Part shown: in pieces, positions 1 through 64,000 of the stretch
Layout: each line of letters opens with the position of its first letter
Position numbering within the stretch: the stretch's first letter is position 1
Source: Azolla caroliniana
Lineage: Eukaryota; Plantae; Polypodiophyta
Assembly (NCBI GenBank): GCA_043228905.1
Contig: JBHGNT010000011.1
Span: 12,958,001 to 13,022,000 of the forward strand
DNA: 64,000 nucleotides
Reading direction: 5' to 3'
Position numbers and translations under genes: made by a program
The notes under the pieces: generated by a model
The model's input: only the letters and a program-made list of their open reading frames with translations
Told to the model about the DNA's origin: nothing
Database searches by the model: none

Positions 1-689
1 CCTAGGAGTATGTGGTATGAAGTAGTGGGGGTGGTGGCTAGCTTCTCAACTTGCACTAGGAATGGCCTCATGAATGTTGCTCAACTTGTTTGTCAATACA
101 AGTTCAAATGTCTAGCTAGGTATGATATTTTACAAGCGATGATTGTCTTGGTTTGTCTTGCCTTGTTTAGTTCTAAGGCCTCCAAACATAAGTGGGGTCA
201 TCATTGTTATTGATCATTGCACCATGGCCATCATTAGAGACTTGCTAACTTGTTTGGTTTTTTCAGCCACAATTTATTGCTTTAGTATGCTAATAGTGTT
301 TTACATAACAAAAATCACCCTTGAACTCTATTCGATTGAGCTTGCCTAGGTCATCTATCATAAATACTTATTTGGGTATAATTATGGTTTCCATAAGATG
401 GAAGGAGAACACCAATTTTACTCATATTTATAGTACGATTATTTTCCGTACTGAGTGTATGGTTTAGATATTGATTTCATGGTGTATAATGTAAATTTAT
501 GGGAGAGTGCTTGTATGTGTGTGAAAATGGATATAAATATCACATGACATCATGGTAATTGAATGGGGAATGTGATTTGTATTATGATATTCTCATTTCC
601 AAACCTCCTAAGGTGAAACAAAGCTTCGCACAAGTGAAGCTGAAGGATGAGACACCTAATCGGATGCCAATAGAAGTAACAATAGATCA

Positions 690-694
<5 letters not shown>

Positions 695-734
<40 letters not shown>
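695..734. repeat. (GA)20 microsatellite
   Basis: Perfect GA run read directly. Confidence 0.95.
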
Positions 735-740
<6 letters not shown>

Positions 741-1849
741 TGATTGATCATTACATTGAGTATTGCGACGTGGGAAAAGGAAACTATAGTTTCTTAAATC
801 TCACTAAGGAGAATTGCAGACTACCTAACTACACTCGGGTTTTAGGTGTTGGTGAGTCTCGAAAAGAAAGTGATTCCTCTTTTGATGCATTTGCAATTTT
901 TTATGGGGTACATTCTTTATTGGCAAGGTATTTTTTAGTAGAAAATTGCGACTTTGCATGATCGCAAACATTATTATAATGAACACATAATCAAACCCAT
1001 TGCTTGAGATTTGAATCCACAACCTCGAGTTCCAAAACACTAACTTTAAATCGAAGAAGTTTAATAAGGTGAGCTCATGAATCCATATTTATTTTAATAA
1101 GGCGAGCTCGTGGATTTATATTTAAAATTGAAGGCTTTGAATATAATAAGGTCGTGAATCTACAAGCAATAATTTGTTCGAGGTGGAGAATCGGGACATC
1201 TAGAATATTGCATATGATGTATAAAGACGGTTTTATCACATTGTGCTTTAGCGCACAATATAGTGTTTGTTATTATATTCAAATACATGTAGATAGTGTT
1301 GCATGATACATAGATACCTATTGGTGATTGCCGATCACTCTTTGTGTGTATTGATTGGTTGCTCTTTTATGTGACAAATGGGAAGTATGTTGATTTGTGG
1401 AATTCAATATTAATTCTTGTTTGCCCTCTCGTCTTCTTGTTTCTTGTGCTTGCTTATTCAATGTTTTTCCTTCTGGAATTGAAACTCGTATAACTACAAA
1501 TATACATATTCTCTAGTTTGGAATATGAAGTCTCAACTTCATCCTACACAAGGGTTCCTTTACTCTTCCATCTTCACACAAACTAATCCCTCAAAGTTAC
1601 GTTTAGAATATTATCATTCTATCTCACCAATTGACAATAATAGAGAGCCATTGCACTTTGATGAAATCAACAATTAGTCGTCATGGAGGACAACTAAAGT
1701 AGTTGCTTTCTGTGGAAGGAAATCAAAATTGAATAAGATAACATTCAATCAAAATGTTTGTTTTCAAACTCTCAAGCTTGAATGCAACCTGATCATTAGA
1801 ACAATGACATGTTTAAATTCAATGAATACTATCAATGTAAATGATCTTA

Positions 1850-3250
1850 GGTACATGGAAGGGAAAATACTTTGTGGCCATCACCTAAAATTGATTTGGA
1901 TTTACCTTCCACACAAATGTTCGCAAGACAAAACAAGAATTTCTAGTTGAGAGGATAATTTGACATGATGCGGAAACTTGAAATTTGAGAACAAGTAATC
2001 TTTTTCAGGTTCGTGGATTCAGTAACCATTTTTTTGCATCCTAATTTGAATGTCTGCCTCATGTGGACGACTTCACTTCATATATCCATCCAACTTGACA
2101 TGAAATACTCATGAAAATTTTAAACTTTTGATAAGATGCATGCCCATTTCTCCATTTCACGTTGAAAAGGGAAAAATAATTTATCACAAAATTTCAAAAT
2201 ATTGTGGCATGGCCATGGACCCGCCTCCACGTAGGCCCCATGTGGCACATCATGCAAGGAGCCACAACTCCACATCATCACAAGAACCACGTAGGCCCTA
2301 CGCGGCACATGTAAGGAGCGACAACTCCACAATTCCACATCATCACAAGAACACCTATCCTAACAAGAGGAAACTAATCTGGGCTAGGGTAAACTCCCCT
2401 ACCATGGTTAAGCAATCACCAACCAAGGTTAGGTTGGGTAACTGTATCACGCTTAAATAACATATTGGATGGATGGAAAGTATCAGATTTTGGGGTACAT
2501 CACAATATGTCTTCTCATTGCTTAATTGGATGTAGTCTCTCCTGCACTAGGTCATCAGAAGATTATTACACAAACACTTACCGTAAATCGTAGCTTTCAT
2601 CAATGAAATGGTGTTCCCAAGCTTCATCAAGCCACACGAGATCTACATTAAATAAGTAACCCAAGTCCATGAGCCCCAACAAGCTCACTAATAATCTAAT
2701 AATGTCTAAGATGACAATATAAAAACAATTATCTGTTTTGAACCCAATATCTTCACAATCAAAGTTGAGAACGACAAAGATGTTGATTTTTTCAAAAGTT
2801 CCATTAATTCATTCTTTTCCATTTTGGGGATGTACTTGGAGGAAAGCCATATCCTTGTTAACCCATATCTTAGGGTGATGAAATGTAATGAAATTACAAA
2901 ATGTAGGGATTTGATGCATGTTTATTCAGCCTATGTCAAACAACTTTCCCAATTGACCTACATCCATATGGTCTTTTTTATATCCCTCATGAGATCTAAC
3001 ATAACGTGCACACATAATATATCACACAATGTTTAATATGCATAGATAAGGTAAAGGTGGAATAATGAATCACCTTTTAGTCATTGAGCCAATACAATCT
3101 CACCTCTAAACATGGGAACCAACGACACATAAGTTGACCTAGGCTCCAATACAACACCCAATGAATGTGGGAAGCAAAGGTAGTCAAGTAATAAACTCCA
3201 TGAATGAGAACAATTGTCTAATGTACATCCAATATAGATTACATTTACAC
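1850..3250 (+). pseudogene. Possible very old copia integrase-region remnant
   Basis: Scattered fragments in different frames (GKYFVAIT, WIYLPHK, AFINEMVFP) resemble copia integrase motifs; no continuous ORF, boundaries approximate. Confidence 0.25.
2227..2352. repeat. Two-copy ~60-bp tandem repeat
   Basis: ccacgtaggccc...ggcacat...aaggagc..caactccaca..catcatcacaagaac starts at 2227 and 2287. Confidence 0.85.
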
Positions 3251-3310
3251 ATCATTAGTCACCACTAGTTGTTTATGGTGTTGATGCCCATCTTCATGTT
3301 TAGGGATATC

Positions 3311-3314
<4 letters not shown>

Positions 3315-3341
<27 letters not shown>
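3315..3341. repeat. (TC)n microsatellite
   Basis: Perfect TC run. Confidence 0.95.
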
Positions 3342-3528
3342 ACATATGTTACACATTCACTCTTTCACTATTTTAGACGTTATTTTTCCCCGTTTGCATT
3401 CTTTAGCTTATCAAAAATATTTTTCAGAGAGCTTTCTAATTAATGTTTAGAAAAATCATTTTGATACTGTGTTGATAAGTTATGATTGATTATCTTAGCT
3501 ATCTTTGCAACTCCATGATCTTGAAAAT

Positions 3529-3749
3529 GTTAATAAAGGAACAAAGAAAATGGCTAATGGGAAAGCAATTGATATAGCTCTCATTATAAGTGAGCTATTA
3601 AAATGGACAAATGCCGAGTACACTTTATTGGATCATGAGTATCATAGATCAAACTATTGAACAATGTTTGCCAAATGATTGTCTTATGAATTGGATTAAG
3701 CCAAATTTTAAAGTAGGAGAAAAGAATCAAGCATCAAATTATCGTACAA
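3529..3749 (+). pseudogene. Non-LTR (LINE) reverse transcriptase N-terminal remnant, cut by copia A
   Basis: Reads KKMANGKAIDIALIISELLKW, then after a frameshift PNDCLMNWIKPNFKVGEKNQASNYRT, matching the LINE RT motifs GKA.G.D....ELLK and P.FK.GD.....NYR.I. Confidence 0.7.
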
Positions 3750-4141
3750 TGTTGAGGATCAAGCTCAACTTGGTCTAGTGTGTGAACTCACCTTGAGAGT
3801 GAAAAGACACTCCAACGGTCAAGAGTCACCTTTAAGTCACCTCTTTGTATTCTAACATTTAGTATGAGTCATAGAATCATATTCTATGACACATAACTTA
3901 TGAGCTTTCACATTCCCCATGCTCCATGAGCCTTGTAGTTAATGAAGAGAGAGGGTGACTATATAAAGCACCCTCCTCCCACCTTGTATTGTGTTGAGTC
4001 TTTCTCCTTTGTTAATACAATCTACCTTTCGTATACTCTGTGTCTTACTCCTCGTCTCACTCTCTCTCTCACTCTCTCTCTCATACACACACATAACTCA
4101 CATCTCTTCCGCTTCACAAGAATCATACCCGATTCTTTACA
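3750..4141 (+). repeat. 5' LTR of copia A
   Basis: TG...CA ends, TATATAAA near 3960, CT-rich stretch, PBS follows. Confidence 0.85.
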
Positions 4142-4153
4142 TGGTATTAGAGC
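4142..4153 (+). promoter_or_regulatory. PBS (tRNA-iMet) of A
   Basis: TGGTATTAGAGC, one mismatch to TGGTATCAGAGC. Confidence 0.85.
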
Positions 4154-4300
4154 GATTTGGTAGCTCGATCTAGCCCATTCGCCTCATCGTGATCGTGTGT
4201 TGTGCTCCATGCTAACGACCAAGAACCGGCTCATCGCTATCATAGCTTCGCTACATAGCTCGCATTCGAAGAGAGAAGAAGAAGAAGAAGAATCGACATA

Positions 4301-4875
4301 ATGAATACTCAAATGGGGAGCGCTCTCCCTACCGAGAAGTTAGATCGAAACAACTTCGCATCTTGGGAGTACAAGATGCACCAATACCTTGTCGGACAAG
4401 GCTATTGGAGCTACATCAAAGGAGCGCATGAAGACCGACCCGCCGAAGCAGCTCCCGGATACGCAACATGGGAGCAAGCTGCAAGCCGCGTGATATATTG
4501 CTTGGCGACATGTGTTCACGATCACATGCTCGGCTACATTCACGAAGTCAAGACGCCGAAGGAGGCATGGGAAAATCTACGAAAGATTTTCGCGGCGAAC
4601 ACAACCGCAAGAAGGCTTCAACTCCGCCAAGAGTTGAACAACATTCAATAAAGGGACATGTCCATCACGACATACACCTCGAAGATCAAGAAGCTTTGCG
4701 ATTCGCTTGGCTCAATAAGCGTAAATATCGATGATGATGAAATGGTTCAAATATGCCTCGGTGGCCTCGCACCACGGTTCAGCGCGATGCGAACCGCCGT
4801 TCTAGCACGGGAGAAATCTCCCTTCTTCTTCGAGCTCCAATCAATGCTATTGGTCGAAGAAAATCACATGCGTAC
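4301..4875 (+). pseudogene. gag: Copia A gag, premature stop at 4649, truncated
   Basis: EKLDRNNFASWEYKMHQYL...TPKEAWENL...ICLGGL, copia Gag pattern. Confidence 0.85.
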
Positions 4876-5697
4876 TGACAGGAAAACACGCTCCCGATGA
4901 ACAACGCTCGGCCACAACCGAGCTTAGAATCATAAAACACAGAAAAACGGGGAAAGAAGGTATGACACAGTGAGGAGAAGAGTACATAGGATGTTTACAT
5001 GGAAAACCCAAATACGGGAAAAACCACGGCAGCCCACAGACTGCAAACTATCACTATGTCAGAATGTACAAAATGGTAAAGCACCGAGGCAACGACCTCG
5101 AGCTTTCTATCTTCGCCATAGGCGGCGGTTACAACAGAGGCAACAACCTCTTCCTCTCTCTCAGTTTCTCTGTACACAGTTGCACGCTCTAATCTTGCGC
5201 CAACAATAACAACAACATCACAGACATAAACAACAGTTTGCCCTAAGTCATATTTATACTAAAATGACTTTTCGGCTATTTACAAATATAGCCCCGATGG
5301 ACTCTCAAAAACATATTTATGAATATGTCCATTCATCCGGTGAGCACTCTTCACCGGGCCTGCATCATCCGGCGAATGCCGGGTACTCGTCATCCGGTTC
5401 TCACCGGGTCATCCGTAGCCGGGTACTCCTCATCCGGTTCTAACCGGGTCTTCATCATCCGGTTCTCTGTAGCCGGGTACTCTTCATCCGGTTCTAACCG
5501 GGTCTTCATCATCCGGTTCTCTGTAGCCGGGTACTCTTCATCTGGTTCTCACCGGGTCTGCACCATCCGGCTCTCTGTAGCAGGGTACTCTTCATCCGGT
5601 TCTCACTGGGTCTGCACCATCCGGCTCTCTGTAGCTGGGTACTCTTCATCCGGTTCTCATCGGGTCTTCACCATCCGGAGGGACCTGTTTCCTAACA
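4876..5697 (-). repeat. 3' LTR of B with CCGG-rich tandem array
   Basis: TGACAGG...CCTAACA, homologous to 13640-14311. Confidence 0.9.
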
Positions 5698-5707
5698 AAC
5701 TCCCCTT

Positions 5708-8700
5708 TCACTCCGGCATGGGATGTCTTACTAGTCCGACCCGCTTCCGACATGCATCCAACTTGTTAGGTGTCAGTACTTTGGTCAGCATATTTGACCC
5801 GTTCTCGGCCGTGTGGATCTTTGTCAGTGCGAACTCCTAGTCATCTACTCTTTCCCGAATCCAGTGATACCTTCGCTGGATATGCTTCGTCCGGGAATGG
5901 TAGGCCGCATTCTTAGCAAGGTGGATGGCACTTTGACTGTCGCAATAGAGCCGGTATTCATCTTGCCGGATACCGAGCTCTCCGATGAAGTCCTTCATCC
6001 ATAATATTTCCTTGCCGGCTTCCACAACCGCCATGTACTCTGCCTTCGTGGTTGACAACGCAACTGTCTTCTACAGCCTCGACTGCCACGAAACAACTCC
6101 CCCTGCATATGTCATAACATACCCGGATGTAGACTGGCTGGTATCCACATCAACTGACATGTCTGAATCGGTAAAACCGTCAAGTTGAGGTTTTCCGGAG
6201 CCGAATCGGAGACACATGTTCGAAGTGCCCTTCAAGTACCAGAGTATCCATTTGACTGCGTTCCAGTGCTCCTTGCCGGGATTGCTCATAAACCGGCTCA
6301 CCACTCCGACTGCGTATCCTATATCTGGTCGGGTACACACCATTGCGTACATTAAGCTCCCGACAGCAGAGGCATATGGAACCTTCATCATATCCGCCTT
6401 CTCTGCTTTCGTCTTCGGGCTTTGCATACCGGATAACCTGCAGCTTTCTAGAAGTGTCGATCCGACCGGTTTCGCATATGACATGTTGAACCGATGAAGT
6501 ACCTTTGTCACGTACTTCTCCTGTGACAACCACAGTTGCTTCGTTGGCCGGTTCCGGATGATATGCATCCCCAACATCTGTCTTGCCGAACCCAAGTCTT
6601 TCATTGAGAAGGTCCGGTCGAGAGTCTTCTTCAGCATCCGTATTTTGGCTTGGTCCCGTCCGACGATCAACATGTCGTCCACATATAGAAGGAGTATCAG
6701 GAAGTCGCCTCCTTCGAACTTCTTCACAACACGCAGTGATCGGCCTGCGTCTTGTGGTACCCTTGATCGGTCATGAAGGAGTCGAACTTCCGGTACCATT
6801 GTCAGGGAGCTTGCTTCAGTCTGTACAAGCTCTTCTTCAACCGGCATACCAGGTGCTCCTTCCCTTTCTCCACGAATCCTTCCGGTTGCTGCATTTAGAT
6901 CTCCTCTTCGAGGTCACCGTGAAGGAATGTCGTCTTCACGTCCAGCTGTTCTACCTCGAGGTCCATGCTTGCTGCTATACTCAGCACCGTCCGGATGGAG
7001 GTCATCTTTACTACCGAGGCAAATATCTCGTCGAAGTCCACGCCCTTCTTCTGTTGGAACCCCTTCACCACGATCCTGGCTTTGTATCTCAGGGGGTTGC
7101 CGGCATCTCCCGATTTCATCTTGTACATCCACTTGTTTCGGAGTGCCCGCTTTCCTTTCGGCAACTCCACCAATTCGTACGTATGGTTCTCATGCAGGGA
7201 ATCCATCTCATCCTGCATGGCACTTAACCATTTTCGGCTGTGGGTGTCATCCTTCGCTTCTTCGAAGCTTTCTGGCTCCCCCTCATCGGTTAGCAGCACA
7301 TGCTCTGCATCCGAAAATCTCCGGGGGGGCCTTCTCTCTCTGAGATGATATCTCCGTCTCTGGGCTTCGGTAACCGGCTCCTCCATTTGCTTTTCATCTG
7401 AATCCGATTCGAGGTCTTGGCTGGTTCCGGTTTCAGCTTCCTCTACTTCTTCTTCTGCCGGTTCGGTATCCTCACCGTAACCGGCTGGTTCCTCGAGTGC
7501 TAACCGGTCTCTTGCCGGTTGGGTCTGCTCATCATAGAATCGATCCTTACCGGTCGACTCGGAGTTCATTATCTTCTTCTCCGACTCCCAATCGGCGAGC
7601 GTCTTGTCCTCCATGAAGATAATATCTCGACTCCGGAATACCTTCTTGTCGACCGGGTCCCACACTCGGTAGCCGAACTCATCGTCTCCGTAACCGAGGA
7701 ATATGCATGGCCGGGTCTTTGGATCTAACTTTCCTCTCCGGTCCTTAGCTACATGCACGTATGCGAGACACCCGAACACCTTCAGATGCCGGTAGGACAC
7801 TTCCTTACTGGTCCATACTCTCTGTGGCATGTCTCTGTTCAAGGGTACTGAGGGTGATCTGTTTATCACATATGTCGCCATTGATAGTGCCTCAGCCCAA
7901 AACTTCTTGGGTAGTTTTGCATGCGCTAGCATATACTCCGGACCCTCTCCATTATGGTTCGGTTCATCCTCTCGGCCAGCCCGTTTAGTTTCGGCGTCTT
8001 CGGCACGGTAAATTCGAGCCGGATTCCCTTCGTGCGACAGTACTCCTCGAACTACCCTCGGTATTCAACTCTGTTATTTGCTTGAACCGCCTTCAGCTTC
8101 CGGCCGGTTTCTCTTTCCACTCTCGCGTGGAACTCTTTGAAGAAGGATAACACCTGATCCTTCGTGTTCAATGGTGTGGCCCACAGCTTCCAGTTGTGGT
8201 CATCTATGAACGTCACGAAGTACTGCGATCCTGCATGTGACTTCGTGTCCAATTGACACACATCAGAATGCACCAACTCTAGTGGTGCATTACGTCTCAT
8301 CGGTAGCCTTGGTCGAAAGGAGGTCCGGTTTTGCTTTCCGGCCAGACAATCAGTGCACTTCTCCACGTGCACGTTCTTCACTGGAATGAGGTTGTCGTCT
8401 GCAAGCCTCTTCATCCCCTTCTTGCTCATGTGACACAGCCTCTTGTGCCACAGCTCACCGGCAGTGTCAGATGCCACGTTCACTTCCTCCGGACATAACT
8501 GGGCATTCATCAGGTACAATGTGTTTACCTTCTGGGCCCGAGCCACAATCAGGCTCCCTTTGCTGAACTTCATAACACCGTTCCAGATGCTACCCGTGTA
8601 GCCTTCATCATCTAGCCGACCGGCTGATATCAGGTTTAGACGAACCTCCGGAACGTGTCAGACATCCTTCAACAACATCTTGCATCTGGTTGGTGTTGTC

Positions 8701-8891
8701 AACCACACGTCTCCTATGCCGACAATTCGGCATGTACCTTCATTCCCCATCCGGACACAACCGTGATCACCGACTGAGTAGGATGAGAAGCATTTCCTGT
8801 CTGGGGTAAGGTGGAACGACGCTCTGGAGTCGACCACCCAGGTCATCTCGTCGCCGGCAAGGTTTATCTCACTCTCCTCGGTGATGAGCAT
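5708..8891 (-). pseudogene. pol: Copia B pol (protease, integrase, RT, RNase H), frameshifted
   Basis: WVVDSRASFH, LWHKRLCH, FIDD, LLYVDD, YCDSQSAI; several stops and frameshifts. Confidence 0.92.
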
Positions 8892-9282
8892 TGTAAAAAG
8901 TAACGTGCGGAAGCAAGTATGAAGACAGAACAGAAGGAAGAACAATCAGGTTTAATGGAGAGCTTGAGCTTACGCAGTATACACGGGAGAGACAGAGAGA
9001 GTGAGAGAGAAAACACAAGAACTATATTAAAGACTCTATTCACCACACTCTATACATATGTGTGTTTTATGAACACTTTTATACAAGTCCTCAAAGGACT
9101 GACCGAAGTACTGACCGTACTTCAATGCTCTTTAAGAGCTCCTACACTAACTCCCAAATATATTCCTCATGGAATATCTTTCCTAACGGCCTCCTGGTTT
9201 ACGCACTCGGCCTAACCGATCGGTCCCAACCAATCCGGTCCTCGGCTTCTTCAGCCGATCCGGCCGATGTTGAGCTTGTCTC

Positions 9283-11953
9283 TCAACACTCCCCCTCAAG
9301 CTCAACTCGAGGCTCTTCGGGATCCTGGGGCTCACAACTCCGGTTCCTCCTGGCTTCACGCCTCGCTCGGGCTCCTCGACCTGTTCGACTCCGCACGCTT
9401 CGACCCTTCCGGTCGGCTTGTCTGCTCATGCGGCCCTTATCAGCTCTTCTGCTGTTGCGGTGTTGACGCTTCTCCTGCTGCCTTTTCCTCCGCTTGGGCC
9501 TCGGTTGATTTAGCGTATCTGAATCAAACATCCGAACCGACTCGGCTACCTCCGATTGGTTTTCGCTCCCGTCCGAGTTGGCTGTCTCCAACTCGTCTTC
9601 GGTCTTCTCGCCCTCGATGGCGTCATCTTCCCCATGCGTGGTTGGCTTCGGCTCTCTCCTTCGGTTGCTCCCCTTCTGTCCTCTTCCGAACTTTTCCGCG
9701 GGTCCGCCCTCAGCTTCTTCAGCCGATCCGAAGTCGAACTCGTCAACCGACTCGGTGGTGTCGTGGTCTCTACTCCTTTCCTGCTGCCTTGGGACTGTTC
9801 TCCCCCTCAAGTTTGGCACGTCTAGGTGACGCAATCCGAGCGCACCTGAGAATTGCCGCAACTTGTCCAGACCAAGAGGCTTGGTGAAGATGTCGGCAGT
9901 CTGCCGATCCGTCGGAACGTACTGAAGTTCGACTTCACCGGAAAGGACACGCTCACGGACGAAATGGTAGTGCACCTCAATGTGCTTGGTCCGTGCGTGG
10001 AAGACGAGGTTCTTCGTGAGTTGGATGCTGCTGAGGTTGTCGCAGTAGATCGTTGTTGGATCGGACACCTCCTCTTGCAGGTCCTTAAGTAGCCGCTTCA
10101 ACCATATGGCTTCGCATGTCGCGACAGCCGCTCCTCGGTACTCAGCTTCGGTGCTCGACAGTGCAACTGTCCGCTGCTTCTTACTGCTCCACGCGATCGT
10201 GGCACTCCCGAGGGAGAACGCGTATCCAGACGTGGATCGGCGATCGGCGGCGTTGCCAACCCAATCAGCATCGGTGTAGCCGACTAACTGCGCGGCTGCA
10301 CCGGTCCGATATAGCAGCCCCCGGTCCTTAGTGCCGTTGACATACTAAAGTATGCGTTGCGCACACTGAAGGTGCTCCTCGGTAGGTCGCGCCATGAACT
10401 GACTGATCACTCCAACCGGATAACTGAGGTCGGGTCGGGTGATGGTCAAGTATATGAGGCTTCCGACAATTTGTCAGAACCTCGTCGGGTCGCATACCTT
10501 TCCCGTATCAGGACGAAGCTTGACGGTTCTGTCCAGAGGAGTCGAGACGGACTTACAATCGGCCATCCCGAATTTGAAGAGCATACTCAACACGTAATGA
10601 CGTTGGCTGATCAATATGCCTTCGGGGGTACGGATCACTTCGATCCCGAGGAAGTAATGAAGGTCCCCCAGATCCTTCATGTCGAACGATGCCGCAAGCT
10701 GGAGCTTCACGCGGTCGATTTCACCTAGGTCGGCGCCTGTGATGACCAAGTCATCAACATATAGTAAAATACTAACCGGTCCGAGTTGACCTTTCCGGAT
10801 GAACAGGGAAGAGTCCGATTTTGACGTGACGAAGCCCATCCGACGCAGTTGTTGCGTGATCTTCGCGTTCCAGGCACGTGGGGCTTGCTTCAGTCCATAA
10901 AGGGACTTCTTTAGTCGACATACTGCTGAGGAGTTCGTTCCGGAGTGAAATCCGGGGGGCTGTACCATGTACACTTGTTCCTCAAGGTCACCTTGCAGGA
11001 ACGCATTCTTTACATCCATCTAATGTAGGTGCCACCCCTTGGCCGCGGCTACAGCGAGCAAAACACGGACGATCGTCATTTTCGCGACCGGCGCAAACGT
11101 CTCATCGTAGTCAATGCTGTGTTTCTGTGCGTAGCCCTTTGCCACTAGACGAGCCTTGTACCGGTTGACCGAGCCATCAGTGTTGTACTTGACTTTGTAC
11201 ACCCATCTACACCCGATCGGTTTTACCCCTCTTGGGGCATCAACTAGGTCCCAAGTCTCGTTCTCCGCCAATGCGTGCATCTCTTCCTCCATCGCGGCAC
11301 GCCAATTCGCGTCTTTGGCCGCTTCTGCGTAGCTCTCCGGCTCACACACTTCCGCTACACAAATCATGTACGCATAATGATGCGCCATGTACTCGTTGTA
11401 TCTGAACCGCAAAACAGGGTTCTTCTAGCAGGTAGATCGGCGTAATCTAGCATTAGCCGATGTCGAGGCCTTCTCGGTCGACGCAGGCTTCACCTTTAAA
11501 GACCCGTCACGGGTTCCCTCGGAGTCGGACTCGCGTCGGTCTGACTCGTTCCTATCCGTGCCGGAATTCGACACCTTCTTCTTCCCTTTCTCTTTGCGCG
11601 TAAGCCGTCTCCTCGGCTTCCTGCGCGGGGAATGCACGGCTGAGTCCCCACTACTCGCCGGCTCTTCATCGGACTGGTCTACTGACTCAGTCGTCCAATC
11701 GGTCCACTTAAACGGAGTGAAATCGGACTCTCTTCGCGGGTCTCGATTTCGGGCTCATCCGGAGGCATCTCGGCCTCTCTGACCTCATCATCAGAGCTCG
11801 GATTGGAGTCGGGGGCTAGTACCAGGACGCGGACTCGTCAAACACAACGTCGCGACTGACACGTGCTTGTTTGGTGCAAGGGTTATAGCACTTATAACCC
11901 TTCTGCTCGTCTGAGTAACCGACCAAGATGCATTTCTCGGCCTTTGCGTCTAG
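9283..11953 (-). pseudogene. pol: Copia C pol 3' half (integrase C-terminus, RT, RNase H, long C-terminal tail)
   Basis: LDAKAEKCILVGY, MDVKNAFLQG, LLYVDDL, YCDNLSSI, ADIFTKPL; internal stops. Confidence 0.9.
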
Positions 11954-12720
11954 TGTTGGGAGACAGGTCCCTCCGGATGGGGAGTACCCGACTGCGGAGA
12001 GCCGGATGGTGCAGGCCCGGTATGAACCGAATGGGGAGTACCCGACTGCGGAGAGACGGATGGTGTAGGCCCGGTATGAACCGGATGGGGAGTACCCGAC
12101 TGCGGAGAGCCGGATGGTGTAGGCCCGGTATGAACCGGATGGGGAGTACCCGACTGCGGAGAGCCGGATGGTGTAGGCCCGGTATGAACCGGATGGGGAG
12201 TACCCGACTGCGGAGAGCCGGATGGTGTAGGCCCGGTATGAATCGGAGGAAGAGACATATTCGTAAATATGTTTTTGAGAGCCCATCGAGGCTACATTTG
12301 TAAATAGCCGAAAAGTCATATTAGTATAAATATGACTTAGGGCAAACTCTTAGGGTGTTGTTATTTTTTGTTGTTGTTATTCTTCCTTGTTGGTGCAAGA
12401 AGAAGAGAGAGCGCGTAACTGTACAGAGAGAGAGAGAGAGAGACGAGGTCGTTGCCTCTGTTGTAACTGCCGCCTGTGGCGAAGATCTGTGAGCACGAGG
12501 TCGTTGCCTCAGTGAACTCACTGTTGTATATTCCTACATAGTGACAGTTTGCAGCCTGTGGGCTGCCGTGGTTTTTCCCTTATTTTGGGGTTTTCCACGT
12601 AAACCTCCTGTGTACCATTTCTCCCCTTTGTGTCGCGTTTCATTACCTGTTTTTTCTGTGTATGAAAAGAATCTCGGTTGTGGCCGAGCGTCAGACATAA
12701 GGAACGTCGTGTTCTCAACA
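11954..12720 (+). mobile_element. Solo LTR of the B family without TSD, inside C
   Basis: TGTTGGG...CTCAACA is the reverse complement of B-type LTRs; flanks TCTAG and TGTTG differ. Confidence 0.9.
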
Positions 12721-12741
12721 TGTTGAGCTTGTCTCTCAACA

Positions 12742-13609
12742 AGCATCAACTCTTCTTCACTTGCCACGATTGCCGTCGATCCCTTCCGGTCTGGCCCCCT
12801 CCAGTCTTTACCGTTCCGGTCCGGTGTCCGCTTCGAATCGGTACCGTCGGTTTCCTTGTCTTTCCGGAAATGCCGACAGTTCTTCTGGAAGTGTCCCAGC
12901 TTGCCGCAATAGAAGCAAGTAGGCTTCCCCCTTGACTTTGACCGTGTCCCCGACTTTTCCCGGTTCTGGGGACTACGGTTTCTATGTCTTCTGCCTTCCG
13001 ATTCGGTAAGGAGCGCTTTGGTGTCAGAGCTCGTATCCTTATCTTTCCAACACGCCACCTCATCTAGCAAGCTCGACTTCACTCTTGCTAGGGATAACCG
13101 TTTCCCTTCCGGCCCAGCGTTGCCCAAGGTGACAACCAACGTCTCCCAACTATCCGGGAGGGAACCGAGCAGGAGTAGCGCTAGTACCTCATCGGCGAGA
13201 GGTACTTCCAATGATGTTGCCTGGTGTATCAGCCCCTGGAAGGCATTCATGTGCTCCGCCATGCTGGAGCCATCTTGGTACCAGAGTCTTACTAGCTTCC
13301 GGAATACCGAAACTTGATTAACAACATTTTTGTTTCGAAACATAATGCCGATCTTCTCCCAGAGCTCATGAGCCTTGCTCTCTTCATTGAAGTTGTTGTA
13401 TAGGCTCATGTCGATGTACGCCGTATGTACGCCGTTGTCTTCATGTGCATCACCTCCCATATCGTGGCGTCGATTTTGTTCGGTCTCTTGTCCTGGAACT
13501 GAACCGGCAACCAAAGATCTTTAACCACGAGCATGTCCCTCATCTTCGACTTCCACACCGAATAGTTGGAGCCGGTGAGCTTGAACATGCCTCCCAACGA
13601 ATCATCCAT
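12742..13609 (-). pseudogene. gag: Copia B gag with CCHC zinc knuckle, frameshifted
   Basis: MDDSLGGMFKLTGSNYSVWK...LLGSLPDSWE...CFYCGKLGHFQKNC. Confidence 0.9.
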
Positions 13610-13639
13610 TTTCTGTGTCGTTTCGCTTTGATACCACTT

Positions 13640-14311
13640 TGACAGGAACACACGCTCCCGATGAACAACGCTCGGCCACAACCGAGCTTAGAATCATAAA
13701 TCACAAAAAAACGGGGAAAGAAGGCACGACACAGTGAGGAGAAAAATTACACAGGATGTTTACGTGGAAAACCCAAATACGGGTAAAACCACAGCAGCCC
13801 ACAGACTGCAAACAATCACTATGTCAAAATGTACAAAAATGGTAAAGCACCGAGGCAACGACCTCGAGCTTTCTATCTTTGCCACAGGTGGCGGTTACAA
13901 TAGAGGCAACAACCTCTTCCTCTCTCTCACTCTCTGTGTACACAGTTGCGCGCTCTAATCTTGCGCCAACAATAAGAACAACCTCACACAGATTAAGTTT
14001 GCCCTAAGTCATATTTATACTAATATGACTTTTCGGCTATTTACAAATATAGCCCGGATGGTCTCTGAGGAAACATATTTACGTATATGTCCCTTTATCC
14101 GGTGAGCACTCTTCACCGGGCCTGCATCATCCGGCGCTAGCTGGGTACTCCTCATCCGGTTCTAACCAGGTCTTCATCATACGGTTCTTTGTAGCTGGGT
14201 ACTCGTCATCCGGTTCTCACCGGGTCTGCACCATCTGGCTCTCCATAGCCGGGTACTCTTCATCCGGTTCTCACCGGGTCTTCACCATCCGGAGGGACCT
14301 GTTTCCTAACA
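13640..14311 (-). repeat. 5' LTR of B
   Basis: Adjacent to PBS (GCTTTGATACCA on +); 672 bp versus 822 bp for the 3' LTR. Confidence 0.9.
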
Positions 14312-17298
14312 TGTAGTTCGGTCCAGCCATAGTGCGTAAGGAAGGAGCTGCGACCAATTACCGACCTCCCCTCTGCATGCACGTACCAACGCCTTTACAA
14401 TCGGCCCATGCCCACGTTCTACCTTCCCGTTCGCTTCCGGATTGTACGCCGTAGTGAGGGAGAGTTTGACCCCTAGCCGGTCGAACAACTCCTCAGCTTC
14501 CTGCGCATCCAGCTCTCCCCGGTCCGCCACGATCCTCCCGACGCACCCGTACCGACACACTACCTCTTCGATCAGGAACCGGCATACCGCCGCGGTTTTC
14601 TTGTTCTACAGTGCATGACCTTCCACCGCATCTACCCTACTGCCATCAACATCGTCACCAAGTCCACCATCCACTTGAAATGGACCGTAGGCGTGTAGGT
14701 CGGGTGTAGCTCGTCCCGATGTCGGACTACGGAGTGCATCTGACAGCTTTCGCAAGTCGTTACGAGCCGATGCACGTCCCGGTACAGCCCCAACCACCCG
14801 TACTTCTCCTTCAACTTCTCAAATGTGGCTCACGTTCCGCGGTGCCCGGCCTAGGGACTCTCGTGAAATGCCGCCAGTAATTCCTCTTGTTCTTCTTTCT
14901 TTGCCACTACTCGGAGCGGGATGCCATTTCTTTTCTTTGGGTGCCTCCATATGCGCCCGTCTAGTAGGAAGAATCGGTACGCCTTCTTCCGTACCCGGCT
15001 CCCCTCTTCTCTCGTCCACACTGCGTCCAACGTCATCGCCCGTAGGAACCTCCCGATTTGGAGCCACTCCCCGTCATACCTGCTTTCGTCGAATTCGTTA
15101 AGCGTCGGAGTGTCCCCTTTCTTCGTCGTCATGTTAGCCGAACCGAAGAAGTCCTCACCGACTTCTTCGTCATCTGAAACCATGCCATCTTCTTCGTTGA
15201 ACCTCGCTCTCGAAAGCATGTCGGCCATGGCGTTATCCTTTCCGGAGATGTGCCATATCTCCGGGTTCAGGGACTTTATGTATGCTATCCACCGGAGCAT
15301 TGCTAGGTCCGGCATCGCGCATCCGGAAACCATGCTGAGTATCGGCAAGCAGTCTGTCTCGATTATTACCTCCATCCCGATCAGGTAGTCCCTGTCGGCC
15401 TTGACTGCCGAAACGATACCCCATAGTTCGCGCTTGACTTGGGCATATCCTCGTTGCCGCTCGCTCAATACCTTCGCCCCGAACCGGATCAGGAACCGTG
15501 CGTCGTCCTCGTCCTCCTGGTTGATCACCCACCCGATCCCGGTCGGGCTCGTGTCCACCGTCATGTAGATGGGGACTCCCTTTCCGTAAACCGCTTTACG
15601 GAGAGCTGGCGCTACCGTAAGCGCCTCCTTTAGTCTCCAGACCGACTTTGTGTGCTCCGTCCTCCACTCAAAGTTATGCCCCCCTTTCAATTGTCTGTAG
15701 AGGGGTTCCGCGACATGTGCGTAGTGCGGGATCCAGATGTGGTAGAACGCGCATGTACCCAAGAATCTGCGGACCTCCGTAACCGACCCGCAATCGTTCC
15801 TCATCGCGGAGATGGCCTCTACCTTTGCCGGAGACGGTTTCCTACCGTAAGGCCCGCATAGGTGTCCGACCACCAGGATCTCCGACTTCCCGAACGCTGA
15901 TTTTTCTCCGGAGAAGGTGAGTCGTGCGCTCTCGAGCCTCTGCAGCACTTTCTCGCAGTCGTTAATGTGGTTCATGACGAACCTCCGGCATCCGTCTGGC
16001 CCGATAGTCTCGTCCGCATCTTCCACTGGACACCCCTTTATCGGGATGTCATCCACGAATGACATGGTGATGTCCGGGATGCAATCCCTGAGCACCTTGT
16101 TCATTGTGTTCACCATATTCGCCACCAAATTCGTCCCGCCTTGTGGTAGGCTACACATCCGTACTAGGCCGAGAGGAGTTCGCATCGTCGTGATATCCCT
16201 GCTCTCCACGGCTAGCTGGAACTGGTCATACCCCGAGTATAAGTCACCGACCGAATAGATCGACCTTCCAGCGAAGGCCTCCGCGAACTCGTCTACAGTC
16301 GGTCCGATTCCTGCATTACGGATGGTCACCTTGTTGACCGGTTGCAGGTCCTGAATGAAGCGCAACGTGCCGTTCTTCTTCGGCACCGTAAACCACCGAC
16401 TCGAATATGGGGCACTCGACGGTTCAAGGATGCCCATCTCCACCTTTTGCTTCAGAAGCTCCATCAACTTTGGGATGTGAGCTCTCGGCACCGGAATCGG
16501 TTTGAGATCACCATCGGTTCGACGATCGTCGGGTCCACGCACCCGATCTCGTCCCGCGAGAACGTGAAGGCTTTCCCATGCCTTCCGAGCATTCTCCGAA
16601 ACTTGTCCTCCTCCGCCGACAGTAGTGTTGAAAAAAAACCGTGCTCGGCCACAACCGAGGAATAGGATCAACTCACAGAAAACAGGAAATACACAATGCA
16701 CGAAGGCAATAGAGAGAAGAGTGCACAGGATGTTTTACGTGGAAAACCCTAAATGGGAAAAAACCACGGGAGTCCTCAAAACTCCAACTGAAACTATGAA
16801 CAGAGATGTACAATGGTGAAGCTACAAGGCAACAACCTTGAGCTCACTGTCTTAGCCACAGGCGGCGGTAATACACAGAGGCAACGACCTCTTCGTCTCT
16901 CTCTCTCTCTCTCGGCTGCTCTCTTCACTCTCTCTCGGTGAAAACAGAACACATGAGCAGCAACATAAAACTGTTTGCCCTAAGTCATATTTATACACAT
17001 ATGACTTTCCGGCTATTTACAAATATAGCCACAAGGGCCCTTGGCAAACATATTCACAAATATGTCCCCGCATCCGGATCTCTCTCCGGGTACATACATC
17101 ATCCGGCTCCGTAGCCGGGTCTTCGTCATCCGGCTCCGTAGCCGGGTACTCTTCATCCGGCTTCATGCCGGGTACTCTTCATCCGGCTTCATGCCGGGTA
17201 CTCTTCATCCTCCGGTTCCGTAACCGCAACCGGGCTTGCCGTCATTCATCTCCGGACATCCCATCCGGAGGGACCGTAAATCCCAACAAACTCCCCCT

Positions 17299-20200
17299 TC
17301 ACTTCGGCATGGGATGTCTCTCCAATCCGATCCTCTTCCGGCATGCTTCCAGCTTGTCGGGTGTAAGTACTTTAGTCAGCATATCCGACCCGTTCTCGTC
17401 CGTGTGGATCTTCGTAAGCACGAACTCCTTGTCTTCTATCCTTTCCCGGATCCAGTGATATCTTCGCTGGATGTGCTTCGTCCGGGAGTGATAGGCCGCG
17501 TTCTTCGCAAGGTGGATGGCACTCTGACTGTCGCAGTAGAGTCGGTACTCCTCCTGCCGGATACCGAGCTCTCTAATGAAGTCCTTCATCCATATTATTT
17601 CCTTGCCGGCTTCAACAGCCGCCATGTACTCCGCCTCCGTGGTTGACAGTGCAACCGTCTTCTGCAGCCTCGACTGCCATGAAACAGCTCCCCCTGCATA
17701 CGTCATCACATACCCTGATGTGGACGGGCTGGTGTCTGCATCAGCCGACATATCCGAATCGGTAAATCCATCGAGTTCGGGCTTACCGGAGCCGAATCGG
17801 AGGCACAGGTTTGCTGTGCCCTTCAGGTAGCGGAGTATCCATTTGACCGCGTTCCAATGCTCTTTGCCGGGATTGCTCATGTACCGGCTCACCACTCCGA
17901 CTGCATATCCGATGTCCGGTCTCGTACACACCATGGCGTACATCAAGCTCCCGACGGCTGAGGCATACGGCACTTTCATCATATCCTCCTTTTCAGCCTT
18001 TGTCTTGGGACTTTGCTTGCTGGACAGCTTGCAGTTTGCCGGGAGGGTCGATCCGACCGGTCTTGCTTCCGACATGTTGAACCGGTGAAGCACCTTCGTC
18101 ACGTACTTCTCCTGTGACAGCCACAACTGCTTCTTCTTCCGGTTCCGGATGATGTGCATCCCTAGTATTTGCCTCGCCGGACCCAGGTCCTTCATTGAGA
18201 AGGTTCGGTGAAGAGCCTTCTTCAGCATCCGTATCTTGACCTGGTCCCGTCCGACGATCAACATGTCGTCCACGTACAGGAGGAGTATTAGGAAGTCTCC
18301 TCCTTCGAACTTCTTCACAAACACGCAGTGGTCGGACTGCGTTTTGAGGTACCCTTCGTCGGTCATGAAGGAGTCGAACTTCCGGTACCATTGCCGGGGA
18401 GCCTGCTTCAGTCCGTAAAGGCTCTTCTTCAATCGGCATACCAGGTGCTCCTTCCCTTTCTTCTCGAATCCTTCCGGTTGCTGCATGTAGATCTCTTCAT
18501 CGAGGTCACCGTGAAGGAATGCCGTCTTCACGTCCATCTGTTCTACCTCGAGGTCCATGCTTGCCGCTATGCTCAGCACCATCCGGATGGAGGTCATCTT
18601 CACTACCGGGGCAAATATCTCGTCGAAGTCGACGCCCTTCTTCTGCTGAAACCCCTTCACCACGATCCTGGCTTTGTATCTCGGGGGGTTTCCGGCATCT
18701 CCCGGTTTCAGCTTGAACACCCACTTGTTACGGAGTGCCCGTTTTCCTTTCGGCAGCTCCACAAGTTCATATGTGTGGTTCTCATGCAGGGAATCCATCT
18801 CGTCCTGCATGGCACTCAACCACCTGCGGCTCTGGGTGTCATGTTTTGCTTCTTCAAAGCTCTCCGGCTCCCCCTCGTCGGTTAGCAGCACGTGCTCTGG
18901 TTCCGGAAATCTCCGGGGGGCCCTTCTCTCTCTTAGAGGATATCTCCGTTCCGGAGCTTCGGTAACCGGTTCTTCCGATTCTTCTTCATCCGAATCCATT
19001 TCGGGATCGGGGCCGGTTCCGGTATCGTTTTCATCTTCTTCGGCCGGTTCGGTTTCTTCATCGTCTTCGGCCGGATCCTCGAGTGTTAACCGGTCCCTTG
19101 CCGGTCGGGACTGCTCCTTGTAGAGTTGATCCTCACCGGTCGACTTGGAGCTCTTCACCTTCTTCTCCGACTCCCAGTCGGCGAGTGTCTTGTCCTCCAT
19201 GAAGATGATGTCTCGACTCCTGAATATCTTCTTGTCGACCGGGTCCCATACTCGGTAGCCGAACTCGTCGTCGCCGTAACCGAGGAATATGCAAGGCCGG
19301 GTCTTCGGATCTAGCTTTCCTCTCCGGTCCTTTGCCACATGCACGTATGCGAGACACCCGAACACCTTCAGATGCCGGTAGGACACTTCCTTACCGGTCC
19401 ACACTTTCTGCGGCGTGTCTCCGTCCAAAGGTACTGAGGGTGATCTATTTATCACATATGTCGCCGTCGACATCGCCTCAGCCCAAAACCCCTTGGGTAA
19501 TTTCGCATGCGCCAGCATACTCCGGACCCTCTCCATTATGGTCCGGTTCATCCTCTCGGCCAGCCCGTTCAGTTCCGGCGTCTTCGGCACAGTGAACTCG
19601 AGCCGGATTCCCTTCGAGCGACAGTACTCCTCGAACTGCCCCCGGTATTCCCCTCCGTTATCCGCTCGTATCGCTTTCAGCTTCTTGCCGGATTTTCTTT
19701 CCACTCTCGCGTGGAGTTCTTTGAAGACGGACAACACTTGGTCCTTTGTCTTCAACGGCGCCGTCCACAGCTTCCGGCTGTGGTCATCAATGAATGTCAC
19801 GAAGTACTGGGCTCCGCCATGTGACTTCGTTTCTACTTGACACACATCAGTGTGCACCAACTCCAATGGTGCTCTACGTCTCGTCGGTGGCCTTGAGTGG
19901 AAGGAGGTTCGGTTCTGCTTACCGGCCAGACAGTCGGTGCACTTCTCCAGGTGCACATGCTTCACCGGAATAAGGTTGTCTTCTGCAAGCCTCTTCATCC
20001 CCTTCTCACTCATGTGGCACAGTCTCTTGTGCCATAGCTCACCGGCAGTGTCAGCTGCCACATTCAGCTCCTCCGGACATAGCCGGGAATTCATCAGGTA
20101 GAGTGTGTTGACCTTCCGGGCCCGAGCTACTATCAAGCTCCCCTTGCTGAACTTCATTACGCCGTTCCGGATGCTACCTGTGTAGCCTTCATCGTCTAGC

Positions 20201-21372
20201 CTCCCGGCCGAAATCAGGTTCAATCGAACCTCCGGAACGTGTCGGACATCCTTCAGCAGCATTTTGCATCCGGTTGATGTCATCAGCCACACGTCTCCTA
20301 TGCCGGCAATCCGGCATGTACCTTCATTTCCCATCCGGACACAGCCATGCTCACCGGCTGTGTAGGATGAGAAGTATTTCTTCTCCGGGGTCAGGTGGAA
20401 CGACGCTCCGGAATCGACCACCCAGGTCATCTCTTCTCCGGCAAGGTTCAGCTCCCTCTCTTCGGTAATGAGCATGATTTCTTCCTCACTTGCCGCGAGT
20501 GCCGTCGTTCCTTTCCGGTCCTGCCCTCGCCGATCCGAACCTCTCCGGTCCGTGGCTCCCCGGTATGCACCGTTTCTCTCCGGTGACTTCTTCGAATCGG
20601 TGTCGTCGCCTCCGTTGTCTTTTCGGTAATGCCGGCAATTCTTCCGGAAGTGCCCCGGCTTCCCACAGTGGAAGCATGTGGGTCTTCCTCTTGACTGCGA
20701 CCGGGTCCCCGACTTCTCCCGTCTTTGCGGACTCCGGTTCCATTGTCTTCCCCGTTCCGATTCGGTAAGCAGCGCCTTCGTGTCGGAGGCCGGTTCTTTA
20801 TCTCTCCGACGCGCTTCTTCGTTCAAAATACTTGTCTTTACCGTTTGTAGAGACAAGTTATCTTCGGTACAAGAGGTGCTGAGAGTCACCACCAAGTTCT
20901 CCCAGCTTTCCGGCAATGTACACATCAAAATGATGGCTTGCATTGCATCCTCCAGCGGGAACTTGATTGCCGCAAGCTGGTTCACGAGTCCCATGAACGT
21001 GCTTACGTGTTCCACCATGCTCTCGCCGTCCCGGTACTTGAGGTTCACTATCTTCCTCATCAGGGAGGTTCGGTTCAACGCATTCTTCCTCTCGTAGAGG
21101 CCCGACAGCTTCTTCCACATCTCATAGGCGTTCGTATCGTTCGCCACATGTTGCAGGACACTTACATCAACATATTGCCGGATCGTCGCTACGGCTTTCC
21201 GGTTCAGGAGCCTCCATTCCGTCTCAAGTACCCCCTTCGGTATTTCCGACCTGTCAATCGGTTCGTACAGGTCCCGAACAATCAGAAGATCCTCCATCTT
21301 GATCTTCCAGTCGGCGTAGTTCTGCGCATTCAGCACCATCATCCCCGGCTGCCCGCTGCTGCCGCCTTCCAT
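17299..21372 (-). CDS. gag-pol: Copia Gag-Pol polyprotein, 1357 aa (Gag, CCHC, protease, integrase, RT, RNase H)
   Basis: Uninterrupted ORF from the first ATG after the PBS; CFHCGKPGHFRKNC, VVDSGAS, HKRLCH..C..C, HTD/ADNGGE/AER, YVDD, CDSQSA. Confidence 0.97.
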   Translation of the reverse strand: MEGGSSGQPGMMVLNAQNYADWKIKMEDLLIVRDLYEPIDRSEIPKGVLETEWRLLNRKAVATIRQYVDVSVLQHVANDTNAYEMWKKLSGLYERKNALNRTSLMRKIVNLKYRDGESMVEHVSTFMGLVNQLAAIKFPLEDAMQAIILMCTLPESWENLVVTLSTSCTEDNLSLQTVKTSILNEEARRRDKEPASDTKALLTESERGRQWNRSPQRREKSGTRSQSRGRPTCFHCGKPGHFRKNCRHYRKDNGGDDTDSKKSPERNGAYRGATDRRGSDRRGQDRKGTTALAASEEEIMLITEERELNLAGEEMTWVVDSGASFHLTPEKKYFSSYTAGEHGCVRMGNEGTCRIAGIGDVWLMTSTGCKMLLKDVRHVPEVRLNLISAGRLDDEGYTGSIRNGVMKFSKGSLIVARARKVNTLYLMNSRLCPEELNVAADTAGELWHKRLCHMSEKGMKRLAEDNLIPVKHVHLEKCTDCLAGKQNRTSFHSRPPTRRRAPLELVHTDVCQVETKSHGGAQYFVTFIDDHSRKLWTAPLKTKDQVLSVFKELHARVERKSGKKLKAIRADNGGEYRGQFEEYCRSKGIRLEFTVPKTPELNGLAERMNRTIMERVRSMLAHAKLPKGFWAEAMSTATYVINRSPSVPLDGDTPQKVWTGKEVSYRHLKVFGCLAYVHVAKDRRGKLDPKTRPCIFLGYGDDEFGYRVWDPVDKKIFRSRDIIFMEDKTLADWESEKKVKSSKSTGEDQLYKEQSRPARDRLTLEDPAEDDEETEPAEEDENDTGTGPDPEMDSDEEESEEPVTEAPERRYPLRERRAPRRFPEPEHVLLTDEGEPESFEEAKHDTQSRRWLSAMQDEMDSLHENHTYELVELPKGKRALRNKWVFKLKPGDAGNPPRYKARIVVKGFQQKKGVDFDEIFAPVVKMTSIRMVLSIAASMDLEVEQMDVKTAFLHGDLDEEIYMQQPEGFEKKGKEHLVCRLKKSLYGLKQAPRQWYRKFDSFMTDEGYLKTQSDHCVFVKKFEGGDFLILLLYVDDMLIVGRDQVKIRMLKKALHRTFSMKDLGPARQILGMHIIRNRKKKQLWLSQEKYVTKVLHRFNMSEARPVGSTLPANCKLSSKQSPKTKAEKEDMMKVPYASAVGSLMYAMVCTRPDIGYAVGVVSRYMSNPGKEHWNAVKWILRYLKGTANLCLRFGSGKPELDGFTDSDMSADADTSPSTSGYVMTYAGGAVSWQSRLQKTVALSTTEAEYMAAVEAGKEIIWMKDFIRELGIRQEEYRLYCDSQSAIHLAKNAAYHSRTKHIQRRYHWIRERIEDKEFVLTKIHTDENGSDMLTKVLTPDKLEACRKRIGLERHPMPK

Positions 21373-21388
21373 TTTCTGTGTTAACCTC

Positions 21389-21400
21389 GCTCTGATACCA
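21389..21400 (-). promoter_or_regulatory. PBS (tRNA-iMet) of E
   Basis: Perfect TGGTATCAGAGC, 3 nt inside the 5' LTR boundary. Confidence 0.95.
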
Positions 21401-22634
21401 CTTTGTTGAAAAAAACCGTGCTCGGCCACAACCGAGGAATAGGATCAACTCACAGAAAACAGGAAATACACAATGCACGAAGGCAATAGAGAGAAGAGTG
21501 CACAGGATGTTTTACGTGGAAAACCCTAAATGGGAAAAAACCACGGGAGTCCTCAAAACTCCAACTGAAACTATGAACAGAGATGTACAATGGTGAAGCT
21601 ACAAGGCAACAACCTTGAGCTCACTGTCTTAGCCACAGGCGACGGTAATACACAGAGGCAACGACCTCTTCGTCTCTCTCTCTCTCTCTCGGCTGCTCTC
21701 TTCACTCTCTCTCGGTGAAAACAGAACACATGAGCAGCAACATAAAACTGTTTGCCCTAAGTCATATTTATACACATATGACTTTCCGGCTATTTACAAA
21801 TATAGCCACAAGGGCCCTTGGCAAACATATTCACAAATATGTCCCCGCATCCGGATCTCTCTCCGGGTACATACATCATCCGGCTCCGTAGCCGGGTCTT
21901 CGTCATCCGGCTCCGTAGCCGGGTACTCTTCATCCGGCTTCATGCCGGGTACTCCTCATCCGGCTTCATGCCGGGTACTCCTCATCCGGCTTCATGCCGG
22001 GTACTCTTCATCCTCCGGTTCCGTAACCGCAACCGGGCTTGCCGTCATTCATCTCCGGACATCCCATCCGGAGGGACCGTAAATCCCAACAAGTAGAAAG
22101 CCACCCCCACCGACCTTGAGCTCCCGTAGCGTTATGTTGGTGAACCGGTGCCCTATGCCAGCCGGATTCCGTAAACTTGGGTCCGACGCGACCCCTTTTA
22201 TCCACTCCTCGCTTCCCTCTGGCAAGGGTGCCGCGATTGGCCTCACCTTCCGGTCCACAGTCTTGTACTTTGTATCCACGCGGGCCGTCCGATCCGACCC
22301 GATCCTTTCCCCGAAGTCCGCGATGACTTCGTACATTCCCATCGAACTAACCGGAACGGTCCATCTTCTCTAAGGTCTTCACCGATCACCTTTCGCAACT
22401 CGCCCAAGGTGTCGTCAAGAGAGACTGCCTCCACGGCGCCGCTGATTTCTTCGTTGGGGGAGAGGACTCCGCATCCCCTGAGGCGCTCCTTCGCTTGCTT
22501 CCTCTCCCGGCCGCTGACGCCGGCTATAGTACAACCTCCGTTTTCGGAGAACCAAAACTTCCTACCTATTGTACATGTGTGGGGTTCTTCTGGTACGTCC
22601 GGACTACCGCGGCCCCACGCCTTGATAGCTCTCT

Positions 22635-25405
22635 CTAAAAATCTCCTTGGTTGTCGCCGCCGAGGGTCTCGCGATTCCTCTCATGGTTCGGACGTACGAT
22701 CATGAATTGGACGGAATGCCGACCGTCTTGGCTCTTGACGTGCGCGTACGCCGAACCGTTGTCCAACACCTTCGTCTCCATGCGTGCTGCCGTGATGTAC
22801 AGTTCGCCGAGAATCACCGGGTGCGAGGATGTTTCCTGCATGAAGTAATGTTGATCTATCTCGACGTCACCGATCTTTACGTGTACATTCGTGCATGCAC
22901 CATGTAGCTCCTCCGTAGCACGCGTCGTCGCGCGTATCTTCCACCCATGCTTGGTGTTGATCGGCCATTTACCCTTCTTGTAGAAATCCATGGACATCAG
23001 GTTGATTTCGGATCCATGGTCTACCAAGGCCACCACCGGTTCCGGAACGTCGCCAATCCGCACAGGGGTTTCCGTAGTTGCCCTGGCCCAATGCGGCTTT
23101 GCGTGGTGGCTTTCCGCCAACTCGTCTTCTAGGGCCGTGTCTTCTAAGTGCGTAGTCCGCACCTCCACCGGCTTCTCCTGTTCCGGCTCCGTCGAGAGCC
23201 TCTTCCGTTTCACCAAGTCTACGATGGAGTCGTGGAACTCCCTCTTGGCGATTCCCAGCACCTCCCGCAATGACAACTCCACTTTACTATCGAGGATCCT
23301 CTCTTCAAGGACCTTCTGTAGGTCCGTTGCTCTCTCGATTTCGGCGCTCAACCGAAACCCCGCCTGCTTCTTCCCATCCGGCGTGCCTGGGTTGCCGGCA
23401 CCGGTCGGTTTTGGTCCGAACCGGCTCTCATACCTCTGCGGGGGACCGACCCCTCTGGCCTTTCCTACCCATTTGTCTTCCACCAGAACCTCGTAGTTCT
23501 GGCAAACGGCTTCTATGAAGCCCGTTTTCTCTTCGACCGGATCGTCCCATCCAGTGACCTCCTGGACCCGCTGTTCCGCGCGGTCCGCCTCTTCCTTCTT
23601 CAGCCGAACTCTGGAGAGGCCTTCTAGCACTAGCGGCCAGAATCCGGAGTCCTTCGCCTTCCGGGTCTCATCACCCCTGACCCGAATTCCCGCTGACACT
23701 AAGTAGTTAACGACTTCTACATGCCGTGCTACGGCCTCTTCCATCAACCTCTTCATTCTGCCGCGCCCCGTATTCATTTCTAGGGCTCTCCAGGTCTCGC
23801 TTGCGTGCACCTGCCCGTTCCAGAGGTACACCACGTTGGTCTTCAGTGCGTTGGCAAAATCCACGCAATCCTTCCGAATGTGTCCGATCGCGTCACACCA
23901 CATGCACTGCTGCCCAGCCGGCGGCCTTCGGTCGCGAGGTTGTTCGCCGTTGTCTCTCCGAGCCTGTGCGATCTGCAGGTCGCACACCATCTGTGTCAGC
24001 TCCTTCAGAGACGCTCCTCTGGATGGGCCTTTGACCACGTTGTTTGATGCCGACCCCGACTCCAGCCAAATTCGGGTCTCTTCCTTCCTTCCAGTTGGCA
24101 CTGATACTAGCTCCTTGAGCCTCCTCGCCGGAACCGGTCCTGACTCCGATGAGCTTTCGTCGCTCCACTCGCGCCGTTTGTCGAAACGGCTGCAGACCCG
24201 TTTTACCACGGCCTAGTCTACCGTGAGCCCTTCGTCCGTCTCCAATAGGGGACCCACCTTTTCCCTATTGAGCGCGTCCACCGACTTGACAAACAGTAGT
24301 ACTCGACTCGTTTCGAGCACGGTCCAGTCCAGCGTCGACAGCCGTACGAATCATTTTTCGAAATCCTGGAGGAGCGCTGACGTGTTCCTCCCTTTTCCAG
24401 GGCTTTCCACCCATGCCATGAAGTCCCGCTTTGACAACCGAAGCGAGTCATCAAACCCGTACTTCTCGAGGAGCTGCAGCTCGAACTCCTCCCAAGTCTG
24501 GCATCCAGCTAGCACCTCGAGGACCTGCCGAGGGAATCCGGACAACCGCTTGTCAACCGGGATATCCCTGATGATCATTTCGGCCCAGTAAGCCTCCAAA
24601 CAACTTGTGGGATTCTTCCCACCGAATCAGCCTATGCTGCTGACGATCGATTCAATGGCTATGTCGAGGGTACCCGTCCCCTCGCGAGCGCTCACCAGCC
24701 GGTCGACGGTTACCCTGACTCTAGCCAAATTCGGGGCTCTTCCTTCCTTCCAGCTGGCATCGATACCGGCTCCTCGAGGCTCATCGCCGGGACCGGTCCT
24801 TATTCCGATGAGCTTTCGTCGCTCCACTGGCGCCGTTTGTTAAAATGGTTGCAGACCCGTTTTACCACGACCCAGTCTGCCGTGAGCCCTTCGTTCGTCT
24901 CCAATAGGGGACCCACCTTTTCCCTGTTGAGCGCGTCCACCGAATTGACAAACAGTAGTACTCGGCTCGTTTCGAGCACGGTCCGGTCCAGCGTCGACAG
25001 CCGTGTGAATCGTTTTTCGAACTCCTGGAGGAGCGTCGACGTGTTCCTCCCTTTTCCGGGGCTTTCCACCCACGCCATGAAGTCCCGCTTCGACAGCCGA
25101 AGCGAGTCATCAAACCCATACTTCTCGAGGAGCTGCAGCTCGAACTCCTCCCAAGTCTGGCATCCAGCCAACACCTCGAGGACCTCTCGAGGGAATCCGG
25201 ATAGCCGCCTGTCCACCGGGATATCCCTCATGATCATTTCAGCCCGGTAAGCCTCCAAATAACTTGTGGGATTCTTCCCACCGAATCGGCCTATGTTGCC
25301 AACGATCGATTCAATGGCTCTGTCGAGGGTACCCATCCCCTCGCGAGCACTCACCAGCCGGTCGACGGCTACCGCCATTGCCTCTGCTAGCTCCGATCCC
25401 CTCAT
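22635..25405 (-). pseudogene. gag: Gypsy D gag-protease with an internal 659-bp tandem duplication
   Basis: MRGSELAEA..., CMWCDAIGHIRKDC, ALVDHGSEIN, ends GDF*. Confidence 0.9.
24053..25373. repeat. 659-bp tandem duplication in D gag
   Basis: 24053-24711 matches 24712-25373 at a constant 659-bp offset. Confidence 0.88.
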
Positions 25406-25427
25406 CTTCCGACTCCTTTGCCGCCTG

Positions 25428-25445
25428 TTCACGTCGGGTTCACCA
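25428..25445 (-). promoter_or_regulatory. PBS (tRNA-Trp) of D
   Basis: TGGTGAACCCGACGTGAA on the minus strand, 4 nt from the LTR. Confidence 0.85.
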
Positions 25446-26104
25446 ATTATGTCGCGAAGTTTCACGTTCACGTGTAAGAAGAGGTGGGACTACGGGGGTC
25501 TTGGACCAAGGAGAGAGTGAGAGAGAGAGAGTTGCAGATACACAGAAAGAAAATAAGAGCAAGAAACAGGAATTCGATTACTATAATCAGTAGCTTACAA
25601 CTCGAACAGTGACAACCGGCAACCCGGTAATGGACCTGACACGGAGTCCTACTCACGCACACAGACGACAACCACTCGACTCGAAGAAACAAAAAGGGGG
25701 AGGGGGGAGAGCCTCTGTTGGAAGCACACGGGTTGTCCACGAAGCAGAGGCAGTGAACTCCTGACACCCACAGAGAACGATGATCAGAGGAGAGAGAGCT
25801 CGGCCCTCGGTTCTACAGCAACACTTTGTCCTCGCCAACGCGCGATCCCCTTTCTTCCTTCTCTCCCTCCTTAAGTAGTTCGCCAAGGGGAGACCCTCCT
25901 CCTCTAGTCAAATCGCTTTATACCCTGTCCCTTTCAACAAAGATACGCACAAATCTCCTAATAAATGTGTACTACCTAGTATTTACATCAGCCGACCTAA
26001 TTATGAAATATGCACAAAATATCAATTCTCGCGTCCACCCACGTAAGAGCCGGTTCATGCGCCTTTTTCTTCGATTCCGCCTATGGCCAGTTTTCTTCAC
26101 GACA

Positions 26105-27734
26105 CCGGGCTAGAGACTTCGGTAGTCGACCCGAGAGCCGACGTAAGACCAAGAAACTGACGATGACGATGAGGGGACGAGGGCAAAGGCAGTAATGGGG
26201 TGGTCCTACGACAATCCTCTCACCGATCCGGAGACTTCGGCGGCCGGTCTGAGAGCCGGCGTGATACCTAGAGAGATAGACGGTGGCGGCAGGTGAACGG
26301 GATCCCAAGATACGGCGTAGAAGTGCGGATGGGTAATCCTACGATGATCCTCTCACCAATCCGGAGACTCCGGTGGTGGGCCCGAGACCTAGAGAGAAGG
26401 ATGGTGGAGGCAAGCGAACGGGATCTAGCAGAAGGGCCGAAAAGGAGCGGAAGGAGGTATCAGGTTGGTGACGTGGCCACGAACCGAATGCGGACCCAGT
26501 CGGCAGGGTCGATAGGATGAAGAAGGACGCGCGCATGTAACACAGGTCGGTTACGAATAAATTTTCAAAGACGGAGAAGGATCCACCACACTTGTACCGG
26601 AGACCCTCGGCAGCTCAGTCGGGGTGGCGATGACTGGCATGGCAAATGTAAGCCCGAGGTGATAAGCAGGTGGGTGCGAGGGGACGAAGCAACGATGTGC
26701 GATGACGACGAACCCAACCAACGCGACGCGAAGATCGACAAAGGCCAAGCGGGCCACTACGGGTGTCCCGCGGACGGAGGACACCGAGCATACGACAGGA
26801 CGCGGAGTGTACATACGGTTGATCAAGGGCCACGGGATGAGCACGTGTACGAGAGAAGATCGCGGCAAACGACCCGTCGACAGGTCGATCGAGCCTACGG
26901 GGAGGCGAGCGTGGGGATGGAACCAGAGCCGACGGTTCGAACCGGCGGAGGCCAACATGGTAGCTGGGATGCGGATTACGGAAGACCGACTGCTCACTAT
27001 GGTTCGAATCTCTCAGCCTTCTTCAGATTTGGCACGTACTGGTGGACATGCGGTTTGGTGGGGGCGGATGTCGTGAAGATTCATGGCCATAGTGAGAAAA
27101 CCGGGCCTATTGGGAATATCAGCGGGGTGCGGCGTGAGCACTCACCCTTGTATACTCGTGTAAGATAATGGGGTGCGTTTATGGTGCCGAATAGGACTTA
27201 AGTTAGGACAGAGAATCCCATGTAATAACGAATTTATCCCACATTGTAATGTCCCTCCCTCCTTGGGCTATAAAAGGAAGGGAGGGGTCTCTTGTCAGGG
27301 GTTGCCCATTTTAATTTAGGAAGGGTATACCACTTAGGTCTAGGGTTTGGTAGTTTTCTTGGCCTTCATCTTATTCTTATTTTCTTAGGGTTTGTACTTT
27401 GGTCTTTTCACCCTATTTCGTTTTAGGGTTTCATTTTAGTCTTCTTCATTGTCTCGTGGGTTTGGTTCATTCTTGGGAGTGGATGTTAGTATTCCGTTTA
27501 GGTTCTTCTTCTTGTGAGAGTTCGTGCGAGTTAGGGTTTATGAGGTTTAGGGTTTCAGGTGTTACTCTCTCTTCTTCATGTGAGAGTTTGGTTTGGTTTG
27601 GGGGTTCCTACAATGGCGGCTTTAGGAATTCTGGGGGCAGCACTTGGTGATTCAGCTTCCTCTCCTCGATGGAGAGCGTTTCGTATGGCGGTCGGTTCGT
27701 ATGGGGAGCGTTTCGTATGGGTGGAGTGACCCGG
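26105..27734 (+). mobile_element. Gypsy-related element F: 3' internal region, PPT and partial 3' LTR, probably non-autonomous
   Basis: GGTTTGGTGGGGGCGGA then TGTCGTGAAG at 27069, as in G and J; TATA near 27268; no recognisable intact pol. Confidence 0.7.
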
Positions 27735-28409
27735 TGTCGTGAAGAAAACCGTCCCTAGGCGGAAACTGGGTATAACGTGCGTAAACCGGCCCTTACACAT
27801 GGGCACAAGTTTTGTTGTATAGTACGTAGATAGGTACAGGACGGTTGAGGTGAAATCCTAGGTAGCATGCATTCATTAGGGAGAAAATCGAGGCGTATCC
27901 CTATCCGAAAGGACAGGGAATAAACATGATGTAACGGGTGGTAACGACCTCCCTCCTTGGGCTATAAAGAGAGGGAGAGGTATTGTAAAAAGGGGAATCG
28001 CGTTTTGTGGAGGACGAAGTGTTGTCGGACTGGAACCGAGTTCTTCTCCTTTGTCTTCTCCATAGTCGTTTTGTGCAGGTTTTCGGGAGGCTGACTGTAC
28101 TCCACGGAACGCCCGAGTGCTTCCGTCAGAGTCTCCATCTCGCATTCTATGCGTGTGTGTGTGTGTAGGCATAAAGCCTATCACTCGCCGGCTTGCCGGT
28201 TGTAACTCCTCGATTTATATATATACATATACATTCGTTCAGTCTCCATCGTTCGGAGTTGTTTGCAACTCCTGTGAATCTGTGTTTCTGCGCGTGTGTG
28301 GAGTACATCAGTAGTTTCCTTCCCCTCTTCTCATTTAGTCAATTCTCGGTCCAAGGCCCCTGTGGTCCCGCCTTGTTCTCCGCGCATGCACGTAACAGCG
28401 CGACATATT

Positions 28410-28427
28410 TGGTGAACCCGACGTGAA
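28410..28427 (+). promoter_or_regulatory. PBS (tRNA-Trp) of G
   Basis: TGGTGAACCCGACGTGAA, complementary to the plant tRNA-Trp 3' end as recalled. Confidence 0.85.
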
Positions 28428-30208
28428 CAGGCGGCAGAGGAATAGAAAGATGAGAGGGTCGGATCTTGCAGAAGCCGTGGCTTCGGCTATGGATCGGATA
28501 GTGAGTGCGTGCGAAGGCACAAGCGCCCTCGATAGGGCTATTGAAGTAGAAGTCGGCACGATAGGTTGGTTTGGTGGGAAGGATGCCACGAGGTATTTGG
28601 AGGCTTACCGAGCCGAAATGGTGATGAGGGACATCCCGGAGGATAGGGGACTGGCCGGATTCCCTCGGGTGGCGATGCCGGACATCCACGCGGAGGTGCT
28701 TGAGGTACGGGCTGAGAGTCAGACCTGGGAAGAGTTTGAAGGTCGGCTCCTTGAAAAATACGGGCTTGATGACGCGCTTCGGCTATTGAAGCAGGACTTC
28801 ATGGAATGGGTGGAGACCCCCGAAAAGGGGAGAAACGCGTCAGTGCTCCTTCGGGAGTTTGAAGAACGCTTTGCACGTCTTTTGGCACTGGACCGGACTG
28901 TACTGGACACAAGTCATGTCCTATTGTTCGTTAGATCGGTGGACGTAAGGAACCGGGAGCAAGTGGGCTTCCTGCTGGAGACCGATGATGACCTAACAAC
29001 CGACTGGGCCGTAGTAAAGAGAGTCTGCGGCTATTTCGACAAACGGCATGAGTGGGTCGATAAAGGCTTGACGGGGGCGGGTTCTGTTGCGACAAGGAAG
29101 GTCGAGGCACCCACACTGATGCGAAGGGAAGAGACCCGAGACTGGCTCGAGACCGGCTCGACTTCGACCAGCATGGTCAAAGGCTCGTCTGGAGGAGCGG
29201 CTCTAGAGGAGCTGACTCAGATGGTGAGGGACCTCCAGATTGCACAAGCACGGAGGGACGACGGTGAACAAGTTCGTGACCGAAGGCCTCCGGTTGGGAA
29301 CCAGTGCTTGTGGTGCGATGCAGTCGGCCACACCCGAAAGGACTGCGAGAACTTCGCCAAAGTGATAAGAGCTAACGTGGTGTACCTATGGAACGGTTGG
29401 GTGCACGCTAGCGAGATCCTAAGGGCCCTGGATCTGAATGTCGGACGAGGGGGTATGGAACAACTGATGGAAGAAGCGGCGGCTCGCCACGTAGAGACTG
29501 TCCACTACTCGGCGTTGGCTGGAGTTCAGGTTGGAAGTGATGAAGTCCGGAAGATGAAGGAAGTCGAATTCTGGCCATTGATGCTGGAAGGCCTCGCCGG
29601 TGTACGACTGAGGAAAGAGGAAGCGGACCGCGCGGTGTCGCGTTGCTACGCGCGTGTGTGGAGAACGAGGCGGGACCACTGGGGTCCTGGACCGAGGACT
29701 AGGTGAGAAAAGGGAGAGAGAGAGAGACGCTCACACACGTATAGACAAAGAAGCGCACGGGGACGCGGCCCAACAACATAGGAGACACGAGTTGAGAACA
29801 CTAGCGTATGTATATAAATATGTGTATGTATTTGTATGTATGCAGACGACTCGAACGGTTACAACCGATCAGGTCGGCGAGACGGATGCCGGTGCCTGAT
29901 CACCCACGCACACAGGGGAGCAAAATGGAGATTCTGCCAGAAGCACACGGGTGTTCCACGGAGCAGGATCAGCCTCCTGAGAACCTATGCAAAAGAAAGC
30001 TATGGATAACGACAGAGAAGAAGAGTTCAGTCGCAGTCCGACAGCACTTCGTCCCCCCTAGGCCCCCCCCCCCCCCCCCGTTTCCCTCTCTTTTATAGCC
30101 CAAGGAGGGAGGCCGTTTCACCCGTTTACATCACATTAATTCTCTGTCCTTTCGGACAGAGATACTCCTCGATTTCCCCTATAGAATATTGCTACCTAGG
30201 GTTTGACT

Positions 30209-33200
30209 CCGCCGAAACGATACCCCAGAGCTCGCGTTTAACCTGGGCGTATCCTCGTTGTCGCTCGCTGAGGACCTTCGCGCCGTACCGGATCAGGAAA
30301 CGCATGCCGTCCTCGTCCTCTTGGTTGACGACCCATCCGATCCCAGTTGGACTCGTGTCTATCGTTACGTAAATTGGAGTGTCCTTTCCGTACACAGCCT
30401 TTCGGAGCGCCGGAGCTGCGGCAAGTGCTTCCTTCATCTTTCGGACAGACTCCGTATGCTCGTCTCTCCACTCGAATTTTCGCCCCTTTTCAGCAACCCG
30501 TATAACGGCTCCACGACGTGAGCGTAATGCGGGATCCATATGTGGTAGAACGTGCACGCTCCCAAGAACCTCCGAACCTCCATGACCGAGCTATAGTCGT
30601 CCTTCATCGCGGAGATGGCTTCTACCTTAGCCGGAGACGGTTTCCGGCCGAACGACCCGCATAGGTGTCCGACGACCATGATCTCTGATTGCCCGAAGGC
30701 CGATTTCCCCCCGGAGAAGGTGAGCCTCGCGCCCTCCAACCTCTACAACACCTTCTCGCAGTCATCGATGTGCGTCGCCACGAATTTCCGGCACCCGTCC
30801 GGTCCGATCGTCTCGTCCTTTTCCTCCACCGGGCATCCCTTGATTGGGACGTTGTCCAGAAACGGCATGGTGATTTCCGGGATACAATCCCTCAGCACCT
30901 TGGTCATTGCGTTCACCATGTGAGCCACCGAGTTTGTCCCTCCTTGTGGATAGGGTACACATCCGTACTAGGCCGAGAGGAGTTCGCATTGTCGCGATGT
31001 CTCTGCTCTCTATGGCTAGCCGAGTAGAGATCACCGCATATGTCCCTCCTTATCGTACCCCGAGTAGAGATCACCGACCGAGTAAATCGACCTTCCGGCG
31101 AAGGCCTCCGCGAACTCGTTTATTGTCGGTCCGATTCCTGCGTTTCGAATGGTCACCTTGTTGACCGGCTGCAGGTCTTGAATAAAGCGCAGCGTGCCGT
31201 CCTTCTTCGGCACGGTAAACCACCGATTCGAGTATGGGGCACTCGATGGTTCGAGGATGCCCATCTTGACCTTCTGCTTTAACAGCTCCATCAGCTTCGG
31301 GATGTGAGCTCTGGGTACTGGAATTGGTTTGAGACTCCACGGCACATGCGGTACCATGAATATCACCATCGGTTCCACGACTGTCGGGTCTACGCACCCG
31401 ATCTCCTCTGGTGAGAATGCGAAAGCCTTCCCGTGCCTTCCGAGCATTCCCCGAAAACGGTCCTCTTCCGCCAGCAGTAGGAAGCCGCCCCCAACTATTT
31501 TGAGCTCACGTAGTGTTATGTCGGTGAACGTGTGTCCTATGCGGGCCGGATTTCGTAAACTCGGGTCCGACACAACCCCCTTTATTCGCAACTCGTTGCC
31601 CTCCGGCAAGGGAGCCGTGACTGGCCTCACCTTCCGGTCCACAGTCTTGTACCTCGTGTCCACCCGGGTCGTCCGATCCGACTCGAGCCCTCTACTAAAG
31701 TCCGCGATGACTTCGTACATCCTTTCCGAACATATCGGAATCGTCCGGTCCTCTTTAAGGTCTCCTCCGACTACCTCTCACAGCTCCCCCAAGGTATCGT
31801 CGAAAGAGACCGCCTCCATGGCTCCGTTGATTTCCTCTCGAAGGCCAAGGATACCACATGCCCGAAGTCGCTCCTCCGCCCTTTTCTTCTTCCGGCCAAC
31901 AACGTCGACTATCGTACACCCTCCGTTGTCGGAGAACCAAAATCTCCTACTTATAGTACAGGTCTTCTTCGCTATTGTACACTTGTGGGGTTTTCCCGGA
32001 GTGTCCGGACTATCGCGGCCCCATGCCTTGATAGCCCTCTCTAAAAATCCTCTCGGCTTTCGCCCCCGAGGGTCTCGCGGTTCCACTCATGGCTCGGTCT
32101 CACCGTCAAGAACTGGACCGAGTGACGCCCATCCTGGCTCTTGACCCTTGCATAGGCCGAGCCGTTGTCTAGCACCTTGGTCTCCATCCGTGCTGCCGTG
32201 ATGTACGGTTCTCCTAGTATAACCGGATGTGAGGACGTCTCCTGCACGAAGAAGTGCTGGTCAATCTCGACATCGCCGATCTTTACTCGTACATTCGGGT
32301 AGGCTCCATGCAATTCTTCGGTGGCACACGTCGTTGCTCGTATTTTCCACCCGTGCTTGGTGTTGATCGGCCATTTCCCCTTTTGTAGAAGTCCATGGAC
32401 ATCAAATTGATTTCTGAACCGTGGTCCACCAACGCCACCACTGGTTCATGAACATCTCCGATCTTCACGGGGGTCTCCGCGGTCGCTCTGGCCCAGTGCG
32501 GCCTCGAATAGTGGCTCTCCACCAACTCGTCTTCCAGCGCCATGTCCTCTATGTGCGTCATCCGCACCTCCACCGGCTTCTCCGGTTCTGTCTCCGTCGA
32601 CAGCCTCTTCCTCTTCACCAAGTCTACGATGGAGTCGTGGAACTCTTTCTTGGCGATCCCGAGCACTTCCCTCAGCGACAGTTCCACCTTGTTGTCGAGG
32701 ATTCATTCTTCCAGGACCTTTCGCAGGTTCGTGGATCTTTCGATTTTCGTGCCCAGCCGGTACCTGCCCCTCTTGGGATTATCCTGGGCGCCGGTTACGT
32801 CGGCCTCATTCCGCCATTCCCCGAATCGAGTTTCATATCGTTGCGAGGGCCCGGCCCCTCCGGTTTTCCCTACCCGCTTGTCCTCCACCAGAGCCTTGTA
32901 GTTTTGACAAGCGTCTTTGACGAAGGCTGTCTTTTCTTCCACCGGGTCAGTCCACCCAGTTACCTCCCGGACCCGTTTTTCCGCGCGGTCCGACTCTTCT
33001 TTCCTTAGTCGTGTGCCGGCGAGGCCTTCTAGCATCGTCGGCCAGAACCCGGCTTTGTTCGTCTTCGGGGCCTCGCCACTTCCGACCCAAATACCAGCTA
33101 ACGCCGAGTAGCGGACGGTCTCCGCGTGACAAGCCGCCGCCTCCTCCATTAGCCTTTTCATACCCCCTCGCCCGACGTTCAGGTTCAGGGCCCTTTGGGT

Positions 33201-34166
33201 CTCGCTGGCGTGCACTCGACCGTTCCACAGGTACACCACGTTGCTTCTCATCGCCTCGGCAAAGTCCCCGCAGTCCTTCCGGATGTGGCCAACCGCGTCA
33301 CACCACATGCACCTGTTTTCAGCTAGAGGTCGTCAGTCACGAGCCTGTTCGCCACTATCCCTCCGTGCCTGGGCGATCTGGAGATCCTTTACCATCCGCG
33401 TCAGTTCCTCCAGAGCTGCTCCCCCGGTCGAGCCCTTGACCATGCCGGTCGAAGCCAATCCGGTCTCGAGCCAACCTCGGGTCTCTTCCCTTCACGTTGG
33501 TGGTGTTGGCTCGAGCTTCCTTGCTGCGACAGAGCCCGCTCCTGTCAATCCTTTGTCAACCCATTCCCGCCGTTTGTCGAAACGGCCACAGACCCTCTTC
33601 ACCACGGCCCAGTCGGCCGTCAGCCCGTCATCAGTCTCCAACAGGAGGCCTACTTGCTCCCGATCCCGCTCGTCAACTGACTTAACAAACAATAGGACAC
33701 GACTTGTGTCTAGAATGGTCCGGTCAAGCACCGAGCAGCGCGCGAAGCGTTCCTCAAAGTCCCGGAGGAGCACCGACGCGTTCCTTCCTTTGTCGGGGGT
33801 CTCCACCCACTCCATGAAGTCCCGCTTCGAAAGTCGAAGCGCATCTTCAAGCCTGTATTTTTCGAGGAGCCGACCTTCGAACTCCTCCCAGGTCCGGCTC
33901 TCGGCGCGTACCTCGAGCACCTCCGTATGGATACCTGGCATCGCCACTCAAGGGAATCCGGCTAGACACCTCTCTTCCAGAATGTCCCTCATTACCATCT
34001 CAGCCCGGTAGGATGCCAAGTAGCTCGTGGCATCCTTCCCACTAAACCGGCTTATCGTACCGACAACCGCCTCGATAGCCCTATCAAGGGCGCCGGTGCC
34101 TTCGCGCGCACTCACTATACGGTCCACAGCCGAAGCCATGGCTTCTGCAAGGTCCGACCCCCTCAT
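30209..34166 (-). pseudogene. gag-pol: Gypsy H gag-PR and RT-RNase H remnants
   Basis: MRGSDLAEA, WCDAVGHIRKDC, DHGSEIN, DLYSGY, DTSPTGIG; several frameshifts. Confidence 0.88.
31983..32050 (-). promoter_or_regulatory. Putative -1 frameshift signal of H
   Basis: G GAT TTT TAG, GGGCTATC/GATAGTCC stem, TGGGG/CCCCA pairing; -1 frame open (ORF 31778-32086). Confidence 0.75.
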
Positions 34167-35776
34167 CTTCTACTCCTCTGCCGCCTGTTCACGTCGGGTT
34201 CACCAAATATGTCGCGTTGCTACGCGCGTGCGTGGAGAACGAGGCGGGACCACTGGGGTCCTGGACCGAGGACTAGGTGAGAAAAGGGAGAGAGAGAGAG
34301 ACGCTCACACACGTATAGACAAAGAAGTGCACGGGGACGCGGCCCAACAACACAGGAGACACGAGTTGAGAACACTAGCGTATATATATAAATATGTGTA
34401 TGTATTTGTATGTATGCAGACGACTCGAACGGTTACAACCGATCAGGTCAGCGAGACGGATGCCGGCGCCTGATCACCCACGCACACAGGAGAGCAAGAT
34501 GGAGATTCTGCCGGAAGCACACGGGCGTTCCACAGAGCAGGATCAACCTCTTGAGAACCTACGCAAAAGAAAGCTATGGAGAACAACGGAGAAGAAGAGC
34601 TCGGTCCCAGTCCGACAACACTTCGTCCCCCCTAGGCCCCCCCCCCCCCCCCCTTTCCCTCTCTTTTATAGCTCAAGGAGGGAGGCCGTTTCACTCGTTT
34701 ACATCACATTAATTCTCTGTCCTTTCGGACAGAGATACTCCTCGATTTCCCCTATAGAATATTGCTACCTAGGGTTTGACTTTTGTGCCTACCTATCTAC
34801 TATAACACAAGGGACGTGCCCACGTGTAAGGGCTGGTTCACACACGCTATACACGGTTTGCGCCTGGAGATGGTTTTCTTCACGACAGCGGGAAGACGAG
34901 TCCGAGAGGCAACTGGGTGGATTGACCTGGTCGAAGAGAAGACGGGCTTCGTTGAAGCCGCTTGCCAAAACTACGAAGAGAGAACAAGCGTGCAGGTAAG
35001 ACCGGAGGGGTCGGACCCTCACAACGGTATGAGACCCGGTTAGGGCAAAAGCAGAATGATGACGGTGTGACCAGCGCACCGGATAAAGCCAAGAGGGTCG
35101 GGTATTGATTGAGCACGAAGATCGAGAGGACTACGGACCTGCGAAAGGTCCTCGAGGAACATATCCTCGAACAGCAAAGTGGAGTTGTCACTGAGGGAAG
35201 TGCTCGGAATCGCCAAGGAGTTCCACGACTCCATCGTGGACTTGGTGAAGCGGAAAAGGCTTTCAACAGAGTTGGAGCCGGAGAAGCCGGTGGAGGTGCG
35301 AACGACGCACCTAGAAGACATGGCTCTAGAAGACGAGTTGGCGGAGAGCCACTATTCAAGGCCACATTGAGCCAGAGCAACCATGGAGACCCCCGTTAAG
35401 ATCGGAGATGTTTAGGAGCCGGTGGTGGCGTTGGTGGACCACGGTTCAGAAATCAACTTGATGTCCATGGACTTCTACAAGAAGGGGAAGTGGCCGATCA
35501 ACACCAAGCACGGGTGGAAAATACAAGCAACAACGCGCGCCACGGAAGAGCTGCATGGAGCCTGCCCGAATGTACGAGTGAAAATCGGTGATGTCGAGAT
35601 CGATCAACACTTGGGGAACCGTACATCACGGCGGCACGGATGGAGACAAAGGTGCTGAACAACGGTTCGGCATATGCACAAGTCAAGAGCTAGGATGGCC
35701 GTCACTCGGTCCAGTTCCTGACGGTGCGACTGAACCATGAGCGTAACCGCGAGACCCTCGGTGGTGAAAACCGAGA

Positions 35777-35842
35777 GGATTTTTAGAGAGGGCTATCAAG
35801 GCGTGGGGCCGCGATAGTCCGGACACCCCGGAAAAACCCCAC
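35777..35842 (+). promoter_or_regulatory. Putative -1 frameshift signal of G (slippery heptamer plus pseudoknot)
   Basis: GGATTTT 35777-83, TAG, stem 1 35790-97/35813-20, stem 2 35803-08/35837-42. Confidence 0.78.
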
Positions 35843-37033
35843 AGATGTACTATAGGCAAAAATACCTGTACCATAGGTAGGAAATTTTGGTTCCCCGATA
35901 GCGGAGGTTGTACGATAGCCGGCATAGTTGGCCGGGAAAAGAAGCGGGCGGAGGAGCGACTTCGGGCATGCGGAGTCCTCGACCCTGAAGAGGAAATCAA
36001 TGGAGCTGTGGAGGCGGTCTCTTTCGATGACACCTTGGGGAAATTACGGGAGGTGTTCAGAGAAGGCCTTAATGAGGACCGAACAATTCCGGTGTGTTCA
36101 GAAAGGATGTACGAAGTCATCGCCGACTTCGGTAATGGACTCGAGTCGGATCAGATGGCCCGAGTGGATACGAAGTACAAGACTGTGGACCGGAATGTGA
36201 GGCCGGTCGTGGCACCCTTGGCGGAGGGCAGCGAGTTACGGATAACGGGGGTCGCGTCGGACCCAAGTTTACGAGATCCGGCCAGCATAGGACAAATGTT
36301 CACCGACATAACATTGCGGAAGCTCAAGATTGGTGAGGGTGGCTTTCTACTGCCGGCGGAAGAGGACCGGTTTCGGAGAATACTCGGGAGGCACGGGAAG
36401 GCTTTCACATTCACGGTACCGCATGTGTCGTGGAATCTCAAACCGATTCCGGTACCCAGAGCTCACATCCCGAAGCTGATGGAGCTACTGAAACAGAAGG
36501 TGGAGATGGGCATCCTCGAACCGTCAAGTGCCCCATACTCGAATCAGTGGTTTACCGTGCCCAAGAAGAACGGCACGTTGCGCTTTATTCAAGACATGCA
36601 GCCAGTCAACAAGGTGACCATTTGGAACGCAGGAATCGGACCGACCATAGACGAGTTCGCGGAGGCCTTCGCCGGAAGGTCGATTTACTTAGTCGGTGAT
36701 CTGTACTCGGGGTACGATCAGTTCCAACTAGCCGTGGAGAGCAGGGACATTACGATGATGCAGACCCATGTCGGCCTAGTGCGGATGTGTACCCTCCCGC
36801 AAGGAGGGACAAACTCAGTGGCCCACATGGTGAACGCAATGAACAAAGTGCTGAGGGATTGTATCTCGGGCATCACCATGCCATTCTTAGACGACATCCC
36901 GATCAAAGGATGCCCGACGGGGAAGAGGATCAAAGCATTCAAAAAGCGGCACGAGGCTGAACCGGGCCCGGACGACCTAGATAGCGACACTAACCGCCTC
37001 GGAAAGGATGTCAATCCGGAAGACGAAGGATAA
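35777..37033 (+). pseudogene. pol: Gypsy G pol: RT N-half fused to the last integrase residues
   Basis: ...PFLDDIPIKGCP|TGKRIKAFKKR. Confidence 0.88.
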
Positions 37034-37903
37034 GTGCGGGCTGGTCTTCTCCGGCAAGAGGTTAATTTTGGCGCATATCGGTGGATGCGCGGTTAGGCGG
37101 GGGCGGATGTCGTGAAGAAAACCATGCCTAGGCGGAAACCGGGTATAACGTGCATAAACCGGCCCTTACACGTGGGCACAAGTTTTGTTGTATAGTATGT
37201 AGATAAGTACAAGTCGGCTGAGGTGAAATCCTAGGTAGCATGCATTCATTAGGGAGAAAATCGAGGCGTATCCCTATCCGAAAGGACAGGGAATAAACAT
37301 GATGTAACGGGTGGTAATGGCCTCCCTCCTTGGGCTATAAAGAGAGGGAGAGGTATTGTAAAAAGGGGAATCGCGTTTTGTGGAGGACGAAGTGCTGCCG
37401 GACTGGAACCGAGTTCTTTTCGTTTGTCTTCTCCATAGTAGTTCTGTGCAGGTTTTCGGGAGGCAGACTTTTCTCCGCGGAACGCCCGAGTGCTTCCGTC
37501 AGAGTCTCCATATCGCGTTCTGTGCGTGTGTGCGTGTGTGTGTGCGTGCAGGTGTCGAAGCCTATCACTCGCCGGCTTGCCGGTTGTAACTCCTCGATTT
37601 ATATATATACATATACATTCGTTCAGTCTCCATCGTTCGGAGTTAGTTGCAACTCCTGTGAATCTGTGTTTCTATGCGCGTGTGGAGTACATCGGTAGTT
37701 TCCTTCCCCTCTTCTTATTCGGTTATTTCTCGGTCCAAGGCCGTCGTGGTCCCACCTCCTTCTCCGCGCACGCGCGTAACAACGCGACACCGGTTTCCAA
37801 ATCTCTTCTGATATTCACTGGGTCTATCCGATCTGGTTTCCGGATCTCCTCATTCATAACCGGATCCCATCCGGAGGGACCTATTTCCCAACAATCTCCC
37901 CCT

Positions 37904-40815
37904 TCATTCTGGCATGGGATGACTCGTTAGCCCGATCTGCTTTCGGCACACGTCTAGCTTGTCGGTCATCAACACATTGGTCAACATATTCGACCCGTTC
38001 TCCTCCGTGTGGATCTTCGTCAGCACGAACTATTAATCTTCTAGTTCTCCTAGATCCAGTGGTACCTCCGCTGGATATGTTTCGTTCGAGAATGGTAGGC
38101 CATGTTCTTTGCAAGGTGGATGGCACTTTGACTTTCGCAGTAGAGCCGATATTCCTCCTGTTGGATCCCTAGCTCTCCAATGAAGTCCTTAATCCAGATT
38201 ATCTCCTTGCTGGCTTTCACAACTGCCATGTACTCCGCCTCCGTGGTTGACAACGCAATCGTCTTCTACAACCTCGATTGCCACGAGACAACTCCCCCTG
38301 CATAAGTCATATGACATATCCGGATGTCGACCGGTTGGTATCCGGATCCGCTGACTTATCCAAATCCGTGAATCCGTCAAGTTGGGGATTACTGGAGCCG
38401 AACCAGAGGCACATACTCGCGGTGCCTTTCAGATACCGGAGTATCCACTTGACTGCGTTCCAATGCTCTTTGTCATATCCGACTTCTCTGCCTTTGTCTT
38501 CGGGCTCTGCTTTCCACACAACTTGCAATTTTCCGGAAGTGTCGATCCGACCGGTTTCGCCTCCAACATGTTGAACCTTTGGAGTACCTTTGTCACGTAC
38601 TTTTCCTGTGACAACCACAACCGCTTCTTCGACCGGTCCCGGATGATGAGCATTCCCAATATCTGTCTTGTCGGCCCCAAGTCTTTCATTGAGAAGGTCC
38701 GGTTTAGTGTCTTCTTCAGCATCCAAATCTTGTCTTGGTCTCGTCCGACGATCAGCATATCATCCACATATAGGAGGAGTATTAGGAAATCTCCTCCGTC
38801 AAATTTCACACAAACATGCAGTGATCGGCTTGCGTTTTGCGGGACCCTTGGTCGGTCATGAAGGAGTCGAACTTTCGATACCATTGTCGGGGAGCTTGCT
38901 TCAATTCGTATAAGCTCTTCTTTATCCGGCACACCAAGTGCTCCTTCCCTTTCTTCTCAAATCCTTCCGGTTGATGCATGTAGATCTCTTCTTCGAGGTC
39001 ACCATGTAGGAATGTCGTCTTGACGTCCAGTTGCTCTACCTCGAGGTCCATGCTTGCCTCTATGCTCAATAGCGTCCGGATGGATGTCATCTTAACTATC
39101 GGGGCAAAGATCTCATTGAAGTCCACTCCTTTCTTCTACTAGAAACCCTTCACTACAATTCGGGCTTTGTATCTCGGAGGGTTTTCGGCATCTCCCTGTT
39201 TCAGCTTGTACACCCACTTGTTCCGAAGTGCTCTCTTCCCTTTCGGCAACTCCGTCAGTTCATATGTCTAGTTCTCATGGAGGGAATCCATCTCATCATG
39301 CATGGCACTCAACCACTTGCGCCTATGGGTGTCTCTCTTTGCTTCTTCGAAGCTTTTCGGCTCCCCCTCATCGGTTAGCAACACATGCTCTACATTCGGA
39401 AATCTCCGGGGGCTCTTCTCTCTCAGAGAGGATATCTCCATCCTAGGTTTTTGACTACCGGTTCCTCCGTTTGTTCATCATTCGAATCTGATTCTGGATC
39501 TTGTCCGGTTCTGGTGTCTCCTCCTCCTTCTTCTTCTTCGGTCGGTCCAGTTTCTTGTCCGTATCCGGCTGGTTCGTTGAGTGTCATCCGGTTACCGACT
39601 AACACCCGGTTTTCAGCCGGGTATATCCTTGTGCCTCAAGCTAGTTTTCATTGGATGATCTGGATTTCATCAGCTTCTTCTCCGACTCCCAGTTGGCAAT
39701 GGTCTTGTCTTCCATGAAGACTATGTCCTGACTCCGGAACACCTTCTTGTCAACCAGATCCCACACCCGGTAACCGAACTCATCATCGTCGTATCCAAGG
39801 AATATGCATGGCCTGGAGTTCGGATCCAGCTTTGCTCCCCCTATCCTTTGTAACATGCACATAAGCGAGACACCCGAACACCTTCAAATTCCGGTAAGAC
39901 ACGTCCTTACCGGTCCATACTCTTTCCGTTGTGTCTCCGTCCAAGGGTACTGAGGGTGATCTATTTATCACATAGGTCGCCATCGTCAGTGCCTCAACCC
40001 AAAACATCTTGGGTAACTTGGCATGTGCGAGCATGCTCTGGACTCTCTCCATTATGGTCCAGTTCATACTTTCGGCCAACCCATTTAGTTCCGGCGTCTT
40101 CGGCACGATGAATTCAAGCCGGATTCCCTTCGACCGATAGTACTCCTATAACTGCCCCCGATATTCTCCTATGTTATTTGCTCAAACCGCCTTCAGCTTC
40201 CGGTCAGATTCTCTTTCCACTCTCGCGTGGAGCTCCTTGAAGATGGATAGCAACTGATCCTTCGTCTTCGATGGTGAGACCCACATCTTCCGGCTGTGGT
40301 CATCTATGAACGTCACAAAGTATTGTGATCCGGCATGTGGTGCATTCCGTCTCATTGTTGTCCTGACTGGAAGGAGGTTCGGTTTTGCTTGCCGGCCAAG
40401 CAATTGGTGCACTTCTCAAGTTGCATGTCCTTCACCGGAATGAGATTGTCTTCGGCAAGTCTCTTCATCCCCTTCTAACTGATGTGACACAATCTCTTGT
40501 GCCACAGCTCACCGGCAATGTCGGATGCAACGTTCACTTCTTCCCCGCATATCCGGGCGTGCATCAAGTAGAATGTGTTGACCTGCCGGGCTTGAGCCAC
40601 TATTAGGCTCCCTTTGCTGAACTTCATAACTCCGTTCTTCATGACACCATTCCGGATGCTACCCGTGTAGTCTTCATCATCCAACTGACCGACTGATATC
40701 AGGTTCAATCGAACCTCCGGAACGTGTCAGACATCCTTCAACAGCAACTTGCATCCGGTTGATGTCGTCAACAACACATCTCCTATGACGACAATTCAGC
40801 ATGTACCTTCCTTTA
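37904..40815 (-). pseudogene. pol: Copia I pol, heavily decayed
   Basis: LWHKRLCH, YFVTFIDD, LLYVDDML, many stops. Confidence 0.88.
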
Positions 40816-41640
40816 TGACGGGAACCCAACGTTCCTTATGCGCAACACTCGGCCACAACCGAGCTTAGAATGATACACAGAAAACGGGAAATAAAACACG
40901 ACACAAAGGAGAGGAAGATACACACACACTACACAGGAGGTTTACGTGGAAAACCCCAAACTAGGGGAAAAACCACGGCAGTCCACAGGCTGCAAACTGT
41001 CACTATGTAAGAATGTACAAAACAATGAGTCCACAGAGGCAACGACCTCGTGCTCACGATCTTCGCCACAGGCGGCGGTTACAACAGAGGCAACGACCTC
41101 AATCTCTCTCTCTCTCTCTCTGTACAGTTACGCACTCTGATTTCGTGCAAAACATAAAATGACAACACACGCTAAAAGTTTGCCCTAAGTCATATTTATA
41201 CTAATATGACTTTTCGGCTATTTACAAATATAGCCTCGATGGGCTCTCAGGAACATATTTACGAATATGTCTCTTCCTCCGGTTCTCACCGGTTCTACAC
41301 CATCCGGCTCTCCGTAGCCGGGTACTCCTCATCCGGTTCACACTGGGCCTGTACCATCCGGCTCTCCGTAGCCGGGTACTCCTCATCCGGTTCACAGCGG
41401 GCCTGCACCATCCGGCTCTCTGTAGCTGGGTACTACTCATCCGGTTCACACCGGGCCTGTATCATCCGGCTCTCCGTAGCCGGGTACTCCTCATCCGGTT
41501 CACACCGGGCCTGTATCATCCGGCTCTCCGTAGCCGGGTACTCCTCATACCGTTTCGGCCTCGGCCTATCAGCCTTGGCCGAGTTTGTTCATCGGCACTG
41601 TTCTTCTCCCTTCCCATCCGGAGGGACCTGTCTCCCAACA
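40816..41640 (-). mobile_element. Solo LTR M (B family), TSD CTTTA/CTTCA
   Basis: TGACGGG...CCCAACA; protease of I resumes at 41641. Confidence 0.88.
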
Positions 41641-43666
41641 CTTCACTATCCAGACACAACCATGATCACCGGTTGTGTAGGAGAAGAAGCATTTCCGATC
41701 CGGTGTCAAGTGGAACGACGCTCCGGAATCGACAACCCACGTTGTCTTGTCGCCGACAAGGTTTAACTCATTCTCCTTGGTAATGAGCATAAGTTCCTCT
41801 TCACTTGTCACAATTGCCGACGTTCCTTTCCGATCCGGGCCTCTCCGGTCCGAACCGTTTCGGTCCGCACTCTTCTTCGAATCGGTAGTGCAGGTTTCTT
41901 TCTCTTTCCAGAAATGCCGACAGTTCTTCTGGAAGTGCCCCGACTTCCCACAATAGAAGCAGGTAGGCCTCCCCCTTGACTTCGACCTCATCCCTGATTT
42001 GTCCAGTTTTGGGGACTTTGATACCGGCCTCTTCCCCGGTTGTGGTCATCTTTCGTGACCACGGCCTTCGGATCGGTTCTAGACTCTTGGTCCTTCCAAC
42101 GAGCTTCTTAATCTAGCAAGCTTGATTTTACCCTTGCTAGGGACAACTGTTTTCCTTCCGGCCCAACGTTGCCCAACGTGACAACTAGCGTCTCCCAGCT
42201 ATCCGGGAGGGAACCGAGCAGGAGTAATGCGAGTACCTCATCGGTGAGAGGTAGTTCCAACGAGGTGGCTTGATGTATCAGCCCATGGAAAGCATTCATG
42301 TGATCTGCCATACTAGAGTCGTCTTGGTACCGGAGCCTCACTAACTTCCGGTGTCGTGAAGAAAATCGGCCATAGGCGGAATTGGACGAAAAGGCGCATG
42401 AACCGGCTCTTACACAGATGGACGCGTGAATTGATATTTTGATAAGGATTCATAAATGGATCGGTTGATGTAAATACTAAGTAGTACACAGTTATTAGGG
42501 GGATTGTGCGTATCTCTCTCAGAAGGGACAGGGAATAAAGTGATTTGACTAGGGAAAAAGGGGCACCCCCTTTTGGGAACTATTTACGGAAAGGAGAGAA
42601 GGAAGAGAGGAGATCGCGTGTTGGGGAGGAGGAAGTGCTGCTGCAGAACTGAGTGCCGAGCTCTCTCTTCTCCTCCGATCGTCGGTCTCTGTGGGGTCGG
42701 GAGTTCACTACCTCTGATTCGTGGACAGCCCGTGCGCTTCCAGTAGAGGCTCTCCCCTTTTCGTTTCTTTGAGTCGGGTGGATTCCGTCTGTGTGCGTGA
42801 GTAGGGTCCCCCCGTGTCCGGCCCATCGCCGGCTTGCCAGTTGTAACCGTCGGAGTTTGTAATCTCTTGTTATTGTAATTAAGTGTTCCGTTCTTTATCT
42901 CTCCTTCTCGCTTCTACATGTCTGCGAAACTCTCACTCACTCTCTCTCTCTCTCGCTCCTCGGTTCAAGGCCCCCGTAGTCCTGCCCTTCTACACGCACG
43001 TGCGTAACAACGCGACATATTTTGTGAACCCGATGTGAAAGGGTGGCAAAGGAGTCGAAAGATGAGGGGATCGGAGCCAGCAGAGGCAATGGCCGTAGCC
43101 GTCGACCGGCTGGTAAGCGCGCTCGTGAGGGGACGGTGTCGTGAAGAATGTGCTTCACGATATAAAAATGAGCTTAAATGTTGTATTTAATAATATTTGA
43201 AAGACTTGAACCCACATCCTTATATACGATGTACAATGTACATACCACTAGGCTAGGCTATTTATTTGTAAAAGTGTGTAATAAATGTGCTTCATGATAT
43301 AAGAATGAAGCTATATATTGTATTAAGTAAAATTGAGGGACTTGAAGCCTCAACCTTGTATACCAAGCACCAAGCCATGCATTTTCATCATTATACTTAT
43401 CCCATATCTATTTTCATACATAGCCATCATTCATCACATGCAATGCATGTGCGCCAAATGGCGATCATACATTACATGTAACTCATGCATTGCATGCATG
43501 CCATACTCCCATACATTACCATATGCATGGCAACACTTATATAAAGAGGGGCAAGGAAAACAAGAAAGGAATCAAGAGAGAGTGGGAAAATAAGACAATC
43601 AAGTAGAGAAGACTAGCTCATTGGGTGGAGAACCTCTCGTTTCGAAGTTGAGGTCGTGGGTTCAAA

Positions 43667-46129
43667 GCCGTCGACAATATTCTCACACGAGTAGGAATCT
43701 TCGAAGGTATAAATTTAACAAGATTTCTGAAGATTTATAATGAAGAAATGCTTAAACGCGGTGTCGACGAAGCTGCAAAAATTAATAGCTTTAGTTGAGT
43801 CGTTGCGATTGGGCTACAAGAAAGGATTCAGGAGCTACAGAGGGAACATCAAACATGGGTGACTTTCAAAAGAGCATTGCTAAATGAATACAACCTCAAC
43901 GATATGTCAAGGATGACAAGGCGAGCCTTCATGGATTGGGTAGATTCTAATAAACATTTAAGTGTTTTGGAAGTATTAAAAGAGTTTACTGAAAGATTTG
44001 AGCAACTAAATGTTAGAGATAGAAATATAATAGTGCCAGATAAAGTCATATTGTTTCTACAAGCTACTAATATTAAAGACAAGAAGGACTTGGGAATGCT
44101 TTTAGAAGATCATAATAGTCCAAGTGGACTTACTGAAGACTGGGAGGAGGTGAAAAGGGCGTGTGCCCATTTCTGCAAAAGAAAGTTATGGTTTATGGAG
44201 TTGCCCGACAGAAATGATGAAGAAACAGGGAACGAGTCGAGAGAAAAGAAAGTAGAAGAATCACTCCTACAAGAATTGGTGAAAGGCATGAAAGACTTGT
44301 CGATCAAAGTGATGAAGTTATAATCAGGACAAAGCTCGACTTCATCAAGGCAGGGAGCTGGAATGGTCCGAAGGTGTATGTGGTGTGATAGTATCGACCA
44401 CCAGAAGAAAGATTGTCAAGAGCATAGGGATGCTCTTAATCATAATAAAATCCACTATCAAGAGGGCAAGATTCACTCGACAGAGACTCGACAACCACTT
44501 CAACTCAACTTCGGGTGAGGAGGAATGAAAAAGCTAATGGAAGATGCCGAGAGAGAAATGACTCAAGCGATACAATCCGTGGCAACCTTAGGGTTGCGCG
44601 TAGAAGACTCATATGGTGGATCTGGCTTTTGGCAAGATGTGATGGATTATGCAAGAAAAGGGAAGGTTCAAGTGAATGAATTAAAAAGAGCGGGAGATGA
44701 AATACGAAACTTCACTGGATGGAATGATCCAATAGATGCGCTATAAGCATTCGCCCAAGTGAATGCACAAGATGTGCTAGTGGAAGAGAAGCGGAAGAGA
44801 GTTGAGGAAGCTGATCCGACAAAGAGACATGAGACACGAGAACAGAAGAGAAGGGAGATGGAAAAGGGTGCTACTGAGCCGAAGGAAGTTGATAAAGTAA
44901 AAGGAAAGACAGGCTCATCTTTCAAGCTTGCCTCAGATATAGAAACAATGACGGATATAAAAAAGGTACTAGAAACAAGAATACTAAATAGTAAGGTAGA
45001 ATTTACTTTAAGAGAAGTGTTGGGTATAGCAAAGAAAGAATTTCGTGAAGTTATCATAGATATTATTAGAAGGAAGAGACAGGTGACGGAGGAAATTACG
45101 GGAGGGTGTGCAACAACACTCCAAGATTTGTATGGTGGCACCATTAATGCTGCAAGTGTAAAAAACCAGAATGATGTTGGCATCCATGAAGGGGATAGGA
45201 GTCACTATACAAGGGACCTTTGGGCTCGAGCAACAACGGAGGCACCTGCAAAAATTGGGGAGCAGCAAATTCCATGTATTGCTTTGATCGATCATGGATC
45301 CGAGATTAACATGATGTCATCAGAATTTTACGCTTGAGGACGGTGGCCGATTGACAAGAATCATGGGTGGAAAATAAGAGCTGCCACAGAGACTACGGAG
45401 GATCCATTTGGAGCATGTCCTAGTGTGCAGGTAACAATTGGTGATGTGTCGGTGAATCAAAATTTCTTTGTGCAGGATCGATCAACCTACCCCATCATCC
45501 TTGGTCAGCCCTACATCACGATCCGGATCGGAGGTAACTAGACCCCTATGCATCTGGACATGATGGTGGTGACATGGAGGAGAGGGATCCGTTTTCGGTT
45601 CGGTGCCGGCTGAATGGCGGCCAGGCCTGATAGTCTTTATCTATCCCAAAGTTCACCACCTCACGGCCTTCATGATGAACCGGTTCAGCGGAAATGGTCG
45701 AGATGTCTCACTAGCTTACGGACGTGATAAATCTCAATGTCCAGTCCCAGCACGGCACTGGCTAGGTTGGTCCAGAGTTGCTTGAGGAAGCGAATCCAGT
45801 CAGGGTTGAGAGACTTGAATTCACTGGTGATCTGAACTTTTACATTCACACTCTTCCCCAATCTCAGCTGAAGGCATCAACGAGATCTTTCTGTCTCTTT
45901 TATCCACATACTCTAGGTTTCTACTGAACCTCTGAATTATTTCCTGACCGCAGTGAGGATGGAAACAAAGGTTATTGATGATGGTTCGGCTTTCGCGAGA
46001 ATCAAGAGTCAAGATGGAAGAAAGACTGTCCAATTCTTAATTGTGAGGCCCAACCATGAAAGAAACAAAGAATGCTTGAGGGAACATCCAATTCAAGAGA
46101 TGGATGAAGAGTTTTCCCAGGATTTTTAG
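43667..46129 (+). pseudogene. gag: Gypsy K gag-protease (5'-truncated, stops, 429-bp insert)
   Basis: CMWCDSIDHQKKDC, ALIDHGSEIN, ILGQPYIT|AVRMETKV, ends QDF*. Confidence 0.88.
45521..45949. other. 429-bp foreign insertion in K protease, origin unknown
   Basis: Splits the conserved PYIT|A.RMETKV; no LTR, TIR, TSD or polyA seen. Confidence 0.8.
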
Positions 46130-46177
46130 ATAGGGCTTTTACAGGTAGGGGTTGTGATAACATAAAAGAAAACCCCA
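46120..46177 (+). promoter_or_regulatory. Putative -1 frameshift signal of K
   Basis: G GAT TTT TAG; -1 frame open for 69 codons into ORF 46327; GGGGTT/AACCCC pairing. Confidence 0.75.
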
Positions 46178-49100
46178 TAAATAATAATGTAAATAAAGAT
46201 ATTCCTTGTACAATCTCATCTAATGGTGCTACTTTTATACTAAAAGTAAATAATAATAAAATACAAAATGCTTTCGAGTACTTTAAGTGTTTTGGATTAA
46301 TAGATGATGATGAAGAAATTCAGGATATGTTTGAAGAATTAAGTTTTGAAGATACAATAACTCATTTGGAAGCAATGGCAGAAGACAACGAAATCCAAGT
46401 TCCTGTCCATTCAATCAAGATGTACGAGGTCATTGAAGAAGTTGCTCGAAAGGATCATGAAGCACATGTACTAACAAAGTACAAGACAGTGGAGAAGAAG
46501 GTTCGTCCTATTGCTGCTCCACTTCCAGGGGATAGTGAAAAGGCAATCAAAGAAGTAGCCACAGAGCCAATGATCAGAGACCCACGAAAGGTAGGACATG
46601 TGTTTACTCCGGAAACAATACAAGGGATGAAAATAGGAGGGGGTGACTTCCTATTACCCGCTGAAGAAAAGCAGTTTAGGGAGATGTTAAAAAGGCATGG
46701 AAAGGCGTTCACATTCCAACCGAAGGAAATAGGGTGTGTGGATCCAGAAATTGTGGAGCCCATGGTTATATTCACTATCCCTCATATTCCATGGAACTTT
46801 AAGCCAATACCCATGCCTAGGGCTAGAATCCCTCAACTATTAGAACTTTTGAAAGAAAAGATAAGGATGGTTATCTTGGAACCATCGAACGCTCCTTACT
46901 CGAGTCGATGGTTCACTGTGTTAAAGAAAGATGGGCGACTCCGATTTATCCAAGATATGCAACCCGTGAATAAGGTAGCAATCCGAAACTCGGGAGTAGG
47001 GCCAATTGTGGATGAGTTTGCTGAGATGTTTGTAGGAAGAGCTATATATTCAATGGGAGACCTTTATCCCGGGTATGATCAATTTCAACTTGCTCTCAAA
47101 AGTCGAGATATAACTTCTATCAAGACACCTATAGGGTTAGTACGGATGTGCACCTTGCCGCAAGGAGCGACCAACTCAGTGGCGCATATGATGAATGGAA
47201 TGAACAAGGTACTTCGTGATTTTATTCCTCATATTACAATGCCTTTTCTAGATGATGTTCCAATTAAGGGATGCAAGGAGGAAGAGAAGAACGAGGAATT
47301 GGATGAAAGTGGTTGCCGTCAATTTGTTGCTGATCATATCAAGGATTGTGAGAAGGTGCTATCAAGGATGGAAGAAATGCATTTGAACTTATCAGGGGTG
47401 AAGTCAATATTTGGGGCAAAAGAGATCTTAATAGTTGGTCATATGTGTGGCCCGTACGGGAGAAAGCCATCCCCAGCCAAGGTCAATGCAATTCAAAATA
47501 TGCAAGAGGAATGTACATTCGTCTCAGAAGTACGAAGGTTTCTGGGGGTATGTGTTTTTTACTGTAAATGGATTTCGCATTATGCCCATTTATCTGAAAC
47601 TTTATATAGACTCCTAAGAAAAGGAGAGACATTTGAATGGAGTGAAGAGCATTCAAAGGCAATGAAGAGATTGAAGTACTGCTTAGCACAAGCTCCACCA
47701 TTAAAGCAACCTGACTACACCCGACCCATATATCTCACAGTAGACTCTAGTCCCATTGGAATTGGATGGGTGATAAGCCAACAAGATGGGGAAGAAATGT
47801 ATCCAGTCCGATTCAGAGCAAAGGTTCTTAGTGGTCGACAAAGAAAATATGCACAGGTGAAAAGAGAGCTATGGGGGATAGTAACAGCAGTAAAGACAGA
47901 CAGAGATTACTTAATTGGTGTTGAAGTAATAATAGAAACAGATTGTTTGCCTATTCTTGGTATCATAGCTAATTGTGATATTCCAAATCAAGCCATGTTA
48001 AGATGGTGTATCTATATTAGATCAGTCAACCCTGAAGTTCGACATATCTCTGGGAATAGAAATGCAGTAGCAGATATGTTATCAAGAGCAAGGTATGAGG
48101 AAGAGGAGATTCCAGACTCGGACGATGAGGAAAAAGAACAAACAGCCCTTACCACAAGCATTACCCGGGAAGGAGGAATGTAGTTTCTAGAAGAGGAGTA
48201 TGAAGAAGAATTCAAGGAAATAGGGAAATACCTACAAACCCCTGACAAGTACAAAGGTCGATCTAAAAAAGAGTTCACACAGTTTCGCAAGAAAGCCCAT
48301 AAGTTCTTCCTGCATGAAGGATATCTATGGCGACATCTGAAAACCAAGACTTGAAACCCGCAAAGAGTAATAGGTTCTGAAGGGCAAAGAAAGGAGATAA
48401 TCAGAGAGCTACATGACAAAGAATGGGCTGGTCATCGAGGAGTGTGGGCCACTTTCAGTAAGATTAAAGAACGATTTTGGTGGCCTCGATACTATGAGCA
48501 AATAAAAAAGTATGTGGAAACTTGTCCCACTTGTCAATATTATTCAAACGTAAAATTTTGTGATGAATTACACCCAACATACTCACCGAGGGTGCATTAC
48601 AAGTGGATGATAGATTTGGTAACAATGCCACTTGGAGTAGGACAAAATAGATACTTGGTTCTTGCTAGAGAAGATCTAACAAATCAAGTGGAAGGCCGTT
48701 CATTGCGAACAAAAGGGACATTAGGAGTATGTCAATTCATCTTGGAGGACATTGTTTGTAGATATGGATGTATCGGGAAGATAGTGGCAGATAGGGGAGA
48801 GCTCAATTTTGCGGAAGCTCAAGATTTTTTCGACAAAATAGGAATTTGGCTTTCTTTGACAACGGCGTACAATCCAGAAGCTAATGGAAAGGTAGAAAGG
48901 GGACATGGGCCAATAGTCAAAGCTTTGGCAAAGGCATGTAGAGGACGGGTCAGTGATTGGCAAAGGCATGCACTATGGGCTGATAGGACAACTCACAGCA
49001 CTGTTACTGGATTTATGCCTGCAGAATTAATCACAGGACAGAAGCCAATAATGTCAATTGAAGAAAAGATAACTACATGGGTTGTGTTGCCTTGGGAATC

Positions 49101-49569
49101 GGAAATGAGTAGGGAAGATTTACTTGCGGTTCGAATACGACAACTTCAATCAAGGACAGAAGACATAGAAAAAGCAGCTACTAGATTGAAAGAGGCAAGA
49201 ATCAAGAATAAGGACAGGTTTGACAAGATGAAAAGAATACAACCAAGAAAGGTGCAAGAGGGAGATTGGGTATTAGTATATGATAGTAGCCTAGATAATC
49301 AATACAGTACTATTCGGAAGTTTGCAAAAAGATGGTTTGGACCTTATGAAGTTAGGAAAATAACAGATAAAGCCACATATTTCCTCAATGAATTAGATGG
49401 GACAGAAATTCGTATCCCAATTGCAGGAAAAAGGATTAAAATATTTAAAAGGAGGGAGTCATTAGAGCCCGAATTTTATGAAGAAGTAGAAGAACTAAAA
49501 GAATCGGAAGAAGTGTTGGATGAACTCTGCACAACCAATGTGCAAGTTCAGAGGGGGTGGGTGTCGTGA
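46120..49569 (+). pseudogene. pol: Gypsy K pol (RT, RNase H, integrase), two in-frame stops, no chromodomain
   Basis: LPQGATNS, FLDDVPIKG, VDSSPIG, GHRG..CPTC, DRGE, WFGPY; stops at 48181 and about 48352. Confidence 0.92.
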
Positions 49570-50036
49570 AGAATGTGCTTCACGATATAAAAATGAGCTT
49601 AAATGTTGTATTTAATAATATTTGAAAGACTTGAACCCACATCCTTATATACGATGTACAATGTACATACCACTAGGCTAGGCTATTTATTTGTAAAAGT
49701 GTGTAATAAATGTGCTTCATGATATAAGAATGAAGCTATATTGTATTAAGTAAAATTGAGGGACTTGAAGCCTCAACCTTGTATACCAAGCACCAAGCCA
49801 TGCATTTTCATCATTATACTTATCCCATATCTATTTTCATACATAGCCATCATTCATCACATGCAATGCATGTGTGCCAAATGGCGATCATACATTACAT
49901 GTAACTCATGCATTGCATGCATGCCATACTCCCATACATTACCATATGCATGGCAACACTTATATAAAGAGGGGCAAGGAAAACAAGAAAGGAATCAAGA
50001 GAGAGTGAGAAAATAAAACAATCAAGTAGAGAAGAC

Positions 50037-50091
50037 TAGCTCATTGGGTGGAGAACCTCTCGTTTCGAAGTTGAGGTCGTGGGTTCAAATC
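50037..50091 (+). promoter_or_regulatory. tRNA-like Pol III A-box/B-box module in K LTR (second copy 43614-43666)
   Basis: TAGCTCATTGG and GGTTCAAATC at tRNA-like spacing. Confidence 0.55.
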
Positions 50092-50263
50092 AAGGGTCGG
50101 TATTGAAAAGATTCATCTTACGATCAAGGATTGTAAAGTTGGTAAAATTTTAAAATTTTAAATATACATCATGTTTATATCATATACTCTTGTTTCTAGA
50201 ATCATACTTTGTCTCAATCTTCTTTCTTGAATCATACATTGTCTCTATCTTTTATCTATGCTC

Positions 50264-50264
<1 letters not shown>

Positions 50265-50352
<88 letters not shown>

Positions 50353-50355
50353 ACA
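50265..50355. repeat. (TC)n(AC)n compound microsatellite in K 3' LTR
   Basis: Read directly. Confidence 0.95.
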
Positions 50356-50492
50356 TTACTCGTAACTCTTCGTCTTACTATCCTTAACCATTCTATCATC
50401 ACCATACAAGCCTTATTAAAAGTTAAGTTTCTTCAACTCCCCTTAACCTTAGTCCCTGCGACTTCGCCGCACGAACCACAACTACCCCGACA

Positions 50493-53238
50493 ACGGGTAC
50501 CCTCGACAAAGCCATTGAATCGATCGTCGGCACTATAGGCCGGTTCGGAGGGAAAGACGCCACAAGTTATTTGGAGGCTTACCGGGCCGAAATGATCATG
50601 AGGGATATCCCGGTGGACAGGCGGTTGTCCAGATTCCCTCGGGTGGTGATGTCGGGCATCCACGCGGAGGTGCTCGAGGTGTTGGCCAGATGCCAGACTT
50701 GGGAGGAGTTCGAGCTACAGCTCCTCGAGAAGTACGGGTTTGACGACTCGCTTCAGCTGTCGAGGAGGGACTTCATGGCGTGGGTGGAAAGCCCCGGAAA
50801 AGGGAGGAACACGTCCTTGCTCCTCCAGGAGTTCGAAAAGCGGTTCACGCAGCTGTCAATGCTGGACTGGACGGTGCTTGAAACGAGTCGAGTACTACTG
50901 TTTGTCAAGTCAGTGGACACGCTCGACAGGGAAAGGGTGGGTCCCTTATTGGAAATGGACGAAGGGCTCATGGCAGACTAGGCCGTGGTAAAACGGGCCT
51001 GCAACCGTTTCGACAAACGGCACGATTGGAGCAACGGAAGCTCGTCGGGGTCAGGGCCGGTCCCGGCGGGGAGGCTCGAGGAGCCGATATCGGTGCAAGC
51101 TGGCAGGAAGGAAGAGACCCGAAATTGGCTAGAGGCCCATCCGGAGGAGCGGCTCTGGAGGAGCTAACACAAATGGTGCGTGACCTGCAGATCGCACAGG
51201 CACGAAGAGACAGCGGCGAACAACCCCGCGACCGAAGGCCGCCAGCTAGGCAGCGGTGCATGTGGTGTGACGCGATTGGTCACATTCGGAAGGATTGCGC
51301 GGATTTCGCCGACACGCTCAAGTCCAACGTGGTGTACCTTTGGAACGAGCGGGTGCATGCGAGCGAGACCCGGAGAGCCCTAGAACTAAATACGGGGCGC
51401 GGCGGAATTAAGAGGCTAATGGAAGAGGCCGCAGCACAGCATGTAGAAGTCGTTAACTACACAGTGTCGGCAGGAATTCGGGTCGGGGGTGATGAGTCCC
51501 GGAAGGTGAAGGACTCCGGATTCTGGCCACTAGTGCTCGAAGGCTTCTCCGGAGTTCGGCTGAAGAAGGAAGAGGCAGACCACGCGGAACAGTGGGTCCA
51601 GGAGGTCACCGGATGGGACGATCAGGTCGAAGAGAAAATAGGCTTCGTAGAAGCCACTTGCCAGAACTACGAGGTTCTGGTGGAAGACAAACGAGTAGGA
51701 AAGGCCGGGGGGATGGGTTCCCCGCAGAGGTACGAGACCCGGTTCAGACCGAAACCGACCGGTGCCAGCAACCCAGGCGCGCCGGACGGAAAGAAGCAGA
51801 CAGGGTTTAGGTTGAGCACTGAAATCGAGAGAGCAACGGACCTATGGAAGGTCCTTGAAGAGCGGATCCTCAACAGTAAAGTGGAGTTGTCGTTGCGGGA
51901 GGTGCTGGGAATCGCCAAGAGGGAGTTCCATGACTCCATCGTAGACTTGGTGAAGCGGAAGAGGCTCTCCATGGAGCCAGAACCGGAGAAGCCGGTGGAG
52001 GTGCGGACTACGCACTTAGAGGACGCGGCCCTAGAAGACGAGTTGGAGGAAAGCCACTACGCGAAGCCGCATTGGGCCAGGGCAACTACGGAAACCCCTG
52101 TGTGGATCGGCGACGTTCCGGAACCAGTGGTGGCCTTGGTAGACCATGGATCCGAAATCAACCTGATGTCCATGGATTTCTGACAGGAATGCACGCTCCC
52201 TTTTCCACAACACTCGGCCACAACTGAGTCTAAAATCGAACACAGAAAACGGATAATGAACGCACGACACAAAGGAGAGAAGAGTACACAGGATGTTTAA
52301 CGTGGAAAACCTTGAGAGGGAAAAACCACGGGAGTCCACAGACTCCAAACTATCACTATATCACAATGATTACAATAGTGAGCTCACAAAGGCAATGACC
52401 TCCTGCTCACGATCTTCGCCAAAGGCGGCGGTTACAACAGAGGCAATGACCTCTTCCTCTCTCTCTCTCTCTCTCTCTGTACACTTTTACGCGCTCTCTA
52501 GTCTTGCATCAACAAGAATGACAACATACATACAAATTTTGCCCTAAGTCATATTTATACTAATATGACTTTTCGGCTATTTACAAATATAGCCCCGATG
52601 AACTCTCAGAAACATATTTACGAATATGTCCCTTTATCCGGCGAGCACTCCTCACCGGGCTTGCATCATCTGGTGCTTGCCGGGCACACGACATCCGGTT
52701 CTCACCAGGTCTTCACCATCCGGCTCTTGCTGGGTACTCGTCATCCGGTTCTCACCGGGTCCTCCGTAGTCGGGTACTCGTCATCCGGTTCTCACCGGGT
52801 CTTCCATTGCCGGGTACTCCACATCTGGTTTGGTCATCAGTATTTTTCTTCTCACTTCCCATCCGGAGGGACTTGTTTCCTAACAATTTCTACAAGAAGG
52901 GTAAATGGCCGATCAACACCAAGCACGGGTGGAAGATACGCGCAGTGACGCGTGCTACGGAGGAGATGCACGGTGCGTACCCAAATATACGCGTAAAGGT
53001 CGGTGACGTCGAGATAGATCAACATTTCTTCGTGCAGGAAACATCCTCGCACCCGCTAATTCTTGGAGAACCATACATTACGACAGCACGCATGGAGACG
53101 AAAGTGTTCGACAACGGTTCGGTGTACGCGCGCGTCAAGAGCCAAGACGGTCAGCATTCCGTCCAATTCATGACCGTACGTCCGAACCATGAGAGGAATC
53201 ACGAGACCCTCAGCGCCGGGAGCCGAGGGGATTTTTAG
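50493..53238 (+). pseudogene. gag: Gypsy J gag-protease (starts 43062, split by K and L)
   Basis: CMWCDAIGHIRKDC, ALVDHGSEIN, ends GDF*. Confidence 0.88.
52181..52885 (-). mobile_element. Solo LTR L (B family), perfect TSD ATTTC
   Basis: ATTTC at 52176-52180 and 52886-52890; TGACAGG...CCTAACA. Confidence 0.93.
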
Positions 53239-53294
53239 AGAGGGTTATCAAGGCGTGGGGCTGCGGTAGTCCGGACGTACCGGAAGAACCCCAC
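53229..53294 (+). promoter_or_regulatory. Putative -1 frameshift signal of J
   Basis: G GAT TTT TAG; stem GGGTTATC/GGTAGTCC; GTGGGG/CCCCAC; -1 frame open for 70 codons into ORF 53439. Confidence 0.75.
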
Positions 53295-56200
53295 ACATGT
53301 ACAGTAGGTAGGAAGTTTTGGTTCTCCAAAAATGGAGGTTGTACTATAACCGGCGTCAGCGACCGAGAGAGGAAGCGAGCGGAGGAGCAGCTCAGGGGAT
53401 GCAGAGTCCTCTCCCTCGACGAAGAAATCAGCGGCACCGTGGAGGCGGTCTCTTTTGACGACACCTTGGGCAAGTTGCAAAAGGTGATCGGGGAAGACCT
53501 TAGAGAAGACCGGACCATTCCGGTTAGTTCAATGGGAATGTACGAAGTCATCGCGGACTTCGGGGAAAGGATTCGGTCGGATCGGACGGCCCACGTGGAT
53601 ACAAAGTACAAGATTGTGGACCGGAAGGTGAGGCCAGTCGCGGCACCCTTGCCAGAGGGCAGCGAGGAGTGGATAAAAGGGCTCGCGTCGGACCCAAGTT
53701 TACGGAATCCGGCTGGCATAGGGCACCGGTTCACCGACATAACGCTACAAGAGATCAAGGTTGGTGAGGGTGGCTTTCTACTGCCGGCGGAGGAGGACAG
53801 GTTCCGTAGAATGCTGGGAAGGCATGGGAAAGCCTTCGCGTTCTCGCCAGAGGAGATCGAGTGCGTGGACCCGACGATCATCGAACCGATGGTGATCTTC
53901 ACGGTACCGCATGTACCGTGGAATCTCAAACCGATTCCGGTGCCGAGAGCTCACATCCCGAAGTTGATGGAGCTTCTGAAGCAAAAGGTGGAGATGGGCA
54001 TCCTCGAACCGTCGAGTGCCCCGTATTCGAATCGGTGGTTTACGGTGCCGAAGAAGAACGGCACGTTGCGCTTCATTCAGGACCTGCAACCGGTCAACAG
54101 GGTGACCATCCGTAATGCAGCAATCGGACCGACCATAGACGAGTTTGCGGAGGCCTTCGCTGGAAGGTCGATTTATTCGGTCGGTGACTTATACTCAGGG
54201 TACAACCTGTTCTAGTTAGCCGTGGAGAGCAGGGATATCACGACGATGCGAACCCCTCTCGGCCTGGTACGAATGTGTACCCTACGACAAGGCGGGACAA
54301 ATTCGGTAGCGCATATGGTGAACACAATGAACAAGGTACTCAGGGACTGCATCCCGGACATCACCATGTCATTCTTGGACGACATCCCGATAAAGGGGTG
54401 TCCGATGGATGACGCGGATGAGACTGTCAGGCCAGACGGATGCCGGAGGTTCGTCGTGAACCACATCAACGACTATGAGAAGGTGTTGTAGAGGCTCGAA
54501 AAGGCACGACTCACCTTCTCCGGAGAAAAATCGGCGTTCAGACAATCGGCGATCTTGGTGGTTGGACACCTGTGCGGGCCTTACGGTAGAAACCGTCTCT
54601 GAAAAAGGTAGAGGACATCTCCGCGATGAGGGACGATTGTGGGTTGGTCACGGAGGTCCGCAGATTCTTGGGAGCGTGCGTGTTCTACCACATCTAGATT
54701 CCGCACTACGCGCATGTTGCAGAGCCTCTCTACAGGCTATTGAAGAAAGGGCGTGGGTTCGAGTGGAGGACGGAGCACACGGAGTTGGTCCGGAGACTAA
54801 AGGAGGTGCTTACGGTAGCGTCGGCCCTCCGTAAAGCGGTTTACAGCAAGGGTGTCCCCATTTGCGTGACGGTGGACACGAGCCCGACCAGGATCGGGTG
54901 GGTAATTCGTCAGGGGGACAAGGACGGCGTACGATTCCCAATCCGGTTCGGGGCAAAGGTATTAAGCGAGCGGCGGCGAGGATACGCCCACGTTAAGGGC
55001 GAGCTTTAGGGTATCGTTTCGGCAATCAAGGCCAACAAGGACTATCTGATCGGGACGGAGGTGACCATCAAGACGGATTGCCTGCCGATACTCGGCATGG
55101 TTTCCGGATGCGCGACGCCGGACTTAGCAATGCTCCGGTGGATAGCGTACATTAAGTCCCTGAACCCGGAGATACGGCACATCTCCGGAAAGGACAACGC
55201 CATGGCCGACATGCTTTCGAGAGCGAGGTTCAACGACGAAGACGACATGGTTTCGGATGACGAAGAAGTCGGCGAGGACTTCTTCGGGTCGGCTAACGTA
55301 ACAGCGAGGAAAAGGGACACTCCGGCGCTTAACGAATTTGACGAAAGTAGGTACAACAGGAAGTGGCTCCAAATCGGGAGGTTCCTACGGACGATGACGC
55401 CGGACGTAGCATGGACGAGAGAAGAGGCGAGCCGGGTACGGAAGAAGGCGTACCGATTCTTCCTGTGGGACGAGCGCATATGGAGGCACCCAAAGAAGAG
55501 AAACGGCATCCTGCTCCGAGTAGTGGCAAAGAAAGAAGAACAAGAGGAACTACTGGCAGCATTTCACGAGAGTTCTTGGGCCAGGCACCGCGGAACGTGG
55601 GCCACATTCGAAAAGCTGAAGGAGAAGTACTAGTGGTCGGGGTTGTACCAGGACGTGCATCGGTTCGTAATGACTTGTGAAAATTGTCAAATGCACTCCG
55701 TAGTCCGACATCGGGACGAGCTACACCCAACTTACCCGCCTGCGGTTCATTTCAAGTGGATGGTGGACTTGGTGACGATGTCGATGGGAGTAGGACAGAT
55801 GCGATACTTGGTGCTTGCGCGGGAAGACTTAACGAACCAGGTGGAAGGGCATGCACTGCAGAACAAGACAACCGCGGCGGTATGCCGGTTCTTGATCGAA
55901 GAGGTAGTGTGTCGGTACGGGTGCGTCAAGAGGATTGTCGCACCCGGGGAGAGCTGGATGCGCGCGAAGCTGAGGAGCTGTTCGACCAGCTGGGCGTCAA
56001 ACTCTCCCTCACTACGGCGTACAATCCGGAGGCGAACAGGAAGGTAGAACGTGGGCGCGGGCCGATCGTAAAGGCGTTGGTGGGTGCATGCGGAGGGCAG
56101 GCCAGGAATTGGCCGCGGCGCCTTCCTTACGCGCTATGGGCAGACCAAACTACACACAATTCGGTGACAAGGTTTATGTCGGCTGAGCTGATGTACGGAC

Positions 56201-56734
56201 AGAAGCCGATCATGCCGGTGGAATGGACGGTTTCTTCATGGGCGGCGGTAGATTGGAAGGACGAGATGAGCTAGGAGGAGTTGCTGGAGGCCGGAGGACA
56301 TAAAAAGGGCGAAGGAAAAGCTGTGGGTAGCAAGGGAGCAGAACAAGACCCGGTTCAACCGGACACACCGGTTGCGACCAAAGAAGATCGAGGAAGGTGA
56401 CTGGGTCTTGGTGTACGACAACAGCGTTGACAATCAGCACAAGGCGGTGCGAAAGTTTGCTAGGAGGTGGTTCGGGCCCTACACGGTGACGAGCGCGAAC
56501 GACAATGGCACGTACCACCTCGCGGAACTCGACGGGACACGACTAGCAGTGCCGGTTGCCGGGAAGCGGACCAAAGTGTTCAAGAAGCGGTACGAAGACG
56601 AGTCGTGGCCTGCGAGCGGGGGTGACAACGACACTCGAATCGGAGACCGACGAGTGAAGCCGGTTTTCTTCGGTATCTATTCGTCTCTGGCGCATGCCGG
56701 TGGATGCGCGGTTTGGTGGGGGTGGATGTCGTGA
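53229..56734 (+). pseudogene. pol: Gypsy J pol, decayed
   Basis: FLDDIPIKG, DTSPTRIG, REDLTNQVEG, WFGPY; several TAG stops. Confidence 0.9.
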
Positions 56735-57296
56735 AGAAAACCGGCCATAGGCAGAATCGGATGAAAAGGCGCATGAACCGGCTCTTACACGGATGGACGC
56801 GTGAATTGATATTTTGATAAGGATTCATAAATGGATCGGCTGATGTAAATACTAAGTAGTACACAGTTATTAGGGGGATTGTGCGTATCTCTATTAGAAG
56901 GGACAGGAAATAAAGTGATTTGACTAGGGAAAAAGGGGCACCCCCTTTTGGGAACTATTTAAGGAGAGGAGAGAAGGAAGAGAGGAGATCGCGCGTTGGG
57001 GAGGAGGAAGTGTTGCTGCAGAACTGAGTGTCGAGCTCTCTCTTCTCCTCTGATCGTCGGTCTTTGTGGGGTCGGGAGTTCGTTGCCTCTGATTCGTGGA
57101 CAGCCCGTGCGCTTCTAGCAGAGGCTCTCCCCTTTTTGTTTCTTTGAGTCGGGTGGGTTCCGTCTGTGTGCGTGAGTAGGGTCCCCCCGTGTTGGGCCCA
57201 TCGCCGGCTTGCCAGTTGTAACCGTCGGAGTTTGTAATCTCTTGTTATTGTAATTAAGTGTTCCGTTATTTATCTCTCCTTCTTGCTTCTGCATGT

Positions 57297-57346
<50 letters not shown>

Positions 57347-57743
57347 GATTCAAGGCCCCCGTGGTCCTGCCCTTCTACACGCACACGCGTAACAACGCAA
57401 CATCAGAATACCAAAACCCAATTGACGACATTCTTGTTCTGGAACATGATACTGATCTTCTCCCCGAGTTCATTAGTCTTGCTCTCTTCATTGAAGTTGT
57501 TGTACATGCTCATGTCGATGAAGCATCAGATATATGTCGTAGTCTTCATGTGCATCACCTCCCACACTGTGGCATCGATCTTATCCGGTCTCTTGTCCCC
57601 GAACTGAACTGGCAACCAAAGATCTTTAACCACTAGCATATCATTCATCTTCGACCTCTACACAAAGTAGTTGGAGCCAGTGAGCTTGAACATGCCGGTG
57701 AACGATTCTTCCATTTCTTGTGTTGTTCGCTCTGATACTAGAT

Positions 57744-58636
57744 TGACGAGAATAGCGTGGAATAATGCTTGGCCACAACCGAGTCTTGAATCACAGAAAT
57801 GGGAATGAAACAGAGAAACGGGAAGTAGAGAGTGTGCAGAATATTTACGTGGAAAACCCTAATGGGAAAAAACCACAGGAGCCAACAGACTCCAAATTAT
57901 CACTATATAGGAAAGGTACAAACAGAGACTCAGAGGCAACGACCTCGAGCTCTGTATCTTTGCCAGTCGGCGGTTACAACAGAGTATCGCTCTGTATCTC
58001 ACTCTCTCACTATACAACAGTTATCTCTACAGCAATATGACCGCCCTCTTCCTTCTGTTACAAAGTGATTGCCCTAAGTCATATTTATACTTATCTGAAC
58101 TTAGGGCTATTTACAAATATAGCCTCAATAGGCTTACTCAAAGCATACTTACAAATATGTCTTCACTTCCGGTTCACACCGGGTCCATCCGATCCCGTTT
58201 CTAGATCTCCTCATTCATAACCGGATCTCATACCAGGAGGGCACAGAATATTTACGTGGAAAAACCCTAATGGGAAAAAACCATGAGAGCCCACAAACTC
58301 CAAACTATCACTATATAGGAAAGGTACAAACAGAGACTTAGAGGCAATGACCTCGAGCTCTGTATCTTCGCCAGCCGATGGTTACAACAAAGTATCGCTC
58401 TGTATCTCACTCTCTCACTATACAACAGTTATCTCTACAACAATATGACAACCCTCTTACTTTTGTTACAAAGTGATTGCCCTAAGTCATATTTATATGA
58501 ACTTAGGGTTATTTGCAAATATAGCCTCAATAGGCTTACTCAAAGCATATTTACAAATATGTCTTCACTTCTGGTTCACACCGGGTCCATCCGATCCGGT
58601 TTCTGGATCCCATCCGGAGGGACCGATTTCCCAACA
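57744..58636 (-). repeat. 5' LTR of I with an internal ~405-bp tandem duplication
   Basis: cagaatatttacgtggaaaa...tggg unit at about 57837 and about 58244. Confidence 0.85.
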
Positions 58637-59824
58637 TATCTCCCATCTTTAAATAGTCATGGTCCCCGACTGTGTAAGTCAAGAAGCACTCTCTCGACAG
58701 AGTGACATGGAAAGATGCACTAGAATCGAACACCCAAGTGCAATCTTCACTTGTAAGAACATGATCTTCTCTGCACTTGTAGCTTTGTCTGATGTGCCCT
58801 TTTCATCAAGAATCTTCTTGGGTTCAACATTATTACCGACACCCTTGTCCTTCTTGAGGTGTCCAGGCTTTCCAGAATAGAAGCATGTCAATTTGCCTCT
58901 GGACTTGGATTTGGCATGGAACTTGTCCCTTCTTTGTGGACTTCTTTGCCAATTTCTTCCTCTGCTAGTTTGTTGAGTCAGGTTTAACTCCAATTGAGAC
59001 AGGACACCATTGTCCTTCCTTCTCGTCTCCTCATTCAAGATGCTTGTCTTTACCGCTTATAGAGACCAATTCTTTTCTTGACATGAAGTGTTGAGAGTCA
59101 CCACCAGATTCTCCCAATTGTCTGACAACGTACACAGTAGTAGGATGGCCTACATTTCATCCTCAAGGGGAAACTTGGTTGCCGCAAGTTGGTTCACATA
59201 TCCCATGAATATGCTTACATGCTCCACTATGCTTTCTCCATCCCTGTATTTCAGCCTCACAATCTTTCTCATCAAGAGATGTTTTGTTGAGGGCGTTCTT
59301 CCTCTCATATAGACTTGACAGCTTCTACCACATCTCATAGGCATTTGTGTTTTTCGCCACATGCTACAGGACACTTACATCGACACACTGTCTAATGGTG
59401 GCCACTACCTTTCTATTCAAAAGTTTCCATTTAGATTCTAATACCCCCGTGGGTATTTCTACTTTGTCAATTGGCTCGCATAGGTCTTTGACTATGAGAA
59501 GCTCTTCCATGTTTATCTTCCAATCTGCATGGTTTTGAGAGTTTAGAACTATCATACCTGGGACGCCACTCATACCTCCTTCCATCTTTCCCCTTCACTC
59601 TGATACCATATTGATGGGATTCGATCTCTGAGATCGTGAGGAAGACCGATTGTGAAATACACAATAATGTGGAAACAGAAAACAACAAAGAATACATAGT
59701 TATATGTGGAAACCCTAAACAAGGAAAAAACCACGGGAACAGAGATCCACTATACAATGGAGAATACAAAGAAGACAATATACAATAATCTCTATGTGCA
59801 GAGTGTATTAGCCACGCAGGGCTT
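58637..59824 (-). mobile_element. Ty1/copia element N fragment (partial 5' LTR, PBS, gag, start of protease)
   Basis: LTR from 59612, PBS 59597-59608, MEGGMSGVPGMIVLNSQNHADWK at 59585, WMFDSSASFH. Confidence 0.85.
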
Positions 59825-62800
59825 TGACGGGAACTATACGCTCCTTCTACGCAACGCTTGGCCACAACCGAGCTTAGAATCATACACAGAAAATGGGAAA
59901 TAAAACGCACGACACAAAGAAGAGAAGAGTACACAGGATGTTTACGTGGAAAACCCAAACTAGGGAAAAACCACGGCAGCCCACAGGCTGCAAACTATCA
60001 CTATGCTAGAATGTACAACAGTGAGTTCACGGAGGCAACGACCTCATGCTCACGATCTTCGCCACAGGCGGTGGTTACAACAGAGGCAGCGACCTCTTCC
60101 TCTCACTCTCTCTCTCTCTGTACACAGTTACACGCTCTAATCTCGCACAGACAAGAATAACAACCAACGTCTAAAAGATTGCCCTAAGTCATATTTATAC
60201 TAATATGACTTTTTCGGCTATTTACAAATATAGCCATGATGGACTCTCAAAAACATATTTACGAATATGTCTCTTCATCCGGTTCTCACCGGGTCTGCAC
60301 CATCCAGCTCTTCGTAGCCGGGTACTCCTCATCTGGTTCTCACCGGGTCTGCACCATCTGGCTCTCCGTAGCCGAGTACTCCTCATCCGGTTCTCACCGA
60401 GTCTGCACCGTCCGGCTCTCCATAGCCGGGTACTCCTCATCCGGTTCTCACCGGGTTTGCACCATCCGGCTCTCCGTAGCCGGGTACTCCTCATCCGGTT
60501 TCGGCCTCGGCCGAGTTTGTTCATCAGCACTGTTCTTCTCCCTTCCCATCCGGAGGGACCTGTCTCCCAACAAACTCCCCCTTCACTCCGGCATGGGGTG
60601 TCTTGCTAATCCGATCCTCTTCCGGCATGCATCCAGCTTGTTGGGTATCAGCACTTTGGTCAGCATATCTGACCCGTTCTCGGCCGTGTGGATCTTCGTC
60701 AGTGCGAACTCCTGGTCATCTACTCTTTCCCGGATCCAGTGATACCTTCGTTGGATATGCTTCGTCCGGGAATGATAGGCCGCATTCTCAGCAAGGTGGA
60801 TGGCACTTTGACTGTCGCAATAGAGTCGTTATTCATCTTGCCGGATACCGAGCTCTCCGATGAAGTCCTTCATCCATAATATTTCCTTGCCGGCTTCCAC
60901 AGCCGCCATGTACTCCGCCTCCGTGGTTGACAATGCAACCGTCTTCTGCAGCCTCGACTGCCACGAAACAGCTCCCCCTGCATATGTCATTACATACCCG
61001 GATGTAGACCGGCTGGTATCCACATCAGCTGACATGTTCGAATCGGTAAAACCGTCAAGTTGAGGTTTTCCGGAGCCGAATCGGAGACACATATTTGAAG
61101 TGCCCTTCAAATACCAGAGTATCCATTTGACCGCGTTCTAGTGCTCCTTGCCGGGATTGCTCATAAACCGGCTCACCACTCCGACTGCGTATCCTATATC
61201 CGATTGGGTACACACCATTGCGTACATTAACCTCCCGACGGCAGAGGCATATGGAATCTTCATCATATCTGCCTTCTCTGCTTTCGTCTTCGGGCTTTGC
61301 TTACCGGATAACCTGCAGTTTGCCGGAAGTGTCGATCCGACCGGTTTCGCATCCGACATGTTGAACCGGTGAAGCACCTTTGTCACGTACTTCTCCTATG
61401 ACAGCCATAATTGCTTCACTGACCGGTTCCGGATAATGTGCATCCCCAGCATCTGCCTTGCCGGACCCAAGTCTTTCATTGAGAAGGTCCGGTTGAGAGC
61501 CTTCTTCAGCATTCGTATTTTGACTTGGTCCCGTCCGACGATCAACATGTCATTCACGTACAGAAGGAGTATCAGGAAGTCGCCTCCTTCAAACTTCTTC
61601 ACAAACACGCAGTGATTGGTCTGCGTCTTGTGGTACCCTTGATCGGCCATGAAGGAGTCGAACTTCCGGTACCATTGTCGTGGAGCCTGCTTCAACCCAT
61701 AGAGGCTCTTCTTCAACCGGCAAACCAAGTGCTCCTTCCCTTTCTCCACAAATCCTTCCGGTTGTTGCATGTAGATCTCCTCTTCGAGGTCGCCGTGAAG
61801 GAATGTCGTCTTCACGTCCAGCTGTTCTACCTCGAGGTCCATGCTTGCTGCTATACTCAGCACCGTCCAGATGGAGGTCATCTTTACTACCGAGGCAAAT
61901 ATCTCGTCGAAGTCCACGCCCTTCTTCTGCTGGAACCCCTTCACCATGATCCTGGCTTTGTATCTCGGGGGGTTGCCGGCATCTCCCGGTTTCAACTTGT
62001 ACACCCACTTGTTTCGGAGTGCCCGCTTTCCTTTCGGCAACTCCACCAATTCGTACGTATGGTTCTCATGCATGGAATCCATCTCATCCTACATGGCACT
62101 TAACCATTTGCGGTTATGGGTGTCATCCTTCGCTTCTTCGAAGCTTTCCGAGGCGCCCTTCTCTCTCTGAGAGGATATCTCCGTCTTCGGGCTTCGGTAA
62201 CCGGCTCCTCCATTTGGCCTTCATCCGAATCCGATTCGGGGTCTTGGCCGGTTCCGGTTTCAGCTTCCTCTACTTCTTCTTCAGCCTGTTCGGTATCCTC
62301 ACCGTAACCGGTTGGTCCCTCGAGTGTTAACCGGTCTCTTGCCGGTTGAGTCTGCTCATCGTAGAATCGATCCTTACCGGTCGACTCGGAGTTCATTATC
62401 TTCTTCTCCGACTCCCAATCTGCGAGCGGCTTGTCCTCCATGAAGATGATATCTCGACTCCGGAATACCTTCTTGTTGACCAGGTCCCACACTCGGTAGC
62501 CGAACTCATCGTCACCGTAACCGAGGAATATGCATGGCCGGGTCTTTGGATCTAACTTTCCTCTCCAATCCTTAGCTACATGCACATACGTGAGACACCC
62601 GAACACCTTCAGATGCCGGTAGGATACTTCCTTACCGGTCCACACTCTCTGTGGCGTGTCTCCGTCCAAGGTAAATTCGAGCCGGATTCCCTTCGAGCGA
62701 CAGTACTCCTCGAACTGCCCCCGGTATTCACCTCCGTTATCTGCTCGAACCGCCTTCAGCTTCCGGCCGATTTCTCTTTCCACTCTCGCATGGAGCTCTT

Positions 62801-63328
62801 TGAAGACGGATAGCACCTGATCCTTCGTCTTCAACAGTGTGGCCCACAGCTTCCGGCTGTGGTCATCAATGAACGTCACGAAGTACTGTGCTCCGGCATG
62901 TGACTTCGTGTCTACTTGACACACATCCGTATGCACCAACTCCAGTGGTGCATTACGTCTCATCGGTGGCCTTGGTAGGAAGGAGGTCCGGTTTTGCTTA
63001 CCGACCAGACAATCAGTGCACTTCTCCAAGTGCACATTCTTCACTGGAATGAGGTTGTCGTCTGCAAGCCTCTTCATCCCCTTCTCGTTCATATGACACA
63101 GCCTCTTATGCCACAGCTCACCGGCAATGTCGAATGCCACGTTCACTTCTTCCGGACATAACCGGGCATTCATCAGGTACAGTGTGTTGACCTTCCGGGC
63201 CCGAGCCACAATCAGGCTCCCTTTGCTGAACTTCATGACACCGTTCCAGATGCTACCCATGTAGCCTTCATCATCTAGCCGACCGGCTGATATCAGGTTC
63301 AGACGAACCTCCGGAACGTGTCGGACAT
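59825..63328 (-). mobile_element. Ty1/copia element O (B family), 3' LTR and pol, inserted in the N LTR
   Basis: LTR 59825-60572, PPT, pol 60583-63328 with stops and small deletions. Confidence 0.9.
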
Positions 63329-63413
63329 TGTAAAAAGCAACGTGCGGAAGCAGGTATGAAGACAGAACAGAGGAAGGAAACTCAGGTTCAATGGAGATCT
63401 TAGGCTTACACAG
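63329..63413 (-). mobile_element. LTR fragment P of a C-family copia inserted in O
   Basis: tgtaaaaagcaacgtgcggaagcaggtatgaagacagaacaga matches 8892 onward. Confidence 0.85.
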
Positions 63414-64000
63414 TGTCGAGGTATTCCTCGCGGATGCGTGGAATGAGGTGGGACCTCGGGGGTCCTGTACCGAAGAGCAAGAGAGAAAGGAGAAGAGACC
63501 CACTGCGTGCGAGCGTAGATTCACAGGGACACGGCCCTTCGACACAAAGACGCGAGTGGGACCACGACATAGAGAGACACGAATGTATGTATGTCTTAAC
63601 AAAGACAAACAATCAAAACACGGAGTCAGTTACAACCGAACAGGCCGGCAAACAGATGCTGATGCCTGTTCGCAAACGCGCAGAAAGGAAGGAGAGGGTT
63701 AGAGGTGCTGCCGGAAGCACTCGGGCATTCCTCAGAGCAGCGCGAGCCTCACGAAACCTGCACAGAAAGAAGCTATGGAGTTTGCGAGCCAGAGAGAGAG
63801 AGAAGCCTTCGCCCACAAACCGACAGCACTTCGTCCTCGACTCTCCGCGATTCCCTCCCCCTTCTCGTCTCCCTCCTTTTATAGGCAAGGAAGGAGCCGT
63901 TTCCCCTTTACTTCCTACCCACTAAATCTACCTACTTCGGATCTTCCATGTCCCTAATTCTTTCTTATGTACAACGTAAGGCGTACGTGCATGAAGAGCC
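63414..64000 (-). mobile_element. Gypsy LTR Q inserted in P, runs off the window
   Basis: Starts TGTCG; shares motifs with D and H LTRs (gaggtgggac..cggggg, cgacagcacttcgtcc, cttttatag). Confidence 0.8.

What the first reader, a model, noticed from the sequence alone, without database searches (positions are those of the whole stretch)
26105..57406. Gypsy integration gives 4-bp TSDs centred on CpG (NCGG)
Seen flanks: H GCGG/GCGG (29632, 34888), K ACGG/ACGG (43133, 50493), J CCGG/TCAG (42348, 57403; the host gag homologue has one CCGG, so TCAG reads as a deaminated copy), G CCGG (27731) and CCGG (37790), D CCGG (26105). Rebuilding the H, J and K targets needs removal of exactly 4 bp, whereas copia TSDs here are 5 bp with no shared motif. 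One exception: Q left flank is ACAG. The J and K integrases end soon after GPY with no chromodomain. Inference: the integrase prefers CG or mCG sites, which are scarce in the AT-rich host DNA and dense in these GC-rich TEs, giving a chromodomain-independent way to nest inside other TEs. The sample is small and the targets are CG-rich anyway.
Basis: partly seen in the sequence, partly recalled or inferred. Interest (0 to 1): 0.75.

Follow-up and report, generated by a model that had tools for sequence, protein, structure and literature searches.

The report
Phygy-type retrotransposons that insert at CG
These nested plant jumping genes insert at four-base sites with a CG pair in the middle far more often than chance, which is real but already published for the moss "Phygy" lineage that they most likely belong to; whether they sense DNA methylation is untested.

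Summary
Real, but published. H, K and J have 4-bp duplications on a CG, confirmed against uninterrupted homologues; four copia insertions have 5-bp duplications without central CG. In 44 metagenome contigs carrying the same LTR start, 26 of 29 left and 11 of 12 right junctions have a central CG, the other four TG/CA (expected 1.1 and 0.5), also in CG-poor DNA (9 of 10). The motif is not NCGG (4 of 26) but VCGB, ACGT commonest. Neumann et al. 2019 list exactly this for Phygy: non-chromovirus Ty3/gypsy, 4-bp NCGN duplication, tRNA-Trp primer. These elements share the primer-site type (Trp by recall), lack of chromodomain and a gag with Physcomitrium homologues; no tree with REXdb references was possible. 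G's two CCGG flanks belong to different hosts, so G is no verified duplication. Likely mechanism: the foamy-virus-type VYRB rule of 4-bp integrases narrowed to CG. Methyl-CG sensing is untested; nesting is a likely by-product. The scan noted an NCGN preference before in another (fungal-type) genome (e1-10582392, unchecked).

The parts
29632..29635 (.). H target-site duplication, left copy GCGG (CCGC on the element's strand)
29636..34887 (-). Gypsy element H in the gag of G; 5' LTR 34210-34887, primer site 34205-34188, 3' LTR 29636-~30208 (shortened); LTRs 96.0% identical
34888..34891 (.). H duplication, right copy GCGG
43133..43136 (.). K duplication, left copy ACGG
43137..50492 (+). Gypsy element K (AT-rich family, 7356 bp) in the gag of J; 5' LTR cut at ~43666 with the primer site lost, 3' LTR 49562-50492; shared LTR part 99.4% identical
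46108..48183 (+). K reverse transcriptase / RNase H frame
48355..49569 (+). K integrase frame: H2C2, DDE core with DRGE motif, SH3-like domain with WFGPY, disordered acidic tail, no chromodomain
50493..50496 (.). K duplication, right copy ACGG
42348..42351 (.). J duplication, left copy CCGG
42352..57402 (+). Gypsy element J in a copia gag; 5' LTR 42352-43017, 3' LTR 56727-57402 (94.4%); holds K and a solo copia LTR
57403..57406 (.). J duplication, right copy TCAG (two transitions from CCGG; deamination inferred)
27731..27734 (.). CCGG left of G, at the end of another gypsy 3' LTR (27069-27730); half-site
27735..37789 (+). Gypsy element G; 5' LTR 27735-28405, primer site 28410-28427, 3' LTR 37108-37789 (92.7%); internally deleted; flanks from two different hosts
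37790..37793 (.). CCGG right of G, inside a copia LTR piece; half-site
25450..26104 (-). 5' LTR of gypsy element D (primer site 25445-25428; body runs left to 14312, 3' end lost)
26105..26108 (.). CCGG half-site of D
63410..63413 (.). ACAG half-site of element Q (LTR end at 63414); the uninterrupted homologue has GCAG at 8974-8977
16626..22091 (-). Control: copia element with 5-bp duplication AGTAG
8892..12741 (-). Control: copia element with 5-bp duplication AGCAT
52181..52885 (-). Control: solo copia LTR with 5-bp duplication ATTTC
40816..41640 (-). Control: solo copia LTR with 5-bp duplication CTTTA/CTTCA

Best explanation
These are non-chromovirus Ty3/gypsy retrotransposons, most likely of the Phygy lineage of non-seed plants, whose insertions carry 4-base duplications of the form VCGB (central CG, ACGT commonest), and their integrase likely picks such sites by reading the DNA sequence itself. 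Shown: 4-bp length, central CG, avoidance of T first and A last, no chromodomain. Inferred by analogy with the foamy-virus intasome: a 4-bp staggered cut needs a sharp kink at a central pyrimidine-purine step and disfavours T/A at the edges (VYRB); this lineage has narrowed YR to CG, probably by base contacts from the integrase. Because CG is about five times denser in the GC-rich elements than in the AT-rich DNA of the window, insertions would drift towards older elements as a by-product.
For: Window: 4-nt overlap against homologues for H, K, J; 6 of 7 sites CG, expected 0.44. Outside: 26 of 29 left and 11 of 12 right junctions CG, the other 4 TG/CA, none of another kind; expected 1.12 and 0.47 from each site's own flank. 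CG sits at -3/-2 on the left and +2/+3 on the right, which fixes the length at 4. CG-poor flanks: 9 of 10, expected 0.15; T first 0 of 26 against 39% background, A last 1 of 26 against 39%, ACGT 10 of 26 against 5.7%. Neumann 2019: Phygy, 186 elements, 4 bp (100%) NCGN, tRNA-Trp 81%, no extra domain. Primer site identical in G, H, D and in 5 metagenome loci, the exact complement of an abundant CCA-ended plant small RNA. DUF4100 gag with named homologues in Physcomitrium patens, Riccia and Adiantum; RT/RH clade with Riccia elements, far from chromodomain-bearing rows; no chromodomain in the 30 closest long relatives. PFV consensus VYRB, T at 0 and A at +3 disfavoured in 4-bp integrators; PFV and Ty3 integrases are the best sequence and fold matches. 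CG frequency 6.3% in 4-64 kb against 1.25% in 1-4 kb.
Against: No REXdb Phygy sequence could be placed in the tree (supplement too large), so lineage rests on features; TatI also has 4-bp duplications and tRNA-Trp, though it carries an extra RNase H not seen here. Of 7 outside loci with both flanks, only 3 show a matching 4-mer (all ACGT) and 4 do not, likely short-read chimeras or recombinants. The outside loci come from unnamed hosts and are 67-95% like the window's LTRs, mostly G/H-type. Junctions are survivors of selection and assembly, not fresh insertions. Elements here are shorter (K 7.4 kb, J 7.0 kb without inserts) than the published Phygy range of 7.7-10 kb, though deleted. No residue is shown to read the CG.
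Confidence: 0.8

Rival explanations
1. The integrase prefers methylated CG, using the host's silencing mark as a landing signal in place of a chromodomain, and so nests in heterochromatic TEs.
For: CGs in these elements decay as if methylated: 19 of 37, 11 of 21 and 12 of 30 transitions between LTR pairs are at CG. Mean flank CG density (1.12/29, about 3.9%) is three times that of the window's AT-rich part. Phygy inserted into Tcn1 is the commonest repeated nested pair in Physcomitrella (PMC6911290 passage) and Phygy domains are enriched at centromeres of Apopellia (PMC12885004 passage).
Against: No methylation data. A plain CG preference predicts the same tilt. 10 of 29 sites are in CG-poor DNA. 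The edge preference does not follow methylation as proxied by CG decay (0.384 in TCG/CGA contexts, 0.388 in others, window). CG-centred targeting exists for ZAM (CGCGCg, direct binding) in Drosophila, whose CG methylation is negligible (recalled).
Confidence: 0.15
2. The CG centre is a by-product of inserting into GC-rich TE DNA by chromatin targeting, or chance in a small sample.
For: All window targets lie in CG-rich TEs (13-26 CG per 300 nt).
Against: P=4e-36 and 1e-15 against each site's own flank; 9 of 10 in CG-poor flanks; four copia duplications in the same DNA lack central CG.
Confidence: 0.01
3. A separate, unnamed non-chromovirus lineage (or TatI relative) that reached NCGN targeting independently of Phygy.
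For: No Phygy reference in my tree; closest named pol hits are Riccia and Ceratopteris, not Physcomitrium.
Against: Same duplication length, motif, primer type and domain set as Phygy; gag homologues in Physcomitrium patens at E 1e-72 to 1e-87; no RVT_3-type extra RNase H among 36 frames scanned or the 30 closest long relatives.
Confidence: 0.08

Closest known systems
Phygy lineage (non-chromovirus Ty3/gypsy; Neumann et al. 2019, PMC6317226; abstract, passages, sections 8 and 22 and supplementary file 5 read)
   Same: 4-bp duplication with NCGN motif, tRNA-Trp-type primer site, no chromodomain or extra RNase H, short elements, non-seed plant host; gag homologues in Physcomitrium.
   Different: Defined there from Physcomitrella only; here other families in another host, some GC-rich. 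The motif resolves to VCGB with ACGT commonest, a refinement I did not find in the passages read (additional file 1 with the TSD list could not be read).
Prototype foamy virus intasome and other 4-bp integrators (Serrao et al. 2015, PMC4422553; passages)
   Same: 4-bp stagger, central pyrimidine-purine step, T first and A last disfavoured (VYRB); best PDB matches of the K integrase.
   Different: PFV takes any YR step weakly; here CG is near-obligate. The residue aligned with PFV Ala188 is Glu/Asp (51 of 52).
Ginger1 DNA transposons (Bao et al. 2010, PMC2836005; passages)
   Same: Gypsy-type integrase with GPY/F, TGT termini, 4-bp duplications CCGG (75%) or CCGT/ACGG (24%).
   Different: Animal DNA transposons with terminal inverted repeats; CCGG-dominated, whereas ACGT leads here; kinship of the integrases not tested.
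ZAM of Drosophila (PMC2527525; passages)
   Same: Gypsy-type element with a CG-centred palindromic target that its integrase binds directly.
   Different: Errantivirus-like element, longer CGCGCg site plus a second binding site; no preference beyond 4 bases seen here in 29 sites.

Membership tests
Phygy | Clusters with Phygy in RT-RH-INT trees | tested here: inconclusive
   No REXdb reference available. K and D fall in a supported clade with Riccia elements (26 rows, SH-aLRT 97, quick tree, 69 of 74 rows), apart from chromodomain rows; gag has Physcomitrium homologues.
Phygy | 4-bp target-site duplication | tested here: met
Phygy | NCGN motif | tested here: met
   37 of 41 outside half-sites CG, 4 TG/CA; 6 of 7 window sites
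Phygy | Primer site for tRNA-Trp | tested here: inconclusive
   Conserved 18-nt site after a 4-nt spacer, complement of a CCA-ended plant small RNA; the assignment to Trp is recalled, ARAGORN found no matching tRNA gene.
Phygy | No chromodomain, no extra RNase H | tested here: met
Phygy | Length 7.7-10 kb, coding region filling the interior | tested here: inconclusive
   K 7356 bp with about 400 bp of its 5' LTR missing, J 6981 bp without inserts, G and H deleted
Chromoviruses (Tcn1, Tekay, Reina, CRM, Galadriel) | Chromodomain at the integrase C-terminus | tested here: not met
   chromodomain rows distant
TatI (4-bp TSD, tRNA-Trp) | Additional archaeal-type RNase H domain | tested here: not met
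   No such Pfam hit in 36 frames or the 30 closest long relatives; frames are partly broken, so this is a modest test
Selgy (4-bp TSD) | tRNA-Ala primer site, about 5 kb, no TSD motif | tested here: not met
   Strong CG motif where Neumann 2019 reports one only for Phygy; primer identity by recall
Ginger1 | DNA transposon with terminal inverted repeats and no reverse transcriptase | tested here: not met
   Direct LTRs, primer site, RT and RNase H present

The most novel reading that the evidence does not exclude
The Phygy-type integrase reads 5-methyl-CG directly, a chromodomain-free way to aim at silenced DNA, and this CG-reading is an old trait shared with its fungal and charophyte sister elements (the DUF4100-gag group), with the conserved acidic residue at the PFV Ala188 position and the conserved loop before WFGPY as candidate readers.
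Probability: 0.12. Interest if true: 0.75.

Novelty: new member of a known kind. Interest (0 to 1): 0.27.

Why it matters
As it stands it extends a one-line published observation (Phygy, NCGN) to other families in another non-seed plant and sharpens the motif to VCGB, which ties it to the known geometry of 4-bp integrases. It offers a near-obligate CG-specific LTR integrase for a simple biochemical test. Only if that test showed methyl-CG sensing would it be a new targeting mechanism for retrotransposons.

Tried and rejected
No whole genome is held for the window, so no genome-wide logo. NCGG as the motif: rejected (4 of 26, background 24%). G as a paired duplication: rejected. Context-dependent methylation as the cause of the T/A edge avoidance: no difference in CG decay in 53 window alignments (0.384 vs 0.388); 482 alignments among the loci gave 0.283 vs 0.339 but reuse the same LTR positions many times. 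Laying four sequencing runs on the G LTR gave only pooled loose ends, no single junctions; small-share runs not used. Viral contigs held no relatives, so the duplications of the fungal-type sister elements could not be tested. A tRNA gene matching the primer site was not found. A tRNA-like look of part of the K LTR got no Rfam support. 'DUF4100' gave no paper. Searches for print on the motif: 'NCGN'+'retrotransposon' (only Neumann 2019 relevant), 'Phygy' (18 listings), 'Phygy'+'insertion preference'; none of the listings or passages seen reports a test of methyl-CG preference, but subscription journals are not searched. PMC7466625 and PMC6839031 (passages) added nothing on the motif. No longer palindrome or preference outside the 4 bases was visible in 29 sites.
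Full report
Setting. The window is AT-rich and CG-poor in its first 4 kb (CG observed/expected 0.3-0.5) and from there on a pile of nested LTR retrotransposons with CG near expectation. Pfam shows copia and gypsy polyproteins; the gypsy gags carry DUF4100. The closest named relatives of the K integrase and RT are Riccia and Ceratopteris proteins, those of the D gag include Physcomitrium patens, Riccia and Adiantum: a non-seed land plant by inference. No whole genome is held.

Observation in the window. All nine 4-mers quoted are present beside TG...CA LTR ends. H and K have exact duplications at 4 bases only; J has CCGG/TCAG. I aligned left and right flanks separately to uninterrupted homologues: overlap 4 for H in 3 of 4 homologues (one did not align), for K in 2 of 4 (two distant gags gave 6 with ragged ends), for J in 1 of 3 (two did not align), the J homologue reading CCGG. 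TCAG is two transitions away from CCGG, as deamination of methylated CCG would give (inference). G's flanks both read CCGG, but the left lies at the end of another gypsy LTR and the right inside a copia LTR piece, and they share no homology; G is therefore two half-sites, not a proven duplication. D is one half-site. Q, at 63414 and outside the stated range, has ACAG where the homologue has GCAG. Counting H, K, J, both G flanks, D and Q, 6 of 7 have a central CG against 0.44 expected from their own 300-nt flanks, P=4e-7. Of six copia flank pairs checked, three are exact 5-bp duplications (AGTAG, ATTTC, AGCAT), one has one mismatch (CTTTA/CTTCA) and two do not match; none of the four has a central CG. 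The J and K integrases end after an SH3-like domain with WFGPY and a short tail; Pfam finds no chromodomain at E up to 10 and the K model has a low-confidence tail from residue 369.

A larger sample. A degenerate pattern made only of LTR-internal bases found 44 metagenome loci, 67-95% like the window's LTRs, mostly of G/H type. Twelve are 3' LTR starts behind a polypurine tract; 32 have a foreign left flank, of which 3 were duplicates. Of the 29 left junctions 26 have a central CG and 3 TG or CA, against 1.12 CG expected (P=4e-36). An LTR end was located in 18 loci: 6 lead into the primer site, 12 into a flank, of which 11 have CG and 1 CA, against 0.47 expected. CG lies at -3/-2 on the left and +2/+3 on the right, which gives a length of 4 on its own. 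In the 10 left flanks with at most 7 CG per 300 nt, 9 are CG and one ATGG, expected 0.15, so background does not explain it. Two further LTR starts in these loci also have NCGN flanks. Against this: of 7 loci with a flank on both sides only 3 match (all ACGT); 4 do not, as expected if short-read contigs join different copies through the LTR, but this set does not prove duplication by itself. Hosts are unnamed and may be other species.

The motif. Only 4 of 26 CG-centred left sites end in G (background 24%), so NCGG is an accident of the small window sample and of strand. T first occurs in 0 of 26 (background 39%, P=3e-6), A last in 1 of 26 (39%, P=5e-5), ACGT in 10 of 26 (5.7%, P=8e-7). The motif is the palindromic VCGB. 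No preference outside the four bases is visible. Eight of 29 left and 2 of 12 right flanks match TEs of this window; several others are AT-rich. Mean flank CG density is about 3.9%, between the window's TE pile (6.3%) and its AT-rich part (1.25%).

What is known. Neumann et al. [quoted passage not shown] Jedlicka et al. 2019 (PMC6911290; passages and section 8) report 4-bp duplications as commonest in Phygy, GC-rich centres in 4-bp duplications, and Phygy-in-Tcn1 nesting. The elements here have one conserved 18-nt primer site after a 4-nt spacer that is the exact complement of a CCA-ended plant small RNA (PMC5846777 passage); that it is tRNA-Trp is recalled. In a quick RT/RH tree (69 of 74 rows; five short hits dropped) K and D group with Riccia elements; fungal and Chara elements are the next branches and chromodomain-bearing rows are distant. 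None of the 30 closest long relatives lists a chromodomain. No REXdb sequence could be included, so membership is likely, not proven.

Mechanism. Serrao et al. 2015 (PMC4422553 passages) give the foamy-virus duplication as VYRB, with a kinked central pyrimidine-purine step, and find T first and A last disfavoured in all 4-bp integrators. VCGB is that rule with YR narrowed to CG. PFV and Ty3 integrases are the best sequence and fold matches of the K integrase. I infer that the edge rule comes from shared intasome geometry and the CG from added base contacts. Candidates, untested: the acidic residue after the second catalytic aspartate (E or D in 51 of 52 homologues), which aligns with PFV Ala188 although that residue contacts bases outside the duplication, and the conserved loop before WFGPY (Q316 in 49 of 50), which by position may correspond to the PFV Arg329 loop (inference; not aligned by the tools). 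Direct CG-centred reading has precedent in ZAM and Ginger1. Methylation: CG decay between LTR pairs indicates that these elements are methylated, but decay is the same in avoided and preferred contexts within the window, and nothing here tells whether the target was methylated when hit. A plain CG preference already tilts insertions towards CG-rich old elements.

Earlier notes. One unreviewed note reports NCGN duplications in a fungal-type genome (e1-10582392) and pointed me to Ginger1; I could not test whether those elements are the sister group seen. Notes on this genome concern other gypsy traits.

Verdict. Observation largely confirmed and strengthened, motif corrected to VCGB, phenomenon already described for Phygy. 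New member of a known kind; interest 0.27. The open, testable part is methyl-CG sensing (about 0.12-0.15).

Noticed in passing
window 27069-27734 and 37790-37893: G sits between the end of a gypsy 3' LTR of typical length (662 bp) that lacks a terminal CA and a 100-bp stump of a copia LTR; either recombination between two G-family copies at different CCGG sites or G landing on the other element's own duplication with a small deletion.
   Followed up: partly
window 43137-43700: K's 5' LTR lacks its last 400 bp and the primer site although the shared part is 99.4% identical to the 3' LTR: a recent deletion in a young, AT-rich family member.
   Followed up: partly
window 50035-50092 and 43613-43666: Inside the K LTR a stretch resembles RNA polymerase III A and B boxes of a tRNA, and the 5' LTR breaks just after it; ARAGORN and Rfam gave no support.
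   Followed up: partly
window 28406-28409, 43018-43021; L002, L008, L009, L022, L026: The primer site is separated from the LTR by a 4-nt spacer (TATT, TAAT or TCTT), longer than the usual 0-3 nt (recalled).
   Followed up: no
window 24053-25373: Tandem duplication of about 660 bp within the gag of D (91% identical).
   Followed up: no
window 4876-14311: A copia element whose two outer flanks (CGTAC, TGTAG) lie in different hosts, a copia gag and the D integrase; likely a recombinant that removed D's 3' end.
   Followed up: partly
window 5415-5678, 11973-12247, 41271-41556, 60271-60500: Copia LTRs carry variable arrays of a 54-bp (or 26-bp) CCGG-rich unit, a dense supply of potential CG targets.
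   Followed up: no
window 57750-59620: Copia LTR with an internal 370-bp duplication that serves as 5' LTR of one element and 3' LTR of a short neighbour.
   Followed up: no
L008 (1230 nt around the match): An LTR with a polypurine tract before it and a primer site after it: tandem elements sharing one LTR, or an assembly collapse.
   Followed up: no

Follow-up and report, generated by a model that had tools for sequence, protein, structure and literature searches.

Retrotransposons of the Phygy type very probably produce their Gag-protease-Pol polyprotein by programmed -1 ribosomal frameshifting, with a predicted H-type pseudoknot as the stimulating structure. The layout of the open reading frames, the slippery heptamer, the spacer and the covarying stems are observed directly in the copies and related loci described below. 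Taken as a whole, the cassette is likely a genuine recoding signal of a familiar kind that extends across the lineage, the lineage comprising elements of mosses, liverworts and ferns, with a likely -2 offshoot.

Five gypsy copies, named G, H, J, K and D, are present in the window, i.e. the whole 64-kb stretch of DNA that was analysed. One 17-nt primer-binding site, a putative match to tRNA-Trp, follows the LTR at four places in the window and in 34 of the 40 loci examined. The Gag frame of the window copies carries DUF4100, and the Pol domains are RT, RNase H and integrase. These traits fit the Phygy lineage of Neumann et al. 2019 (PMC6317226), whose ORF organisation is entered as ND in the available part of that reference survey. 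Indeed, as in the Phygy entry of REXdb (PMC6317226, available part), the elements are non-chromovirus gypsy elements with (i) the domain order GAG-PROT-RT-RH-INT, without a chromodomain and without an extra RNase H, (ii) a 4-bp target-site duplication of the form NCGN, readable in G (CCGG/CCGG) and H (GCGG/GCGG), decayed in J (CCGG/TCAG) and not resolved in K and D, and (iii) best named relatives in Physcomitrium; in contrast to that entry, homologues of the proteins are here also named from Riccia and Adiantum. Within the window, elements of the lineage are nested, H in the gag gene of G (27735-37789) and K in J (42352-57403). Within pol of D, which resumes at 16624, lies a copia element (16626-22092, minus strand) whose frame of 1,381 codons is unbroken; its LTRs are 96% alike, and it has a 5-bp duplication. 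The protease regions of K and J are interrupted by insertions of about 430 bases (45520-45946) and about 700 bases (52190-52887), respectively, and a stretch of about 660 bases is duplicated in tandem at the start of D (24053-25373, minus strand), its two units being 91% alike.

The protease is encoded at the end of the first ORF, where the original prediction had placed it. Pfam protease matches of this region were below the cut-off and a sequence search of solved structures returned only Ty3 Gag-Pol (E 0.11); the assignment was decided by a fold search, the predicted fold being that of a retropepsin (pLDDT 71) with the Ddi1, XMRV and HIV proteases as best structure matches. Neither a chromodomain nor a protease match was found in the four Pol proteins scanned. 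The usual retropepsin motif is Asp-Thr/Ser-Gly; the motif here is Asp-His-Gly, with the histidine in 21 of 22 alignment rows and in copy D (22638-23192, minus strand), within the predicted retropepsin fold. In Pol, the RT core is preceded by about 270 residues, consisting of a fast-changing linker of about 130 residues and then a conserved stretch (L013:1908-2750; K 46120-46900) for which Pfam gave no match.

The heptamer and stop codon were found at every place where they had been predicted. Indeed, GGATTTTTAG is present at 35777(+), 46120(+), 53229(+) and 32050(-), in copies G, K, J and H, and AGATTTTTAG, with A replacing the first G, at 22644(-) in copy D. The count of GATTTTTAG in the 64-kb window is 5, versus 0.63 expected per shuffled window, and a search with a cassette model, built from sequences that include copy G itself, returned exactly the five known places in the window and nowhere else. 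A frame check agrees that GAT TTT TAG closes the Gag-protease frame in all five copies. Counted from GGA, the open stretch of the -1 frame measures 418 codons in G and 328 in J; it is longest in K (687) and shorter in H (90) and D (133), and the frame reaches Pfam RT matches in G and in K; the open frame had thus been correctly foreseen, but the lengths first given (77 codons in G, 70 in J, 69 in K) were not. None of the five copies is intact, all being decayed and nested, and the protease frame upstream of TAG has only 30 open codons in G and 70 in K. The two pairings proposed for G (35790-97 with 35813-20, and 35803-08 with 35837-42) are correct on checking the sequence, and stem 1 of J is kept through G-U pairs, as had been claimed. 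In copy D, the first G is replaced and one pair of stem 1 is gone. In copy K, 6 nt are missing from the 3' strand of stem 1; its relatives L070 and L075 (93% identical) have them, and K therefore lends no support to the pseudoknot. With its copies decayed and nested and K lacking part of stem 1, the window alone suggests the case and does not prove it.

Table 1. Features of the cassettes and of the elements that carry them; positions refer to the window or to the locus named.
Feature	Position	Strand	Remarks
Slippery heptamer G_GAU_UUU, copy G	35777..35783	+	0 frame Asp-Phe; -1 frame Gly-Phe
Spacer, copy G	35784..35789	+	6 nt, starts with the Gag-protease stop TAG
Pseudoknot stem 1, 5' strand, copy G	35790..35797	+	predicted
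Pseudoknot stem 2, 5' strand, copy G	35803..35808	+	predicted; within the stem 1 loop
Pseudoknot stem 1, 3' strand, copy G	35813..35820	+	predicted
Pseudoknot stem 2, 3' strand, copy G	35837..35842	+	predicted
Gag-protease, 3' part, copy G	34888..35786	+	DHG protease motif; interrupted by stops and frameshifts
-1 frame, copy G	35777..37033	+	418 codons, partial RT domain; element truncated beyond
5' LTR, copy G	27735..28405	+	CCGG target-site duplication on left; primer-binding site from 28410
3' LTR, copy G	37108..37789	+	91% identical to 5' LTR; CCGG on right
Cassette, copy H	31979..32050	-	
Cassette, copy J	53229..53300	+	stem 1 with G-U pairs
Cassette, copy D	22573..22644	-	first G = A, one stem-1 pair lost
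Gag (DUF4100)-protease ORF, copy D	22635..24212	-	525 codons, ends Asp-Phe-stop
Cassette, copy K	46120..46186	+	heptamer intact, stem 1 3' strand partly missing
-1 frame, copy K	46120..48183	+	687 codons, RT and RNase H
Cassette, L050	L050:2836-2907		G_GUU_UUU, 5-nt spacer, Pol in -2/+1
Cassette, L056	L056:2498-2569		G_GUU_UUU, 5-nt spacer, Pol in -2/+1

Related loci were obtained from a metagenome scan, and the best 80 of 164 relatives were retained; two of these run off the contig and 16 are without a nearby RT match, leaving 62 for the frame count. Among these best 80 of 164, the 62 loci with an RT match divide as follows: Pol lies in -1 and is free of stops from the heptamer on in 57, is open in the -2/+1 frame in two and is broken in three. 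A gag-pol fusion in a single frame, named in the original prediction as evidence against it, is present in none of the 62. The full Pol frame is about 1,150 codons long. Counts of relatives are counts of sequences and not of evolutionary events, and 78 of the 80 loci are named from one assembly series, in which many copies are probably collapsed, and thus do not represent independent hosts. Contigs of this plant retrotransposon (L081, L082) occur in a cyanobacterial and a Streptomyces genome record and are likely contamination; L081, which is not among the sequences of the cassette model and scores only 16 bits, has the same layout with 909 open codons in -1. At the protein level, 84 of 128 homologous proteins with a protease motif near the end, including ones named from Physcomitrium, Riccia and Adiantum, terminate at Asp-Phe, 30 terminate five residues past Asp/Gly-Phe, two at Val-Phe-X and 12 otherwise. 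In a large subgroup (L060, L079, L080; proteins such as P0040, P0063 and P0072), which includes Physcomitrium and Adiantum proteins, the stop falls within stem 1, five codons past the shift site.

Among 74 related sites, the heptamer is G_GAU_UUU at 67, G_GAU_UUC at 4 and G_GGU_UUU at 1, the last two forms also permitting -1 re-pairing. Its conservation across related copies, to which the original prediction had pointed, reflects selection at the nucleotide level. Indeed, in 28 representative -1 loci picked as non-redundant, the first G is present in 28/28 and occupies the wobble position of 10 different codons (log10 P -4.6 with one count per codon type), the aspartate codon is GAT in 27/28 and never GAC, the exception being GGT (background GAT:GAC 579:449), and the phenylalanine codon is TTT in 26/28 and TTC in 2/28 (background 229:273). 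A G that is kept across codons, together with the bias for GAT and TTT, indicates a constraint on the RNA and not on the protein. In RCNMV the heptamer is followed by UAG, and here too UAG had been counted as part of the signal; this part of the prediction fails, because the next codon varies among the 74 sites (TAG 30, TAA 28, TGA 11, sense 5), so that the stop may be any of the three or may lie a few codons later. The spacer to the first G of stem 1 measures 6 nt in all 28 representative -1 loci, within the 5-8 nt range of a canonical -1 cassette.

Both stems of the pseudoknot covary across the related loci. In a plain MAFFT alignment of 31 cassettes, 9 of the 11 pairs of stem 1 change on both sides (reached by 2/500 shuffles) and the covariation score is 0.342 versus 0.216 (0/500 shuffles); only 5 of 248 cells are unpaired in the 8-pair core, and sliding the partner along reduces pairing from 83% to 24-44%. 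Stem 2 was assessed by partner swapping, because its 3' strand shifts with loop length: its own partner gives -13.1 kcal/mol against -10.6 kcal/mol for swapped partners, a result reached in 0/100,000 permutations, both for the 31 rows and for 17 clade representatives. L050, L060, L072 and L078 have differing stem-2 sequences, each with a matching partner, and the loop partner is local, 25-35 nt away, and covarying. Pseudoknot-aware folding also agrees with the structure put forward originally. H-type pseudoknots were sought in each cassette and, under identical constraints, in 40 dinucleotide shuffles of it: in 54 of the 58 distinct cassettes no more than one shuffle matched the knot, and in the other four no knot was found. 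The best knot is not the homologous one in several cassettes (K, L018, L044, L046, L052 and L071). Plain folding alone is weak (z -0.4 to -1.9), that of G (z -1.3) being unexceptional with competing hairpins. The 4-nt gap between the stems of G exceeds that of textbook H-type knots, and 5 of 30 foreign partners beat its own stem-2 partner, because stem 2 of G is mostly G-C. An Rfam search returned no matching family.

These features would fit the -1 mechanism set out for established cases in the available sections of PMC5009743. A ribosome with tRNA-Asp and tRNA-Phe on GAU UUU would meet stem 1, and a minority of ribosomes would slip in tandem to GGA UUU and read RT-RNase H-integrase, the remainder stopping at once or within five codons. 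With most ribosomes stopping, the protease is proposed to be made at the level of Gag and the enzymes in a low, constant proportion.

Three other readings of the main group were rejected: a +1 shift, since that frame meets a stop in the first 30 or so codons; stop-codon readthrough, since the next stop in the 0 frame follows within 3-64 codons; and chance decay of a single ORF, since the same frame and place recur across proteins that are 57-90% identical. The joining of Pol to Gag-protease by splicing, with the U-run and AG as a 3' splice site, is very improbable. TTTTTAG does resemble an acceptor, and Ogre offers a precedent (PMC6317226, available part), but among the 28 representative loci AG directly follows the U-run only 12 times, being offset differently in 13 and missing within 10 nt in three, and a donor-like context is found at any GT column in at most 4 of 29 loci. 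Longer homologues that extend past the junction or join protease and Pol do exist, and four Riccia gene models share the same predicted join; however, all 25 are annotated gene models (Riccia 22, Physcomitrium 3) with mostly differing joins, and none is a plain ORF call. Splicing would, moreover, not require a -1 frame that is open from the heptamer. Related loci did not reveal an Ogre-like non-coding spacer with a conserved splice donor or acceptor, their frames being overlapping.

Translation of Pol from an AUG of its own, whether by reinitiation or by internal initiation, with the structure serving that process or packaging, has a still smaller chance of being correct: an AUG precedes the conserved region (about codon 125) in every Pol frame, but the first AUG is not conserved and wanders from codon 3 to codon 111, while the frame is open back to the heptamer and, in the window copies, closed 3-14 codons upstream of it. 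Such initiation would also leave the selection on G_GAU_UUU and the fixed spacer unexplained. Slippage of the polymerase, and not of the ribosome, could add an extra base at the five-U run found at most sites; this is the least probable explanation, as the U-run is only three long at the four G_GAU_UUC sites, where Pol is still in -1, and both the first-position G and the spacer of 6 nt are as expected from re-pairing of tRNAs and from the geometry of the ribosome. Programmed -1 frameshifting is thus the preferred reading for the main group.

Two loci, L050 and L056, have Pol in a different frame. They form one clade (support 100/100) and are 77.5% identical over 5.6 kb, their differences being mostly at third codon positions in protease and Pol, in keeping with purifying selection; L050 has one stop within gag. 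The site is CAG GUU UUU followed by one sense codon and then UAG, i.e. the heptamer G_GUU_UUU, which is the -2/-1 site of PRRSV (PMC6675879, available part). The -1 frame is stopped at once in L050 and after 7 codons in L056, and the -2/+1 frame is open over 1,154 and 1,101 codons, respectively, with all Pol domains. A strong predicted pseudoknot is kept in both loci, 5 nt from the site as against 6 nt in the other 29 aligned rows. Assembly error was rejected as an explanation, since two divergent families are involved and Gag ends are alike in several sequences: among the 19 cluster sequences listed, Gag ends at Val-Phe-Asp in six and Val-Phe-Tyr in two, most others being fragments that stop earlier, and two end types in several sequences make a single assembly slip unlikely.

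The clade probably reaches Pol by a net -2 slip, the two loci apparently representing one event. As -2 and +1 lead to the same frame, a +1 shift was also considered, a direction known in sireviruses and Ty1/Ty3 (PMC5009743, available part); UUU_UAC in L056 lets tRNA-Phe re-pair at +1, but UUU_GAC in L050 offers no good +1 re-pairing, re-pairing of the A-site Phe at -2 is complete in L050 and L056 alike, and the site is the PRRSV -2 heptamer with the pseudoknot kept and the spacer 1 nt shorter. For this clade, +1 is accordingly judged unlikely. According to the accessible part of PMC3458567, the best spacer for -2 shifting is 1-2 nt shorter than that for -1 shifting; the -2 optima there are 6-7 nt in mammalian systems, so that only the direction carries over. 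On balance, the comparison slightly favours a scenario in which one Phygy clade would have turned a -1 signal into a -2 signal by losing a spacer base and gaining G_GUU_UUU while keeping the pseudoknot. L050 and L056 resemble the arterivirus nsp2TF -2/-1 signal (PMC6675879, available part) in several respects: the heptamer is G_GUU_UUU, re-pairing at -2 is full in the A site but poor in the P site, a long ORF is open in -2, and the -1 frame soon meets a stop. Arteriviruses, however, need a C-rich motif with nsp1-beta and PCBP (same source), whereas the stimulator in L050 and L056 would be the pseudoknot. A C-rich motif 9-10 nt downstream is absent in these two loci, stem 1 being located there.

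In avian retroviruses, Gag and protease are in one frame. Because the Phygy shift sits between protease and RT, the protease is likewise in ORF1, and the shift resembles the pro-pol shift of beta- and deltaretroviruses (PMC5009743, available sections). With the retroviral and animal or fungal Ty3/gypsy cassettes treated there (RSV, MMTV, Drosophila elements, PEG10), the Phygy cassette shares the heptamer, the short spacer, the H-type pseudoknot and Pol in -1 behind a stop; it differs from them in belonging to a plant element and in its G_GA heptamer, variants of which are listed in the same sections. Umbravirus, dianthovirus and luteovirus sites (PEMV2 G_GAU_UUU; available parts of PMC5009743 and PMC10602861) share the heptamer, a close 0-frame stop and plant ribosomes, and one relative has G_GGU_UUU. 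The likeness of the signal to those of dianthoviruses and umbraviruses drawn originally is nevertheless supported for the heptamer only, because in these viruses the loop of a bulged stem-loop forms long-range pairs with the 3' end, in contrast to the local covarying pseudoknot predicted for Phygy; furthermore, the Phygy cassette tolerates any stop codon, or none directly after the heptamer. Viral contigs contained neither a match to the cassette pattern nor a relative of the protein. A protease in ORF1 is also shared with Ogre and Retand (GAG-PROT then RT-RH-INT), in which, according to the available part of PMC6317226, the frames are separated by a spliced spacer of about 274 bp and by a single stop, respectively, whereas those of Phygy overlap, one apart.

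Frameshifting of the -1 type in LTR elements is well known for animals and fungi. Plant elements with separate frames known by 2016 are of the +1 type in the available part of a 2016 review (PMC5009743), whose natural -2 cases concern phage Mu, arteriviruses and a Trichomonas virus, with none for retroelements. Overlapping GAG and PROT-POL frames are recorded for Tcn1 and Selgy, direction not given, in the available part of PMC6317226, and overlapping frames in plant elements are therefore not new. The open literature, with subscription journals and Repbase outside its scope, yielded no account of the Phygy cassette and none of a retrotransposon that shifts by -2, and no such cassette is described in the available parts of PMC3350952, PMC7466625, PMC10602861 and PMC8708638. 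The -1 recoding signal of the Phygy lineage thus appears to be undescribed.

In summary, -1 frameshifting would settle how Pol is produced in a whole lineage of plant retrotransposons with ORF organisation listed as ND, and would explain the introns that bridge these elements in gene predictions. For plant ribosomes, a single compact frameshift element is available here in dozens of natural versions. As the -1 and -2 clades are one spacer base apart, the spacer-tension model, based so far on engineered constructs, becomes testable on natural signals; if the -2 reading is true, reverse transcriptase in this clade would depend on a natural -2 frameshift driven by a pseudoknot, and evolution itself would have put the mRNA-tension model to the test.

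Follow-up and report, generated by a model that had tools for sequence, protein, structure and literature searches.

The Phygy elements of Neumann et al. 2019 (PMC6317226) are 7.66-9.97 kb long and have no extra ORF. They have a 4-bp target duplication of the form NCGN, a tRNA-Trp primer site, an interior filled with coding sequence, and protein relatives in Physcomitrium patens. The sections of that survey used here list their ORF organisation as not determined and name no frameshift signal. Other plant Ty3/gypsy elements with two ORFs are included: Tcn1 and Selgy, in which GAG overlaps PROT-RT, and Ogre and Retand, in which GAG-PROT is split from RT by a spacer or stop. The table has no lineage with a PROT/RT frame overlap, unlike the element described below.

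In the alpharetroviruses RSV and MAV the protease is in frame with Gag, and a -1 shift into pol is stimulated by a pseudoknot (PMC5009743, PMC3185560). Among plant viruses, the pea enation mosaic umbravirus uses the shift site G_GAU_UUU on plant ribosomes; the site has been tested, and a nearby stop affects its efficiency (PMC5009743). Arterivirus nsp2TF has the -2/-1 site AG_GUU_UUU, with a near-immediate stop in the -1 frame; nsp1beta and PCBP, acting at a C-rich motif 10 nt from the site, drive it (PMC7618472, PMC6675879, PMC8310308). The optimum for -2 shifting is at a spacer shorter by 1-2 nt, and the typical knot spacing of ribosomal signals is 5-9 nt (PMC7618472). For plants, a 2003 survey as summarised in PMC5009743 has only +1 cases.

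We analyzed a 64-kb stretch of Azolla caroliniana DNA (the window) that contains an element of a family termed K, with these features:

43137..50492, + strand: decayed K element (Phygy-like Ty3/gypsy LTR retrotransposon); 11 full-length copies of K served for comparison
43133-36 and 50493-96: 4-bp target duplication ACGG around the element
43137..43663, + strand: 5' LTR remnant (blastn against copy L143)
43664..46129, + strand: ORF1, gag-protease, with DUF4100 and a retropepsin fold, ending in TAG 46127-29
45520..45946, no strand: 427-nt insertion inside the protease, missing in the full-length copy compared
46120..49569, + strand: pol in the -1 frame, with a linker of about 120 codons, RT, RNase H and integrase
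49562..50492, + strand: 3' LTR

The domain order between the LTRs is Gag-PR-RT-RH-INT, as in Ty3/gypsy elements. The protease has only a weak Pfam match (E 0.17), and a fold search gives a clear match to retropepsins (best E 6.5e-7) and locates the fold in ORF1. A D-H-G motif is at about 45290-98, and PDB sequence searches for the protease returned no match. The window copy is dead. By blastn against L143, about 430 nt are absent after the 5' LTR remnant (the LTR end, the primer-binding site and the start of gag). ORF1 is interrupted by stops plus one insertion, and the first stop in pol is at 48181-83. ORF1 from its first Met is 702 aa in 10 of the 11 full-length K copies, and a 1154-aa pol is open in nine.

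From these sequence features we predict that K is a Phygy-like, non-chromovirus Ty3/gypsy element of a lineage from non-seed plants. The NCGN duplication is exact in 9/11 K copies (one has one mismatch and one is unmatched) and in all six GC-rich copies with an LTR pair. A tRNA-Trp primer site is present in 17/17 copies with an LTR pair and is deleted in the window copy; its complement was found in tRNA-Trp(CCA) genes at 4/4 loci scanned, and the 64-kb window itself has no tRNA gene by ARAGORN. K elements are 7.3-7.6 kb, slightly shorter than Phygy, GC-rich families are 6.6-7.3 kb, and the coding region fills the interior. The closest named protease relatives among the matches listed are from Physcomitrium patens (56-66% identity), and proteins of ferns and liverworts are similarly close. 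No fungal protein is among the named hits listed (best 120 of 294 and best 120 of 191), all of which are from a moss, a fern or liverworts. This placement would supply the gene organisation for a lineage in which it is listed as undetermined.

After the protease the two frames are offset by -1. At this junction we find the following elements, and homologous signals elsewhere in the window:

46120..46126, + strand: G GAU UUU, slippery heptamer and predicted site of the -1 shift
46127..46132, + strand: 6-nt spacer, with the ORF1 stop TAG (46127-29) at its start
46133..46142, + strand: 5' arm of stem 1 of the predicted pseudoknot, in the same register as in families G, H and J
46146..46151, + strand: 5' arm of stem 2, with pairing in K confined to GGGG 46148-51
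46154..46159, + strand: remnant of the 3' arm of stem 1, with 6 nt deleted after 46159 in the window copy alone
46173..46176, + strand: 3' arm of stem 2, CCCC
35777..35845, + strand: homologous signal in a GC-rich family copy
53229..53295, + strand: homologous signal in a second GC-rich copy
31982..32050, - strand: homologous signal in a third GC-rich copy

We predict that G GAU UUU, the 6-nt spacer and the H-type pseudoknot are, very probably, a programmed -1 ribosomal frameshift signal joining gag-protease to RT-RNase H-integrase in Phygy-like elements. Most ribosomes would terminate at the codon behind the site and yield Gag-PR. A minority would stall at the knot, where tRNA-Asp and tRNA-Phe would re-pair one base back (GGA UUU), and the slipped ribosomes would make Gag-PR-Pol. 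The shift frequency would set the capsid-to-enzyme ratio. Our literature search found no description of this frameshift signal, and the consulted portion of PMC7466625 makes no mention of frameshifting. This would be a classical -1 signal in a plant LTR retrotransposon, located behind the protease like that of the alpharetroviruses, which are unrelated to K in host and lineage. The alpharetrovirus heptamer also differs, being A AAU UUA, and the D-H-G protease motif is K's. The umbravirus heptamer is identical to that of K, but this is an RNA virus and its stop is one codon further on.

The first-pass annotation described CAG GAT TTT TAG at this site and a 207-nt stop-free -1 frame, in a family more AT-rich than G, H and J. 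All of this holds: the heptamer is at 46120-26 and directly followed by TAG, 46120-46326 is stop-free at 27.5% GC (the other two frames have 8 and 15 stops), and the GC content of K is about 0.39-0.42 versus about 0.55. A stretch of this length is stop-free in 4/5000 dinucleotide shuffles. The 207 nt stop right ahead of the first AUG, and the -1 frame itself extends from 46108 to 48183. Occurrences of the octamer by itself do not exceed chance in the window (4 versus 2.9 expected); all four are located at the equivalent PR/RT junction. K copies lacking the motif or with stops in the linker had been named as counter-evidence; 30/30 K loci carry the motif and have their first 100 -1 codons stop-free. 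These loci are 97-98% identical and give little information on selection, for which the evidence is the comparison between families.

We also examined the structure proposed for K. GGGGUU (46148-53), AACCCC (46171-76), CUUUUA (46136-41) and UAAAAG (46163-68) are all at the positions given for them, and the last two had been read as a different stem 1. That reading is an artefact of the private 6-nt deletion, which removes the true 3' arm of stem 1; K shares stem 1 with G, H and J, and the window copy is a deletion mutant. The deletion is in frame and occurs in 1/30 K loci (genome-wide exact matches, 1 deleted versus 80 intact). We rejected CUUUUA/UAAAAG as the main stem 1: it scores -0.2 kcal/mol in the window and 0.0 when an intact copy is used, versus -11.7 for the conserved stem. 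Pairing of this type across families is weakly above permutations (787/20,000), and it may represent a minor alternative fold. The GGGGUU/AACCCC pair exists, but GGGGUU is a minority variant (7/30 K loci) and the conserved stem 2 in K is GGGG/CCCC, just four contiguous pairs. Folding of single sequences is weak evidence for the knot (z-scores: window copy, -0.49; one intact K copy, -2.22; site at 35777, -1.08).

To compare families, we used 151 junction loci. Of these, 39 damaged or short ones were dropped before clustering and a damaged singleton (L201) afterwards, leaving 29 families defined at less than 88% identity; a single series of records supplied many of the contigs, so these are 29 families and not 29 hosts. 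The pol frame is at -1 in 27 families and in frame with ORF1 in none. Loci picked independently of the motif have the -1 offset in 25/30 cases in this genome and in 59/62 metagenome loci that span both ORFs (of 80 fetched, 18 without a protease were left out). The offset could in principle be an old decay mutation, with the elements mobilised by the enzymes of an in-frame master; the window copy is itself decayed, and PMC6317226 describes decay of the frames as common in this lineage. We give this a negligible probability: it is contradicted by the absence of any in-frame family, by RT dN/dS of 0.05-0.08 between families, by LTR pairs 97-100% identical and by both frames being open in 8/11 full-length K copies.

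Among the 27 families at -1, the heptamer is G GAU UUY in 24 and G GGU UUU, A AAU UUU and G AAU UUU in one each, and the GAU count of 24/24 is partly circular because the site rule demanded U at the first wobble. Relative to X XXY YYZ, GGA replaces XXX with one mismatch, and the match is not perfect. Heptamer positions are modal in 25-27/27 families, versus 8-18/27 for 14 upstream positions, and such heptamers occur at 45/12,905 other codon positions. The predicted H-type pseudoknot, 6 nt 3' of the site and so within the 5-9 nt range, shows compensatory changes. Stem 1 pairs 1-8 form in 24-27/27 families, in an alignment block of 31 nt with no gaps. The paired fraction is 0.87, versus 0.27-0.45 when slid, and 0/20,000 cross-family permutations, which ignore relatedness, match the observed score for either stem. 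A stem search blind to the heptamer places the stem 6 nt behind the site in 21/27 families and misses the site in six, K included; in the two +1/-2 families it places it at 5 nt. The 29 natural variants of one knot are a ready mutational series.

Slippage of RNA polymerase or reverse transcriptase on the U5 run could produce some in-frame transcripts, and the run is present, with six U in 4 genomic matches versus five in 1,960. The run is short, however, UUC variants in two families shorten it further, six-U copies have not spread, and the knot lies 3' of the site at the spacing of ribosomal signals (5-9 nt, PMC7618472), so we regard slippage as extremely unlikely.

The site reads U5-AG in K and in G, H and J, so TTTTTAG might be a 3' splice acceptor with pol made from spliced RNA, as in Ogre, for which PMC6317226 describes splicing between GAG-PROT and RT (the PR/RT spacer being the intron). 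Gene predictors do bridge the junction in Physcomitrium models (15/23 continue for more than 50 aa). Against this, the stop codon varies among the 29 family representatives (TAG 13, TAA 11, TGA 5; at least 10 changes on the tree), and the first AG is 2 to 20 nt behind the site with changing phase. The frames overlap, with no non-coding spacer and no conserved AG acceptor of the Ogre type. Purifying selection is strong in the 150 codons ahead of the site (dN/dS 0.03-0.10 where dS is unsaturated). On these sequence features, splicing is very unlikely, and a ribosomal frameshift would also account for the introns that gene predictors place here.

The linker in the pol frame is under purifying selection (dN/dS 0.26-0.53 in 8 pairs). 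Together with the 29 families and the covariation, this supports the earlier proposal of a selected -1 signal common to divergent families, not a shared decay mutation. Pol is a separate 1154-aa open frame and might be started on its own (by re-initiation, internal entry or a shorter RNA), with the structure serving initiation, packaging or dimerisation; RNA structures of retroelements often have several jobs. The first AUG of the pol frame, however, is 3 to 111 codons in, with no shared position, and in the retained families the frame stays open all the way from the heptamer. A separate start, to which we assign a very small probability, also leaves unexplained the heptamer at a fixed distance and, in one clade, the joint change of frame, site and spacer.

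That clade (97 matches in this genome) has AG GUU UUU, a 5-nt spacer and the knot kept. Its octamer is that of the arterivirus -2 site and its pol is in the -2 (equivalently +1) frame. A -2 shift is probable here, and a shift other than -2 or +1 is improbable. A +1 shift is possible but doubtful. It is known on UUU codons (UCC_UUU_CGU, PMC3498833), a six-U minority variant (10/97 matches) permits perfect +1 re-pairing, and in the systems reviewed in PMC5009743 host and spacing determine whether antizyme pseudoknots direct +1 or -2. In the majority form, however, +1 would put tRNA-Phe on UUG, whereas -2 re-pairing is on UUU in both forms. The identity with the arterivirus octamer, the spacer one base shorter and a -1 frame that ends after two codons, as in arteriviruses, also argue against +1. 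The site may work like the arterivirus site, yet it is not a member of that system: the C-rich motif CCCANCUCC was not seen 10 nt downstream in the clade sequences inspected, and a predicted pseudoknot at 5 nt takes its place.

We lean towards the view that, within one retrotransposon lineage, the loss of one base converted a -1 frameshift driven by a pseudoknot into a -2 shift on AG GUU UUU that is driven by a pseudoknot too. If true, this would be, as far as our literature search showed, the first -2 shift known to occur naturally in a retroelement, as well as a natural test of the spacer-tension model and a case of convergence on the arterivirus site without the helper proteins used there. 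Effects of the spacer on shift direction come so far from engineered or heterologous cassettes in the work covered by PMC7618472 and PMC5009743, and this sister clade permits a direct test of one spacer base switching -1 to -2 in nature. The clade is young and under purifying selection, and its elements are about 7.9-8.0 kb in size.

The junction between ORF1 (gag-protease) and pol (RT-RNase H-integrase) in K, an AT-rich family of Phygy-like Ty3/gypsy LTR retrotransposons, is likely a -1 ribosomal frameshift signal, as judged from its sequence. The heptamer G GAU UUU is a tested plant-virus shift site (PMC5009743), and the textbook -1 signal consists of a heptamer, a 5-9-nt spacer and a 3′ structure (PMC7618472). 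The relevant features of the window copy are:

43137-50492, K LTR retrotransposon, with an ACGG target duplication
45520-45946, insertion of 427 nt in the protease
46120-46126, heptamer G GAU UUU
46127-46129, ORF1 stop TAG, with pol in the -1 frame

The window copy of K is dead. About 430 nt are missing, comprising the end of the LTR, the primer site and the start of gag, and both ORFs contain stops. The ends of the insertion in its protease overlap by 2 nt and showed no LTR-like termini. In eight of the 11 full-length K copies, ORF1 (702 aa) and pol (1154 aa) are both open, with 98-100% identity between the paired LTRs. By Pfam, DUF4100 lies 5′ of the site; RT, RNase H and an integrase zinc domain lie 3′ of it. 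A retropepsin fold is predicted for the final 172 residues of ORF1 in one copy (mean pLDDT 80.9), and the closest fold matches of this C-terminal part are the Ddi1, XMRV and HIV proteases. This places the frame break after the protease and before RT. K matches Phygy in its 4-bp NCGN duplication and tRNA-Trp primer site, both listed for Phygy in supplementary file 3 of PMC6317226; the same file gives the ORF organization of Phygy as not determined. Its host is probably a non-seed plant.

All motifs of the first-pass annotation lie at the coordinates it gave, and the 207-nt -1 frame it described is free of stops (shuffles were equally stop-free in 4 of 5000). Its reading depended on other K copies not lacking the motif or carrying stops in the -1 linker, the start of the pol frame. 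The site is kept in all 30 K loci examined (from 397 candidates 40 were scored and the top 30 taken), with no stops in the first 100 -1 codons and 10 and 16-18 stops in the other two frames. These loci are 97-98% identical, so the retention is a sign of youth more than of selection. The different stem 1 proposed for K (CUUUUA 46136-46141 with UAAAAG 46163-46168) was not borne out. The other 29 loci carry six extra bases after 46159, which are present in 80 exact matches across the genome and absent from the window copy alone. With these bases, stem 1 of K is that of its GC-rich relatives G, H and J, at -11.7 kcal/mol versus about zero for the proposed stem.

The frame offset recurs across families. 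A motif-blind search with an RT profile found 80 metagenome loci, 62 of which span both ORFs, with pol at -1 in 59, at +1/-2 in 2 and at 0 in 1 (damaged). Among 30 loci of this genome chosen by a peptide pattern in pol (3,816 matches), 25 are at -1, 4 at +1/-2 and 1 has no protease. The four at +1/-2 comprise one member of the AG GUU UUU clade and three apparently damaged GC-rich copies. Clustering the 112 intact of 151 junction loci at 88% gave 30 groups, or 29 families after removal of one damaged singleton. The heptamer is G GAU UUY in 24 of the 27 -1 families and G GGU UUU, A AAU UUU or G AAU UUU in the others, with a stop directly behind it in 23 and 1-5 codons further in 4. ORF1 stops in the 29 representatives are TAG (13), TAA (11) and TGA (5). 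Six-U forms of the site number 4 versus 1,960 with five Us; the four are copies of GC-rich families (G000 C7:17661857, C13:14901091, C15:18495594 and C21:13128046). The two most divergent families, L115 and L118, have Asn-Phe sites (A AAU UUU and G AAU UUU), and their stem-1 block is longer by 3 nt.

The ORF1 protein ends at Asp-Phe or at most 6 residues away in 77/81 unnamed, 5/23 Physcomitrium, 8/12 Adiantum and 1/4 Riccia sequences, the named species being compared as proteins only; many of the remaining named proteins are gene models reading past the Asp-Phe end. Five Physcomitrium and Adiantum models (P0121, P0159, P0173, P0179 and P0187) join protease to pol-linker sequence across the junction, probably by way of predicted introns introduced as artefacts of annotation.

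A pseudoknot is predicted behind the site. Stems were compared in an ungapped 31-nt block from 27 families, excluding two families with 3 nt more. Block positions 1-8 pair with 31-24 (stem 1) in 24-27 of the 27, with two-sided changes at several positions, and the paired fraction is 0.87 in the true register versus 0.27-0.45 in slid registers. Stem 2, in which the loop of stem 1 pairs with a stretch 11-16 nt downstream, occurs in 25 of 27; on the tree, each of its columns shows 0-10 changes of pair type, uncorrected for relatedness. Swapping arms between families reached the real score in 0 of 20,000 permutations for either stem (permutations that ignore relatedness). When the best stem was sought without regard to the heptamer, it began 6 nt 3′ of the site in 21 of the 27 -1 families; in the other 6, K included, it fell elsewhere.

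Separate initiation and splicing are unlikely routes to pol expression. In 8 pairs the linker has a pol-frame dN/dS of 0.26-0.53, a sign of purifying selection, and linkers compared between families share no AUG and have no AG at a fixed place, which argues against both. Under frameshifting, most product would be Gag-PR and the shift would yield Gag-PR-Pol, as in alpharetroviruses (PMC3185560). Nearly all relatives have the protease motif D-H-G (window 45290-45298; alignment A2) in place of D-T/S-G. As this protease would be made one-to-one with Gag, its activity may be low, which is what PMC3185560 describes for the MAV protease.

Families L084 and L099 group in a single branch (100/99), whose weakly supported sister is K (82/86). 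In both, the site is AG GUU UUU, the same predicted knot follows after a 5-nt spacer and pol lies in the +1/-2 frame. The clade pattern has 97 matches in this genome. Among 30 copies picked by similarity, the site is kept in 29 and the pol anchor is in the +1/-2 frame in 27; of 10 full-length copies, 8 have LTR pairs 99.3-100% identical and 4 have both frames fully open. Between L084 and L099, dN/dS is 0.057 in protease, 0.075 in RT and 0.29 in the linker, and for protease and RT dS is close to 1; the +1/-2 arrangement has therefore been inherited under selection. A -2 shift is likely here, and a +1 shift is possible. AG_GUU_UUU is the arterivirus -2/-1 site (PMC7618472, PMC6675879, PMC8310308), and a spacer shorter by 1-2 nt favours -2 shifting (PMC7618472), for which PMC5009743 names phage Mu, arteriviruses and Trichomonas vaginalis virus 1 as natural cases.

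We found no description of the signal in the literature searched, and subscription papers, repeat databases or preprint supplements could hold an earlier annotation; the search returned no paper on frameshifting in bryophyte retrotransposons. The proposed mechanism belongs to a known type; what appears to be new is the lineage, the post-protease position for an element of plants and the clade with the switched frame.

K looks like a nested insertion behind another element of the same lineage, whose apparent LTR end and mutated primer site lie about 100 nt before it (window 43010-43136). The K LTR contains what we take to be a tRNA-like stretch (window 43612-43667 and 50035-50090) with D-arm-like and T-arm-like motifs, in which ARAGORN called no tRNA; the 5′ deletion of the window copy starts where this stretch ends. 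Matches to the tRNA-Trp 3′ pattern cluster elsewhere in the genome (G000 C8 17.80-17.82 Mb, C16 4.99-5.11 Mb and C5 10.11 Mb), about 1.2 kb apart on C8, and are possibly tandem tRNA gene arrays. The window also holds Ty1/copia coding regions at 6895-8064, 12534-13520, 17299-21444 and 62100-63629 (all minus strand), one of which has a 1381-aa open frame.
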